From positions 1 through 20,434 of the forward strand of contig JAADHJ010000048.1 of the NCBI GenBank assembly GCA_013151915.1: a DNA stretch of 20,434 nucleotides, given 5' to 3'. A program made the translations under genes and the position numbers. Positions within the stretch are counted from its first letter, which is position 1. The number at the start of each line of letters is the position of its first letter. The notes under the pieces were generated by a model. That model did not search any database. It worked only from the letters and a program-made list of their open reading frames with translations, and was not told the DNA's origin. Shown piece by piece: positions 1 to 20,434 of this stretch. The stretch is from Deltaproteobacteria bacterium (GTDB lineage Bacteria > BMS3Abin14).

Positions 1-16
1 AAGGAGAATCAAATTA

Positions 17-625
17 ATGGGGCGACCAAGCGACGCAAGGGAACGGCTCCTTGACTCGGCCATCGAACTGATCTGGAAAAAGACCTACCGCTCGGTCAGT
101 GTGGACGCAATATGTGAGCTGGCCGATGTCAGGAAGGGGAGCTTCTATCACTTCTTTCAGTCCAAGGCCGAGCTGGCGGCAGCGGCGATCCAGAACCACT
201 GGGACCGGTTCAGGCCCGAAATGGATGCCATTTTCTCCCCAACCGTCGATCCCCTGGACCGCCTCAGGAACTATTTCGACAAGATTTACAATTTACAATC
301 TGCCATAAAGCACGAGAAGGGCTGTGTGTGCGGCTGTCCCTTCTTCGACCTGGGGGCCGAGACAGCCTTCCAGGAGCCTGAACTCCTGGAAACAGTGAAG
401 GTGTTGCTTAGCCAATACTTTCGGTACTTCGAATCGGCAGTGAGGGATGCCCACTCTCTTGGACATATCCAGGCCGACGATCCTGCAGCCACGGCGCGTT
501 TCCTGTTCAATTTTCTGGAAGGGTCTCTGACGATAGCCCGGATTCACAACGATCCTGAATTATTAAAAGACCTGGCTCCCGGGGCCATGCAGATATTAGG
601 TGTGGTGGAAGAGAAACGTAGTTAA
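17..625 (+). CDS. TetR/AcrR-family transcriptional regulator
   Basis: N-terminal helix-turn-helix (TetR_N-like: YRSVSVDAICELADVRKGSFYHFFQSKAEL) followed by a ~150-aa helical ligand-binding region. AAGGAG ribosome-binding site at 1-6 precedes the ATG at 17. Confidence 0.85.
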   Translation: MGRPSDARERLLDSAIELIWKKTYRSVSVDAICELADVRKGSFYHFFQSKAELAAAAIQNHWDRFRPEMDAIFSPTVDPLDRLRNYFDKIYNLQSAIKHEKGCVCGCPFFDLGAETAFQEPELLETVKVLLSQYFRYFESAVRDAHSLGHIQADDPAATARFLFNFLEGSLTIARIHNDPELLKDLAPGAMQILGVVEEKRS

Positions 626-662
626 GACGATACGTTTGGAAATCGAGAATTTTTTTTCGCTA

Positions 663-688
663 ATGACTTGACTAAATAGTCAAGTCAT
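663..688. promoter_or_regulatory. Perfect inverted repeat ATGACTTGACTA-aa-TAGTCAAGTCAT (12-2-12), candidate TetR operator
   Basis: Read directly: 12-bp arms are exact reverse complements with a 2-bp spacer. It sits between the tetR stop (625) and the NmrA-like start (762), overlapping the likely promoter of the downstream gene. Confidence 0.6.
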
Positions 689-761
689 ATGGGTCTCCTC
701 AACGAAGGTGGGACACCGGAGGGTGGAGATCGAAGCTGTATGCAATCAAAAGGAGGTTAAT

Positions 762-1628
762 ATGTCGGATTCGATTCTGGTAACCGGTGCTACGGGAACC
801 CTTGGAAACCAGGTTGTGGAACAGTTGAGTCAGAGGGGTTACAAGGTGCGCGCGGCGGTACATTCTCCGGAGAGAGCCACGTCTCTTAACGGCAGAGCCA
901 ATGAGATAGTATCCCTCGACTTCAGCCGTCCTGAGACCTTTGAAAGGGCGCTGGACGGTATAGACAAGGTCTTTTTTCTCAGTCCCCCTACAGAAGACAT
1001 GGTGGAAACTGGAACAAGGTTTGCTGAATCGGCTAAAGAGGCGGGGGTCCGTCGCATCGTCCGCCAATCGGGCATGGGGGCTGATGCCGATCCGGGCATA
1101 ACCCTTGGGCACTGGCACCGGGGCGTCGAACGGGCAATCGAGGATACGGGAATGGAGTGGACCCACCTTAGACCGAACTCCTTCATGCAGAATTTCGTCG
1201 CCTTCATGTCACAGACGATAAAGGAACAGGGGACCTTCTACCTTCCATGGGGCGACGGCAATATCAGCCTTGTGGATGTGCGGGACATTGCAACGGTGGC
1301 GGTGGAGTCACTGACAGGCGATGGACATGAGGGACAATCATATGAGATCACAGGTCCTGAAGCCCTGTCTGGCGAGGATTGCTCCCGGATCTTTTCGGAA
1401 GTACTGAACCGGACCGTTCAGTACGTTGATGTCCCTGAAGATGCTGCCAGACAGTCCATGCAGGGCATGGGGATACCGGATTGGTACGTCGATGTCATCA
1501 TGGAGCTGTATGCTATCAACAAGGCCGGATATACAGCCGAAGTGAAAGATACTGTGGCGCGGGTTACGGGTAAAGATCCGCGTCATTTCGAGCAGTTCGT
1601 CCAGGATTACGTTGAGGTGTTCAGTTAG
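762..1628 (+). CDS. NmrA-like NAD(P)H-binding protein (atypical SDR / Rossmann fold)
   Basis: MSDSILVTGATGTLGNQVV is a Rossmann GxxGxxG N-terminus typical of the NmrA/SDR-a family. AGGAGG sits 6 nt before the ATG at 762; the track ORF from 708 is an upstream extension. Confidence 0.8.
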   Translation: MSDSILVTGATGTLGNQVVEQLSQRGYKVRAAVHSPERATSLNGRANEIVSLDFSRPETFERALDGIDKVFFLSPPTEDMVETGTRFAESAKEAGVRRIVRQSGMGADADPGITLGHWHRGVERAIEDTGMEWTHLRPNSFMQNFVAFMSQTIKEQGTFYLPWGDGNISLVDVRDIATVAVESLTGDGHEGQSYEITGPEALSGEDCSRIFSEVLNRTVQYVDVPEDAARQSMQGMGIPDWYVDVIMELYAINKAGYTAEVKDTVARVTGKDPRHFEQFVQDYVEVFS

Positions 1629-3028
1629 ATAATGCGGAAATTTTCCACCAGGGTACAGCGCCGCTGCCGTGTATAAGTGCGCGCCGAGGTTAACCCCTCA
1701 CCTGTCGGCCCGGCGATGGTGAAGGCGGTGTGGCCTTCGCCACCAAGACCAAGCCCGGCATAGGAGGGACCGTTCTTGACAAAAAGCGTGGTCTGAATGG
1801 CCCGGGCGAAGGCTGTCATGTTGTCCACATTGGTCGAGTGCATTATGGCCGTGTGCCGGTTGCCCTGTTCCACCTCTACGGCAAAATTAATTCCTTCCTG
1901 GACATTCGCCACTCGCACGATGGGCATGACGGGCATCATCTGCTCAATCCAGACAAGGGGGTGATCCTTACCGGCCTCGAATATGGCCAGCCGATACTCT
2001 TCCCCCAGTTCTATGCCCACCTCTTTGAGGATTACCTGGACATTTTTCCCGATAAAGGCGGGGTTGATCCTTCCCTCTTTGGTAACCACCAACTCTGTGA
2101 CCTTTTCCGCCTCGTCAGGTGTCAGGAAGTAGGCCTTGCCGGTTTCCTGCATGAACTTGATCAGGCAATCGACCACTTCGTCTACAGCGAGAACCTCTTT
2201 TTCACAGGTGCAGAAGATATTATTGTTGATGCTCGCTCCATCGACGATAGATTTGGCCGCATTTCGTATGTTGGCAGTTTCGTCCACCAGGACAGGCGGA
2301 TTTCCGGCGCCGGCCCCGATAGCTTTTTTACCCGAACGCAAGACCGCATTCACCGCCGCCTTGCCGCCTGTGGCCACCAGCATGTTGACCTTCGGATGTT
2401 TCATGATCTCCTTGGCCGTTTCCAAGGTAGGATGGCTGACGGAAGAGATCAGGCCGACAGGCCCTCCAACATCGACGATGGCCTGATGGAGCAGCCGAAT
2501 CATACCTGTGCTGGTCTCCCTGGCGCTGGGGTGTGGGTTGAAAACCACGGCATTTCCAGCGGCTATCATGCTGATGGAATTATGAATTACGGTGCCGGTG
2601 GGATTTGTGATGGGCGTCAGGGAACCGATAACTCCTACCGGGGCGTACTCCAGAAGAGTCAGGCCGTCGTCGCCGCTTTTGGCAACAGGTTGAATGTCCT
2701 CCGTACCGGGCGTTTTTGTGGAACAGAGAATGTTTTCCTTGACCTTATCCTCGAAACGGCCCAGCTTCGTTTCCCTTACCGCTATAGCGGACATCTTCTC
2801 ATTGTTATCAAGAGACGTTTTTCTCATGGCGGCGATCATCTTGTCCCGCTGTGCGAGGGTCATGGAAATCAACTTTTTTTGTGCCTGGACAGCGCCATTG
2901 ACGGCTTCCTCGACTGTCCGGTAAATACCATCACCATCGGGTTCGGCAACCGCAGGATTCTCCTCGCTCACGAGATTTTCCAGCACTTTCTGGATGACGG
3001 TGGTGACTAAATCCTGGTTGACATTCAT
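1625..3028 (-). CDS. pduP: CoA-acylating aldehyde dehydrogenase (PduP/EutE family) with N-terminal encapsulation-peptide-like helix
   Basis: ALDH-superfamily protein whose N-terminus (MNVNQDLVTTVIQKVLENLV) is followed by an acidic linker, as in PduP. The likely start is M30 of the track ORF, preceded by AAGGAGGAG. The upstream track extension starts with GTG and overlaps the neighbouring gene. This is the last gene of the minus-strand operon. Confidence 0.85.
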   Translation of the reverse strand: MNVNQDLVTTVIQKVLENLVSEENPAVAEPDGDGIYRTVEEAVNGAVQAQKKLISMTLAQRDKMIAAMRKTSLDNNEKMSAIAVRETKLGRFEDKVKENILCSTKTPGTEDIQPVAKSGDDGLTLLEYAPVGVIGSLTPITNPTGTVIHNSISMIAAGNAVVFNPHPSARETSTGMIRLLHQAIVDVGGPVGLISSVSHPTLETAKEIMKHPKVNMLVATGGKAAVNAVLRSGKKAIGAGAGNPPVLVDETANIRNAAKSIVDGASINNNIFCTCEKEVLAVDEVVDCLIKFMQETGKAYFLTPDEAEKVTELVVTKEGRINPAFIGKNVQVILKEVGIELGEEYRLAIFEAGKDHPLVWIEQMMPVMPIVRVANVQEGINFAVEVEQGNRHTAIMHSTNVDNMTAFARAIQTTLFVKNGPSYAGLGLGGEGHTAFTIAGPTGEGLTSARTYTRQRRCTLVENFRII

Positions 3029-3086
3029 TTTACTCCTCCTTGTTCGCGCTTCATCATCAAGTTTCGTCCGTAATATCTTTTTAAAG

Positions 3087-3668
3087 TCAGTTGCCGCAGG
3101 CTGCCAGAAAAACACCGCCGATCAGAATCTGCAGTTCCCGCCGATCCAGCGGCAAACCTTCCTTTTCAAGAGCAAGAGCCAAAGATTCCTCCAGATCATG
3201 GATCCATCCTGTATCCCGAAGGCCGGGCGTCAGAACCGATCTGAAATTTTCGGACCAGCGTTCCATCTCGACGAAAGCTTGAGTAACGGGTTCCGCGACC
3301 CGCATATCCTGTTCCACGGTTCCGCCGCTAATGCCGATGGCCCCCACAACTTCCCCATCGAACCAGAGAGGAAAACCGCCGCCGAACAGAATGATCCTCC
3401 CACCGTGCGTGTTCTGAATCCCGGAAAGTACACCGTCTGACCGGGCCAACCTGCCAAGCTCATCCGTTGGCATTCGAAGGGAAGCCGCAGTGAAAGCCTT
3501 GGAACGCGCTATCTCGGAACTGGCTGGAAGCGCCCCCTTCATACGGGCGAAAAATTGGAGGGAGCCCTCCTCATCCGCCAGGGCTATGGCCATGGGAACT
3601 CCCATATCCCGAGCGGCCGCTTCGGCAACAGCGCAAAGGATCCGGGCTATCGAATAGGGAAGCTTCAT
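3087..3668 (-). CDS. DUF336 / GlcG-like (PduO C-terminal-domain-like) heme-binding protein, stand-alone
   Basis: The motif GGGFPLWFDGEVVGAIGISGGTVEQDMRVA matches the GlcG/HbpS/PduO C-domain signature. It carries about 55 extra C-terminal residues of unknown nature. Confidence 0.75.
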   Translation of the reverse strand: MKLPYSIARILCAVAEAAARDMGVPMAIALADEEGSLQFFARMKGALPASSEIARSKAFTAASLRMPTDELGRLARSDGVLSGIQNTHGGRIILFGGGFPLWFDGEVVGAIGISGGTVEQDMRVAEPVTQAFVEMERWSENFRSVLTPGLRDTGWIHDLEESLALALEKEGLPLDRRELQILIGGVFLAACGN

Positions 3669-3681
3669 TATCTCGAACCTC

Positions 3682-4254
3682 TCATAAGGAACCCTCCAGG
3701 ATGGTTGCCAGTGCTTGATTCACCGTTGCTTCCACTTCCATGGCCCAAGCCAGGACAAAGATCAGATCCCCCAGCCGGTTGAAATAGGTGAGGAGACGTT
3801 CCGCCCTCCCCGACTCCATGTTCAGTTGAACGATGGCACGTTCGCCCCGGCGACAGACCGCCCTGGCGACATGAAGCACAGCGCTGTCAATTGAACTCCC
3901 AGGGATGACAAATCGTCCAGGCGAACCGTGGGATTCCTGAAATTCATCGATCCATTTTTCGATCTTCCTGACGTCCTCTTCACCGATGCGTTTTTTCAAT
4001 GAAATCCGGCTGTCGGGATTGGAGGCCAATTCCGAACTTGCGATGAAGATGTCCTCCTGCACGGAAAATATGACATCTCTTGCAGGATCGGACGTAATCA
4101 GGGCACGGGCGGTTCCGAGGTGACACTGGAGTTCGTCGAGAATACCATAGGTTTCGACACGCGTGTCACTCTTCCACACGGACTCACCGCTCAAAAGCCG
4201 TGTGCGCCCCTCGTCCCCTTTTCGGGTATATATCCTTTCCTCCGTGTCCCTCAT
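3682..4254 (-). CDS. pduO: PduO-type ATP:cob(I)alamin adenosyltransferase (N-terminal PduO domain only)
   Basis: IYTRKGDEGRTRLLSGESVWKSDTRVETYGILDEL matches the PduO-type adenosyltransferase N-terminal signature. At 190 aa it is the catalytic domain alone. Confidence 0.85.
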   Translation of the reverse strand: MRDTEERIYTRKGDEGRTRLLSGESVWKSDTRVETYGILDELQCHLGTARALITSDPARDVIFSVQEDIFIASSELASNPDSRISLKKRIGEEDVRKIEKWIDEFQESHGSPGRFVIPGSSIDSAVLHVARAVCRRGERAIVQLNMESGRAERLLTYFNRLGDLIFVLAWAMEVEATVNQALATILEGSL

Positions 4255-4389
4255 TGATAACCTCGCAAAAAGTCATCAACGCGCCCATTGAAGGGCGCCC
4301 AAATCGAAGATTTGTGAGGAAAGTGAAAATGACACTTTTCGCTTTCCGTGGAGTAAAAAGCCATTAACGGACTTTTTACGACCCTATCT

Positions 4390-4659
4390 TTACTGAACGT
4401 CAATTTCATCAATAATCCCAATGATCGTTGCGTCCACGGGACACCCATCATCGCCTACCGCCTGCCGGGCACCACTCCCCTGAACAACAAAGACTCTTTC
4501 CCCCACACCGGCTCCCACAGCATCGATAGCAACCAGCGTCCCACCCTGGGGTTCCTCTGTCCTGGGATCCAGCGGCTGGATGACCTGGATCTTGCTGCCA
4601 ACCAGATTTTCATGCTTGCGTGTGGCTACGACTGTCCCAATGACGCGGGCGATTATCAT
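4390..4659 (-). CDS. pduN: BMC vertex pentamer protein (PduN/EutN/CcmL family, BMC-P)
   Basis: 89 aa with the MIIARVIGTVVATRKHENL N-terminus typical of EutN/PduN. AGGAGG ribosome-binding site upstream. Confidence 0.9.
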   Translation of the reverse strand: MIIARVIGTVVATRKHENLVGSKIQVIQPLDPRTEEPQGGTLVAIDAVGAGVGERVFVVQGSGARQAVGDDGCPVDATIIGIIDEIDVQ

Positions 4660-4683
4660 GACGTTTTTCCTCCTTAACGGGGA

Positions 4684-5490
4684 TCAGAATTCCTCATTAT
4701 CAGCCATCAGTATCCCATACCGGGCGGCAAGATCCTGAGCCAAAGGCGTGAAGCGCCATTGCGGCTGGACCATGACTGCAGCACCCAGACGTTGGGCGTG
4801 GTTGATGTCAGCCGCAGTAACCAGCGGACCCGCCGGCCTGAAGACCCTTCCATGTGTATCCGGGACGCCGGCAGTCCCTTCTTCTTGAAGATTTTCCCTG
4901 CTCAGAACGGTGTTCACTGTGTCTCGCAACCTGCCTACATCGGTCAACCGGCAACCGTAGGAAACCAGAGTGTCGAGGATATTGTCCATGGCATCCCGCA
5001 GGGCCTTCGATCCTCTGTGGAAGCCCAGTTCCTTCCGCCCATAGGCCGTGGGATCGACTCCATTTCGAGCCACGATCACCGGTTTGCCCATAAAAAGGCC
5101 GTGGAGAATACAGTTCGTTGCCGTGTTGTCGGCAATGAGCATCCTGATCTTGGCAGCAGTGTTGACGCTCAGCAAAGGCACGATCACCGCCCGGACCTGC
5201 TTGAGACATCCGAGCCAGTTCGCAGTGGAAACCCGGCCCTGATGGGGAAACCCGGCCAGCCCGTCGTGTATGACCGGTGCGTACAGCTGTTCGGCAGACG
5301 TAGTGAAGACCATCCTCACCTCATATCCGTCGAGGATAAGCCGGCGAAGCTGGTTCACAACCTCGCCCATTCCGACGGTAGCTCCCGAAAAAACCGCCAG
5401 CACAATTCCCTTACTGCCATCGGCGCCTACGATCGCGGCCACTTTTCCGACAACCTCATTGACGATATTCTGTATGATGCGCCCATCCAT
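4684..5490 (-). CDS. BMC-associated protein: PduM-like N-terminal helix + flavoprotein-fold (HFCD/PF02441-like) core + PduM-like C-terminal motif
   Basis: The N-terminus MDGRIIQNIVNEVVGKV is an amphipathic helix resembling encapsulation peptides and the PduM N-terminus. The middle resembles the flavoprotein (Dfp/CoaC-like) family: LAVFSGATVGMGEVVNQLRRL...VRMVFT and VIVPLLSVNTAAKIRMLIADN...PVIVARN. The C-terminus has a TPLAQDLAARYGI motif reminiscent of PduM. Functional assignment is tentative. Confidence 0.5.
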   Translation of the reverse strand: MDGRIIQNIVNEVVGKVAAIVGADGSKGIVLAVFSGATVGMGEVVNQLRRLILDGYEVRMVFTTSAEQLYAPVIHDGLAGFPHQGRVSTANWLGCLKQVRAVIVPLLSVNTAAKIRMLIADNTATNCILHGLFMGKPVIVARNGVDPTAYGRKELGFHRGSKALRDAMDNILDTLVSYGCRLTDVGRLRDTVNTVLSRENLQEEGTAGVPDTHGRVFRPAGPLVTAADINHAQRLGAAVMVQPQWRFTPLAQDLAARYGILMADNEEF

Positions 5491-5499
5491 GATAAGAAC

Positions 5500-6390
5500 C
5501 TAGGCCATCTTCCCACTTGACCGCATTGACATGGAGGACACCTGTTCATCGAAGCAGGTCAGGGCGATTCCAAGAGGTGTCACCAGCAGTGGATTACAGG
5601 GCTGTACAACCTCCAGGCCCGTCTGGTCCTGCATCACCTGGGCGATACCTGGAAAGCAGCTGGTGCCCCCCACCAGATAGATCGTCTCAATCGAGGGAAA
5701 CCCTGTTAAGTGGCGCTTTACAATGGAACCCATTTTCTCGAAAACCGGTCGGACAAGGTGGATGATCTCCATCTGCCGGGTGGTATCGCGTTTGAGTTTC
5801 TCCGCCAGGTGGGAGTCTATTTTAAAGTTGCCCGCAAGGACCAGATCCACGTGGATGCCGCCCGTCGGTTCATCGGCTGAATATATAACCTCTCCACCCT
5901 CCAGGATGGAGATCCCCGTCGTTCCCCCACCGACATCAACCACGGCGCCATCCATGATTTCCAAAGCCCGTGAGGCTGCGCTTGGTTCATCCATCATGCC
6001 GACCACTTCCAGCCCGGCCGCCTCCAGAATATTGGAAAATGCCCTGGCATTCGGCCCGGAGGTACCGGGCGGGTAGGCGACCGCGGCAGACCGAATGGGA
6101 TAGCCGCCTTCCTGAAGGTCCTTCACCTGCCGGCGCAGGATCGCAACAGCTCCCAGGTAATCGAACACCAGCCCGTCCCGGACACTTGAATGGCTGCGGG
6201 TGAGCGCTCCAGCCACCGGATTTCTTTCGGCATCCACCACCGCCGTCACGATGTATGCTGTGCCAAGATCAACGCCTGCGGACAGGGGTCCATCGACTCC
6301 CCGCTTACCGTTCAGGTCCAGAGACAATGCGAAGGCATTTATCCTTCCATTTGCCGTTTCGTTGACATGGTTTGACAGGTTCCGGTTCAC
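5500..6390 (-). CDS. eutJ: EutJ-like actin/Hsp70-fold ATPase (putative chaperone)
   Basis: GVDLGTAYIV, VVDVGGGTTGISIL and EPTGGIHVDLVLAGN match EutJ. A GTG start overlaps the stop of the upstream gene (GTGA), suggesting translational coupling. Confidence 0.85.
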   Translation of the reverse strand: MNRNLSNHVNETANGRINAFALSLDLNGKRGVDGPLSAGVDLGTAYIVTAVVDAERNPVAGALTRSHSSVRDGLVFDYLGAVAILRRQVKDLQEGGYPIRSAAVAYPPGTSGPNARAFSNILEAAGLEVVGMMDEPSAASRALEIMDGAVVDVGGGTTGISILEGGEVIYSADEPTGGIHVDLVLAGNFKIDSHLAEKLKRDTTRQMEIIHLVRPVFEKMGSIVKRHLTGFPSIETIYLVGGTSCFPGIAQVMQDQTGLEVVQPCNPLLVTPLGIALTCFDEQVSSMSMRSSGKMA

Positions 6391-7007
6391 ACTTCTTTTC
6401 CTGTGAGGCGCTGCAAACTGGTTTCCGCGGCACTGGTAGCCCGTTCAACATCAGACTGTTTTCCACCGAGGTATAGGCGACCCACCGCACCGTAGGTCCT
6501 GCAATCCACAAGGGTGATGCGTGAGTTTTTTTCCGCCTCGTTGGCCGCGAGTGTAATGTAGGCCGCGGGTTGAACTTCCAGGATGTAAAGATCCTGCCCC
6601 GGAAGCAGCATCGAGCTGAGGCGTGAAACGTTGACCATCTGGGCGTGATAGGGGTTGACCTTGTGGATCACCTGAGAACTGAGGATCTTCGGTTTGATCC
6701 GGTCCTCGATCTTCAGTCCAAGTGTCTTCAGAACCGCTTGACCGGCGTGCTTCACCTCCTCCTGGGTCTGGGCGTGAAATTCCAGAACACCAAAGTGTCT
6801 TTCCACCACCATCATTCCAGGCTGGACGTTGGCCGATTTGAGGGCCGCGTCGGTCACATCGTTTATCTTGACCCCTGGAGATATCTCCACCAGGATTGCA
6901 GCCATCCCCGGAACAGGAATATAACCCCGGGCATTGGCCCCCATATAGGCGGCAAACTGGGGCTGTAATCGATCCAGGTACACGTATGAACGTAGTTCCA
7001 CTGTCAT
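6387..7007 (-). CDS. BMC-T shell protein (tandem permuted BMC domains, PduB/EutL-like, short form)
   Basis: Two BMC-like repeats (DAALKSANVQ..., AANEAEKNSRITLV...GRLYLGGKQSDVERATSAA) in 206 aa. The distinctive N-terminus ELRSYVYLDRLQPQFAAYMG suggests a permuted order like PduB/EutL. Confidence 0.75.
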   Translation of the reverse strand: MTVELRSYVYLDRLQPQFAAYMGANARGYIPVPGMAAILVEISPGVKINDVTDAALKSANVQPGMMVVERHFGVLEFHAQTQEEVKHAGQAVLKTLGLKIEDRIKPKILSSQVIHKVNPYHAQMVNVSRLSSMLLPGQDLYILEVQPAAYITLAANEAEKNSRITLVDCRTYGAVGRLYLGGKQSDVERATSAAETSLQRLTGKEV

Positions 7008-7555
7008 TTTTCTCTCCTTGCCGAACTATCGCCCGGCTTTCCCCTGGTCCTTTTTCCCGCAGCTCCACTCTTGCGGCCTGAAGTCTTACGGCCTGTTTTT
7101 CTTGGAGTGCTTTTTTTCCCGGCTCCTGTGGAATCCGGATCAGGTTTTTCTTTAGCAGCAGTCACGGCAACCTCGATCTCCATGGAAGCCGATTCCGCTT
7201 CGGGTTCCACGGCCGGTTCGTCTGAACTCTTCTCAGAGGGCTCAGGCTCTTCCTGCACCTTTTCGAGCTCATCCGGAGCAGTGGGCGCGGACGGTTTGAT
7301 TGGAATCTGATCGTCCGGCCGGGGGATCACGTGACTGGCAGTGAGAGTACCGATCTTTTCAGCCGCCGCGGTTCCCGCAGCCACCGCGGCCTGCACTGCT
7401 CCAACGTCACCGAGAAACTTGACCGTAACCAGCCCCTCCAGTGTTATTTCGTATCCGAGGAAAACCACATCGGCTGACTTCGTGGCCGCATCCGCCGCTT
7501 CAATGGCGGCTGTGTATCCCATGGTTTCGATAAGACCAAGGCTTCGTTTTTTCAT
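7004..7555 (-). CDS. BMC-H shell protein (PduA/EutM-like) with ~95-aa disordered acidic-then-basic C-terminal tail
   Basis: Canonical BMC domain (LGLIETMGYTAAIEAADAATKSADVVFLGYE...GDVGAVQAAV...HVIPRP). It is followed by a Pro/Glu-rich acidic stretch and an Arg/Lys/Gly-rich terminus (KKSTPRKTGRKTSGRKSGAAGKRTRGKPG). Confidence 0.85.
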   Translation of the reverse strand: MKKRSLGLIETMGYTAAIEAADAATKSADVVFLGYEITLEGLVTVKFLGDVGAVQAAVAAGTAAAEKIGTLTASHVIPRPDDQIPIKPSAPTAPDELEKVQEEPEPSEKSSDEPAVEPEAESASMEIEVAVTAAKEKPDPDSTGAGKKSTPRKTGRKTSGRKSGAAGKRTRGKPGDSSARREK

Positions 7556-7608
7556 TGGACGCCTCTACCTTTCCAGTTCAATTTTGACAACCCGCCCCGG
7601 GATGCATG

Positions 7609-8109
7609 TTACGCGTACATCCCGCCTGATGGACTTTTTGCGAGGCCATCAATTTTAGCTATGGCTTCTCTGACCAGCTGTTCCAACTGCTCCTGGGAAA
7701 ACTTGATGGGACAAAAAGCATCCGGCTCGCCATCAGATCCGTCGGCGAGGATCATGGGATTGCCCTTCACCAGACGCGCTGCGTTGGCCCCGAGGTTCCT
7801 CAAGGGTGTTTCTTCCAGGGGTCCGGGACCAAGGATGAAAAGCGGTGTTTTCTCCGGCAGATCCCGGTGGTGTAAAACCGCGAATCCCCGATCTTCGTCA
7901 ACACCGACCCCCACGCCGACCGGTGACCTGTCGGCAGCTTGTTTGGCCATGTTTTCAGGGGGACCCTGTTTCGCCTCGAAGATCTTTGCGGGAACACCCT
8001 CTTCTTCCAGGCCCAGCAGGATTCTTTCCACTATCCTGGAGCCGGAAAGCCCCGTCCCATAGATATAGACGGCGGGTTTGTCTTCAGGTTGTGCGAACCT
8101 CGGATTCAT
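7609..8109 (-). CDS. pduH: Diol/glycerol dehydratase reactivase small (beta) subunit (PduH/DhaG/GdrB-like) with C-terminal extension
   Basis: LGLEEEGVP, SPVGVGVGV and LRNLGANAARLVK match DhaG/PduH. An extra ~45 C-terminal residues contain an amphipathic helix (SQEQLEQLVREAIAKIDGL). Confidence 0.8.
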   Translation of the reverse strand: MNPRFAQPEDKPAVYIYGTGLSGSRIVERILLGLEEEGVPAKIFEAKQGPPENMAKQAADRSPVGVGVGVDEDRGFAVLHHRDLPEKTPLFILGPGPLEETPLRNLGANAARLVKGNPMILADGSDGEPDAFCPIKFSQEQLEQLVREAIAKIDGLAKSPSGGMYA

Positions 8110-8120
8110 GGCCGATTCTC

Positions 8121-9944
8121 TCAGTTTTCCCCGTTCACGTACGCCAAAACCAGTCCTGTCGCAACAGCATTGCGTGGACCCTCCACACCCCTGACATTGG
8201 CTCTGCCGGTCACCACTCCACTTTCCACAAGGACATCGGAGATCATTTTTGGGATCTCAAAATCAAGCGCCGATCCTCCAACAAGAGCGACAAAGCTGAT
8301 GAGCCGGATATTGCCGGCAGGAGCGATCCTCTCAAGGGCACGCAACGCATTTCGAACGAAAACCCTTTTTTTCGCATTCTGACGAACCTGAACGATCTTC
8401 GATAAAGGTTCGCTGATCTCCAGGGGAATGGGCCCTTCACCGCCAAGAACCACAACTCGTCCAAAGAGCCTGGGTTCGAGGGGTTCATGAAAAAACTGAA
8501 CCGAACCATCCTCATGACGCATATGAAAAAGGGTTTCCACCTTGGCCAGGGGATTAACCTTGATCCTTTCAGCCAGATCACGGTCGTCCAGCCCGAGTTC
8601 CGTATCGATGAGCAAGGTGACCATGTCTCCCGCACCGGCCAGATGGATGCTTTTGATCTCACCGGCCTCGCTGATCAGGGAAGCATCCGTCGATCCCCCT
8701 CCCAGGTCCAGAATGGCCATAGGAGGTTTGAGACCCGGCGTAGTGAGCGCGCCGCGTATAGCCATCTCAGCTTCTACACCCCCGATGTTGGTAGAAACCG
8801 AGATCTCCTCTTCCAGTTTCCTGGCAAGACGCTGCATGGGGAGTTTATGGGTTTTTACCATCGCTGCCAGTCCTACGGCATTACCCATGGAATACTCTCC
8901 CGCCAGGCTTCCTAAAACCCTTTGGGGTTTCAAGGTATCTACAGCGAGTATGTCCTGAACCTGGATGGCGCTCACAGGCTGATCCGTCAGGTCGGCCATG
9001 ACTGTCCGGACATGTTCGAACATTCCTCCCACATGGGTCCCAGCTTCGGCCTGAATTTCCAGCAGCGGAGAGACGAGAGCCACCTTTTTCATAATAGCTT
9101 CAGCCCCCTCCTCCACCTTCACCACTTCCTTCCGGTTTTCCCCCATCAATACGATGCTTCCAGCCGGGATTCGGCGTTCCTCGATGTCTCCCCTGGGTGT
9201 TTTAATCACCACGGCGCTTCGTGTGCCCATGAGAGCCCTGGCTATGGGGACCACCTGTCTGGTCTCATCGGGATCCAGATCAAAGAGCGTGGCAATATCG
9301 TAGGGGTTGGACAGCTTCTCGATCGTCCTGCCCTGCGAGGCGACCTCAACAGCCGCAGGCATGTCCAGGGGAACCCTGTCAACATGTCTTACCTCGTCCA
9401 CAATGGGGATAGACCTGTGCAGCCGGTTATTGATGAGCACCGCGTCGTCCTTCTGGACGATGGCACCAGCCACAATGAGGTCCCTCGAAATTGCCCTGGT
9501 CAACCGCTCGGCCGCTTCTTTGAAGCCGAATTCACCGGGAATGATCACGATCCAGGGTCCAGACACCTGGGTCGTTTCCAGTTGGTCGAGGGTGATGGTC
9601 GTCCCGATGCCAAGACCTAATCCTCCGGGGGTCCCGGGATTGTGACCGATCATGGCTGATTCGGTGATGACGGTTTCTGTGATCGTCTCCATGGCTACAT
9701 CACCGATGACAGGCGCAGCCTCGTTAAGAAGGATCAGGCTGAGGTCATTTCGCTCAAGTCCCGCCAACGCAAGGCTCTTATCCAGAGCATCGATGACCCC
9801 CAAAGCATTGCGTATGGTCCCCTTGATCCCTATGGTTCTTACCAGGGAACTGGAAAGTATGTCCGCTTTGCCCGCTGTGGCCACTCTCCCTATGGCAACC
9901 TCAGTCGAGTTGTTTCCAACGTCTACCCCGGCGATAAAAGTCAT
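8121..9944 (-). CDS. pduG: Diol/glycerol dehydratase reactivase large (alpha) subunit (PduG/DhaF/GdrA-like)
   Basis: 607 aa. An N-terminal ATPase motif (MTFIAGVDVGNNSTEVA) and a second actin-like motif (ILDLGGGSTDASLI) are typical of reactivase alpha subunits. Confidence 0.9.
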   Translation of the reverse strand: MTFIAGVDVGNNSTEVAIGRVATAGKADILSSSLVRTIGIKGTIRNALGVIDALDKSLALAGLERNDLSLILLNEAAPVIGDVAMETITETVITESAMIGHNPGTPGGLGLGIGTTITLDQLETTQVSGPWIVIIPGEFGFKEAAERLTRAISRDLIVAGAIVQKDDAVLINNRLHRSIPIVDEVRHVDRVPLDMPAAVEVASQGRTIEKLSNPYDIATLFDLDPDETRQVVPIARALMGTRSAVVIKTPRGDIEERRIPAGSIVLMGENRKEVVKVEEGAEAIMKKVALVSPLLEIQAEAGTHVGGMFEHVRTVMADLTDQPVSAIQVQDILAVDTLKPQRVLGSLAGEYSMGNAVGLAAMVKTHKLPMQRLARKLEEEISVSTNIGGVEAEMAIRGALTTPGLKPPMAILDLGGGSTDASLISEAGEIKSIHLAGAGDMVTLLIDTELGLDDRDLAERIKVNPLAKVETLFHMRHEDGSVQFFHEPLEPRLFGRVVVLGGEGPIPLEISEPLSKIVQVRQNAKKRVFVRNALRALERIAPAGNIRLISFVALVGGSALDFEIPKMISDVLVESGVVTGRANVRGVEGPRNAVATGLVLAYVNGEN

Positions 9945-9960
9945 ACACCGAAAACCCCGA

Positions 9961-10530
9961 CTATTTCTTTAAACGTCCGCGTCCCTCATACACCACCGCT
10001 GCTTCGTGGACCAGAGCGGCACAGACACGGGCGTCGTATTTGGATTCCAACTCTCCGGCGATGTCCAGGAGCTCCTGTTTGGTGGACCGGTAAGGTCTCA
10101 TAGCATTGTATATCTCCAGGACTCGTTCATCCGGGATTCTGGTCAGTTCCGCGGCTCTGCGCAGGTTTGCGGCCAGGCTTGGACGTCCCGCACTTTCAGC
10201 GATCTGGGCCTGATATTCCAGGGTTTCAGGGCGAATCTTAATGTCTTCGAAAGACAAGCTTCCTTCTACGACTTTGTCGAGAGTTATATCTTCGAGTTTC
10301 AGACCGCTGGCGGACTGGACCAAATCGGGCCGATTGTTGGCAAGAGGATAATCCCTTTTCGCGTCAAGCCCCTCTTTCGAGCCGGCGGGCTGCCGAGCGC
10401 CCCCGCCCGATTCGCCCTGTATCGCGGACATCACCTGCTTGACCACCTCCGCTACGCGATCGGGGGAAATATCAAGGCCTTTGGCCTTGATCATGTCTTC
10501 CACCTTTTTGGACATATAATCGTCAGCCAT
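9961..10530 (-). CDS. pduE: B12-dependent diol/glycerol dehydratase small (gamma) subunit with ~50-aa N-terminal extension
   Basis: The core (DYPLA...DITLDKV...LEYQAQIAE...RRAAELTRIPDERVLEIYNAMRPYRS) matches PduE/DhaB3. The N-terminal extension has an amphipathic helix (SPDRVAEVVKQVMSAI) followed by a Gly-rich linker. Confidence 0.9.
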   Translation of the reverse strand: MADDYMSKKVEDMIKAKGLDISPDRVAEVVKQVMSAIQGESGGGARQPAGSKEGLDAKRDYPLANNRPDLVQSASGLKLEDITLDKVVEGSLSFEDIKIRPETLEYQAQIAESAGRPSLAANLRRAAELTRIPDERVLEIYNAMRPYRSTKQELLDIAGELESKYDARVCAALVHEAAVVYEGRGRLKK

Positions 10531-10594
10531 GATTTCCTTTCCTTGTTACCGGGTTATCCTGCTATCCGCAGGAAAGTTTCAACCTGGCCTGGAA

Positions 10595-11233
10595 CTAGAT
10601 GGAAAGCTCAACCGTTTTCCTGTTCTGATCCACCGCCTGGACTTCTTTGTTGTGAAGCAGAGCCGCCAGCCCCTGGTAGCGGGGTCTGGCCATGGGATCG
10701 TTGCGAACAGGAACAGGATTGGGGCTCTCACCTTTTGCATACTTGGCCGCATTGCGTCCGATGGCTCTGAACGTCTCCAGTTCCACCAGAGGTGACTGGG
10801 AGAACAGCTCCAGGTTCTGCAGAGGAGCCAGGTCTTTCTGGTGGATCACTGTGGTTCCCCGGGAAAGAATGCCTATGCCGATTCCCGATCCACTGAGTTT
10901 AGCAGCCTCGTGACCAATGAATGCCACGTCAGCGGTCCTGTAAACCCTGACAAGTCTGGGATGAAGGCCTTCCTCTTCAATTCCGGCCATCAGTTCCCGC
11001 AGGACCTCCCTGTGGGGAAGCCCGATAATCGTCTTGGTCATTGTCCTGCCGAATGCCTGCGGGAGCCCGATAACGACCTCGCTACGATCAGTCCCCGGTT
11101 CAGCTTCTCCATCTTCGGTCATATCCATCGGTGGGACATCCACATCAGCGTTAAATCCGGAATCCTCTTCTCCCTGCATCTGCCCGAGGACCTCAAGGAT
11201 AATCTGTTTCACCATCTCTTCAGAAATTTTCAT
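10595..11233 (-). CDS. pduD: B12-dependent diol/glycerol dehydratase medium (beta) subunit with N-terminal encapsulation peptide
   Basis: The core (GIEEEGLHPRLVRV...LSGSGIGIGI.SRGTTVIHQKDL.PLQNLELFSQSPL) matches PduD/DhaB2. The N-terminus MKISEEMVKQIILEVLGQM resembles the PduD encapsulation peptide and is followed by an acidic linker. Confidence 0.9.
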   Translation of the reverse strand: MKISEEMVKQIILEVLGQMQGEEDSGFNADVDVPPMDMTEDGEAEPGTDRSEVVIGLPQAFGRTMTKTIIGLPHREVLRELMAGIEEEGLHPRLVRVYRTADVAFIGHEAAKLSGSGIGIGILSRGTTVIHQKDLAPLQNLELFSQSPLVELETFRAIGRNAAKYAKGESPNPVPVRNDPMARPRYQGLAALLHNKEVQAVDQNRKTVELSI

Positions 11234-11259
11234 TACATATATCCTCCACTCCGGCAGCG

Positions 11260-12927
11260 CTATACGTCCTCAGGACTGATTGCCTGGGGGATGTTCTTGA
11301 GTATCTCCCACCTTTCCCCATCCAGACGATACCCTGTCCCGGGCCCCTCGTAATCGTTGGGATCATTCACGGCACTCAGAACAACGAAATCATCATCGAA
11401 TATGGCGGAGGTATGGAGATAATCCCCGGAAACTTTCTGTTTGAGCATGTTCAGGACTCCTTCCGCCACGTCCTTGAAACCATGTTTTGCAAGAGCACGA
11501 ACCACATCCAGCCCGTTTCCTCCCCGTTTCATGAATTCGTCGATGCTGCGCAGATCCTCCGGTACGTTCCGATCGGGCACATCTTTGCTGCCATGGGCAT
11601 AAGTAACCGCTTCCACCTCTGCATCGGTAATCGGCGGCAATCGCAGTTCCTCAAAGATAGCCTGGAGCGCTCGGGCGGCTTTGTTCCGAATAGCGATAAT
11701 ATCCTCCTCATTCACCGGACGCAGGCCGCCATCGACCTGGAAATCCCTCTGAAGAACCAGATAATCATCGTAATCGTCACAATCGTGCGTGGATCCGGCG
11801 AACATGTTGTCGTAGTTGGGAACAGTGCTGTATCCCGAGAAGATAAAATCTGTGCCGGGCAGAAATTGCATGAGCATTCGTGCCGTATTGCGGATAGGAG
11901 AATGAGTGAAGGTCTGATCATTGCCGGACGCCACCTCCATGTCCATCAGGACGGTCGCGATGTTCTCAGCCAGAACCGCTCGAATCCCGGAAGGCACAGC
12001 CCCCGGAACTCCTATGCAGCTGATCGAACCGTTCTGAAGACCCTGTACACCTGCGCCCTTGGTGATCATGACACAGCGGATTTCGAGGTAGAGCATGGAT
12101 TTGCGTTCCGCATAACCCATCTGCACCTCTGAGCCCGTCCCGGAGGTGAACCTCATCTTCACTCCCCTAGAGGCGTAGGCCGATGCCAGAAAGGCCTTTG
12201 ACCAGGGGGTATCATCCCCATCAACGAAAACCTGCTCGGTGCCGTAAACGGAAACCGTTTCCGCGTATGCGGTCAGCCCCCGCATCCCCATGGTGAGTTC
12301 CAGCGCCTCTTCCACAGCGCACTGCGTCAGCACACCGGGACGACCCGTCTGGGAACCTACAAGTATGGAGAGCGCATTCATGGGAGCGTAGCGTCCCACA
12401 CCCACAGTGGTTTCCAGTTCCGTAAATCCGCGAAAAGCCCCTTCCGCCGCATCAGCTGCCAGAAGAGCGGGGGTATCTTTGAGGTTGGTGACATGGCCCT
12501 GGTTTGACGGTGTTCGCCTCGCCCGGAGCTTCTGCATGGTCATCATGAGCTCGACCACATTCATTACCTTGAGGATATCGAGGATCTTGGCCGGAGTCAT
12601 TCCGACAGCCAGGCGAACGATTTCGGATCTCGGTACATGGATGTCCACCAGCATACGGGCGAACTCCACCGAATCGATGGCCATGGCTTCAGCGGCCACT
12701 TCTGTGTCAATGCAGTGGTCGGCAATCCAGGTGTCGATCATATCGAATTCCCGGCGGGGTTTCCCGTCCAGTTCCACTACTTTTCCACTTTCAATCCTGA
12801 TCCCAGGTTCAGGGTCGTAGGGGCTATCCATAGCGACCAGACCTACTTCGACCCATTCTTTAATAAAGCCGTCCTTATTAACCGAACGATCGGCCAATAC
12901 CTGGAAGCGTTTCTGTCTTTTGCTCAT
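11260..12927 (-). CDS. pduC: B12-dependent diol/glycerol dehydratase large (alpha) subunit
   Basis: 555 aa. MSKRQKRFQVLADRSVNKDGFIKEW and many blocks (e.g. SGTGSEVQMGYAE..., TKGAGVQGLQNGSISCIG) are typical of PduC/DhaB1/GldA-alpha. Confidence 0.95.
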   Translation of the reverse strand: MSKRQKRFQVLADRSVNKDGFIKEWVEVGLVAMDSPYDPEPGIRIESGKVVELDGKPRREFDMIDTWIADHCIDTEVAAEAMAIDSVEFARMLVDIHVPRSEIVRLAVGMTPAKILDILKVMNVVELMMTMQKLRARRTPSNQGHVTNLKDTPALLAADAAEGAFRGFTELETTVGVGRYAPMNALSILVGSQTGRPGVLTQCAVEEALELTMGMRGLTAYAETVSVYGTEQVFVDGDDTPWSKAFLASAYASRGVKMRFTSGTGSEVQMGYAERKSMLYLEIRCVMITKGAGVQGLQNGSISCIGVPGAVPSGIRAVLAENIATVLMDMEVASGNDQTFTHSPIRNTARMLMQFLPGTDFIFSGYSTVPNYDNMFAGSTHDCDDYDDYLVLQRDFQVDGGLRPVNEEDIIAIRNKAARALQAIFEELRLPPITDAEVEAVTYAHGSKDVPDRNVPEDLRSIDEFMKRGGNGLDVVRALAKHGFKDVAEGVLNMLKQKVSGDYLHTSAIFDDDFVVLSAVNDPNDYEGPGTGYRLDGERWEILKNIPQAISPEDV

Positions 12928-12957
12928 TTGTCGCTCCCTTTTTTTTCCTGCTCTTTA

Positions 12958-13767
12958 TCAGATATAAGGCTCGGTCACAGGTTTGGGTACATCACCCCAT
13001 GCGCCCAACAACTTGATGCCAACCTCGCGGCCGGAAATCACAGCCTGGCGTACCGCACCGGAATCACCGCTGACCCAGATCATGACTTCGTTGGTCAAAC
13101 TGGTGCCTTTCGCCGGCGATGCATACCCTACGACCTCCACGTCCGCAGCCTTGACCGCGGTGTCGATCATAAGCACCCCAATAACCGCAGGGGCCCCGAG
13201 GATCAACCCGAACGCTTTTCCTTCGGGGGTATTGAACACCTTATGCAGTCCCCTGCTGGCCCTGGCCGTATACTGAAGCTCCAGATGCCCCTGATCGTTG
13301 GTATAAACGTCACCGAAATATTTGGGCAGCGTCTCAAGGGTGACCTCAACAGCGCGCCGGGCATCCGAAACGTCCTCGGCGGCAAACACGATCAGGTTTC
13401 CATGGCCCGCTCCACCTTTCGTATCCCTGGGCATTTCAATGGATACGATTTCAGTGTTGGTAGCCTTGACGGCATCGTCGGCAGCCATAATCTGCGGTCC
13501 GGCGCCGATACGACCACCGATAACCCCGATGGACCGATATTTATTATCGATTCCCATCAGATCCTGGATGATGGGATCCAGGTTTGCGATCACGATACCC
13601 TGGGTTTCCCCCAGGCCGACCCCGACGAACTCCGTCACCTGGACCAGGTCCTCCGAAGGCACCGGGTTGCTGGAACGCTGTTCCGGCGCGACTTTTTCAT
13701 CGGACTGGGCAGAGCCGACCCTGCTCATCACTTCCGCTAAAACTTTGTTAATTAATTCCTCTTGCAT
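12958..13767 (-). CDS. pduB: PduB-type BMC-T shell protein (tandem permuted BMC domains)
   Basis: Near-colinear match to PduB: RSIGVIGGRIGAGPQIMAADDAVKATNTEIVSIEMPRDTKGGAGHG...GDVY.N..GH.ELQYTARAS...VISGDSGAVRQAV. Confidence 0.9.
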   Translation of the reverse strand: MQEELINKVLAEVMSRVGSAQSDEKVAPEQRSSNPVPSEDLVQVTEFVGVGLGETQGIVIANLDPIIQDLMGIDNKYRSIGVIGGRIGAGPQIMAADDAVKATNTEIVSIEMPRDTKGGAGHGNLIVFAAEDVSDARRAVEVTLETLPKYFGDVYTNDQGHLELQYTARASRGLHKVFNTPEGKAFGLILGAPAVIGVLMIDTAVKAADVEVVGYASPAKGTSLTNEVMIWVSGDSGAVRQAVISGREVGIKLLGAWGDVPKPVTEPYI

Positions 13768-13820
13768 CGGTTATTTCCTCCTGGTTATATGCCGATGTCA
13801 TTCTCGATCCAGGACGATTT

Positions 13821-14108
13821 CTAACTGGACTCCACAGACTTGGGCAGGATCTTTTCCACATCCTGATGAGGCCTCGGAATGACGTGAACGGACACAACTT
13901 CACCGACCTTCTGGGCGGCGGCGGCACCCGCGTCGGTTGCGGCCTTGACGGCCCCGACGTCACCGCGGACCATGGTGGTCACAAGCCCGGCCCCGATCTT
14001 GACGTTGCCCACCAACACTACATTGGCTGCCTTGACCATGGCATCCGCGGCTTCAATGTTGGGGACCAGCCCCCTTGTTTCGATCATTCCCAACGCTTCC
14101 TTAATCAT
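13821..14108 (-). CDS. pduA: BMC-H shell protein (PduA/PduJ-like)
   Basis: [34 protein letters not shown]...GDVGAVKAA...HVIPRP. The likely start is M21 of the track ORF, preceded by a GGAGA ribosome-binding site. Confidence 0.9.
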
Positions 14109-14153
14109 GATACTTTCTCCTATCACCCTGCCGGGTACGGTAAACAACAGCTT

Positions 14154-14180
14154 CGGGGGGCGCTCCAACAGCAGCCCCCG
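14154..14180 (-). other. GC hairpin in gldA-to-shell-gene spacer (possible partial terminator/attenuator or processing site)
   Basis: CGGGGG...CCCCCG 6-bp GC stem with a ~15-nt loop. On the minus strand it is followed by AAGCUGUUGUUUA, which is only weakly U-rich. It lies in the 143-nt gap between gldA and the first shell gene. Confidence 0.3.
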
Positions 14181-14251
14181 TAGCTGTCACAAGGTTCTTT
14201 GAAAGGCTAAGCCGAACTCTCCTCATTTTGCTTCAGGATGCAATGTCACTC

Positions 14252-15358
14252 TCAATTCTGCCTTTTAAATTCTCGACCGAGAGCGTCTGCCGTCCAGATG
14301 GCCGATTCGACCATATCTGCCGTAACGGGGAACCAGGTGGCGTGTATTGTTTCCCCCTCCGCGGTCGTCGCCTCAGCCACTTTCCTGATATCTTCAGTTG
14401 TGGGGTTCACAAGCCCGATATCCTTGAGAGTAATGGGCAGGCCGACGCTTTCACAGAAATTGAGAACTTCGTAGATATCTTCCGAGGGTCTACCTTCGAG
14501 GACCAACTGGGTCAGGGTGCCAAAGGCCACTTTCTGACCGTGGTATTTATCGTGGGATTGCTCGAGCATGGTAAATCCGTTGTGGACGGAGTGAGACGCG
14601 GCGAGGCCTCCGCTCTCAAATCCCAGTCCGCTCAGAAGCGTATTGGCCTCGACAATGGCCTCGACAGCGGGCGTTACCGAATTTTTCTCCACCGCCAGTT
14701 TAGCCTGAAGGCCGGACTCCAGAAGGGTATCGTAGCAGAGTCTCGCCAAAGCCATGGCGGAAAGGGTGGGTGGTGTTCCGCCCGTCAGGACATTAGGCTT
14801 GCAGCTCTTTGCGCACGTGTCGGCCTCCCAGAAGGTGGCCAGAGCATCGCCCATACCCGAAACGAGAAACTCCACGGGGGCCTGGGCCACGACAGTGGTG
14901 TCAACGAGAACGCACTCAGGGTTTTTTGGGAGAACCAGGTAGCGTTCGAATACACCGTCGTCGGTGTAAATGACCGAAAGTGCTGAACAGGGAGCATCAG
15001 TAGCGGCGATGGTGGGCACAACAATGACGGGAACTTTCATCTCATGGGCCACGGCTTTCCCTGTGTCGATAACCTTGCCCCCTCCAGCGGCTATTACCAG
15101 GTCCGCTCCGTGGGCCTTTCCCACATCCACCAGCCGTTGAATCTCTTTGTCACAACACTCGCCGTTAAAACTCTCTGATCTACAGTCGATGTCTTTCTCC
15201 CTCAAGCTGGCCTCGATGGAACTGCCGCAGGATGAAAGAGCCGTCCGTCCTCCCGTCAAGAGAGCTTTAGTACCGAAATTACCGGCGTGAGTTCCGATTT
15301 CCTTAATAGTTCCGGCACCTTGAATGTACCTTGATGGCGCCAAAAGCAATCTTCCCAT
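14252..15358 (-). CDS. gldA: Glycerol dehydrogenase (GldA family, metal-dependent polyol dehydrogenase)
   Basis: Colinear with E. coli/B. stearothermophilus GldA: GGGKVIDTGKAVAH, VPTIAATDAPCSALSVIYTDDGVFERYL, TPAVEAIVEANTLLSGLGFESGGLAASH, HGQKVAFGTL, ATTAEGETIH. GGGAGGAGG ribosome-binding site upstream. It is the first gene of the minus-strand operon. Confidence 0.9.
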   Translation of the reverse strand: MGRLLLAPSRYIQGAGTIKEIGTHAGNFGTKALLTGGRTALSSCGSSIEASLREKDIDCRSESFNGECCDKEIQRLVDVGKAHGADLVIAAGGGKVIDTGKAVAHEMKVPVIVVPTIAATDAPCSALSVIYTDDGVFERYLVLPKNPECVLVDTTVVAQAPVEFLVSGMGDALATFWEADTCAKSCKPNVLTGGTPPTLSAMALARLCYDTLLESGLQAKLAVEKNSVTPAVEAIVEANTLLSGLGFESGGLAASHSVHNGFTMLEQSHDKYHGQKVAFGTLTQLVLEGRPSEDIYEVLNFCESVGLPITLKDIGLVNPTTEDIRKVAEATTAEGETIHATWFPVTADMVESAIWTADALGREFKRQN

Positions 15359-15658
15359 GTCTTACCTCCTCCCCTATCATTCTATCTCGGGGCTGAACCG
15401 CAAGTTTCGGGCTCGAAGTAAAACCCTTCAAGCCACTCCGGCAGCTTATGTCAAACTCATGTCATTTTTTTGACCACCTCCTCACACATTGGGATATATT
15501 CAGTGTCCACAACCCGGACCACAGACCCGGTCTGTTCTTGACAGGGTTCTGCTCCAAGTGATTTCCGCGAACCTGATTGTCTCAACTGGAAAAAATGAGT
15601 CTCACGGGAAAATTCCCGCCTCTTTTATATGAAAGAATAAAATGAGACCAGATGCAAT

Positions 15659-15680
15659 CCCCCGAAACGGGGGTTTTTTT
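15659..15680 (+). terminator. Plus-strand-oriented intrinsic terminator-like hairpin (CCCCCG-aaa-CGGGGG + T7) with no obvious plus-strand gene
   Basis: Read directly: a perfect 6-bp GC stem, 3-nt loop and 7 T residues. The orientation terminates plus-strand transcripts, yet both flanking genes are on the minus strand. Confidence 0.5.
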
Positions 15681-15787
15681 CACCTTATCGGGTGTATTTC
15701 GGGTGATATTGGAGGGGGGTGGAGTAAATCATCTCCCGTTACAGGATTTCTAAAGACACCGGCAGCCGTATGGCAGAGGAGGTGATG

Positions 15788-16186
15788 TTATTCACTATTC
15801 AGCATATAGAAAGAGGTGATGTTCGAACCCTCATGGAGAGCCCTGACAATTTGGGCCAGTTCCTTGGATTCAATGCTTTTCAGGACGTAAGCGTCTGCAC
15901 CGGCAACAACCGCCTCGTTTATGCTGTTTTCATCGTCATAAGACGACAGAACAACCACTTTAGTCTGAGGAAAGTTCTTCTTAAGCGTCCTGATAGTTCT
16001 GAAGCATGAAAAACTGTTTCCGTTCAGGTCGATCAAGCAGACGTCCGGCGGGTCGAGTCTCATCCGGTCGATGGATTGCATGCCGTCCCAGGAAGCATCC
16101 ACTGAAATGATATCTTCTTCACAATCAAGGCTGTATTTCAGTGCTGTTCTGTAAAGCGGATCTTGGTCAGCAAAAAATATTTTCAT
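15788..16186 (-). CDS. Stand-alone response-regulator receiver domain (CheY-like)
   Basis: MKIFFADQDPLYRTAL...CLIDLNG...VVVLSSY...YVLKS carries the receiver signature residues (acidic pair, Asp, Ser/Thr, Lys). GGAGGTGG ribosome-binding site before the ATG at 16186. There is no output domain. Confidence 0.8.
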   Translation of the reverse strand: MKIFFADQDPLYRTALKYSLDCEEDIISVDASWDGMQSIDRMRLDPPDVCLIDLNGNSFSCFRTIRTLKKNFPQTKVVVLSSYDDENSINEAVVAGADAYVLKSIESKELAQIVRALHEGSNITSFYMLNSE

Positions 16187-16229
16187 TACCACCTCCATTA
16201 TGTTTGGCAATAGAGGGTCGTCCTGAGGC

Positions 16230-16889
16230 TCACGCCCTGGTTTTCATCTCAATGGCGACCCTCATCGCTTCGACCCGGTTCTTGGCATGGATCTTCCGGT
16301 AAATGTTTTTTACATGGGTTTTAACCGTATCTTCACTGATGTGCAGGTTGCGCGCAATGTCCTTGTTGCACTTACCTTCCGCAATAAGGTTGAAAACTTC
16401 ATTCTCCCTTCTGGTTAACTGATCAAGGGGCCTTTGGAAAGATTCTTCCTCCCCATCACACTGGAGGGTCAGATTGGCCAGATATGGAGAGATCTTCTGC
16501 TCACCACGGTAAAAAGCTCTAACGATATCCCTGAGATCGTTGAGGCCGATGCTTTTGAGGAGATAGCCATCCGCCCCGGCTCTCATGGCGTCCTTGACGT
16601 ATTTTTCGTCCTTGAACGTGGAAAGTGCGATGATCCTCATTTCAGAAGATGTCTTCCTTATGATCTTGATTACCTCGATGCCCGAAAGACCCGGCATATC
16701 GATGTCGATAAGGCAAACGTCGGGGCAAAGGGCCTTAACCTTGTCCACAGCTGTAAACCCGTCCGTGGCCTCCCCAACGTACTCGAATCCGTTTTCCGCG
16801 GTGAACGAAAGTCTTAAACCGGCTCGCAGCAGTGGGTGGTCATCGGCCACAAACACCTTGATCAGTTCCTGGACTTCGTTACAGATCAT
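16230..16889 (-). CDS. NarL/FixJ-family response regulator (receiver + LuxR-type helix-turn-helix)
   Basis: Receiver domain (VFVADDHPLLRAGL...CLIDIDMPGLSGIE...IIALSTF...YLLKS) followed by a LuxR-type helix-turn-helix (LTRRENEVFNLIAEGKCNKDIARNLHISEDTVKTHVKNIYRKI). Confidence 0.9.
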   Translation of the reverse strand: MICNEVQELIKVFVADDHPLLRAGLRLSFTAENGFEYVGEATDGFTAVDKVKALCPDVCLIDIDMPGLSGIEVIKIIRKTSSEMRIIALSTFKDEKYVKDAMRAGADGYLLKSIGLNDLRDIVRAFYRGEQKISPYLANLTLQCDGEEESFQRPLDQLTRRENEVFNLIAEGKCNKDIARNLHISEDTVKTHVKNIYRKIHAKNRVEAMRVAIEMKTRA

Positions 16890-16958
16890 TGTCCTGTCCT
16901 TCAGGCCACCGCCTGAACCACATCTGTGATCAACAATTATTGAAAGCGGCTGACATCA

Positions 16959-18650
16959 TCACACTCCAGGCAGAACAAAGGAAAAAATGCAGCCCTCATT
17001 TTTCCTGGAGTCCCATTGGGTTGTGGGAGATTTCAACCAGATGCAGCCGTCATGGGCTTCCACCATCTGTTTGCAGACTGCAAGGCCGATGCCTATGCTC
17101 CTTCTCTCCGGCAGATTCATGGTTCTAATGGTGAAAAATTTGTCAAAAACAGAGTCCTGGTATTTTTCCGGGATACCCACCCCACTGTCGATGATCTCAT
17201 TAAGGATGTAAAATCTCCCATCCACCAGAGCCTCTCTGTAATGGGACGGAACACCGTTTTTCACACTTTTGAGATCAGAACCGGAGACCATGGTGGTGGA
17301 CACCTCTATCACACCCCCCTCTGGACTGTATTTGATAGCGTTGTCAAGGAGGTTGACAAAAATACGTGTCAATCGCACGCTGTCTCCAGCCATTTTCAGC
17401 GGTTTTGGTGGTACCTGATAGCGAATGGTGATCCCCTTGTCGTCCAGATGAAACTTCAGCTGCTGAATGCTGTTATGAACGATATCCCTGATATCAAAAA
17501 TGGTCTTGAAAAGATTGAACTGCCCGCTTTCACTTCGGTAGTTATCCAGCAGGTCGTTTGCAAGCCCATAGATCTGCTTCGTGGTACCGATGGCCATGGT
17601 GAGGATCTCCGATAGTTGTTCGTTAAAGGCAAGATCGGAATCGGCCAGGAGTTGAAGGGCTTTTTCAACCGAAAGGACAGGGTTCCTCATATCGTGAGTC
17701 ACCATGGCAACCAGGTCTTCTTTCATTCGCTGGACCCTTTTTTCCTCCGAGATATCACGAACCACCGCGACATATCCCGCATTTCTTTCCTTTTCAGGAT
17801 CGACGATCCCGGAGAGGGACACATGGACGGGAAATTCGGTCTGGTCCGATTTCTTCGCCAGCAATTCTCCCAACCAGCTCTTCTCCCGACAATGATTTGA
17901 GGCTTTATCCAGATAAGTATCCACAGATTCCTGACCCGCCAGCAGTGACAGAATCGACCTGCCGGCCAACTGGCCGGCATCCCATTGAAAAATATGCTCG
18001 CTGGCGCTGTTGACCATGGTGATGTTGTGTTCGTTGTCCGTTGAAATAATGCTGTCGGAAACGCTGTTGATGAGAACATGCAGGTATTCCTGAGAACTTT
18101 TGAAAAGCCGATACTTTCCAAGCACCAACTCGCTCACCGTTTTCGTGATAAGCGCCATCAGGTTGACGATGTCCAACAGGCGGGAGCTACTCATGATCGG
18201 GATCTGCGCCAACTCGCGCATATATCCTGAAACATCCGAAATCCCTATGGAAAGAGCCCTCTCACGGGCCACATCCTCTTCCAAAGGTTCTTCCAGCACC
18301 TGTCCGCACAAAACGGTCGCAAGGTGATATCCATCAACAACTACGGGAGCCGCACAGTCGATCAGCCCCGCGTTGAGACAACTATAGATGACCGGCGCCC
18401 TTTTTCGGGCCGATTCCTGTCCCCCGTACCAGTCGCTCTGTCGGCACTTCCTTATGCCTTCTTCGGTGCTCCTGCAATACTTCTCACAAAGCCGCGTAAA
18501 ATTGTGCGGCTTTGTTATGGGCGTCCCATCCACATGGACGATAATGGACGCCACTCCCGTCGCCTTCGTAAAAACAGCGAGAATCTCCTCCAGATCGAAT
18601 TCACCGATGAGGTTCAGCAGGTTACTCAGATACTCCATGGAAGTACCCAT
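16959..18650 (-). CDS. Cytoplasmic sensor histidine kinase with N-terminal PocR ligand-binding domain, PAS domain, HisKA and HATPase_c
   Basis: The N-terminus (FTKATGVASIIVHVDGTPITKPHNFTRLCEKYCRSTEEGIRKCRQSD) resembles a PocR sensory domain. A PAS-like middle region is followed by an H-box (VAMVTHDMRNPV) and N/G boxes (LLDNAIKYSP, DSGVGIP, GIGLAVCK). No hydrophobic transmembrane segment is present. Confidence 0.85.
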   Translation of the reverse strand: MGTSMEYLSNLLNLIGEFDLEEILAVFTKATGVASIIVHVDGTPITKPHNFTRLCEKYCRSTEEGIRKCRQSDWYGGQESARKRAPVIYSCLNAGLIDCAAPVVVDGYHLATVLCGQVLEEPLEEDVARERALSIGISDVSGYMRELAQIPIMSSSRLLDIVNLMALITKTVSELVLGKYRLFKSSQEYLHVLINSVSDSIISTDNEHNITMVNSASEHIFQWDAGQLAGRSILSLLAGQESVDTYLDKASNHCREKSWLGELLAKKSDQTEFPVHVSLSGIVDPEKERNAGYVAVVRDISEEKRVQRMKEDLVAMVTHDMRNPVLSVEKALQLLADSDLAFNEQLSEILTMAIGTTKQIYGLANDLLDNYRSESGQFNLFKTIFDIRDIVHNSIQQLKFHLDDKGITIRYQVPPKPLKMAGDSVRLTRIFVNLLDNAIKYSPEGGVIEVSTTMVSGSDLKSVKNGVPSHYREALVDGRFYILNEIIDSGVGIPEKYQDSVFDKFFTIRTMNLPERRSIGIGLAVCKQMVEAHDGCIWLKSPTTQWDSRKNEGCIFSFVLPGV

Positions 18651-18947
18651 TTTTTCAGAGAAGGGCCGAGAGACGGTCCGGGCAGCTATTATTTATCATC
18701 AATCAGGTTCCATCTCCCTTGGATTCGCCACACAAAGAATCCTCCAGGCGACCATCCGCCCGGGGAAAACATCAATAATATTCGAGTATTCAGGGTATCT
18801 TATAGCATGAAGCAATCGAGTCAAGTTCCAATTAAACTCCTGTTGAGCCAAAATCTCAGATTGGTAAAGGCCAATTTACCTGAGAAGGTGGTCTCCTGTC
18901 TTTCTTTATGATTCATCCTGGAAATGAGTACCTGGATGATGACCATA

Positions 18948-18997
18948 CCCCACCATTTGTCATCGCGAACCGTATCCCACCGTTTGTCATCGCGAGC
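18948..18997. repeat. Two direct copies of CCCACC(A/G)TTTGTCATCGCGA(A/G)C spaced 27 bp apart, upstream of the kinase operon
   Basis: Read directly. A third, degenerate inverted copy (TCGCAATGACAGC) lies at about 19118-19131. Confidence 0.5.
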
Positions 18998-19221
18998 TGA
19001 AACTTATGCGAAGCGATCCCGTAGCGACCGGGGGGCGCCGTGACAAGCTTTTCAGCTTCCGTCTTCGCTCTGGTAGCTTCGACGCGGTAAACCGTCACTC
19101 TCGTCTCCCTCGATGCTCCTCGCAATGACAGCAAAATAATAAAGGTACGCATTAACCGGATGAACCTTCTTTGATTATTCACAGGATTGCCTTTGACCGC
19201 AGGGGGTAAAGTTGACCCCAA

Positions 19222-19299
19222 TGGGTTGGTTAAGAAGGAATCATTAAGAAGGGATCAGGGGAGGATCAAAGGGGAAGGGGAGTTGAGGAGGGCAAAGAA
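19222..19299. repeat. ~75-nt polypurine (plus-strand) / polypyrimidine (minus-strand) low-complexity tract
   Basis: aagaaggaatcattaagaagggatcaggggaggatcaaaggggaaggggagttgaggagggcaaagaaaag is almost entirely A/G. It lies immediately downstream (minus-strand sense) of the terminator of the PEP-CTERM gene. Confidence 0.5.
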
Positions 19300-19321
19300 A
19301 AGGCGGCCCCGGAGAGCCGCC
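19291..19321 (-). terminator. Rho-independent terminator for the PEP-CTERM gene
   Basis: Minus strand reads GGCGGC-TCTCCGGG-GCCGCC followed by TTTTCTTTG, 25 nt after the stop codon. Confidence 0.6.
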
Positions 19322-19346
19322 ATGTTAAGTCATAAAAACTACCTTG

Positions 19347-20039
19347 CTAAACCTGAAACTTCCTCCTGAAGCCTGCCAGGCCCACCAAGCCCGTTCCAAG
19401 CAGGAGCAGGGTGGAGGGTTCGGGGACTTCTGTGGAGGGTTCGGGGACTTCTGTAACTCCGAATATCCCCTCAAAATTATCGATGATATACAGTGTGTCT
19501 CTTTCTTCATCTTCCATGGTCAGGGTGTGAATACTGTCGAAGTTAAAAAGAGCATAAGAAGCGACACCTGGAAAGCTGACGTCGATAATCCCCTCTGGAT
19601 AATCGCTCAGGTTAGTTCCATCCGGATAAGTGTATAAAGCATACTCGAATGCAGAAGCGAGAAGATTATCCGAGCTGTCATAAACATCAAAGGTTGCCCC
19701 GCCATCAGTTATCTCATAGCTAAGAGCAAAACCGAACTTTAAATAATCCACAGCGCCGATTAGAAAATCGACCTTGAGAGCTGGACTCAATGAGGCGGAC
19801 CCCTCTAATCCCGGTTCATTGATAAAGGACATATTCGAGCCGGGACCATAAAGACCAAAACCGTGAGGATCGGTTGTCGAAAAGATAACATCATTTATCG
19901 AGTCACTGTTGCTGTCAAAGCCGTAACTGTTTACGCCCGAAACAGCATCGTCGAAGGTCAATATAGTGGCCTGCGCATTAGTACCGGCCAGACATAAGCC
20001 AAAAACAAAAAATACGATAATCAGGGTTACCTTTTTCAT
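19347..20039 (-). CDS. Secreted PEP-CTERM sorting-domain protein (exosortase substrate) with internal TEVPEPS duplication
   Basis: N-terminal signal peptide (MKKVTLIIVFFVFGLCLAGTNAQA). The C-terminus VPEPSTLLLLGTGLVGLAGFRRK is a PEP motif plus transmembrane helix plus basic tail. GGAGA ribosome-binding site upstream. Confidence 0.8.
   Translation of the reverse strand: MKKVTLIIVFFVFGLCLAGTNAQATILTFDDAVSGVNSYGFDSNSDSINDVIFSTTDPHGFGLYGPGSNMSFINEPGLEGSASLSPALKVDFLIGAVDYLKFGFALSYEITDGGATFDVYDSSDNLLASAFEYALYTYPDGTNLSDYPEGIIDVSFPGVASYALFNFDSIHTLTMEDEERDTLYIIDNFEGIFGVTEVPEPSTEVPEPSTLLLLGTGLVGLAGFRRKFQV
19413..19454. repeat. Perfect 21-bp tandem duplication (GGAGGGTTCGGGGACTTCTGT x2) inside the PEP-CTERM gene
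   Basis: Read directly. It encodes TEVPEPS-TEVPEPS immediately before the PEP-CTERM anchor. Confidence 0.9.
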
Positions 20040-20434
20040 GTTTATTGTCTCCTTTACGTAATTATCCCGCTTTTAAAACCTGGTTTATTCTGGAGGGGTC
20101 CGGGCCTTTTCGACACTCCCAAACTCATCCCCTCAGGGACGTCCCCTGCGGCTTCTTTCGACTATCCTTCTTTGTTATGGTTACGCAATTATTGATCCAA
20201 CCATCAATTTCATAGACATGAAATATGTAACTATAGGAATTTAAAAGGAAAGAAGCTTAATGAGGAGTTTGAGATGATCATTTGATTTCTTCAGGTTTTG
20301 CAAAGAAAGCCGACAGGTTAAACCAGAAGGGGTATGAAGGATAGCCTTATCACATACAAATCGACAACTTAGCCGCAACCCCACAGATCGTAAGAAAATC
20401 CGACATGTTTACACTTTTTCAGTCGTTTCTATCG

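Follow-up and report, generated by a model that had tools for sequence, protein, structure and literature searches.

The question raised by this locus is how a microcompartment operon that encodes a CoA-acylating aldehyde dehydrogenase manages its CoA and NAD+ when the usual recycling partners are missing. The window analyzed was the entire contig (20434 bp) of a fragmentary MAG, and both the inventory and the absences apply to this 20-kb contig. Genes were identified by Pfam and NCBIfam profile searches (Table 1). The minus-strand co-directional run comprises 16 genes between positions 1625 and 15358, all 16 ORFs being confirmed, with intergenic gaps of at most about 143 nt and 4-nt overlaps in two pairs. 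The first-pass annotation had described 16 genes, a shell set of two BMC-H, two BMC-T and one BMC-P protein, and a convergent plus-strand gene as the boundary; all of this was borne out, an NmrA-like gene closing the 3' end. The locus is a real and intact B12-dependent propanediol/glycerol-utilisation microcompartment operon of an uncultured deltaproteobacterium.

Table 1. Features of the operon and its surroundings, with the profile or identity supporting each.
Feature	Position (strand)	Evidence
NmrA-like gene	708-1628 (+)	Convergent
PduP/EutE-type CoA-acylating aldehyde dehydrogenase	1625..3028 (-)	NCBIfam NF011927 639 bits
DUF336/HbpS-like protein	3087..3668 (-)	Pfam PF03928 5e-38 at residues 5-126
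PduO-type ATP:cob(I)alamin adenosyltransferase	3682..4254 (-)	N-terminal domain only; TIGR00636 158 bits; Pfam PF01923
BMC-P vertex protein (PduN/EutN/CcmL family)	4390..4659 (-)	Pfam PF03319 1.4e-31
PF02441 flavoprotein	4684..5490 (-)	Pfam PF02441 1.1e-6
EutJ-family actin/Hsp70-fold ATPase	5500..6390 (-)	NCBIfam NF011660 EutJ 335 bits
CcmP-like double-stacking BMC-T (Tdp)	6387..7007 (-)	218 bits vs CcmP 5LSR, residues 1-205
Tailed BMC-H	7004..7555 (-)	Pfam BMC at residues 5-80
PduH, reactivase small subunit	7609..8109 (-)	Pfam PF02288 at residues 11-119
PduG, diol dehydratase reactivase large subunit	8121..9944 (-)	TIGR04491 934 bits; Pfam DDR, DDR_swiveling
PduE, dehydratase small subunit	9961..10530 (-)	NCBIfam models
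PduD, dehydratase medium subunit	10595..11233 (-)	NCBIfam NF011616 312 bits, full length
PduC, B12-dependent diol/glycerol dehydratase large subunit	11260..12927 (-)	Pfam PF02286 1029 bits; 68% identical to E. coli PduC
PduB-type BMC-T (Tsp)	12958..13767 (-)	NCBIfam NF011944 PduB 397 bits; 56% identical to E. coli PduB
PduA/PduJ-like basal BMC-H	13821..14108 (-)	Pfam BMC 5e-27; 76% identical to E. coli PduA from residue 21
GldA-family Zn-dependent glycerol/1,2-diol dehydrogenase (Fe-ADH superfamily)	14252..15358 (-)	First operon gene; NCBIfam NF006941 506 bits, cutoff 336
Response regulator, receiver-only	15788..16210 (-)	Pfam PF00072 8.7e-17
NarL/LuxR-type response regulator	16230..16889 (-)	Receiver and GerE helix-turn-helix; Pfam PF00072, PF00196; NCBIfam NarL-like matches
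Sensor histidine kinase	16959..18650 (-)	N-terminal PocR sensory domain, then PAS, HisKA, HATPase; Pfam PF10114 PocR 1.4e-44, HATPase_c

The shell would be built of the PduA-like protein, the tailed BMC-H, PduB, the Tdp and PduN. The PduA-like ORF reaches 14168, while homologues favour M21 as the likely true start (95 aa), and PduB has an amphipathic extension at its N-terminus. The BMC domain of the tailed BMC-H shows 37% identity to E. coli PduK and 55% to PduJ, and its tail of about 95 aa is of low complexity, acidic then basic, with zero cysteines. The gating pair Glu69/Arg70 of the Tdp is conserved (ER at positions 69-70 in the 5LSR alignment); its score against the NCBIfam CcmP model, 274 bits, lies under the equivalog cutoff of 340, and its relatives bear PF27545 CsoS1D_N.

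Extensions of the compartment type were found on several enzymes. Encapsulation-peptide-like helices are present at the N-termini of PduD (MKISEEMVKQIILEVLGQM) and PduP (MNVNQDLVTTVIQKVLENLV). The PduP ORF reaches 3115, the true start being M30, which gives a protein of 467 aa matching NOY87473.1 exactly and sharing 57% identity with the Thermoanaerobacter PDU1D AldDH and 43% with E. coli PduP. Relative to the non-compartment DhaB3, PduE is longer by about 55 aa at its N-terminus, with an amphipathic stretch at 24-38; the DhaB3 model aligns from residue 59 only, PduE-type models from residues 22-30. PduH, whose residues 9-119 share 40% identity with the E. coli protein, is extended too, by about 45 aa at its C-terminus including an amphipathic stretch (135-149). 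The DUF336 gene corresponds to the PduO C-terminal domain as a separate gene (38% identity to E. coli PduO residues 198-323) and has a C-terminal extension of about 65 aa. In the flavoprotein, an N-terminal encapsulation-peptide-like helix at residues 3-21 is followed by an FMN domain of the HFCD/UbiX fold and, at the C-terminus, by a small domain. Its AF2 model has a pLDDT of 86, Foldseek matches include UbiX, PPC decarboxylase, EpiD and DmrB (E~1e-5), and profile comparisons with PduM (E=2e-5 and E=2.6e-5) showed homology at both ends; it looks like a long, FMN-domain-bearing PduM homologue. Sutter 2021 (PMC8217296) distributes an encapsulation-peptide HMM named HMM02441_04.PDU1D. The N- and C-terminal amphipathic helices may recruit PduCDE, PduP, the flavoprotein and probably PduGH as cargo. 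From what is known of these families, PduCDE would dehydrate 1,2-propanediol, possibly glycerol or ethylene glycol, to an aldehyde, which PduP would oxidize to acyl-CoA, with PduGH and PduO keeping adenosyl-B12 in working order.

When the window was searched by tblastn with E. coli PduL, PduQ, PduS, PduT, PduU, PduV and PduM, no ortholog of PduL, PduQ, PduS, PduU, PduV or PduM was detected, and the few matches to PduT, PduJ and PduK all mapped to the PduA-like gene. The 20-kb contig contains no PduL, PduQ ortholog, PduS/T, PduU/V or PduW. The absence of PduL, PduQ, PduW and PduS noted in the first-pass annotation was thus correct for the contig, as was that of PduT, PduU and PduV, while that of PduK needs qualification, as the tailed BMC-H occupies the PduK position. 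Compared with the PDU1AB loci of Salmonella and E. coli (pduABCDEGHJKLMNOPQSTUVWX), the signature enzyme, reactivase, adenosyltransferase, PduP and the PduA/PduB/PduN shell are alike, the shared proteins being 38-76% identical with their relative order kept, and the flavoprotein stands in the PduM position. This locus differs in lacking PduL, a PduQ ortholog, PduS/T, PduU, PduV, PduW and PduX, in adding Tdp and EutJ, in having PduO split in two genes, and in having a two-component system where PDU1AB has an AraC-type PocR.

That a GldA-family gene leads the operon, as had been proposed, was confirmed. Since GldA matches the Pfam Fe-ADH profile PF00465 (3.5e-32), the search suggested for that family was positive within the operon itself, although a PduQ ortholog is absent: a 189-aa alignment of GldA with E. 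coli PduQ shows just 20% identity (E=0.003). Compared with the solved glycerol dehydrogenase 4MCA, GldA reaches 388 bits across residues 3-367, and it is full length without a terminal extension or encapsulation peptide. Propionaldehyde is not a known substrate of GldA, and because the enzyme is missing from more than half of the related loci, it may act in the cytosol as a feeder and not as a recycler.

The gene set had been called atypical and in need of explanation. This was overstated: it matches PDU1D, and the proviso that it might already be a described PDU subtype largely holds. PDU1D is defined by absent PduS, PduX and PocR together with a PF02441 flavoprotein, an EutJ-like protein, a PF02659 membrane protein and a response regulator that accompanies a histidine kinase bearing a PocR domain (Axen 2014; PMC4207490, Text S1). 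The only PDU loci with BMC-Tdp are PDU1D of Proteobacteria and one Acidobacterium (Sutter 2021; PMC8217296). Two loci listed there, Telmatospirillum 26-4b1 and Acidobacteria CXZ00, were recovered among the relatives (L023, L029), and the CXZ00 locus, already catalogued, is likewise without PduL. With the Tdp clade (e.g. Telmatospirillum siberiense 26-4b1, Acidobacteria bacterium CXZ00, Syntrophobacterales GWC2_56_13) the present locus shares the set of genes between PduA and PduP and their order, the split PduO/DUF336, EutJ, flavoprotein, CcmP-like Tdp and tailed BMC-H, the two-component regulator, and the lack of PduS and AraC-type PocR. It differs in having GldA at the head of the operon, whereas CXZ00 carries a Zn-ADH and in other Deltaproteobacteria an Ldh-type gene follows PduP. 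Many relatives also encode a PF02659 membrane protein and a second DUF336 protein, both of which are missing here. Genes for a histidine kinase with a PocR domain and for two response regulators sit upstream; the kinase is the PDU1D-type regulator, and its homologues adjoin the module in L011 and L022. A diol would, as in related systems, act through this kinase and the LuxR-type response regulator to switch the operon on. A literature search found no experimental study (expression, proteomic or biochemical) of the subtype.

The 15-gene order A-B-C-D-E-G-H-tailed BMC-H-Tdp-EutJ-flavoprotein-N-O-DUF336-P is kept in about 22 independent loci, the hosts being Desulfomonilaceae, Syntrophobacteraceae, Syntrophaceae, Acidobacteriota, Solirubrobacterales and Alphaproteobacteria. 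PduL is carried by only two of these. Among the 21 related loci taken from a species-representative genome collection (L005-L025; contigs of 0.4-4.7 Mb included), 20 have no PduL or PduQ within 10 kb, the exception being L023. A linked NAD-dependent dehydrogenase is present in about 17 related loci, its family varying: GldA-type in eight, Ldh/Mdh-type in six (L004/L006 counted once), Zn-ADH in L017 and L029, and PduQ-type in L023 and L027, with L008 holding both a GldA-type and an Ldh-type gene. For EUT2C and EUT2H loci, the alcohol dehydrogenase has been taken to be a PF02866 enzyme (Sutter 2021; PMC8217296). CoA recycling has no locus-encoded solution in most members; genes for acetyl-CoA hydrolase/transferase come after PduP in L016 and are close by in L024. 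Incomplete metabolosome cores are common: of the non-carboxysome loci, 66% have PduL and 76% have Fe-ADH. Such cores (for example EUT2B/D without alcohol dehydrogenase, SPU2, HO and MIC types; Sutter 2021) resemble this locus in that an AldDH is encapsulated while the locus encodes no phosphotransacylase and/or classical Fe-ADH; here, however, both the signature enzyme and the class of substrate are known, and there are long-form relatives with the full core.

Shell exchange, GldA or the flavoprotein as stand-ins, and genes elsewhere had been offered as explanations, and these are the right ones to weigh. We consider it reasonably probable that the operon is a complete short-form PDU1D of the BMC-Tdp-bearing clade, in which the missing PduL, PduQ, PduS and PduW are a family trait, NAD+ is served by a non-orthologous dehydrogenase and/or NAD(H) exchange, and acyl-CoA is handled outside. 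Because the subtype is catalogued, the missing genes are no unique anomaly, and they would not reflect a contig edge or gene decay. The role of PduQ is most likely filled by non-orthologous dehydrogenases and/or by NAD(H) moving in and out through the shell; the linked enzyme regenerating NAD+ would be of the GldA type here and of the Ldh, Zn-ADH or PduQ type in relatives. The step from acyl-CoA to acyl-phosphate would not take place inside the compartment, and acyl-CoA probably leaves it or is handled elsewhere. It might exit with CoA re-entering, or be processed by enzymes encoded elsewhere, such as a CoA-transferase or those of the methylmalonyl-CoA pathway typical of these anaerobes.

A possible though less probable explanation is that a satellite block elsewhere in the genome (PduF-like channel, PduQ, extra BMC-H, PduL, second AldDH, PduS, PduT) provides classical internal recycling of CoA, NAD+ and cobalamin. 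Exactly such a block follows the module in the long forms L023 (Telmatospirillum) and L027/L030, which add a MIP channel, PduQ, two BMC-H, PduL, a second AldDH, PduS and PduT. As unrelated membrane-protein genes part it from the module in L023, the block behaves like a unit that can be detached; only PduS/PduT are left downstream in L022 and L024. The pduQ of Propionibacterium freudenreichii lies at a distant locus (PMC11255663), and a complete 20-kb contig of a fragmentary MAG leaves room for such a block. However, megabase contigs are included among the 20 of 21 loci without PduL within 10 kb, and none of the best 120 of 7386 PduL homologues came from contigs of short-form hosts, which is a weak test. 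The different families of the linked dehydrogenases suggest local replacement instead of a conserved satellite.

That the cofactor pools are open appears rather unlikely. The gated Tdp pore would then be a conduit for NAD(H), CoA and acyl-CoA, and the encapsulated FMN flavoprotein would replace PduS in supplying electrons for the reduction of cob(II)alamin by PduO. The Tdp is confined, among PDU types, to this clade, its gating residues are conserved, and its pores have been suggested to pass large cofactors (Sutter 2021; PMC8217296). PduO and PduGH are present despite the absence of PduS, and the flavoprotein combines its encapsulation-peptide-like helix with an FMN-type fold and with conserved motifs like those of PF02441 members. 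To our knowledge HFCD-fold proteins are not NADH oxidases, which counts against such a role. Moreover, the Tdp is found also in long-form loci and so does not go hand in hand with a missing PduL; both it and the flavoprotein persist beside PduL, PduQ and PduS/PduT. B12-independent GRM3 loci also have PF02441 flavoproteins with EutJ and DUF336, and the homologous PduM is a structural protein in Salmonella.

It is very improbable that the locus serves a dha-like glycerol fermentation, with GldA as the oxidative branch, the dehydratase acting on glycerol and PDU-type recycling irrelevant: a GldA-family gene heads the operon, the dehydratase models span propanediol and glycerol enzymes, and L015 has a gene for a Dak1 dihydroxyacetone kinase close to the module, but the window is without DhaT or DhaK, most relatives are without GldA, PduB, PduN and PduP are PDU-type, PduD, PduE and PduP bear compartment-type extensions, and oxidation of 3-hydroxypropionaldehyde via PduP adds NADH and consumes none.

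The contig of 20,434 bp, which the window covers entirely, belongs to the NCBI MAG 'Deltaproteobacteria bacterium' (locus tags GXP52_093xx). Its PduP (467 aa after correction of the start to M30) and its CcmP-like double-stacking BMC-T (Tdp) match NOY87473.1 and NOY87479.1, respectively, without a difference, and near-identical contigs (about 97%) are present in marine metagenomes. The 16 minus-strand ORFs of the operon are separated by gaps of at most ~143 nt, with a 4-nt overlap in two pairs. Pfam and NCBIfam identified them, in order, as a GldA-family dehydrogenase, a PduA/J-like BMC-H, PduB, PduC, PduD, PduE, PduG, PduH, a BMC-H with a long charged tail, the CcmP-like Tdp, EutJ, a PF02441 flavoprotein, BMC-P, a PduO-type adenosyltransferase, a separate DUF336/HbpS-like protein and a PduP/EutE-type CoA-acylating aldehyde dehydrogenase. 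The start of PduA is probably M21, giving a protein of 95 aa.

Coordinates of the features discussed, in the window and in the fetched loci
Feature	Location	Strand
NmrA-like gene	window 708-1628	+
16-gene operon	window 1625-15358	-
DUF336/HbpS-like protein	window 3087-3668	-
PF02441 flavoprotein	window 4684-5490	-
BMC-H with charged tail	window 7004-7555	-
PduH	window 7609-8109	-
Hairpin	window 15656-15675	
PEP-CTERM sorting-signal protein	window 19347-20039	-
45-aa ORF between PduP and TetR gene	L001:11707-11844 (metagenomic contig)	
Dak1 dihydroxyacetone kinase gene	L015:16937-17965 (acidobacterial locus)	
Long-form block	L023:13700-20774 (Telmatospirillum)	
PduM used as reference	L026:24394-24885 (E. 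coli pdu locus)	

The tblastn searches of the window with the annotated E. coli Pdu proteins found no ortholog of PduL, PduQ, PduS, PduU, PduV or PduM, and the Telmatospirillum PduL gave no match either. Neither form of locus phosphotransacylase (PduL PF06130 or Pta) is present in the window, in which every ORF is otherwise accounted for. These negative results, together with the otherwise occupied coding space, indicate that the absences are real for this contig. The gene inventory and the absences reported in the first-pass annotation were thus confirmed for the contig by Pfam/NCBIfam and tblastn. Its interpretation finds partial support: the view of the locus as atypical was overstated, the gene set being already catalogued as subtype PDU1D. 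A Fe-ADH family (PF00465) protein was found inside the operon, namely GldA (3.5e-32), but it is only 20% identical to PduQ and hence no PduQ ortholog. Over its whole length GldA aligned with glycerol dehydrogenases of solved structure, and a targeting extension is absent from it. It is thus a candidate for the alcohol dehydrogenase that recycles NAD+ in a canonical metabolosome core.

The assignment to PDU1D follows from the gene content. PduCDE (PF02286, PF02288, PF02287) is encoded beside the shell genes, the mark of a PDU metabolosome, here one predicted from its genes and with 1,2-propanediol as putative substrate; PduC shares 68% identity with its E. coli counterpart. The shell set expected of such a metabolosome, BMC-H, BMC-P and PduB-type BMC-T, is also present in the window, as is a CoA-acylating aldehyde dehydrogenase with an encapsulation-peptide-like N-terminal helix (NF011927, 639 bits). 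PDU1D loci were described as lacking PduS, PduX and PocR (Axen 2014; PMC4207490, Text S1), and as including a PF02441 flavoprotein, a EutJ-like protein, a PF02659 membrane protein, and a PocR-domain histidine kinase with a response regulator (PMC4207490). The window likewise lacks PduS, PduX and an AraC-type PocR, and encodes a PF10114 histidine kinase with two response regulators as well as both the PF02441 flavoprotein and the EutJ-like protein. Only the PF02659 (DUF204/MntP-like) membrane protein is absent from the window; its gene follows PduP in six relatives, and the protein is an accessory feature that is no requirement in Sutter 2021 (PMC8217296).

The latter survey included 182 PDU1D loci, and its tree contains Telmatospirillum 26-4b1 and Desulfatibacillum DSM 16219 as well as Syntrophobacterales GWC2_56_13, Acidobacteria CXZ00 (CXZ00_14075) and one alphaproteobacterium (PMC8217296). 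The Tdp of the window is 63% identical to that of Telmatospirillum 26-4b1 (locus L023), with identical synteny. One flavoprotein homologue, P0056, is CXZ00_14085, two genes away from the catalogued Tdp CXZ00_14075. The contig carrying exactly this protein (L029) has the short form of the locus, i.e. the 15-gene module from PduA to PduP without a PduL/PduQ/PduS/PduT block, with PduL absent and a Zn-ADH after PduP. By its match to the PDU1D definition of Axen 2014 and to the Tdp loci of Sutter 2021, the locus type is already catalogued. The window locus is another member of PDU1D, within the Tdp clade, and the label PDU1D (Tdp clade) is applicable to it in annotation.

Relatives were gathered via the flavoprotein homologues, of which the metagenomic protein collection contains 78 (39–97% identity), and by an alignment-based genome scan, giving about 22 independent loci. 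All of these share the order PduA-B-C-D-E-G-H, tailed BMC-H, Tdp, EutJ, flavoprotein, PduN, PduO, DUF336, PduP. The hosts include Deltaproteobacteria (Desulfomonilaceae, Syntrophobacteraceae, Syntrophaceae, Desulfobacterales), Acidobacteriota, Solirubrobacterales and Alphaproteobacteria. As the module is shared and the flanks differ, the family consists of a conserved core module and variable accessory genes. Two complete MAG chromosomes, CP070692.1 (L004/L006) and CP070843.1 (L009), have the module from PduG on, with PduA, PduB, PduC and PduD not adjoining; in L004 a truncated PduE of 112 aa directly borders on a Meth_synt_2 gene. Such loci may have decayed or been split, leaving no signature enzyme locally.

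PduL and a PduQ-type Fe-ADH were found within 10 kb of the flavoprotein in only two loci, those of Telmatospirillum siberiense (L023) and of a JGI metagenome (L027/L030). In these long forms the module is followed by a block of a MIP channel, a PduQ-like Fe-ADH, two BMC-H, PduL with an N-terminal extension of ~45 aa, a second aldehyde dehydrogenase of 503 aa, PduS and PduT. From this block, L022 and L024 retain PduS/PduT alone. The Telmatospirillum PduL is 61–69% identical to those of Rhodospirillum rubrum, Rhodopseudomonas palustris and Rhodobacter capsulatus, and the best 120 of the 7386 matches in the PduL homologue search were mostly alphaproteobacterial. The possibility that the block is a separate GRM3 locus was ruled out for L027/L030, which has no glycyl-radical enzyme within 10 kb; as none follows in L030, the locus is a PDU long form, with no GRM locus next to it.

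The window has the short form, and the lack of a locus-encoded PduL is family-wide. The lack of PduL, PduQ and PduS is to be taken as typical of the clade and should not be put down to an incomplete assembly. The main alternative is that a satellite PduQ/PduL/PduS/PduT block is present elsewhere in the genome; the long forms do show such a block, and we consider this explanation rather unlikely. Among non-carboxysome loci, aldehyde dehydrogenase was found in 94%, Fe-ADH in 76% and PduL in 66% (Axen 2014, PMC4207490), and several named BMC types lack PduL or Fe-ADH or both. The authors of one study conclude that internal recycling and pore-mediated exchange are both at work (PMC3471927). Current models stand; NAD+ permeability of shells and incomplete cores are already on record. 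The literature search found no experimental work on this locus type and no explicit published remark on its missing phosphotransacylase. Short and long forms, built on the same 15-gene module without or with the PduQ/PduL/PduS/PduT block, constitute a natural experiment on whether internal cofactor recycling is needed if the host respires or sends propionyl-CoA to central metabolism.

The accessory genes were identified by clustering the flanking ORFs and running Pfam on representatives. A NAD-dependent dehydrogenase is linked to the module in about 17 of the roughly 22 loci, and its family differs between them. GldA-type genes (74–80% identical) are located upstream or downstream of the module in the window, L008, L011, L022 and L024, and three Acidobacteriaceae loci have a GldA-type gene at 50% identity. 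An Ldh/Mdh-type gene (PF00056/PF02866) follows PduP in L004/L006, L005, L007, L008, L014 and L028, a Zn-ADH is present in L017 and L029, and a PduQ-type enzyme in the two long forms. A PF02866 enzyme has been named as the alcohol dehydrogenase of EUT2C and EUT2H loci (Sutter 2021, PMC8217296). The pattern fits a non-orthologous replacement of the PduQ role, which stays inferential because no linked dehydrogenase carries a clear targeting extension. One acidobacterial locus (L015) has a Dak1 dihydroxyacetone kinase gene near the module, and in L017 and L029 genes for CobT, CobS, CobC and CobU follow the Zn-ADH downstream of PduP. The former hints at a link to glycerol/dihydroxyacetone, the latter at locus-encoded assembly of the B12 lower ligand in Acidobacteria.

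Candidates for CoA recycling are sporadic: an acetyl-CoA hydrolase/transferase gene is located right after PduP in L016, and a fused version is present in L024. The hosts are mostly anaerobic respirers or syntrophs, and such hosts are able to route propionyl-CoA into the methylmalonyl-CoA pathway, which would make the phosphotransacylase and kinase branch dispensable.

Established observations are which genes the operon contains, the conservation of its module, its placement in PDU1D, the family-wide lack of a locus-encoded PduL and the frequent linkage of dehydrogenases of varying family. In the working of such a locus, a diol signal would switch the operon on through the PocR-kinase, and the shell would enclose PduCDE, PduGH, PduO, PduP and the flavoprotein. 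NAD+ would be regenerated by the linked dehydrogenase, through exchange with the outside of the shell, or in both ways, and acyl-CoA would leave the compartment or be processed by enzymes encoded elsewhere.

The Tdp aligned over its full length with CcmP 5LSR (218 bits), having tandem permuted BMC domains and a conserved Glu69-Arg70 pair. The residue numbering and the gating role of this pair follow earlier CcmP work. It has also to be considered whether the conserved short form of 15 genes makes up a minimal PDU organelle that is self-sufficient and has open cofactor pools, in which NAD(H), CoA and propionyl-CoA would pass through a gated CcmP-like Tdp, acyl-CoA would go straight into methylmalonyl-CoA or CoA-transferase pathways of the cytosol, and the FMN flavoprotein, as an encapsulated ancestral cofactor-binding form of PduM, would replace PduS as internal electron donor; this joint reading seems improbable, and the Tdp as cofactor gate is weakened by its persistence in the long forms.

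The tailed BMC-H (183 aa) is in the PduK position and has a C-terminal extension as in PduK. Its tail of ~95 aa is of low complexity, with an acidic part rich in E/P/S followed by a strongly basic part rich in K/R/G, and recalls the charged-tail BMC-H of GRM3A. As this tail contains no cysteine, the idea of an Fe-S cluster, known from some of the extended BMC-H proteins, was dropped. PduH has 166 aa (116 aa in E. coli), and its C-terminal extension includes an amphipathic stretch, FSQEQLEQLVREAIAKI, which from its sequence may be a C-terminal encapsulation peptide; hydrophobic-moment scoring of protein termini was weakly discriminating. Also the DUF336 protein has a C-terminal extension (~65 aa).

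The AlphaFold model of the flavoprotein (33 homologues, pLDDT 86) comprises an N-terminal helix (3-21) and linker, a Rossmann-like domain, a disordered loop (201-213) and a small C-terminal alpha/beta domain (222-262). With Foldseek, the central domain matched UbiX, phosphopantothenoylcysteine decarboxylases, EpiD/MrsD and DmrB (E~1e-5). The sequence-only PDB search with the flavoprotein profile gave marginal matches only (E~0.03). The family-invariant motif P-x-x-S-x-N-x-x-x-K aligns with the equivalent motif of dipicolinate synthase B, and this together with the UbiX-like fold of the model makes flavin binding plausible. A targeting peptide on the flavoprotein is already recorded, as the supplementary encapsulation-peptide HMMs of Sutter 2021 (PMC8217296) include HMM02441_04.PDU1D (24 sequences).

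The flavoprotein gene occupies the PduM position, directly upstream of pduN. BLASTP of the flavoprotein against E. coli PduM gave 29% identity over residues 1-83, and the profile-profile comparisons matched PduM to both the N-terminal helix region (E=2.6e-5, probability 75%) and the C-terminal domain of ~50 aa (E=2e-5, probability 77%). The Pfam family PF15953 (PduM) did not match the flavoprotein, and the profile-profile similarity is confined to the two termini; as judged by these alignments, the relation is homology at the ends without PF15953 membership. The flavoprotein appears to be a long PduM homologue bearing an FMN domain, and PduM appears to be without the flavin-binding loop. PduM is a structural MCP component (PMC3471927), and if the homology is real, the flavoprotein may by analogy have a structural or assembly role, which would make it less likely as a stand-in for PduQ or PduS. 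A purely cobalamin-related role is further argued against by PF02441 flavoproteins occurring alongside EutJ and DUF336 in B12-independent GRM3 loci (Axen 2014, PMC4207490). The literature search found no paper tying PduM to flavoproteins, and the kinship, if true, would be a first evolutionary handle on the poorly understood PduM.

Upstream of the operon on the same strand, after a gap of 430 nt, are three regulatory genes, whose products are a receiver-only regulator, a response regulator of the LuxR type and a histidine kinase that begins with a PocR domain. The Rfam search of the window found no riboswitch or other RNA family, and promoter and terminator scans gave counts at background. The gap between the regulators and gldA includes a hairpin, the GC-rich palindrome CCCCCGAAACGGGGG flanked by an A-run and a T-run, which may terminate transcription in both directions and so keep the regulators separate from the operon. 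Downstream, the convergent NmrA-like gene and a TetR gene form the closing border. The NmrA-like gene is missing from the 97%-identical contig L001, where only the 45-aa ORF separates PduP from the TetR gene, indicating a strain-level indel at the 3' border of the operon. The PEP-CTERM protein has a signal peptide; its gene is located farther upstream than the regulatory genes, and it probably has no connection with the compartment.

Follow-up and report, generated by a model that had tools for sequence, protein, structure and literature searches.

What replaces PduS in a cobalamin-dependent microcompartment locus that appears to lack it? The question is raised by the 20,434-nucleotide contig of a Deltaproteobacteria bacterium analyzed here (JAADHJ010000048.1, assembly GCA_013151915.1; hereafter the window), across which no PduS-like gene was found, as an initial annotation had observed. 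The same annotation drew attention to a gene two upstream of the PduO-type adenosyltransferase, a position that our gene order of window gene, PduN and PduO bears out. It proposed that the product is either a novel cobalamin reductase or electron-transfer module, or an expanded PduM that has acquired a flavin-binding fold.

The minus-strand reading frame opens with ATG and encodes 268 amino acids. Around 78 full-length homologues with 39–97% identity back this frame, while the overlapping plus-strand ORF at 4759–5520 has no comparable homologue support, and the frame is confirmed as a real gene of a B12-dependent propanediol/glycerol (Pdu-type) microcompartment operon. Its AF2 model (mean pLDDT 89.7) describes a protein of three modules, an N-terminal helix, a flavoprotein-fold core and a short C-terminal module, separated by linkers (Table 1). 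The protein belongs to a large, uncharacterized family of 1134 clusters. Conservation was read from a broad alignment of 68 members (A3), whose overall identity is only about 25%, and the strict FMN motif was counted in 249 family proteins and 56 PduM proteins and the C-terminal module in the 249 family proteins. The locus also encodes two BMC-H proteins (13821–14168 and 7004–7555) and two BMC-T proteins (12958–13767 and 6387–7007). A search for related loci with a smaller alignment (A5) returned only 11 close loci, each of them in a MAG of Deltaproteobacteria or Acidobacteriota; a tblastn search of plasmids with a Firmicutes family member gave no match, and Rfam detected neither a riboswitch nor any other RNA in the window.

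Table 1. Features of the window gene and its neighbors (window coordinates).
Feature	Residues	Position	Strand	Basis
Complete gene for a three-module microcompartment protein of 268 aa ("long PduM-slot flavoprotein")		4684..5490	-	ORF, homologues, AF2
Amphipathic helix, putative encapsulation peptide/signal sequence	1-20	5431..5490	-	Model, hydrophobic moment, hhalign
Gly/Ala-rich linker behind helix	21-27	5410..5430	-	Coil in model; length variable, gapped in A3
PF02441 flavoprotein-fold core domain	28-204	4879..5409	-	
Gly-rich phosphate-binding loop SGATVG	35-40	5371..5388	-	Aligned to human PPCDC TGS(V/I)AA
W92, at HFCD catalytic His position	92	5215..5217	-	Profile alignment to human PPCDC
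PASANT-type FMN-binding motif PLLSVNTAAKIRMLIAD	105-121	5128..5178	-	Column-for-column with PPCDC
Linker, weakly conserved	205-221	4828..4878	-	pLDDT <50 at 205-211; variable, gapped in A1
PduM/EutQ-type module, putative shell-binding	222-264	4699..4827	-	hhalign, family profiles
EutJ-like actin/Hsp70-fold ATPase, upstream neighbor		5500..6390	-	Pfam MreB_Mbl, HSP70, PilM_2, FtsA matches
PduN/EutN-type pentamer (BMC-P), downstream neighbor		4390..4659	-	Pfam EutN_CcmL, E 1.4e-31
PduO-type ATP:cob(I)alamin adenosyltransferase, second gene downstream		3682..4254	-	Pfam Cob_adeno_trans, E 3.1e-47

The genomic position of the gene recurs across the Pdu-type loci that we surveyed. Each of the 21 loci, the window and 20 fetched ones, has the family gene just upstream of PduN-PduO-PduP, with one BMC shell gene intervening in L021, and in most surveyed loci a gene for the EutJ-like ATPase directly precedes it. 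The E. coli order is pduL-pduM-pduN-pduO-pduP, so that pduM, which encodes a structural protein in Salmonella and E. coli, sits in exactly this slot; the slot is defined by pduL (or pduK) on one side and pduN-pduO-pduP on the other. Canonical PduM was not found in any of the 21 Pdu-type loci carrying the family gene; the PF02441-fold family gene occupies the pduM slot and is mutually exclusive with canonical PduM in the surveyed loci. A fusion of PduL to the family flavoprotein was also found, mirroring the adjacency of pduL and pduM.

The flavoprotein fold that the initial annotation had discerned by eye was borne out by sequence profiles, the model and conserved FMN motifs. Residues 33–141 match Pfam PF02441 with 28.8 bits (gathering threshold 22.7; E 1.1e-6), and 62 of the 68 aligned family members match the same Flavoprotein model. 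A direct search of the window protein against PDB sequences gave no match, and only profile and fold searches succeeded; in the model the core adopts a Rossmann-like alpha/beta fold that superimposes on solved PF02441 members, with the redox protein DmrB as the closest structural match. The SGATVG loop, T63 and the segment PLLSVNTAAK...D121 align with the FMN-phosphate motifs of human PPCDC, TvaF and DpaB; T63, which is Ser in most relatives, fits the Ser/Thr that follows beta-2 in the FMN motif, and PLLSVNTAAKIRMLIAD aligns with APLDANTLGKVASGICD of human PPCDC column by column. In the broad alignment the loop retains G36 in 65/68 and T/S35 in 64/68 members, and the PASANT-type motif retains P105 (66/68), S/T108 (67/68), N110 (61/68), T/S111 (64/68), K114 (65/68) and D121 (64/68). 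FMN-motif positions are therefore 90–99% conserved in a family of about 25% overall identity, with G36, S63, P105, K114 and D121 each above 94%, and the strict motif [ST]xN[ST]xxKx6D is present in 208/249 family proteins, compared with 0/56 PduM proteins. This pattern suggests that the core domain probably binds FMN. A general electron-transfer role is compatible with the conserved FMN motifs and with DmrB as best structural match.

The window protein shares its FMN-phosphate motifs with DmrB/AfpA, the HFCD decarboxylases (EpiD, CoaC, AtHAL3a and TvaF), UbiX and DpaB, at 14–22% sequence identity. It differs from this superfamily in carrying an additional targeting-type helix at its N-terminus and a BMC module at its C-terminus, and in a genomic context that, for its family, consists exclusively of microcompartment loci. 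Membership of PF02441 by both sequence and fold, weak matches to CoaBC, DpaB and UbiX models, and the fusion or frequent adjacency of the family gene to PduL would suit a catalytic HFCD/UbiX/DpaB-type enzyme, such as a cysteine decarboxylase, for example one with a pantetheine precursor as substrate, a flavin prenyltransferase, or an enzyme that works with PduL in CoA/acyl-phosphate chemistry. However, every score falls well under the equivalog cut-offs (for CoaBC, TIGR00521, 21.7 bits compared with 219.7). In the profile alignment, W92 faces the His of LHIDL in human PPCDC, and the window protein lacks the catalytic His represented by EpiD His67 and AtHAL3a His90. The position is W in 43/43 close family members and W, P, L or I in the broad family. 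HFCD decarboxylase function was rejected on account of the missing His; to our knowledge, moreover, Pdu metabolism offers no substrate for decarboxylase- or prenyltransferase-type chemistry, and we regard an enzyme of this group as very improbable.

The core is flanked by two modules that point toward PduM, as the initial annotation had claimed for both termini. At the N-terminus, MDGRIIQNIVNEVVGKV is predicted to form a helix over residues 3–20 (pLDDT 84–88) with a hydrophobic moment of 2.15, a value reached by 1.25% of shuffles, and its amphipathicity is comparable to that shown by the N-terminal ends of PduD, PduP, PduB and PduE from the same locus. A coil linker (21–27) separates this terminal amphipathic helix from the folded domain, which is the architecture of an encapsulation peptide. 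A BLASTP alignment of 86 aa joined the window protein to the PduM N-terminus with 29% identity (pairwise E 1e-4), and hhalign aligned its first 22 residues with PduM residues 1–22 at 36% identity (78% probability, E 1.7e-5). At the level of sequence, the helix thus resembles the PduM signal sequence, residues 1–23, an experimentally validated signal that directs GFP to the microcompartment core (PMC12108088); loss of pduM causes core and shell to come partly apart (PMC12108088).

At the other end of the protein, the PduM-like TPLAxDLA motif noted at the outset proved to belong to a module of about 45 residues that is C-terminal in 245/249 family proteins. It corresponds to the ...VTALAREAA...-type module of PduM: the family aligns with the PduM C-terminus (residues 115–163) with 93% probability (hhalign, E 3e-7), and the family C-terminal HMM matches PduM at approximately residues 121–163. 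The family module also matches residues 2–50 of E. coli EutQ (96.6% probability, E 5.5e-10), to which the window segment is 32% identical. Both links, to PduM and to EutQ, depend on the profiles of the family, the window protein's own C-terminal 53 aa having given no match when searched alone. Among the C-terminal segments of 35 members, 24 matched TIGR02536, 23 PduM (NF011957) and 17 the EutQ models. A search of the module's profile against the PDB gave only spurious repeats of designed TIM barrels, which leaves the module with no solved structure.

The match to EutQ is informative as to function, since the H1/H2 region of that protein (residues 9–41) binds the shell, with EutM and EutL as partners, and loss of eutQ separates the shell from its cargo (PMC12487888). 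At the level of family profiles, this H1/H2 region is homologous to the family's C-terminal module, yet the arrangement differs. EutQ carries the module at its N-terminus, ahead of cargo-binding helices and a cupin acetate-kinase domain, while in the window protein it lies behind the flavoprotein domain, and cargo association would fall to the N-terminal helix.

TIGR02536 ("eut_hyp") is also related; its alignment (residues 97–255) spans the second half of the core together with the C-terminal module. The window protein is not a member, since it scores 24.6 bits compared with a cut-off of 152.6 (relatives reach 59.6 bits); TIGR02536 proteins are about 207 aa long and are found in ethanolamine loci, in contrast to a 268-aa protein in a Pdu-type locus. 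At the level of PF02441, the family may further be likened to flavoprotein accessory genes noted inside EUT2B/2D and GRM3 microcompartment loci, often beside an EutJ homologue, for which a "possible electron shuttle" has been suggested (Axen et al., 2014; PMC4207490). We found no functional study of BMC-locus PF02441 genes after that 2014 survey in the literature searched.

How far does the relationship to PduM extend? The window protein does not match the PduM models PF15953 and TIGR04493 at E <= 10. Within the family, PF15953 (PDU_like) gave sub-threshold C-terminal matches in 10/68 members, and TIGR04493 gave relatives at most 30 bits, likewise C-terminal, compared with a cut-off of 50. Canonical PduM is 163 aa long; where the window protein has a full PF02441 core with FMN motifs, the central 90 aa of PduM show no significant similarity to that core and carry no FMN motif. 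A middle-region match to PduM with E 6.7e-5 is not relied on: its register departs from that of the run's extended main alignment, and after removal of the terminal modules no significant match was left in this region; the trimmed flavoprotein core aligned with PduM residues 22–112 at E 0.12, compared with 0.23 for the reversed control. The AF2 model of PduM (pLDDT 81.8) has no significant match among PDB folds (best E 0.06; UbiX 0.24, EpiD 0.32), and with the core alignment no better than its reversed control, the idea of canonical PduM as a decayed flavoprotein was not borne out. The literature searched yielded nothing linking PduM with a flavoprotein. These comparisons establish homology to PduM for the modules at both ends but not for the core.

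The proposal of an expanded PduM is half right. The slot and the terminal modules uphold the relationship, but gain of a flavin fold by PduM is probably the wrong direction: the long form has a much wider distribution than canonical PduM and shares homology with an ancient superfamily.

The shared slot and terminal modules also accommodate a purely structural equivalent of PduM, in which the flavoprotein fold is a cofactor-less relic serving solely as an oligomerization scaffold. Canonical PduM functions without a flavin motif (PMC12108088), and some family members have degraded motifs (P0199, for example, reads ATLSRTT). Retention of the strict motif in most of the family, together with more than 94% conservation of the key residues, would be difficult to account for if no ligand were bound, however. 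Such strongly conserved FMN motifs speak for a core that is more than a scaffold and for a purely structural reading being incomplete; we consider this reading unlikely.

The remaining possibility, that the protein stands in for PduS, can be weighed against the distribution of the family. It would act in the lumen, either as a cobalamin reductase or by donating electrons to PduO, with an FMN domain that reduces cob(III)/cob(II)alamin or passes electrons to PduO-bound cob(II)alamin. Reduced flavins or flavoproteins can serve PduO-type adenosyltransferases as reductants, the FMN-binding motifs are conserved in the family, the gene lies close to PduO, and PduS was found neither in the window nor in any surveyed Deltaproteobacteria or Acidobacteria locus. 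PduS itself is an FMN protein encoded near PduO in Pdu loci, as is predicted of the window protein, but the two share no sequence or domain similarity. PduS comprises Complex1_51K (NADH/FMN), SLBB, Fer4_17 and RnfC_N domains and carries two [4Fe-4S] clusters (RnfC-like), and Pfam detected none of the Complex1_51K, SLBB or [4Fe-4S] modules in the window protein, which has neither an NAD(P)H-binding domain nor an Fe-S motif.

Furthermore, five Pdu loci (L007, L008, L009, L021 and L022) encode PduS and also have the family gene in this slot, so PduS and the family are not alternatives. Two further loci with family members (L025 and L026) encode neither diol dehydratase (PduCDE) nor adenosyltransferase (PduO) within 10 kb. 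The family is thus independent of both PduS and the B12 enzymes. The enterobacterial slot is filled by PduM, which has no flavin motif, and PF02441 flavoproteins, alike at that level, occur in B12-independent GRM3 loci (Axen et al., 2014; PMC4207490). A PduS-like function was rejected because of domain content and co-occurrence with PduS. The replacement-reductase proposal of the initial annotation is poorly supported by this distribution, and we judge a role as electron donor to PduO to be quite improbable.

Taken together, the pduM slot, the helix, the flavin-type fold and the shell-binding-type tail make a shell-to-cargo connector, perhaps a flavin-carrying one, likelier than the missing B12 reductase. 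With confidence a little above even, we propose that the product of the window gene takes the PduM position in a B12-dependent diol-dehydratase microcompartment of PDU1D type and serves, encapsulated and probably with FMN bound, as a linker of shell and cargo or as an assembly factor. In this proposal the N-terminal amphipathic helix would carry the protein to the cargo core in the way that the 1–23 signal does for PduM, and the C-terminal module, by its homology to the EutM/EutL-binding H1/H2 of EutQ, would touch the shell. The central PF02441-fold domain, probably FMN-binding, is probably also oligomeric like its trimeric, dodecameric and 24-meric relatives, which would make the protein a multivalent tether. 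A lumenal redox function may come with the flavin, comparable to the union of linker and enzyme domain in EutQ.

A more far-reaching reading, which we hold to be somewhat unlikely, is that the family represents the full-length ancestral PduM, that a shell-docking module is common to PduM, TIGR02536 and the EutQ N-terminus, and that the FMN core is a lumenal redox hub. If this were true, the protein would be a multivalent FMN tether passing electrons inside the compartment, to cob(II)alamin bound on PduO, for instance, or to keep NAD+/NADH in balance, and would be bifunctional, structural and redox, by analogy with EutQ (linker and acetate kinase). PduM, which is required for proper assembly of the Pdu microcompartment and has been reported to lack known homologues outside Pdu microcompartments, would then gain an evolutionary origin and a testable mechanism.

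The family connects PduM, with which it shares the slot and two terminal modules, with EutQ's shell-binding region and with the flavoprotein superfamily, and so provides a concrete, testable model of how PduM-slot proteins may tie cargo to shell. The N-terminal helix and the C-terminal module are candidate portable tags for engineering, for targeting to the core and to the shell, respectively. With this family, a conserved and probably flavin-binding protein is recognized inside many microcompartments.

The AlphaFold2 model of the target (43 sequences, mean pLDDT 89.7, pTM 0.73), read together with the sequence, divides its 268 amino acids into three modules: an N-terminal helix, a flavoprotein-fold core and a C-terminal module. 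Residues 3-20 form the helix, which is followed by a Gly/Ala-rich linker; the N-terminal segment, RIIQNIVNEVVGKV, is strongly amphipathic, with a hydrophobic moment equalled by only 1.25% of shuffles. The core, residues 28-204, is a Rossmann-like alpha/beta domain that scores 28.8 bits against Pfam PF02441 'Flavoprotein' (gathering threshold 22.7), and Foldseek matches the model to UbiX, EpiD and CoaBC at E about 2e-6, bearing out the flavoprotein-type core proposed in the initial annotation. In profile alignments to solved PF02441 members, SGATVG (35-40) falls on the N-terminal phosphate loop and PLLSVNTAAK...D (105-121) corresponds column for column to the 'PASANT...K...D' motif of the HFCD cysteine decarboxylases. 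FMN-motif positions are kept at 90-99% across 68 aligned sequences that share only about 25% identity with the query, and the strict [ST]xN[ST]xxKx6D motif occurs in 208 of 249 family proteins; this conservation is good indirect evidence that the family would bind FMN or a similar ligand, and we regard a cofactor-less structural relic as a minority possibility. The position of the HFCD catalytic histidine is occupied in the profile alignment by Trp92, a Trp invariant in the close family; an EpiD/CoaC-type decarboxylase was therefore rejected, and an HFCD/UbiX-like or PduL-linked enzyme appears very improbable. A subset of family proteins (P0132, P0149, P0157 and P0199) has a CxC / CPxC-type cysteine pair just past the 'AARNxADP' strand, as in PECFCSG, ANCPCIA or ANCPRCG. 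The window protein lacks this pair, which could serve that subgroup as a metal or redox site.

Beyond a variable linker of low model confidence (residues 205-221), residues 222-264 fold into a small beta-alpha-beta-beta-alpha-beta module with the motif VTAxDV..A...G..L......TPLAxDLA...G. The profile of this module aligns in hhalign with residues 2-50 of E. coli K-12 EutQ (96.6% probability, E 5.5e-10; 32% identity to the window segment), and 17 of 35 family C-terminal segments match positions 2-46 of the EutQ model. The same module aligns with PduM residues 115-163 (93% probability, E 3e-7), and 23 of the 35 segments match the NCBIfam PduM model. At the other end, the first 22 residues are 36% identical to the PduM consensus MNGExLQRIVEEVVSRLQRRA (hhalign with the C-terminus trimmed, E 1.7e-5; pairwise BLASTP, E 1e-4), so that the PduM-like character claimed earlier for both termini stands. 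Full-length members (n=68) match Pfam PDU_like in 10 cases and Flavoprotein in 62; the window protein itself reached none of the PduM models. Whereas the termini are common to both families, core homology lacks significant support: the central 90 residues of PduM align with the flavoprotein core at E 0.12, against 0.23 for the reversed control, the FMN motif occurs in none of 56 PduM sequences, and an AlphaFold model of PduM (pLDDT 81.8) gave no significant fold matches. TIGR02536, a family of ~207-aa proteins encoded in ethanolamine loci, aligns with target residues 97-255, and relatives reach up to 59.6 bits against its model; this suggests that shortened versions of the architecture exist.

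By its Pfam assignments, the surrounding minus-strand operon is a microcompartment locus for a B12-dependent diol/glycerol dehydratase, and the target sits precisely where pduM stands in the canonical pduL-pduM-pduN-pduO-pduP order of the E. coli pdu operon (L004). In all 20 related Pdu-type loci tabulated by tblastn, the family gene lies just upstream of PduN-PduO-(HbpS)-PduP, with one shell gene intervening in L021, and canonical PduM was found in none of them. The target family and PduM thus have two terminal modules and a genomic slot in common. One natural fusion of 477 aa (P0198/P0232, L009 10001-11434) joins the phosphotransacylase PduL (PTAC) N-terminally to a family member, echoing the pduL-pduM adjacency; several further loci have PduL as the gene next upstream of the member.

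Genes of the window operon and its upstream regulators, with stretches of two fetched loci that contain family members
Feature	Positions	Strand	Basis or content
Fe-ADH	14252-15358	-	Pfam Fe-ADH plus Fe-ADH_2
BMC-H	13821-14168	-	Pfam
PduB-type BMC-T	12958-13767	-	Pfam
PduC	11260-12927	-	Pfam
PduD	10595-11233	-	Pfam
PduE	9961-10530	-	Pfam
PduG	8121-9944	-	Pfam
PduH	7609-8109	-	Pfam
BMC-H, long basic tail	7004-7555	-	Pfam
CsoS1D-type BMC-T	6387-7007	-	PF27545 CsoS1D_N plus BMC
EutJ-like ATPase (actin/Hsp70-fold)	5500-6390	-	Pfam
Target	4684-5490	-	ORF, ATG start
PduN	4390-4659	-	Pfam
PduO adenosyltransferase	3682-4254	-	Pfam
HbpS-like/DUF336 protein, separate gene	3087-3668	-	Pfam
PduP	1625-3115	-	Pfam
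PocR-sensor kinase + two response regulators	15788-18650	-	upstream of operon
L025 stretch	7431-12379		class II aldolase, two BMC-H, PTAC, member, aldehyde dehydrogenase; PVM-like
L026 stretch	5146-8341		PTAC, radical-SAM/SPASM protein, member

The locus matches the 'unusual' PDU1D loci described from Proteobacteria and one Acidobacterium with a BMC-T^dp shell protein (PMC8217296). Its double-permuted CsoS1D-type BMC-T agrees with the 'unusual outlier' BMC-T^dp reported only from PDU1D loci (PMC8217296), and was kept in all Deltaproteobacteria and Acidobacteria relatives surveyed by tblastn and missing from Firmicutes-type loci. The two PduO domains, adenosyltransferase and HbpS-like/DUF336, are adjacent separate genes here; E. 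coli (L004) and the Firmicutes-type loci (L007-L009, L021-L024) have them fused. The tailed BMC-H carries a PduK-like C-terminal extension of ~100 aa in which Pro, Glu, Lys and Arg are abundant, with a strongly basic stretch at its end. The EutJ-like ATPase lies directly upstream of the target, as in most related loci of the tblastn table; 'a flavoprotein, a EutJ homolog' were listed together for GRM3 loci by Axen 2014 (PMC4207490), and the pairing may be functional. The operon is headed by an iron-type alcohol dehydrogenase, and because no PduL, PduW or PduQ-type gene lies downstream of PduP in the window, the operon seems to encode a minimal pathway of dehydratase, aldehyde dehydrogenase and one alcohol dehydrogenase. 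Upstream, a PocR-sensor/PAS histidine kinase, a LuxR-type response regulator and a stand-alone receiver domain form a two-component Pdu regulation, in contrast to the AraC-type PocR of enterobacteria. No Rfam family reached its gathering score over positions 1-20434; this B12-dependent operon therefore has no cobalamin riboswitch beside it, whereas the pdu/cob region of E. coli has one (L004 10151-10325). A secreted-looking 230-aa protein at 19347-20039 (-), whose C-terminal end VPEPSTLLLLGTGLVGLAGFRRKF resembles a PEP-CTERM sorting signal, has no relation to the microcompartment locus.

The initial annotation had placed target, PduN and PduO in their correct order and had noted the lack of PduS; Pfam and tblastn found no PduS, PduL or canonical PduM in the 20,434-nt window. 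From this lack it had been proposed that the target could be a cobalamin reductase or electron donor for PduO in place of PduS, and PduS is likewise missing from L023, L024 and every surveyed Deltaproteobacteria or Acidobacteria locus. The argument from the lack of PduS fails when loci are compared. In five Firmicutes-type Pdu loci (L007, L008, L009, L021, L022) a bona fide PduS (Complex1_51K/SLBB/Fer4_17/RnfC_N) co-occurs with a family member in the pduM slot. Within 10 kb of the members in L025 and L026 there is neither a diol dehydratase or reactivase nor a PduN or PduO gene. L025 has a PduS-like gene 8 kb downstream, and no recognisable shell gene was seen within the examined stretch of L026. 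Axen et al. (2014) reported a PF02441 flavoprotein, possibly of another family than the target's, in B12-independent GRM3 loci, and also in EUT2B/2D loci, which themselves encode PduS, and assigned it only the role of 'possible electron shuttle' (PMC4207490). The target moreover lacks both an NAD(P)H-binding and an Fe-S module. A dedicated replacement for PduS is thus distinctly unlikely; a generic lumenal redox role is possible, since the motifs are conserved and the fold is DmrB/AfpA-like.

In a 2025 study, H1/H2 of EutQ (residues 9-41) bound the shell proteins EutM/EutL, and loss of eutQ separated the shell from cargo (PMC12487888). PduM(1-23) brought GFP to the core of the Pdu compartment, and deleting pduM left core and shell partly separated (PMC12108088). 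Taken together, these results make a shell-cargo linker the most economical reading of how the window protein would work: its N-terminal helix would lie within the cargo core, its C-terminal module would dock on the shell, and the flavoprotein-fold domain, probably oligomeric, would sit between them. Targeting, shell binding, flavin binding and oligomerisation are all predicted here from homology and context, and we somewhat favor an encapsulated PduM-equivalent linker, probably with an FMN-binding core.

A search of 5.8 billion proteins returned 78 homologues (39-97% identity, nearly all 260-290 aa), and the family profile detected 1134 clusters at E <= 1e-3, 578 of them at E <= 1e-10, among 1.84 billion representatives; the best 150 of the 1134 are mostly full-length (about 245-295 aa), the remainder being shorter fragments and the 477-aa fusion. 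Near relatives were found in Deltaproteobacteria (Syntrophobacteraceae, Desulfobacterales) and Acidobacteriota MAGs, and remoter ones in Firmicutes, among them Formimonas, Thermanaerosceptrum and Geosporobacter; NCBI labels these remoter proteins just 'flavoprotein' or 'hypothetical protein'. The 2014 survey already listed PF02441 genes from microcompartment loci (PMC4207490). The links drawn here, namely equivalence to the pduM slot, common N- and C-terminal modules, and a C-terminal module that corresponds to the shell-binding region of EutQ, were not found in the searchable literature. The target family overturns nothing, but it makes the role of PduM more directly testable.

Follow-up and report, generated by a model that had tools for sequence, protein, structure and literature searches.

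The question raised by this locus is why a shell protein of a bacterial microcompartment (BMC) should carry, behind a single BMC-H domain, a tail of about 100 residues whose charges sum to zero overall. The window, by which we mean the whole stretch of DNA that was analysed, is a complete MAG contig of 20,434 bp, and the protein concerned (NOY87480.1) is recorded as 'BMC domain-containing protein [Deltaproteobacteria bacterium]' and nothing more specific. The gene, the segments of its product and its immediate neighbours are listed in Table 1.

Table 1. Positions in the window of the tailed BMC-H gene, its parts and its surroundings.
Feature	Position	Strand	Details
PDU1D-type locus	1625..15358	minus, all genes	B12 diol-dehydratase microcompartment gene content
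PduH, diol dehydratase reactivase small subunit	7609..8109	minus	upstream; precedes the tailed gene in all orthologous loci
Shine-Dalgarno-like GGTAGAGG	7562..7569	minus	GAGG 6 nt upstream of the tailed BMC-H ATG (read from sequence)
Tailed BMC-H gene	7004..7555	minus	ORF of 183 aa plus stop; ATG start; NOY87480.1
BMC domain, aa 5-80	7316..7543	minus	Pfam PF00936, E=8e-25; AF2 pLDDT 85-95
Pro-rich junction, aa 78-94, PRPDDQIPIKPSAPTAP	7274..7324	minus	PRPD-x-Q motif invariant among orthologues
Acidic Glu/Pro-rich block, aa 95-129	7169..7273	minus	net -12; certain lineages only
Basic Lys/Arg/Gly/Ser/Thr-rich terminus, aa 147-183	7007..7117	minus	net +13; element conserved family-wide
ATGA stop/start overlap of tailed BMC-H and BMC-T genes	7004..7007	minus	TGA stop overlaps next ATG by 4 nt
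Double-stacking BMC-T, CcmP/CsoS1D-like, 206 aa	6387..7007	minus	downstream; always the next gene in orthologous loci

A preliminary description of this DNA had reported an open reading frame with a BMC domain and a long tail, and the frame, its coordinates and the tail sequences quoted there are all exact; the strand, which it had left out, is the minus strand. Its account of the tail of this particular protein, an acidic Pro/Glu segment followed by a basic Lys/Arg/Gly terminus, is equally accurate, and a short neutral stretch lies between the two. Such a separation of charge is not what the composition alone would give, as the charge split statistic of the tail is 26 compared with 7.0 ± 4.2 in composition-preserving shuffles, a value reached in 1 of 20,000. 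The protein contains neither cysteine nor tryptophan. Within the basic terminus, K148 and P151 are invariant in family alignments of 13 and 14 sequences. The overlap of the stop codon with the start of the downstream BMC-T gene was also observed, and it is common to the 98%-identical loci L010 and L011. More distant orthologues, however, have a gap of 59-154 nt between the two genes, and we therefore rejected a conserved translational coupling, the overlap being confined to the closest relatives.

The locus runs from an Fe-ADH gene through those for a PduA-like BMC-H, PduB, PduCDE, PduGH, the tailed BMC-H and BMC-T(dp), and continues with EutJ, a flavoprotein-like protein, EutN/PduN, a PduO-type ATR (adenosyltransferase), an HbpS-like protein and PduP. 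The tailed protein is thus encoded together with other shell components (EutN/CcmL, PduB and BMC-T(dp)) and with the signature enzyme PduCDE. The presence of PduCDE, PduGH and PduP alongside BMC-T(dp) assigns the locus to PDU1D, which the searchable text of the catalogue by Sutter et al. (2021) characterizes as PDU enzymes uniquely combined with BMC-T(dp), found in Proteobacteria and one Acidobacterium. The window contains no ParA/McdA-like or PduV-like gene and no diol/glycerol facilitator gene such as pduF, and an Rfam scan of the window yielded no structured RNA at gathering thresholds.

It could be supposed that the tail is an artefact of annotation or assembly, or a non-functional read-through. 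The contig comes from a MAG, the last 10 residues of the protein (PGDSSARREK) run past the ...KKTRGK end of its close relatives, and codon 102 of one MAG orthologue, early in its tail, is an in-frame TGA. However, both other reading frames of the tail contain stops, and no frameshift was found. Compared with that of the 98%-identical L010, the tail shows five synonymous and two conservative nonsynonymous nucleotide differences, and among close pairs dN/dS is 0.12-0.34 for the tail and 0.07-0.22 for the domain, so that substitutions are mostly synonymous and the tail is maintained in frame under purifying selection. The two signs of error which the preliminary description had named, a tail missing from all orthologues or encoded in a different frame than the domain, were not seen; every orthologue with a readable context is tailed, in two phyla and with the terminal charge conserved. 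Because the tail is conserved across orthologues, the artefact reading is effectively refuted, and we give it almost no credence.

The domain preceding the tail is an ordinary BMC domain in its fold and somewhat less so in its details. The protein has one non-permuted PF00936 domain, which makes it a BMC-H, and the AlphaFold2 model gives the canonical order beta-alpha-beta-beta-alpha-beta (E-H-E-E-H-E) at pLDDT 85-95. PDB sequences align to residues 1-85 only, with PduA (3NGK) as the best single-domain match, and the residue numbering of the two domains is the same. Of the edge residues through which PduA hexamers tile (K26, N29 and R79), the family keeps K26 and R79 without exception, and position 29 is D in NOY87480.1 and D or N across the family. 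H81 is replaced by D, so that the PRPH edge motif of canonical BMC-H proteins reads PRPD here, and the pore loop residues G39-S40 of PduA are L39-E40, most relatives having x-A-G. The term 'canonical', used earlier for this domain, is thus suitable for the fold, K26 and R79 and unsuitable for the edge motif and the pore loop.

Beyond the domain, the tail is predicted to be disordered. In the AlphaFold2 model built from a 13-sequence family alignment it has a pLDDT of 42-57 and no predicted secondary structure, in agreement with the long disordered extension proposed earlier for this single-domain BMC-H. Eight diverse tails gave no Pfam match even at E<=10, and no PDB sequence matched the protein past residue 85; a helix-turn-helix (HTH) like that of EutK, or another known domain in the tail, was rejected on these grounds.

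The extension is far from being a peculiarity of this contig. A word-indexed search recovered tailed relatives at 45-98% identity, and of the best 150 matches in a profile search against 1.84 billion cluster representatives, 104 were single-domain tailed proteins, with a median tail of 114 aa. The gene context was read from four assemblies obtained by exact look-up, from about 30 metagenome loci checked by tblastn with the proteins of the window, and from two large contigs belonging to an acidobacterial clade that includes a member named Terriglobales. In these sets, the order PduH, tailed BMC-H, BMC-T(dp) and EutJ is conserved in about 35 loci of Deltaproteobacteria and Acidobacteria (the taxonomic range, Deltaproteobacteria and Terriglobales, being read from protein names), and wherever the context is readable the tailed gene is flanked by pduH and the BMC-T(dp) gene. 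Untailed matches of about 92 aa in the same metagenome scan were canonical BMC-H proteins in non-PDU contexts.

Comparison of 35 context-verified tails distinguishes what is conserved in the extension from what is not. Their length varies from 53 to 329 aa, and their composition is dominated by K (17%), P (16.5%), E (12%) and A (11%), with only 6.8% hydrophobic and aromatic residues; some of them carry AKPKK repeats. The last 20 residues have a net charge of at least +5 in 33 of the 35. The two exceptions with an acidic end are L074 and L058, the latter frameshift-like. Upstream of the basic end, in contrast, the tail is acidic in 15 orthologues, basic in 9 and close to neutral in 11, with charges from -19 to +14. 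The same polarity is evident in the broader collection, where 85 of 92 cluster representatives have a more positive C-terminal than N-terminal third. The acidic-then-basic polyampholyte layout, correctly described for NOY87480.1, therefore does not extend to the family, and we rejected it as a family hallmark since fewer than half of the tails are acidic upstream. Because the charge of the last 20 residues is kept while that of the preceding segment varies, the conserved element is a polybasic tip on a variable spacer.

In the orthologous tails, turns of the type (S/T)P(K/R)(K/R) occurred 5 times compared with 2.8 ± 1.6 in shuffles, and P[KR][KR] 22 times compared with 18 ± 3.6; neither is enriched, and SPKK or AT-hook-type motifs were accordingly discarded as a signature of the tail. 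Just two of the patterns tried, [KR][KR]T and G[KR][KR], exceeded the shuffle expectation, both with counts inflated by the kinship of the sequences; [KR][KR]T was found near the terminus in 19 of 35 tails compared with 4.1 ± 1.8 in shuffles, and NOY87480.1 has it as KRT. Lys/Pro/Ala-rich tails are typical of linker histone H1 and bacterial H1-like proteins, and these resemble the BMC-H tail in composition but without homology to it. The label 'histone-like' given to the tail earlier thus fits its composition only and does not extend to SPKK-type motifs.

Among characterized shell proteins, PduK offers the closest comparison. Like the protein described here, it has its BMC-H domain at the N-terminus, followed by a long and mostly unstructured extension, it occupies the same place in the operon, after pduGH, and its junction is similarly non-canonical, the two proteins having RPGD/RPDD (RP(D/G)(D/G)) instead of RPH. 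The two nevertheless differ in several respects. PduK ends in a Cys-rich sequence, CNLCxDPxCPRxKGEPRSxC, a putative Fe-S site which we found in E. coli PduK and 11 cluster representatives, whereas the protein of the window ends in a polybasic, Cys-free segment; on this ground a true PduK orthologue with the Fe-S motif was rejected. The preliminary description had likewise stated a difference from PduK. PduK belongs to the PDU1A/B systems of Salmonella, E. coli and Klebsiella, whereas the present locus is of the PDU1D type, with BMC-T(dp) and without pduJ. Finally, its BMC domain is 37% identical to E. coli PduK (the sequence being taken from the annotated pdu operon) compared with 56% to PduA/J, and for this reason any transfer of PduK function to it is an analogy only.

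If the stated difference from PduK is taken to mean that the two are unrelated, however, it does not hold, in view of the shared operon position and the clustering of the domains. When BMC domains were placed on a tree by neighbour joining (about 85 columns, no bootstrap), the tailed BMC-H fell in a clade of tailed hexamers together with PduK-type proteins bearing the Cys motif and proteins with Rho_N-like ends, while PduA/J and the window's own PduA-like protein lie outside that clade. This clustering agrees with the remark, in the searchable text of Sutter et al. (2021), that BMC-H proteins with C-terminal extensions, which reach up to 200 residues, cluster on the BMC-H tree. Three of the related tailed proteins carry sub-threshold Rho_N-like motifs at the end of the tail.

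Other known systems share some of these traits. EutK of EUT1 likewise combines a BMC-H domain with a C-terminal extension, which carries a module thought to bind nucleic acids (PMC12058022), but that extension ends in a folded HTH (PF16365), whereas the present tail has no domain match and no predicted helix, which bears out the distinction drawn earlier between the two. In the available descriptions of carboxysomes, McdB is a disordered, charge-patterned protein on the BMC exterior that links the organelle to the nucleoid, and the present tail is similarly disordered and charge-patterned. McdB, as described there, is however a separate protein, which works with the ParA-type ATPase McdA and has an invariant C-terminal Trp. 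The tail, unlike McdB, is fused to a shell protein, lacks Trp and has no ParA-like gene beside it in the window. Tailed BMC-H hexamers are therefore already known as a kind (PduK, EutK and CmcE), and the PDU1D locus type has been catalogued. Our literature searches on lysine-rich BMC-H tails and on PduK and the nucleoid returned no description of a polybasic tail type, and the searchable text of Sutter et al. (2021) gives no account of tail composition, a conserved polybasic end or a function. The tail type, its near-universal polybasic end and the constant position of its gene in the PDU1D loci of two phyla thus appear to be undescribed in the searchable literature.

What might such a tail do? 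The reading that we tentatively favour, with a confidence that falls a little short of even, is that of an outward flexible tether with a polybasic anchor, mounted on a PduK-like minor hexamer, which would bind a polyanion and so disperse the microcompartments. In a B12 diol-dehydratase microcompartment of the PDU1D type, the tailed BMC-H would be a minor hexameric shell protein resembling PduK, and its BMC domain, to judge from the kept K26 and R79, would tile into the shell facets. The C-termini of BMC-H proteins lie on the concave face, which is outward-facing in solved shells, as has been stated for PduK (PMC9132943). Since this is the cytosol-facing side, the disordered tails, about 100 residues each and six per hexamer, would project outward, an orientation that is taken from other shells. 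Each would then act as a flexible spacer, free to vary in length and charge, with the conserved polybasic anchor at its tip. More speculatively, the acidic block of the present lineage probably folds back on the basic end and would then serve as an intramolecular shield that tunes binding or, more simply, as a solubilising spacer.

The analogy with PduK gives this tether a possible purpose. In Salmonella, where PduK is a minor shell protein, shell and core still form without it (PMC9132943), and a delta-pduK strain makes well-formed BMCs that are trapped at the poles (PMC9132943; PMC13052382). The flexible C-terminal extension of PduK, on the concave outer face, has been proposed to contact other cell components (PMC9132943; PMC13052382). 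By binding a polyanionic partner, the polybasic tip could similarly keep the organelles dispersed and inherited, as in PduK-bearing Salmonella, instead of aggregated at the poles. Nucleoid DNA would be the most likely partner, with RNA, polyphosphate or an anionic membrane surface as alternatives. We prefer DNA because large particles are otherwise excluded to the cell poles, because sister tails end in modules with a nucleic-acid-binding precedent (the HTH of EutK and the sub-threshold Rho_N motifs), and because no ParA-type or PduV-type gene is present in the window. Against a tether count the promiscuous binding of polybasic tails and the lack of enrichment of SPKK-type DNA-binding motifs, as do the two orthologues with an acidic end and the MAG copy whose tail is interrupted early by an in-frame stop.

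The variability of the tail could also be accounted for if it were a passive polymer brush, in which six charged, disordered chains per hexamer keep BMCs from sticking to one another, or to further components of the cell, by steric and electrostatic repulsion, with no specific ligand. The extreme variation in length, sequence and upstream charge would be expected of such a brush, as would the low content of hydrophobic and aromatic residues; one orthologue merely multiplies a 20-aa repeat, and the delta-pduK phenotype is one of aggregation (PMC9132943). We nonetheless consider a brush unlikely, as it does not account for the polybasic last 20 residues of nearly every orthologue, whatever the remaining tail, nor for the repeated occurrence of [KR][KR]T close to the terminus, and as blocks of opposite charge, in the lineages that have an acidic block, would attract and not repel. 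The tail could instead have a role in assembly or cargo, with the basic end binding acidic partners in the BMC to bring about condensation, shell closure or shell-to-shell contacts. Candidates for such a partner are the adjacent BMC-T(dp), the acidic blocks of neighbouring tails and, in PduD, PduE and PduP, the acidic linkers that follow the encapsulation peptides. The N-termini of PduD and PduP in the window do bear acidic stretches behind amphipathic helices, the gene always adjoins that of BMC-T(dp), to which it is translationally coupled here, and the block polyampholyte layout of the present lineage is of the self-associating kind. Even so, an assembly or cargo role seems quite unlikely to us, given that solved shells have the C-termini of their BMC-H proteins on the concave outer side and that Salmonella can form shell and core without PduK (PMC9132943); in addition, more than half of the orthologues lack the acidic block, and the start/stop overlap is not conserved.

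The basic end might alternatively dock the BMCs to anionic phospholipids, near the channel through which diol or glycerol is taken up. Peripheral membrane proteins commonly use multivalent polybasic C-termini as a signal, and the basic end is the conserved part of the tail. However, the basic run has no hydrophobic or amphipathic element beside it, hydrophobic and aromatic residues make up only 6.8% of the tails, the AlphaFold2 model has no helix there, and the window contains no facilitator gene such as pduF. A membrane tether consequently appears very unlikely.

The tether with a polybasic anchor can be given a more specific form, in which the tip is a self-contained nucleoid tether built into the shell and PDU1D metabolosomes, attached to chromosomal DNA by dozens of flexible tails, hitch-hike on the nucleoid and are in this way distributed and inherited without a ParA/McdAB ATPase. 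We regard this version as possible but rather doubtful. If it were true, it would represent a third, motor-free strategy of organelle positioning, and by extension it would explain why tailed hexamers (PduK, EutK and those with Rho_N-like ends) recur across metabolosome types. The positioning and inheritance of metabolosomes, as opposed to carboxysomes, has had PduK in Salmonella as its only handle, the tail of which has no known partner. The polybasic-tail family could present such a tail in a simpler form that is easier to read, with a variable spacer and a conserved tip kept in two phyla and one locus type. It offers a testable idea, charge-dependent binding of DNA or another polyanion, and possibly a minimal module for placing synthetic BMCs in the cell. 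Should the tail be only a brush or a spacer, it would be an ordinary lineage-specific decoration.

A PocR-domain histidine kinase and two response regulators are encoded after the PDU1D-type locus.

Among the orthologues of the tailed BMC-H shell protein, nearly all of which have a polybasic C-terminal tip on a variable spacer, the protein encoded at locus L018 (8001-9230) reaches 409 aa, 329 aa of which belong to the tail. Most of this tail is made up of approximately ten tandem 20-aa repeats (KSKSEPVAEGKPxAEAAExV) and, despite the repeats, the polybasic run is retained at its C-terminus. These repeats suggest that the spacer is free to expand in length. In the acidobacterial (Terriglobales) clade of the family (P0187, P0280, P0210, P0161, P0168, P0169 and others; loci L092 and L093), the tails are long and strongly acidic and terminate in a nearly invariant RKKEKVRKxKSKRK, and the gene order is that of the catalogued PDU1D locus type. 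The orthologue from MAG PFL40 (locus L005) carries an in-frame TGA at codon 102 (10304-10306), in the early part of the tail, beyond which the reading frame stays intact; the codon is explained by an error in sequencing or, alternatively, by a naturally occurring allele that lacks the tail.

A different C-terminal end, with the conserved motif ELRxLARxxxxFPIxGRxISRANxxELL, was found in related tailed BMC-H proteins (P0231, P0238 and P0219, as well as P0228, P0235, P0237, P0252, P0267 and the protein encoded at L038 79-681). In three proteins, this motif gave a match narrowly under the threshold to Pfam Rho_N (PF07498; E=6e-5 to 1e-3). It is possible, judging from this similarity, that these shell proteins carry a helix-extended-helix nucleic-acid-binding module at their end.

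The pore loop also differs from that of PduA. With L39-E40-G41 in the pore loop (window 7433-7441, aa 39-41) in place of the PduA residues G39-S40-G41, the pore of the tailed BMC-H is likely narrower and, in the species of the window, negatively charged. Most relatives have x-A-G at these positions.

A MITE-like element of approximately 115-130 bp, with terminal inverted repeats of approximately CTCGCAAAAAGTC ... GGACTTTTTGCGA, was observed near eutN, pduO and pduH. In L010 and L011, two loci that are 96-98% identical to the window, the eutN-pduO gap is 36 nt long and lacks the element. PduH is 164 aa in L010 versus 166 aa in the window.

Positions of the MITE-like element and of a terminal-inverted-repeat (TIR)-like sequence
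Feature	Location	Context
MITE-like element	window 4253-4382	eutN-pduO interval
MITE-like element	L008 12552-12681	eutN-pduO interval
MITE-like element	L010 5649-5778	inverted; pduH 3' end, directly upstream of tailed gene
MITE-like element	L011 861-990	inverted; pduH 3' end, directly upstream of tailed gene
TIR-like sequence	window 7627-7652	pduH 3' end, site matching the L010/L011 element position

No Rfam family matched at gathering score across window 1-20434, and therefore no cobalamin riboswitch is present there. Regulation appears to proceed via a PocR-sensor histidine kinase together with LuxR-type and stand-alone response regulators (window 15788-18650), apparently in the stead of the AraC-type PocR of enterics.

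Two ORFs in the window are probably spurious, namely one of 66 aa (4251-4451) that spans the MITE-like element and a 205-aa GTG ORF (6451-7068) in an alternative frame over the tail and the BMC-T gene. The mechanical ORF of the PduA-like BMC-H (13821-14168) opens at TTG and encodes 115 aa. Its homologues are 95 aa long, and their N-terminal sequence points to the ATG at 14106-14108 as the probable true start.

What the first reader, a model, noticed from the sequence alone, without database searches (positions are those of the whole stretch)
7609..10530. Encapsulation-peptide-like helices at unusual positions: N-terminus of the dehydratase small subunit and C-terminus of the reactivase small subunit
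The gamma subunit carries a ~50-aa N-terminal extension absent from Klebsiella-type DhaB3. It has a predicted amphipathic helix (SPDRVAEVVKQVMSAI) and a Gly-rich linker. This is in addition to the classic encapsulation peptide on the beta subunit (MKISEEMVKQIILEVLGQM). The reactivase small subunit (PduH/DhaG-like core) has ~45 extra C-terminal residues containing SQEQLEQLVREAIAKIDGL, an encapsulation-peptide-like amphipathic helix. This suggests the reactivase is actively targeted into the lumen by a C-terminal signal. That would be an uncommon arrangement.
Basis: partly seen in the sequence, partly recalled or inferred. Interest (0 to 1): 0.6.

Follow-up and report, generated by a model that had tools for sequence, protein, structure and literature searches.

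The report
Targeting tail on B12-enzyme repair protein
In this propanediol-microcompartment operon, the small subunit of the enzyme that repairs the B12-dependent dehydratase ends in a flexible linker and a short amphipathic helix that looks like the address tags used to load enzymes into the compartment; the similar helix on the dehydratase small subunit is already well known.

Summary
Both extensions are real. The window is a PDU1D-type propanediol-utilisation microcompartment (BMC) operon on the minus strand.

**PduE (gamma subunit).** It has a 57-residue N-terminal extension. This is homologous to the known PduE/PddC extension of BMC-associated diol dehydratases. In Salmonella that extension does not work as a signal sequence, so "unusual position" is wrong here. 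The only new detail is a second, clade-specific helix (residues 2-17).

**PduH (reactivase small subunit).** It has a 47-residue C-terminal tail: a disordered linker (120-137) followed by an amphipathic helix (138-157).
- The tail is conserved in 61 of 74 shell-linked loci, from Desulfobacterota, Acidobacteriota, some Firmicutes and other phyla.
- It is missing from all 8 related dehydratase operons that lack shell genes. Where PduD and PduE could be read in those operons, they lack their extensions too.
- A profile built from PduH tail helices was scanned over a Yersinia pdu locus. Its top five hits were the N-termini of PduM, PduP, PduD, PduL and PduB, whose Salmonella counterparts carry the validated signal sequences.

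The tail is therefore most likely an encapsulation peptide that gives PduGH its own address tag. Salmonella PduGH has none and depends on PduCDE. I found no report of this tail in the searchable literature. Function is untested. I rate it a new variant of a known kind, of moderate interest.

The parts
7609..8109 (-). pduH: diol dehydratase reactivase small subunit, 166 aa plus stop codon
   Evidence: Pfam PF02288, residues 11-119, E=2.9e-27. DdrB 2d0o_B E=9e-14. The AlphaFold2 core matches DdrB/GdrB with TM-score 0.85.
7699..7752 (-). PduH linker, residues 120-137 (ILADGSDGEPDAFCPIKF)
   Evidence: pLDDT is below 50 for residues 124-134. Length and sequence vary among homologues; the whole stretch after the NAARLVK anchor is 38-81 aa in tail-bearing loci.
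7639..7698 (-). PduH C-terminal amphipathic EP-like helix, residues 138-157 (SQEQLEQLVREAIAKIDGLA)
   Evidence: Translation. AlphaFold2 helix 139-157. Hydrophobic moment 0.57. Conserved motif in homologues. A profile of this helix finds validated Pdu signal sequences.
7612..7638 (-). PduH residues 158-166 after the helix (KSPSGGMYA)
   Evidence: pLDDT is below 50 for residues 162-166. Not conserved: the closest relatives end 4 residues after the motif.
8121..9944 (-). pduG: reactivase large subunit, 607 aa, no terminal extension
   Evidence: Pfam DDR and DDR_swiveling domains cover residues 93-602.
9961..10530 (-). pduE: diol dehydratase small (gamma) subunit, 189 aa
   Evidence: Pfam PF02287, residues 58-188. 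1dio_G E=3e-46. RBS before the ATG.
10480..10527 (-). PduE N-terminal helix 1, residues 2-17 (ADDYMSKKVEDMIKAK); clade-specific addition
   Evidence: AlphaFold2 helix 2-17, pLDDT about 67. Conserved as 'EQLSKxVERMAQxKG' in the long-form PduE of Desulfobacterota; absent from short-form and enterobacterial PduE.
10417..10464 (-). PduE N-terminal helix 2, residues 23-38 (PDRVAEVVKQVMSAIQ); the known PduE EP-like helix
   Evidence: Aligns to K. oxytoca gamma residues 7-23. AlphaFold2 helix 23-38. Hydrophobic moment 0.64. Conserved as 'ISPELIAEAVKRVM'.
10360..10416 (-). PduE Gly/Ser-rich linker, residues 39-57
   Evidence: pLDDT is below 50 for residues 38-51. Variable in homologues.
11177..11233 (-). 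PduD N-terminal encapsulation peptide, residues 1-19 (MKISEEMVKQIILEVLGQM); lies outside the finding's coordinates
   Evidence: Translation. Absent from the non-BMC PduD in L070. Recognised by the PduH-tail profile.
2966..3019 (-). PduP aldehyde dehydrogenase N-terminal EP (NQDLVTTVIQKVLENLVS; residues 4-21 counted from the likely start Met at 3028)
   Evidence: Best non-self hit of the PduH-tail profile in the window, 10.7 bits.
6387..7007 (-). CcmP/CsoS1D-type BMC-T(dp) shell protein (locus-type marker)
   Evidence: PDB CcmP 5lsr_A E=8e-64. Sutter 2021 (PMC8217296) reports BMC-Tdp only in PDU1D among PDU loci.
16959..18650 (-). PocR-domain histidine kinase (locus-type marker)
   Evidence: Pfam PocR, PAS, HisKA and HATPase domains. 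Axen 2014 (PMC4207490) gives a PocR-kinase two-component system as the PDU1D hallmark.

Best explanation
**Setting.** The window encodes a PDU1D-type propanediol-utilisation microcompartment.

**PduH.** The reactivase small subunit PduH carries a C-terminal encapsulation peptide. An 18-residue disordered linker tethers a roughly 19-residue amphipathic helix whose hydrophobic face is L142, L145, V146, A149, I150, I153 and L156.
- Inferred mechanism: this helix binds the same partners as the N-terminal signal sequences of PduD and PduP in the same operon. Those partners are the condensing enzyme core and/or grooves on the luminal face of the shell.
- The PduG2H2 reactivase would therefore be recruited into the compartment on its own tag, two tags per heterotetramer. 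In Salmonella it instead rides in on PduCDE.
- The reactivation cycle releases PduH from PduG when the dehydratase beta subunit docks. This is established for K. oxytoca DdrAB and summarised in PMC4315436. A tag on PduH would then also keep the released subunit within the core. This last step is speculation.

**PduE.** The N-terminal extension is the lineage's version of the known PduE extension, with an extra upstream helix. It is tied to the BMC, but by analogy with Salmonella it probably does not work as a self-sufficient address tag.

**Shown versus inferred.**
- Shown: the anatomy, the conservation, the restriction to shell-linked loci, and the sequence-class identity with validated signals.
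- Inferred: binding and targeting.
For: 1. **EP architecture.** The extension lies beyond the solved DdrB/GdrB core. It has a disordered linker and a confident helix with a high hydrophobic moment.
2. **Conservation.**
   - 107 of 121 protein homologues have tails of at least 30 aa, and 96 of those carry the motif.
   - 61 of 74 shell-linked genome loci have long tails, across Desulfobacterota, Acidobacteriota, Solirubrobacterales, Rhodospirillaceae, Verrucomicrobiia and some Bacillales and Clostridia.
   - The helix is at least as conserved as the core: 0 of 20 and 3 of 20 nonsynonymous codons, against 13 of 120 and 33 of 120.
3. **Natural controls.**
   - All 8 related operons without shell genes have a tail-less PduH. 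These are L015 and L070 and the loci of P0111, P0079, P0077, P0064, P0024 and P0092.
   - L070 has PduC 83% and PduG 71% identical to the window's proteins, and it nests inside the tail-bearing clade. It also lacks the PduD and PduE extensions.
   - Fisher test p=5.7e-6.
4. **Sequence class.**
   - A position-specific scoring matrix (PSSM) built from 90 PduH tail helices ranks the N-termini of PduP, PduD, PduE and the flavoprotein among its top 7 of 5166 windows in the window's own proteins.
   - In a Yersinia pdu locus whose PduH has no tail, its top 5 of 5229 windows are the N-termini of PduM, PduP, PduD, PduL and PduB. Their Salmonella counterparts are the validated signal sequences (PMC12108088).
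5. **Gap it would fill.** Salmonella PduG reaches the core without a signal sequence and needs PduCDE/PduD (PMC9132943, PMC12108088).
Against: - There is no experimental evidence for any PduH tail.
- The Salmonella PduE extension looks like an EP yet fails as a signal (PMC12108088), so resemblance alone is not proof.
- The window's own helix is less hydrophobic than the family consensus. It has A149 and A151 where most homologues have V, I or T. It scores only 8.0 bits when close relatives are left out of the profile.
- Thirteen shell-linked loci manage without the tail, including enterobacteria, Vagococcus, some Clostridia and Desulfatibacillum.
- The loci are phylogenetically related, so the Fisher test overstates independence.
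- Some non-BMC control contigs are short (4.8-9 kb).
Confidence: 0.7

Rival explanations
1. The PduH tail is a BMC-associated but non-targeting appendage, like the Salmonella PduE extension. It would tune solubility, activity or packing of the reactivase inside the compartment, but would not be sufficient or necessary to bring PduGH in.
For: The Salmonella PduE extension has the same look and fails as a signal (PMC12108088). The window's helix has a weaker hydrophobic face than the family consensus. Thirteen shell-linked loci encapsulate, or at least encode, PduGH without a tail.
Against: In the AlphaFold2 model, the PduH helix is separated from the core by a very low-confidence linker whose length varies between homologues. 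The tail profile ranks the N-termini whose Salmonella counterparts are validated signals (PduM, PduP, PduD, PduL, PduB) above everything else, and does not rank enterobacterial PduE.
Confidence: 0.17
2. The tail is a functional part of the reactivase cycle. For example, it could clamp PduH to PduG or to PduCDE, or regulate the ADP/ATP-driven subunit swap. It would be unrelated to compartment loading.
For: PduH is the subunit that is released and rebound during reactivation (summarised in PMC4315436), so an extra contact element could matter.
Against: Closely related reactivases in operons without shell genes lack the tail: their PduG is 71-75% identical to the window's. The solved DdrAB and GdrAB complexes work without it. 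The linker is not conserved in length or sequence.
Confidence: 0.1
3. The extensions are gene-calling artefacts or chance amphipathic stretches.
For: The loose hydrophobic pattern occurs in about 12% of random 45-residue windows.
Against: The tail is in frame, ends at a stop codon upstream of the next gene, and is conserved across phyla with purifying selection. The PduE start has a strong RBS, and its extension is conserved in 115 aligned homologues.
Confidence: 0.01

Closest known systems
N-terminal signal sequences (encapsulation peptides) of Salmonella/Citrobacter PduP, PduD, PduL, PduM and PduB
   Same: Both are an amphipathic helix of about 18 residues with hydrophobic residues at i, i+3, i+4, i+7, i+8, joined to the enzyme by a flexible linker and absent from non-BMC homologues. 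The PduH-tail profile retrieves these five N-termini as its top hits in a Yersinia pdu locus.
   Different: The PduH helix is at the C-terminus, and it sits on the reactivase small subunit, a cargo not known to carry a signal. It is untested.
C-terminal encapsulation peptides of CcmN, class II aldolase, and the aldehyde dehydrogenases of EUT2/GRM-type BMCs (PMC4594438)
   Same: Both have a C-terminal linker-plus-helix architecture.
   Different: The host proteins and BMC types differ. Within PDU loci, the published EPs on enzymes are all N-terminal.
PduE/PddC N-terminal extension of BMC-associated diol dehydratase gamma subunits (PMC4594438, PMC12108088)
   Same: The window's PduE helix 2 (residues 23-38) aligns to it directly. 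It is absent from non-BMC PduE of 137-140 aa.
   Different: The window and many Desulfobacterota add a second conserved helix upstream (residues 2-17), giving a 57-residue extension against about 36 residues in K. oxytoca.
Salmonella PduGH / K. oxytoca DdrAB reactivase
   Same: The large and small subunit cores are the same, and the small subunit has the same fold.
   Different: The model PduH/DdrB ends 5-16 residues after the NAARLVK motif and has no tag. Its encapsulation depends on PduCDE/PduD (PMC9132943, PMC12108088).

Membership tests
BMC encapsulation peptide (applied to the PduH C-terminal tail) | Terminal extension absent from homologues not associated with a BMC | tested here: met
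   All 8 operons without shell genes have a tail-less PduH. 61 of 74 shell-linked loci have a long tail. Fisher p=5.7e-6, with a caveat for phylogenetic non-independence.
BMC encapsulation peptide (applied to the PduH C-terminal tail) | Predicted amphipathic alpha-helix of about 15-20 residues | tested here: met
   AlphaFold2 helix 139-157, pLDDT 86 and 71 by block. Hydrophobic moment 0.57, 97th percentile.
BMC encapsulation peptide (applied to the PduH C-terminal tail) | Poorly conserved flexible linker between helix and enzyme core | tested here: met
   pLDDT below 50 for residues 124-134. Linker length and composition vary widely among homologues.
BMC encapsulation peptide (applied to the PduH C-terminal tail) | Shares the common hydrophobic motif of validated Pdu signal sequences | tested here: met
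   The tail-helix PSSM retrieves the N-termini of PduM, PduP, PduD, PduL and PduB as the top 5 of 5229 windows in Yersinia L065. It also retrieves the N-termini of PduP, PduD, PduE and the flavoprotein in the window.
BMC encapsulation peptide (applied to the PduH C-terminal tail) | Necessary and/or sufficient for cargo encapsulation | not testable with these tools
   This needs reporter fusions and BMC purification.
PduH/DdrB/GdrB reactivase small subunit | Dehydratase_MU-like fold, encoded next to the large reactivase subunit | tested here: met
   PF02288. 2d0o_B E=9e-14. Foldseek TM-score 0.85 to 2d0p_B and 1nbw_B. pduG lies immediately upstream.
Known PduE N-terminal extension | Homologous to the N-terminal extension of BMC-type diol dehydratase gamma; absent from glycerol dehydratase and non-BMC gamma | tested here: met
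   1dio_G residues 7-170 align to query residues 27-188, while 1iwp_G starts at query residue 59. Non-BMC PduE is 137-140 aa.
Known PduE N-terminal extension | Acts as an autonomous targeting signal | not testable with these tools
   Negative in Salmonella (PMC12108088). Unknown for this lineage and for the extra helix 1.
PDU1D locus type | pduCDE signature enzyme with shell genes, a PocR-domain histidine kinase two-component system, and a BMC-T(dp) shell protein | tested here: met
   Pfam domains. CcmP-like BMC-Tdp E=8e-64. Criteria taken from PMC4207490 and PMC8217296.

The most novel reading that the evidence does not exclude
In PDU1D-type and related microcompartments, the B12-maintenance enzymes are loaded by their own C-terminal tags instead of by piggybacking. 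PduH would use a classical amphipathic EP. The HbpS-like protein (equivalent to the PduO C-terminal domain) would use a different tag: a conserved, very hydrophobic C-terminal motif (I/A)L(T/A)G(G/A)V(L/I)LAL(S/A), which is likewise missing from non-BMC operons. That motif would be a second, undescribed class of BMC targeting or anchoring signal.
Probability: 0.25. Interest if true: 0.65.

Novelty: new variant of a known kind. Interest (0 to 1): 0.45.

Why it matters
How the B12-recycling enzymes PduGHOS get into Pdu microcompartments is an acknowledged gap (PMC6873790). In Salmonella they carry no signal and depend on PduCDE (PMC9132943, PMC12108088).

A natural, conserved C-terminal tag on PduH would show that other lineages solved this problem with a dedicated address tag. 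Cultured carriers exist for testing, including Desulfogranum marinum and D. japonicum, Bacillus methanolicus and Neobacillus paridis.

It would also give engineers a C-terminal Pdu-type tag for cargo whose N-terminus must stay free.

Finally, the operons without shell genes lack the PduH tail and, where those genes could be read, the PduD and PduE extensions as well (all three in L070). This is a clean natural experiment on how enzymes are adapted to compartment life.

Tried and rejected
- **Literature.** Nine full-text searches and targeted reads covered PduH, PduGH or reactivase combined with encapsulation peptide, extension or amphipathic, and PDU1D. None mentioned a PduH extension. Kinney 2012 (PMC3366800) is not held, so prior mention there cannot be excluded.
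- **Is the PduH tail related to the C-terminal region of its paralogue PduD?** I saw no similarity when reading the two sequences.
- **Is a 62-aa ORF overlapping the end of tail-less PduH in L081 a frameshifted tail?** No. Its sequence is unrelated.
- **Could the PduE extension be a mis-called start?** Rejected. A strong RBS sits before the first ATG, and residues 1-21 are conserved.
- **Fold searches.** They matched only the cores. No solved structure contains either extension.
- **Loose regex pattern.** It misses some true motifs (for example L003, L013 and L017, with Y or T in hydrophobic positions) and has a 12% background rate. Counts based on it are therefore approximate.
- **Frameshifted tails.** Four of the long-tail loci that lack the pattern (L028, L037, L044, L049) read as frameshifts, probably assembly errors.
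- **Not attempted.** A tail-only search of the billion-sequence libraries, because an 18-residue helix cannot reach significance there.
Full report
**What is in the window.**
All relevant genes lie on the minus strand and form a propanediol-utilisation (pdu) microcompartment operon.
- Regulators and alcohol dehydrogenase: PocR-domain histidine kinase (16959-18650), two response regulators, Fe-alcohol dehydrogenase.
- Shell and signature enzyme: BMC-H (13821-14168), PduB (12958-13767), PduC (11260-12927), PduD (10595-11233), PduE (9961-10530).
- Reactivase: PduG (8121-9944) and PduH (7609-8109).
- Further shell proteins: a BMC-H with a long charged tail (7004-7555), a CcmP-like BMC-T(dp) (6387-7007), EutN (4390-4659).
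- Accessory enzymes: EutJ-like protein, a flavoprotein, PduO adenosyltransferase, an HbpS-like protein, and PduP aldehyde dehydrogenase.

A PocR-kinase two-component system and a BMC-T(dp) are the published hallmarks of the PDU1D locus type (PMC4207490, PMC8217296). The closest genome loci are uncultured Pseudomonadota/Desulfobacterota MAGs, at up to 88% PduH identity.

**Check of the observation.**
- **PduE core and extension.** The Pfam core is residues 58-188. K. pneumoniae glycerol dehydratase gamma aligns from query residue 59, so about 50 residues are extra relative to DhaB3.
- **PduE start.** The ATG at 10530 follows AAGGAAAGGAAATC.
- **PduE structure.** AlphaFold2 with 115 homologues predicts helices at 2-17 and 23-38 and a disordered linker at 38-51.
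- **PduH core and tail.** The core ends at residue 119 by both Pfam and alignment to K. oxytoca DdrB, leaving 47 extra residues.
- **PduH structure.** AlphaFold2 with 121 homologues gives a confident core, a linker with pLDDT below 50 (124-134), and a helix at 139-157 with block pLDDT of 86 and 71.
- **Amphipathicity.** Hydrophobic moments are 0.64 for the PduE helix and 0.57 for the PduH helix. These are the 98th and 97th percentiles of all 14-residue windows in the operon's proteins, in the range of the PduP signal (0.55).

**The PduE extension is the known one.**
- Aussignargues et al. surveyed 103 PduE sequences and described this N-terminal amphipathic extension in BMC-associated PduE (PMC4594438).
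- A 2025 study showed that in Salmonella it cannot target cargo, and suggested it is part of the enzyme body (PMC12108088).
- The extension is therefore neither unusual nor safely called an encapsulation peptide.
- What is specific to this lineage is a second conserved helix upstream, with consensus EQLSKxVERMAQxKG followed by ISPELIAEAVKRVM. It occurs in the 183-190-residue 'long form' PduE of many Desulfobacterota and Solirubrobacterales. It is absent from the 172-180-residue form of Acidobacteriota and others, and from enterobacteria.

**The PduH tail is conserved and tied to the compartment.**
- **Protein homologues.** Of the 120 closest protein clusters plus the window, 107 have at least 30 residues after the invariant NAARLVK motif. 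Of those, 96 carry the spacing pattern h..hh..hh..h near the C-terminus. The consensus is SQDQLEELI(T/A)(L/R)VV(T/A)E(L/I)L.
- **Genome loci.** In 80 loci from the species-level genome collection, gene order is conserved as PduA-B-C-D-E-G-H-K-(BMC-T)-EutJ-flavoprotein-EutN-PduO-Hbp-PduP.
- **Shell-linked loci.** 61 of 74 scorable shell-linked loci have a long PduH tail.
- **Tail-less shell-linked loci.** These 13 include Yersinia, Hafnia, Entomohabitans, Agarivorans, several Clostridia-type MAGs, two thermophile MAGs and Desulfatibacillum. The three Vagococcus loci lack the NAARLVK anchor and were left out of the 74; an approximate measure puts their tails at zero.
- **Tail outside the PDU1D clade.** The tail also occurs in Neobacillus paridis, Bacillus methanolicus and three Clostridia MAGs.
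- **Purifying selection.** Codon comparison with the two nearest loci shows the helix is at least as constrained as the core: 0 of 20 and 3 of 20 nonsynonymous codons, against 13 of 120 and 33 of 120.

**Natural controls.**
The classical way to recognise an encapsulation peptide is that the extension is missing from homologues that are not compartment-associated. That test is met.
- **L070 and L015.** These two Deltaproteobacteria MAG loci have no shell gene within the fetched DNA, and their PduH ends 8 and 6 residues after the motif.
- **L070 detail.** Its PduC is 83% and its PduG 71% identical to the window's proteins. Its PduD (185 aa) lacks the N-terminal peptide, and its PduE (139 aa) starts MAQTKVDKNDYPL.
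- **L070 position.** On a PduG neighbour-joining tree it nests inside the tail-bearing clade.
- **Six further controls.** Six more short-tail PduH proteins from the homologue list were traced to their contigs. All sit in pduC(D)-E-G-H-hbp operons with no BMC-domain gene on the contig. Where those genes are complete, PduE is 137-140 aa and the HbpS-like protein 135-141 aa.
- **Statistics.** Long versus short tail against shell versus no shell gives 61/0 versus 13/8, Fisher p=5.7e-6. The loci are related, so this overstates independence.

**The tail helix belongs to the same sequence class as validated signal sequences.**
I built an 18-column position-specific scoring matrix (PSSM) from 90 distinct PduH tail helices.
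- **Scan of the window.** Over all 5166 windows of the 20 proteins encoded in the window, the best non-self hits included PduP 4-21 (10.7 bits), PduD 4-21, PduE 22-39 and the flavoprotein N-terminus. Only two internal false positives ranked among them.
- **Scan of an independent locus.** Yersinia aleksiciae (L065) has a tail-less PduH. Its top five of 5229 windows were the N-termini of five proteins identified by Pfam as PduM, PduP, PduD, PduL and PduB. The Salmonella counterparts of these five carry the experimentally validated signal sequences (PMC12108088). Enterobacterial PduE did not rank.
- **Other enterobacteria.** Hafnia and Entomohabitans gave essentially the same lists.
- **Leave-out control.** With the window's eight closest relatives left out of the matrix, the window's helix still scores 8.0 bits. 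It is less hydrophobic than the family consensus.

**Mechanism proposed.**
- Shown: the anatomy of core, floppy linker and amphipathic helix; the restriction to shell-linked loci; and the identity of the hydrophobic motif with known signals.
- Inferred: the helix binds what other Pdu signals bind. Candidates are the enzyme core, which signals follow when shell and core are uncoupled (PMC12108088), and/or hydrophobic grooves between tessellated BMC-H hexamers (PMC11157265). That would recruit PduG2H2 into the lumen during assembly.
- Contrast with the model system: in Salmonella, PduG reaches the core without a signal, and its localisation collapses without PduCDE or the PduD body (PMC9132943, PMC12108088). 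This lineage appears to have replaced, or supplemented, that piggybacking with a dedicated tag.
- Speculative: the tag may sit on PduH rather than PduG because PduH is released when the dehydratase beta subunit docks (PMC4315436), and a tag would keep it in the core.

**Rival explanations.**
- **Non-targeting appendage.** The Salmonella PduE case shows that a look-alike can be non-functional, and 13 shell-linked loci lack the tail, so this remains possible (about 0.17).
- **Role in the reactivase cycle.** This is disfavoured, because close non-BMC reactivases and the solved DdrAB and GdrAB complexes lack the tail and the linker is unconstrained (about 0.1).
- **Artefact or chance.** This is excluded by conservation and purifying selection.

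**Comparison with what is known, and novelty.**
- C-terminal encapsulation peptides are known on CcmN, class II aldolases and some aldehyde dehydrogenases (PMC4594438).
- Within PDU systems, the described signals on enzymes are N-terminal, and none is on the reactivase.
- Nine full-text searches and reads of the main surveys (PMC4594438, PMC4207490, PMC8217296, PMC12108088, PMC9132943, PMC4315436) found no mention of a PduH extension. Kinney 2012 is not held, so earlier mention cannot be ruled out.
- I class the PduH tail as a new variant of a known kind, the PduE helix 2 as already known, and the PduE helix 1 as a minor lineage-specific addition.

**Verdict.**
- Interest is 0.45. A specialist would not be astonished. 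However, the tail addresses the open question of how B12-recycling enzymes are loaded, it is directly testable, and it offers a C-terminal Pdu-type tag.

Noticed in passing
window 3087-3668 (-); also L001-L056: The HbpS-like protein (equivalent to the PduO C-terminal domain, 193 aa, Pfam core 5-126) has a C-terminal extension of about 65 residues. It ends in a conserved, very hydrophobic motif, (I/A)L(T/A)G(G/A)V(L/I)LAL(S/A); in the window this reads LQILIGGVFLAACGN. The extension is present in nearly all BMC-T-type loci and absent from non-BMC operons (135-154 aa) and from enterobacterial and Firmicute loci. It is not a classical amphipathic EP, and its function is unknown.
   Followed up: partly
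window 10480-10527 (-): There is a second conserved helix (residues 2-17) upstream of the known PduE helix, giving a helix-turn-helix N-terminal extension. It occurs in long-form PduE (183-190 aa) of many Desulfobacterota and Solirubrobacterales, but not in Acidobacteriota or enterobacteria.
   Followed up: partly
window 7004-7555 (-): The BMC-H shell protein at the PduK position carries a roughly 100-residue disordered tail. The tail is acidic and proline-rich first and strongly basic at the end (…GRKTSGRKSGAAGKRTRGKPGDSSARREK).
   Followed up: no
window 4684-5490 (-): This 268-aa flavoprotein (PF02441, weak hit) starts with an EP-like helix (MDGRIIQNIVNEVVGKV). The PduH-tail profile recognises that helix. 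The protein has no sequence relative in the PDB, and it is conserved at this position in most related loci.
   Followed up: partly
window 6387-7007 (-) and 16959-18650 (-): A CcmP/CsoS1D-type double-stacking BMC-T (E=8e-64 to CcmP) and a PocR-domain histidine kinase with two response regulators mark the operon as PDU1D type.
   Followed up: yes
window 7639-7698 (-) compared with L001 and L002: The DNA encoding the PduH helix is more conserved at the codon level than the rest of the gene. Identical codons are 19 of 20 and 12 of 20 in the helix, against 88 of 120 and 38 of 120 in the core. Synonymous changes are therefore also scarce. This could be chance, recombination or an extra nucleotide-level constraint.
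   Followed up: no
L082, L083, L086: Non-BMC dehydratase operons in metagenomes encode a fused large-plus-medium subunit (PduC-PduD, 741-742 aa), followed by short PduE, PduG, short PduH and a short HbpS-like protein.
   Followed up: no
window 1625-3115 (-) and 13821-14168 (-): The mechanical ORFs overcall two starts. PduP most likely starts at the Met at 3028 (MNVNQDLV…), which puts its EP at the N-terminus. The first BMC-H most likely starts at the Met of MIKEALGM, not at the upstream TTG.
   Followed up: no
L028, L037, L044, L049: In these MAG loci the PduH tails read as frameshifted, basic, low-complexity sequence instead of linker plus helix. This is probably assembly error, and it inflates the 'long tail without motif' class.
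   Followed up: no
window 19347-20039 (-): A PEP-CTERM-anchored secreted protein is encoded beyond the histidine-kinase end of the operon, which fits an exopolysaccharide-producing environmental Gram-negative host.
   Followed up: no

Follow-up and report, generated by a model that had tools for sequence, protein, structure and literature searches.

A PocR-domain two-component module and its predicted operator upstream of a PDU1D-like microcompartment operon

Introduction

Microcompartment operons are expensive to express and are turned on only if their substrate is available. How this is controlled is known from experiment for the AraC-type regulators PocR and EutR and for the EutVW antiterminator, not for the PDU1D route through a PocR-domain kinase. 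The eut microcompartment of Enterococcus and Listeria is under the control of the two-component system EutW-EutV, which turns the operon on when substrate is present; EutV is an ANTAR RNA-binding antiterminator acting on leader hairpins with B12 riboswitch RNA. PocR of Salmonella also activates cob, and the ligand of its PocR domain is 1,2-propanediol, a small hydrocarbon derivative. Salmonella enterica PocR is described as an AraC-family protein through which 1,2-propanediol controls the pdu microcompartment operon (PMC7593272). In Acetobacterium woodii, a kinase/regulator pair (Awo_c25930/25920) is encoded upstream of pduA, the regulator binds the pduA upstream region in EMSA, and the pduA promoter is induced by 1,2-propanediol, 2,3-butanediol, ethylene glycol and ethanol (PMC7593272). 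The two-component system of the Clostridium butyricum 1,3-propanediol operon (Raynaud 2003, via PMC4207490) is described by Axen et al. as PocR-domain-containing.

Two-component systems occur in 87% of EUT2 loci (Axen 2014, PMC4207490), and one with a PocR-domain kinase was given as a hallmark of PDU1D loci (Axen, Erbilgin & Kerfeld 2014, PMC4207490). Among PDU loci, double-domain BMC-T is found only in PDU1D of Proteobacteria and in one Acidobacterium (Sutter et al. 2021, PMC8217296). These PDU1D papers go no further than gene content: an operator, a promoter, the class of the regulator, a receiver-only gene and variants with a second regulator are absent from them. A preliminary description of the DNA analysed here implied that a PocR-domain kinase at such a locus was novel; this was overstated, as PDU1D systems of this kind were already in PMC4207490. 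The novelty of the present analysis lies in the predicted DNA site. The PocR-kinase arrangement itself has been known since 2014, and the window adds no new principle.

Organization of the locus

The window is the whole stretch of DNA that was analysed (20,434 nucleotides, contig JAADHJ010000048.1), and all features discussed below lie on its minus strand. The three regulatory open reading frames were found where the preliminary description had placed them, on the same strand as gldA and the microcompartment operon and upstream of both: the kinase gene (18650-16959, 563 aa, PocR-PAS-HisKA-HATPase), the response regulator gene (16889-16230, 219 aa, REC and LuxR/GerE) and a receiver-only gene (16186-15788, 132 aa, readable from TTG 16210). 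The intergenic gaps of 69 nt (kinase-regulator) and 43 nt (regulator-receiver) fit a single transcript for the three genes. A 429-bp gap (15359-15787) separates the receiver gene from the gldA-like gene (15358-14252), whose 368-aa product is an Fe-ADH of the glycerol-dehydrogenase subfamily without terminal extension (NCBIfam NF006941, 506 bits against a cut-off of 336). The PDU-type microcompartment operon (14168-1625) follows and encodes, according to Pfam, BMC-H, PduB, PduCDE, PduGH, a BMC-H-like protein, double-domain BMC-T, an EutJ-like protein, a flavoprotein, PduN, PduO, an HbpS-like protein and PduP.

The window resembles PDU1D loci in its signature enzyme PduCDE, a B12 diol dehydratase, with reactivase, its BMC-H, BMC-T and BMC-P shell genes, and an adjacent two-component system in which a PocR-domain kinase takes the place of the AraC-type PocR; no AraC-type gene was found by Pfam in the 20-kb window, the part of the genome covered. 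The BMC-T gene (7007-6387) gave a C-terminal BMC domain only in Pfam, and the double-domain (CsoS1D-like) trait was assigned through the orthologous genes of loci L010 and L015, which are 81-87% identical and carry PF27545 CsoS1D_N plus BMC. The window is without the DUF1097 gene that most relatives carry. As part of the overall explanation given below and with the same grading, it is considered likely to hold the regulatory genes of a propanediol/glycerol microcompartment locus of PDU1D type, from an organism resembling Desulfobacterota.

Kinase and response regulator

A domain HMM scan of the kinase identified a PocR domain (Pfam PF10114, aa 19-175, nt 18126-18596), PAS/PAS_9 (aa 190-302, nt 17751-18083), HisKA with the phospho-acceptor His319 (aa 309-376, nt 17523-17726) and HATPase_c (aa 422-561, nt 16968-17387), the architecture that had been claimed. 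The N-terminal domain scored as PocR with 152.2 bits against a gathering cut-off of 23.9 (E 1.4e-44, profile positions 7-160 of 162), and HisKA and HATPase_c both scored above the Pfam cut-off. NCBIfam TransRegPocR matched aa 21-171 (E 5e-22). A PocR equivalog was ruled out, since NF047788 reached 78 bits against a cut-off of 500 and aligned with the N-terminal domain alone. Homologues of the kinase numbered 697 at E<1e-10, the top 120 of which had the same domain architecture. The H, N, G1 and G2 box residues were invariant in sets of 17 and 66 homologues, and H319, N433, N437, D488, G490, G492, G520 and G522 in the set of 17. The hydropathy maximum (1.72 in a 19-residue window) fell within the globular PocR domain, and no N-terminal membrane segment was found by hydropathy, the PocR domain beginning at residue 19; a soluble, cytoplasmic kinase is the best reading of the sequence.

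The AF2 model of the PocR domain (pLDDT 91) has a GAF/IclR-like ligand-binding fold, and no solved PocR-domain structure or ligand complex was found in a PDB sequence search. Three cysteines of the domain are invariant, a fourth is present in at least 90% of homologues, and one histidine is near-invariant. The domain may, as had been predicted, bind a diol or glycerol directly, a reading taken from the family name. The sensory domain is homologous to that of Salmonella PocR, a one-component regulator in which it is fused directly to an AraC helix-turn-helix, whereas in the window it feeds a PAS-HisKA-HATPase kinase with output by predicted phosphotransfer to a LuxR-type regulator.

The regulator consists of a REC domain (aa 12-123, with D16, D17, D62, T91 and K112; Response_reg E 2e-28) and a GerE/LuxR HTH (aa 156-212; E 2e-22). 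Its best NCBIfam match was NarL; the score of 172 bits falls short of the equivalog cut-off (250), and by this comparison it is a NarL/FixJ-type response regulator and not NarL itself. None of the three Asp, nor the Lys, varies among 73 full-length relatives, 63 of which have Thr at position 91. The regulator gene stands behind the kinase gene in nearly all related loci, and from this fixed adjacency in about 70 loci we infer that the two proteins form a cognate phosphotransfer pair. As in A. woodii and C. butyricum, kinase and regulator genes lie directly upstream of a diol operon, a comparison made by description only; the 43-kDa A. woodii regulator is about twice the size of the 219-aa NarL-type protein of the window.

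Predicted operator and promoter

A conserved promoter-operator module was predicted at 15706-15629, with two imperfect TCCCNC-N4-GNGGGA palindromes overlapping a -35 box; in the family, the module is found downstream of the regulator gene and ahead of the target operon. The predicted operator (15706-15659), delimited by seed alignment, nhmmer and PWM, comprises an upstream half-site TCACCC (15706-15701), palindrome 1 CACCCGATAAGGTG (15694-15681) and palindrome 2 CCCCCGTTTCGGGGG (15673-15659). Its family consensus is tCCCCC-AAAA-TCCCNC-N4-GNGGGA-(7 nt)-TCCCNC-TTTT-GNGGGATT. Palindrome 2 abuts the -35 box TTGCAT (15657-15652) of a putative sigma-70-type gldA-pdu promoter (15657-15629), which has a 17-bp spacer and the -10 box TTTCAT (15634-15629). 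The promoter is proposed on the fixed, almost gap-free spacing from GGGATT to the TTTAAT/TTTCAT box in 43 aligned sites; in the window, TTTCAT is a weak -10 box and did not appear in the output of a generic promoter scan. The transcript would start near 15622 and have a 5' UTR of about 264 nt (15622-15359). The preliminary description had taken the gap as a single leader of 430 bp. Of this, the stretch of about 264 nt stands as a predicted 5' UTR, unconserved in the family, whereas the 150 bp distal to gldA hold the predicted minus-strand operator and promoter.

An operator HMM seeded from an alignment of 7 leaders gave 63 nhmmer matches at E<0.01 in about 1 Mb and retrieved the motif from over 30 additional loci (E 1e-5 to 1e-16). 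Most strand-matched copies directly follow the regulator gene, leaving typically 245-300 bp to the gldA start. The window has one strong PWM match (21.6, next-best 11.6), and its palindrome 1 (CACCC...GGTG) is more degenerate than that of any other family member. The operator stays with the two-component genes despite changed targets (a DUF7973 membrane protein with BMC, an ABC transporter, an aldehyde oxidoreductase). The pdu-linked locus L051 was without the motif at E<1e-3, and the operon starts of L010, L015, L024, L025 and L038, in which the two-component genes are downstream of or convergent with pdu, lay outside the operator search. The recognition helix ETVKSH of the regulator is near-invariant, as the CCC/GGG core of the operator is invariant, and the one coincident change of helix and operator bases is a single event in the window's own clade, so that the co-variation test is uninformative. 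Some of the extra receivers and second regulators of the family carry an operator copy of their own. Another, unlinked regulator could in principle use the predicted operator.

No operator copy was found upstream of the kinase gene with the HMM or a single-palindrome PWM. The kinase transcript is therefore probably not autoregulated through this site, in which it differs from A. woodii, where the regulator also binds upstream of its own kinase gene. A consensus scan suggested a possible kinase-regulator-receiver promoter at 18797-18824 (TTGACT-16-TAAGAT), weak evidence given that the match count equalled the shuffle expectation, and the region upstream of the kinase gene is not conserved in close relatives.

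The palindromes at 15694-15659 might alternatively be RNA hairpins that end the two-component transcript or attenuate gldA. Palindrome 2, which lies 3' of the receiver gene, is a GC-rich stem of 5 perfect pairs, and it was called as a terminator by the scan, but on the plus strand only, where a T-run follows; on the coding strand it is followed by ATTGCATC and not by a U-tract. No RNA covariation was found over 33 sites: 77.5% of cells were paired against 76.8 ± 0.7 in shuffles, one stem position was unpaired in 26 of the 33, and two-sided changes (6 cells at 3 of 12 pairs) were no more frequent than in shuffles. The loops and flanks AAAA, TTTT and GGGATT are conserved as sequence, and the motif occurs inverted, upstream of divergent genes, in L061, L090 and L095. 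The palindromes are thus conserved as sequence and not as structure; terminator or attenuator hairpins were rejected for lack of covariation and of a coding-strand U-tract, and this reading is regarded as very improbable. A riboswitch or other leader RNA in the 429-bp gap was likewise rejected: no Rfam family reached the gathering threshold in the whole window, E-value mode on 15300-15850 returned chance-level matches only (E>1), and an alignment of 26 leaders with a k-mer search revealed no conserved element beyond the operator/promoter and the ribosome-binding site. The window shares with EutW-EutV a dedicated two-component system encoded within the microcompartment locus, and differs from it in its DNA-binding LuxR-type output and in that no riboswitch or conserved leader RNA was found.

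Linkage to microcompartment genes

A contig scan with the single kinase sequence yielded 2 relevant loci, and further loci were obtained by a profile-based metagenome scan. Six of seven kinase homologues at 47-79% identity were beside a PDU operon, in three different arrangements. Linkage was counted in 36 non-redundant loci with a kinase at least 44% identical and enough flank; pdu/BMC genes adjoined the kinase in 29 of them, or 31 when gldA was counted.

In the window gldA is the first gene behind the operator, and it is also the gene most often directly behind it across loci. The two-component system might accordingly control chiefly gldA, for cytosolic glycerol or diol oxidation, the microcompartment operon being a separately controlled neighbour. 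Loci L011, L016 and L017 have the order kinase-regulator-regulator2-gldA with no BMC genes within 4-10 kb, operator-gldA faces a convergent pdu operon in L040 and L041, and the window has an imperfect, GC-rich hairpin between gldA and BMC-H. Against this, only short gaps separate gldA from the shell and enzyme genes, all on one strand, in the window and in about 20 other non-redundant loci, and no canonical terminator or promoter was found between them (no minus-strand terminator between gldA and BMC-H, the first shell gene). Where gldA is missing, the operator directly precedes a DUF7973 gene, behind which come BMC-H and PduB (L013, L047, L054, L056). Control confined chiefly to gldA is therefore judged improbable, and the three-gene module very probably switches on the microcompartment operon. 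The role as regulator of this operon that had been proposed is thus backed by conserved gene linkage and by the conserved predicted operator/promoter.

Proposed mechanism

The following explanation is considered likely as a whole, a grading that applies to the whole and not to the steps separately. The soluble kinase would sense a small alcohol or diol in the cytoplasm, or a compound derived from one, via its N-terminal PocR domain, autophosphorylate on His319 and pass the phosphate to Asp62 of the regulator, a transfer suggested by the intact catalytic residues and the fixed gene pairing. The phosphorylated regulator would bind the pair of neighbouring imperfect palindromes, whose centres are at about -43.5 and -66.5 relative to the predicted start, and the upstream half-site (15706-15659), and activate the promoter whose -35 box abuts the proximal palindrome, in a class-II-activator geometry deduced from the 43 aligned sites. 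This promoter would drive gldA and then, by read-through, the shell and enzyme genes, while the kinase-regulator-receiver transcript would use its own promoter without an operator copy. The receiver-only protein may be a modulator peculiar to its clade, one that docks on the same kinase and acts as a phosphate drain or by kinase inhibition.

Through the comparative analysis, the gene-content remark of 2014 becomes a testable model with a defined 48-bp predicted operator in class-II promoter geometry, a conserved kinase-regulator-operator-gldA core, and natural variants with an extra receiver or second regulator. A possible use is as a transferable switch, inducible by diol or glycerol, for anaerobes and engineered microcompartments.

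Receiver-only protein

Response_reg was the sole Pfam domain in the receiver-only frame (15788-16210, E 9e-17), and ATG 16186 is probably the true start, giving 132 aa, rather than TTG 16210, as a GGAGGTGG ribosome-binding site precedes it. The gene is limited to one small clade of four loci, with orthologues 79-80% identical in L002 and L009 and the start of the gene present in L001. Its dN/dS, together with the missing HTH remnant, marks it as a real gene. A truncated pseudogene of a second regulator was ruled out by its dN/dS of 0.27, close to the 0.16-0.19 of the regulator, and is also countered by orthologues that run 14-15 residues longer at the C-terminus; no HTH remnant was detected downstream in any frame with the family HTH profile. 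An origin from second-regulator paralogues was not supported, as the protein formed its own long branch outside all full-length regulators in a neighbour-joining tree, a method not reliable for branches of this length.

The preliminary description had proposed a phosphate sink, in which the protein would compete with the regulator for kinase phosphate and hydrolyse it fast, raising the induction threshold. The acceptor Asp53, Ser82 and Lys103 are retained, the purifying selection on the gene fits such a role, and the kinase-docking regions are the parts best conserved relative to the cognate regulator (alpha-1 helix 38%, beta5-alpha5 52% identical). The acceptor+2 residue, a position that tunes dephosphorylation rates in receiver domains, is changed from D to N. 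The acidic pocket, however, is D7-Q8-D9 against D-D-H, so that Gln stands at the position of regulator D17 (D17Q), where the second Mg-binding Asp is invariant in 73 of 73 full-length relatives; substitutions at the matching position of CheY (D13) strongly impair phosphorylation. With this Asp missing, the pocket lacks the complete phosphate-sink residue set. After the acceptor, N-G-N replaces D-M-P (D in 72, M in 73 and P in 73 of 73 relatives). The system also works elsewhere without a receiver-only protein. The pocket change and the loss of D-M-P leave the sink role not established, and it is held to be rather unlikely.

A tentative alternative is a pseudo-receiver that, while unphosphorylated, damps the signal through binding to the kinase or through heterodimers with the regulator. 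The altered D-Q-D pocket, the loss of the invariant D-M-P and the long branch outside all full-length regulators would fit it, as would the shifted acidic pair G-D-D of the independently derived receiver-only genes of L013 and L054. A precedent is FixT of the FixL/FixJ system, a single-domain receiver that never becomes phosphorylated itself, does not act as a sink, and inhibits the autophosphorylation of FixL (PMC7078487). The FixL-FixJ-FixT systems of Sinorhizobium and Caulobacter likewise combine a sensor-domain-PAS-HisKA kinase, a REC and LuxR/FixJ-type regulator and a single-domain receiver, so that the kinase and regulator classes match, in a functional analogy and not family membership; FixL senses O2 through haem, whereas the kinase of the window has a PocR domain. 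Points against a FixT-like protein are the presence and conservation of the acceptor Asp, and a gene that has no operator of its own and is apparently co-transcribed with the kinase, unlike the pathway-induced fixT, which gives feedback. A FixT-like kinase inhibitor would be as plausible as a phosphate sink.

It is conceivable, if improbable as a combination, that a FixT-like pseudo-receiver sets the induction threshold of the organelle and that the PocR-domain cysteines and histidine hold a metal or redox centre. Were both true, the kinase would integrate diol availability and redox state before microcompartment assembly, and the repeated independent gain of receivers and second regulators would mark a natural set of rewired three-component circuits. 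Locus L013 belongs to Desulfogranum marinum, a cultured relative.

Kinase, regulator and receiver-only genes

The three open reading frames were confirmed, on the minus strand, at the positions given in the preliminary description. The 563-aa product of 18650-16959 scored in Pfam for all four domains that had been proposed for the kinase, namely PocR (aa 19-175, E 1.4e-44), PAS (190-302), HisKA (309-376) and HATPase_c (422-561). Because the PocR domain starts at residue 19 and the sole hydrophobic peak of the protein (Kyte-Doolittle 1.72) lies within this domain, the kinase is best read as a soluble protein, in agreement with the cytoplasmic location originally suggested. The second gene (16889-16230) encodes a REC plus GerE/LuxR protein whose closest named relative is NarL, and the third (15788-16186) encodes a receiver without an output domain, both as previously proposed. 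For the receiver-only gene, a GGAGGTGG ribosome-binding site favours the ATG at 16186 (132 aa) over the TTG at 16210. The intergenic gaps of 69 and 43 nt would fit transcription of the three genes on one transcript.

A strong terminator at 19321-19302, following a gene for a PEP-CTERM-anchored secreted protein (19347-20039, with the TEVPEPS motif duplicated), delimits the regulatory transcript on its upstream side. The 650 bp 5′ of the kinase gene (18651-19301) showed no conservation when compared with L001 and L009, both close relatives (L numbers indicate other loci carrying related kinase or regulator genes); this region includes a 102-aa ORF that looks spurious and a tandem direct repeat, TCGCGATGACAAAYGGTGGGRTAYGG, in two copies at about 18993-18944.

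PocR sensor domain

No solved PocR structure was found by sequence search of the PDB. An AlphaFold model of kinase residues 1-185, generated with 66 homologues, reached a pLDDT of 91, and its nearest solved folds were GAF/IclR-type small-molecule-binding domains (TM 0.4-0.5). The modelled fold fits a ligand sensor and names no ligand. Among the 66 homologues, Cys55, Cys69 and Cys91 of the PocR domain (18126-18596) were invariant and Cys59 and His109 were at least 90% conserved; these residues may form a metal or redox site.

Linkage of the kinase to pdu genes

At E<1e-10 the kinase had 697 homologues. The same 560-aa architecture was common to every one of the 120 best, and the named carriers among these 120 were Desulfobacterota ("Deltaproteobacteria"). 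Genomic context was looked up for seven homologues (47-79% identity), and six of the loci adjoined a PDU operon in one of three arrangements, the kinase lying ahead of the operon or behind it in the same orientation, or converging on it; the seventh carried kinase, regulator, second regulator and gldA, with no shell genes. A profile-based metagenome scan, with mapping by tblastn using the window proteins, contributed 80 loci, and loci were dereplicated at 97% nucleotide identity before linkage was counted. Of the 36 dereplicated loci that had sufficient flank and a kinase at least 44% identical, 29 contained pdu/BMC genes (31 when gldA was counted), vs 0 of 7 loci below 44%. The commonest layout was kinase, regulator, a 400-600 bp gap, gldA, DUF1097, BMC-H, PduB, PduCDE and PduGH. 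At L069 (8001-10166), frameshifts or stops break both kinase and regulator, leaving a decaying copy of the system.

This linkage, together with the conserved operator and promoter predicted below, lends good comparative support to the earlier proposal that the kinase/regulator pair controls the microcompartment operon. The central idea, PocR-kinase control at a pdu locus, is already published: Axen et al. reported in 2014 that PDU1D loci carry a two-component system with a PocR domain in its kinase, and compared this system with the 1,3-propanediol operon of Clostridium butyricum (PMC4207490). In Acetobacterium woodii a kinase/regulator pair lies upstream of pduA; both intergenic regions are bound by its regulator, and several diols elicit a response from the promoter (PMC7593272). 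PocR-domain kinases have been inferred as sensors in the dichloromethane mec cassette too. The literature search turned up no experiments on the system in Desulfobacterota, for which the ligand, the steps of phosphotransfer and the function of the additional receiver are inferred. What the present analysis adds is a model of the operator and promoter, a conserved core of kinase, regulator, operator and gldA, and a catalogue of variants with extra receivers.

Predicted operator and promoter

The gap before gldA, originally taken as a 430-bp leader, is present (429 bp, 15359-15787); part of it is a conserved predicted operator/promoter, so that about 264 nt are left as predicted 5′ UTR, in which neither an Rfam match nor a block conserved family-wide was found. 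The leaders of seven loci aligned nearly gap-free over about 90 nt, their proteins being only 47-80% identical, and an HMM built from them was searched against about 1 Mb on both strands. It gave 63 matches at E<0.01; most strand-matched ones lay shortly 3′ of the regulator gene and ahead of the operon that follows, with a typical distance of 245-300 bp upstream of the gldA start.

The consensus of 43 sites was tCCCCC-AAAA-TCCCNC-N4-GNGGGA-(7 nt)-TCCCNC-TTTT-GNGGGATT, in which a TT(G/T)nnA box shares the last two T's; a TTTAAT/TTTCAT box, often preceded by TG, follows 17 bases beyond. By this family consensus, the predicted elements on the minus strand of the window are an operator half-site (15706-15701), palindrome 1 (15694-15681), palindrome 2 (15673-15659), a -35 TTGCAT (15657-15652) and a -10 TTTCAT (15634-15629). 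Given a predicted start near 15622, the palindromes are centred at about -43.5 and -66.5, a spacing that would correspond to class-II activator geometry. A single-palindrome matrix found one site in the window (score 21.6 vs 11.6 for the next best) and no copy upstream of the kinase.

An unlikely alternative is that the palindromes form an RNA hairpin or terminator. A terminator scan did mark palindrome 2, but on the plus strand only; no U-tract follows it on the coding strand. Over 33 sites, standard pairs amounted to 77.5%, and shuffling of the columns gave 76.8 +/- 0.7. At one stem position 26 of the 33 were unpaired, two-sided changes were no commoner than in shuffles, and loops and flanks were also conserved as sequence. 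Conservation is at the level of sequence, the pattern that a binding site of a dimeric helix-turn-helix protein would show.

The motif goes with the two-component genes rather than with gldA: in L013, L035, L047, L054 and L056 it lies ahead of a gene for a DUF7973 membrane protein and of shell genes, and it also precedes non-pdu targets at L018 (5707-9423; an ABC transporter operon that includes two ATPase genes) and L062 (10584-14194; a 2Fe-2S plus molybdopterin aldehyde-oxidoreductase pair). The recognition helix of the regulator, ETVKSH, is almost invariant across the family; in the window clade it reads (E/Q)DTVKTH, and palindrome 1 of this clade is the most divergent (CACCC...GGTG). This is a single coincident change and hence no evidence for co-variation of helix and operator.

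Receiver-only protein

The receiver-only gene is rare, and the majority of loci have none. Orthologues in L002 and L009 are 79-80% identical to that of the window, and the terminus of L001 carries the first 22 residues. Its dN/dS was 0.27 (regulator, 0.16-0.19; gldA, 0.12-0.15), and no helix-turn-helix remnant was detected downstream by family profile; both results argue that the gene is maintained and ruled out a recent truncation. Another, unrelated receiver-only lineage, about 29% identical to the window protein, lies between regulator and target operon at L013 (13156-13548) and L054 (11373-11693), with the acidic pair shifted to G-D-D; given this second lineage, extra receivers were gained more than once in the family. 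L068 has a truncated regulator, and L011, L016, L017 and L023 have a full second regulator preceded, 200-300 bp 5′, by an additional operator/promoter copy (12556-12641, 5073-5157, 4065-4149 and 4327-4411, respectively), which suggests that this paralogue is itself induced by the system.

Residues D16, D17, H18, D62, M65, P66 and K112 were invariant in 73 of 73 full-length relatives, and D64 was Asp in 72. At D16, D17, H18, D62, D64, M65, P66 and K112 the window receiver has D, Q, D, D, N, G, N and K, and Ser replaces Thr91. The acceptor Asp is therefore retained and one Mg-binding Asp is lost, which makes efficient phosphotransfer to this protein uncertain. The parts best kept relative to the cognate regulator, alpha-1 (38%) and beta5-alpha5 (52%), are regions that usually contact kinases. 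The phosphate sink first suggested is consistent with the retained acceptor and is weakened by the missing Mg-binding Asp; that same loss would suit an inhibitor of kinase or regulator, for which FixT is a precedent. FixT, the single-domain receiver of the FixL-FixJ system, which is architecturally equivalent to the window pair, inhibits kinase autophosphorylation and is neither phosphorylated nor a sink (PMC7078487). From the lost Asp, the kept kinase-contact regions and this precedent, the two roles are ranked about equally.

gldA and the microcompartment operon

After the gap follows gldA (14252-15358), a glycerol-dehydrogenase-subfamily Fe-ADH gene (NF006941, 506 bits), with a complete B12 diol-dehydratase microcompartment operon behind it; its double-domain BMC-T, which according to Sutter et al. 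(PMC8217296) is restricted among PDU loci to the PDU1D loci of Proteobacteria and one Acidobacterium, identifies the locus as PDU1D. No minus-strand terminator was found between gldA and the first shell gene. PduD, PduE and PduP carry N-terminal extensions; neither terminus of GldA is extended, so this enzyme is probably not encapsulated. No homologue of pduL, pduQ or pduW was found in the window operon (1625-14168).

In most relatives (compared in L002, L009, L012 and L014) gldA is separated from BMC-H by a gene for a DUF1097 membrane protein, which the window lacks. The gap there is only 143 nt (14109-14251) and contains a GC-rich imperfect hairpin (GGGGGCTGC...GCGCCCCCC). The operon terminates with PduP, and plus-strand NmrA-like and TetR genes face its end.
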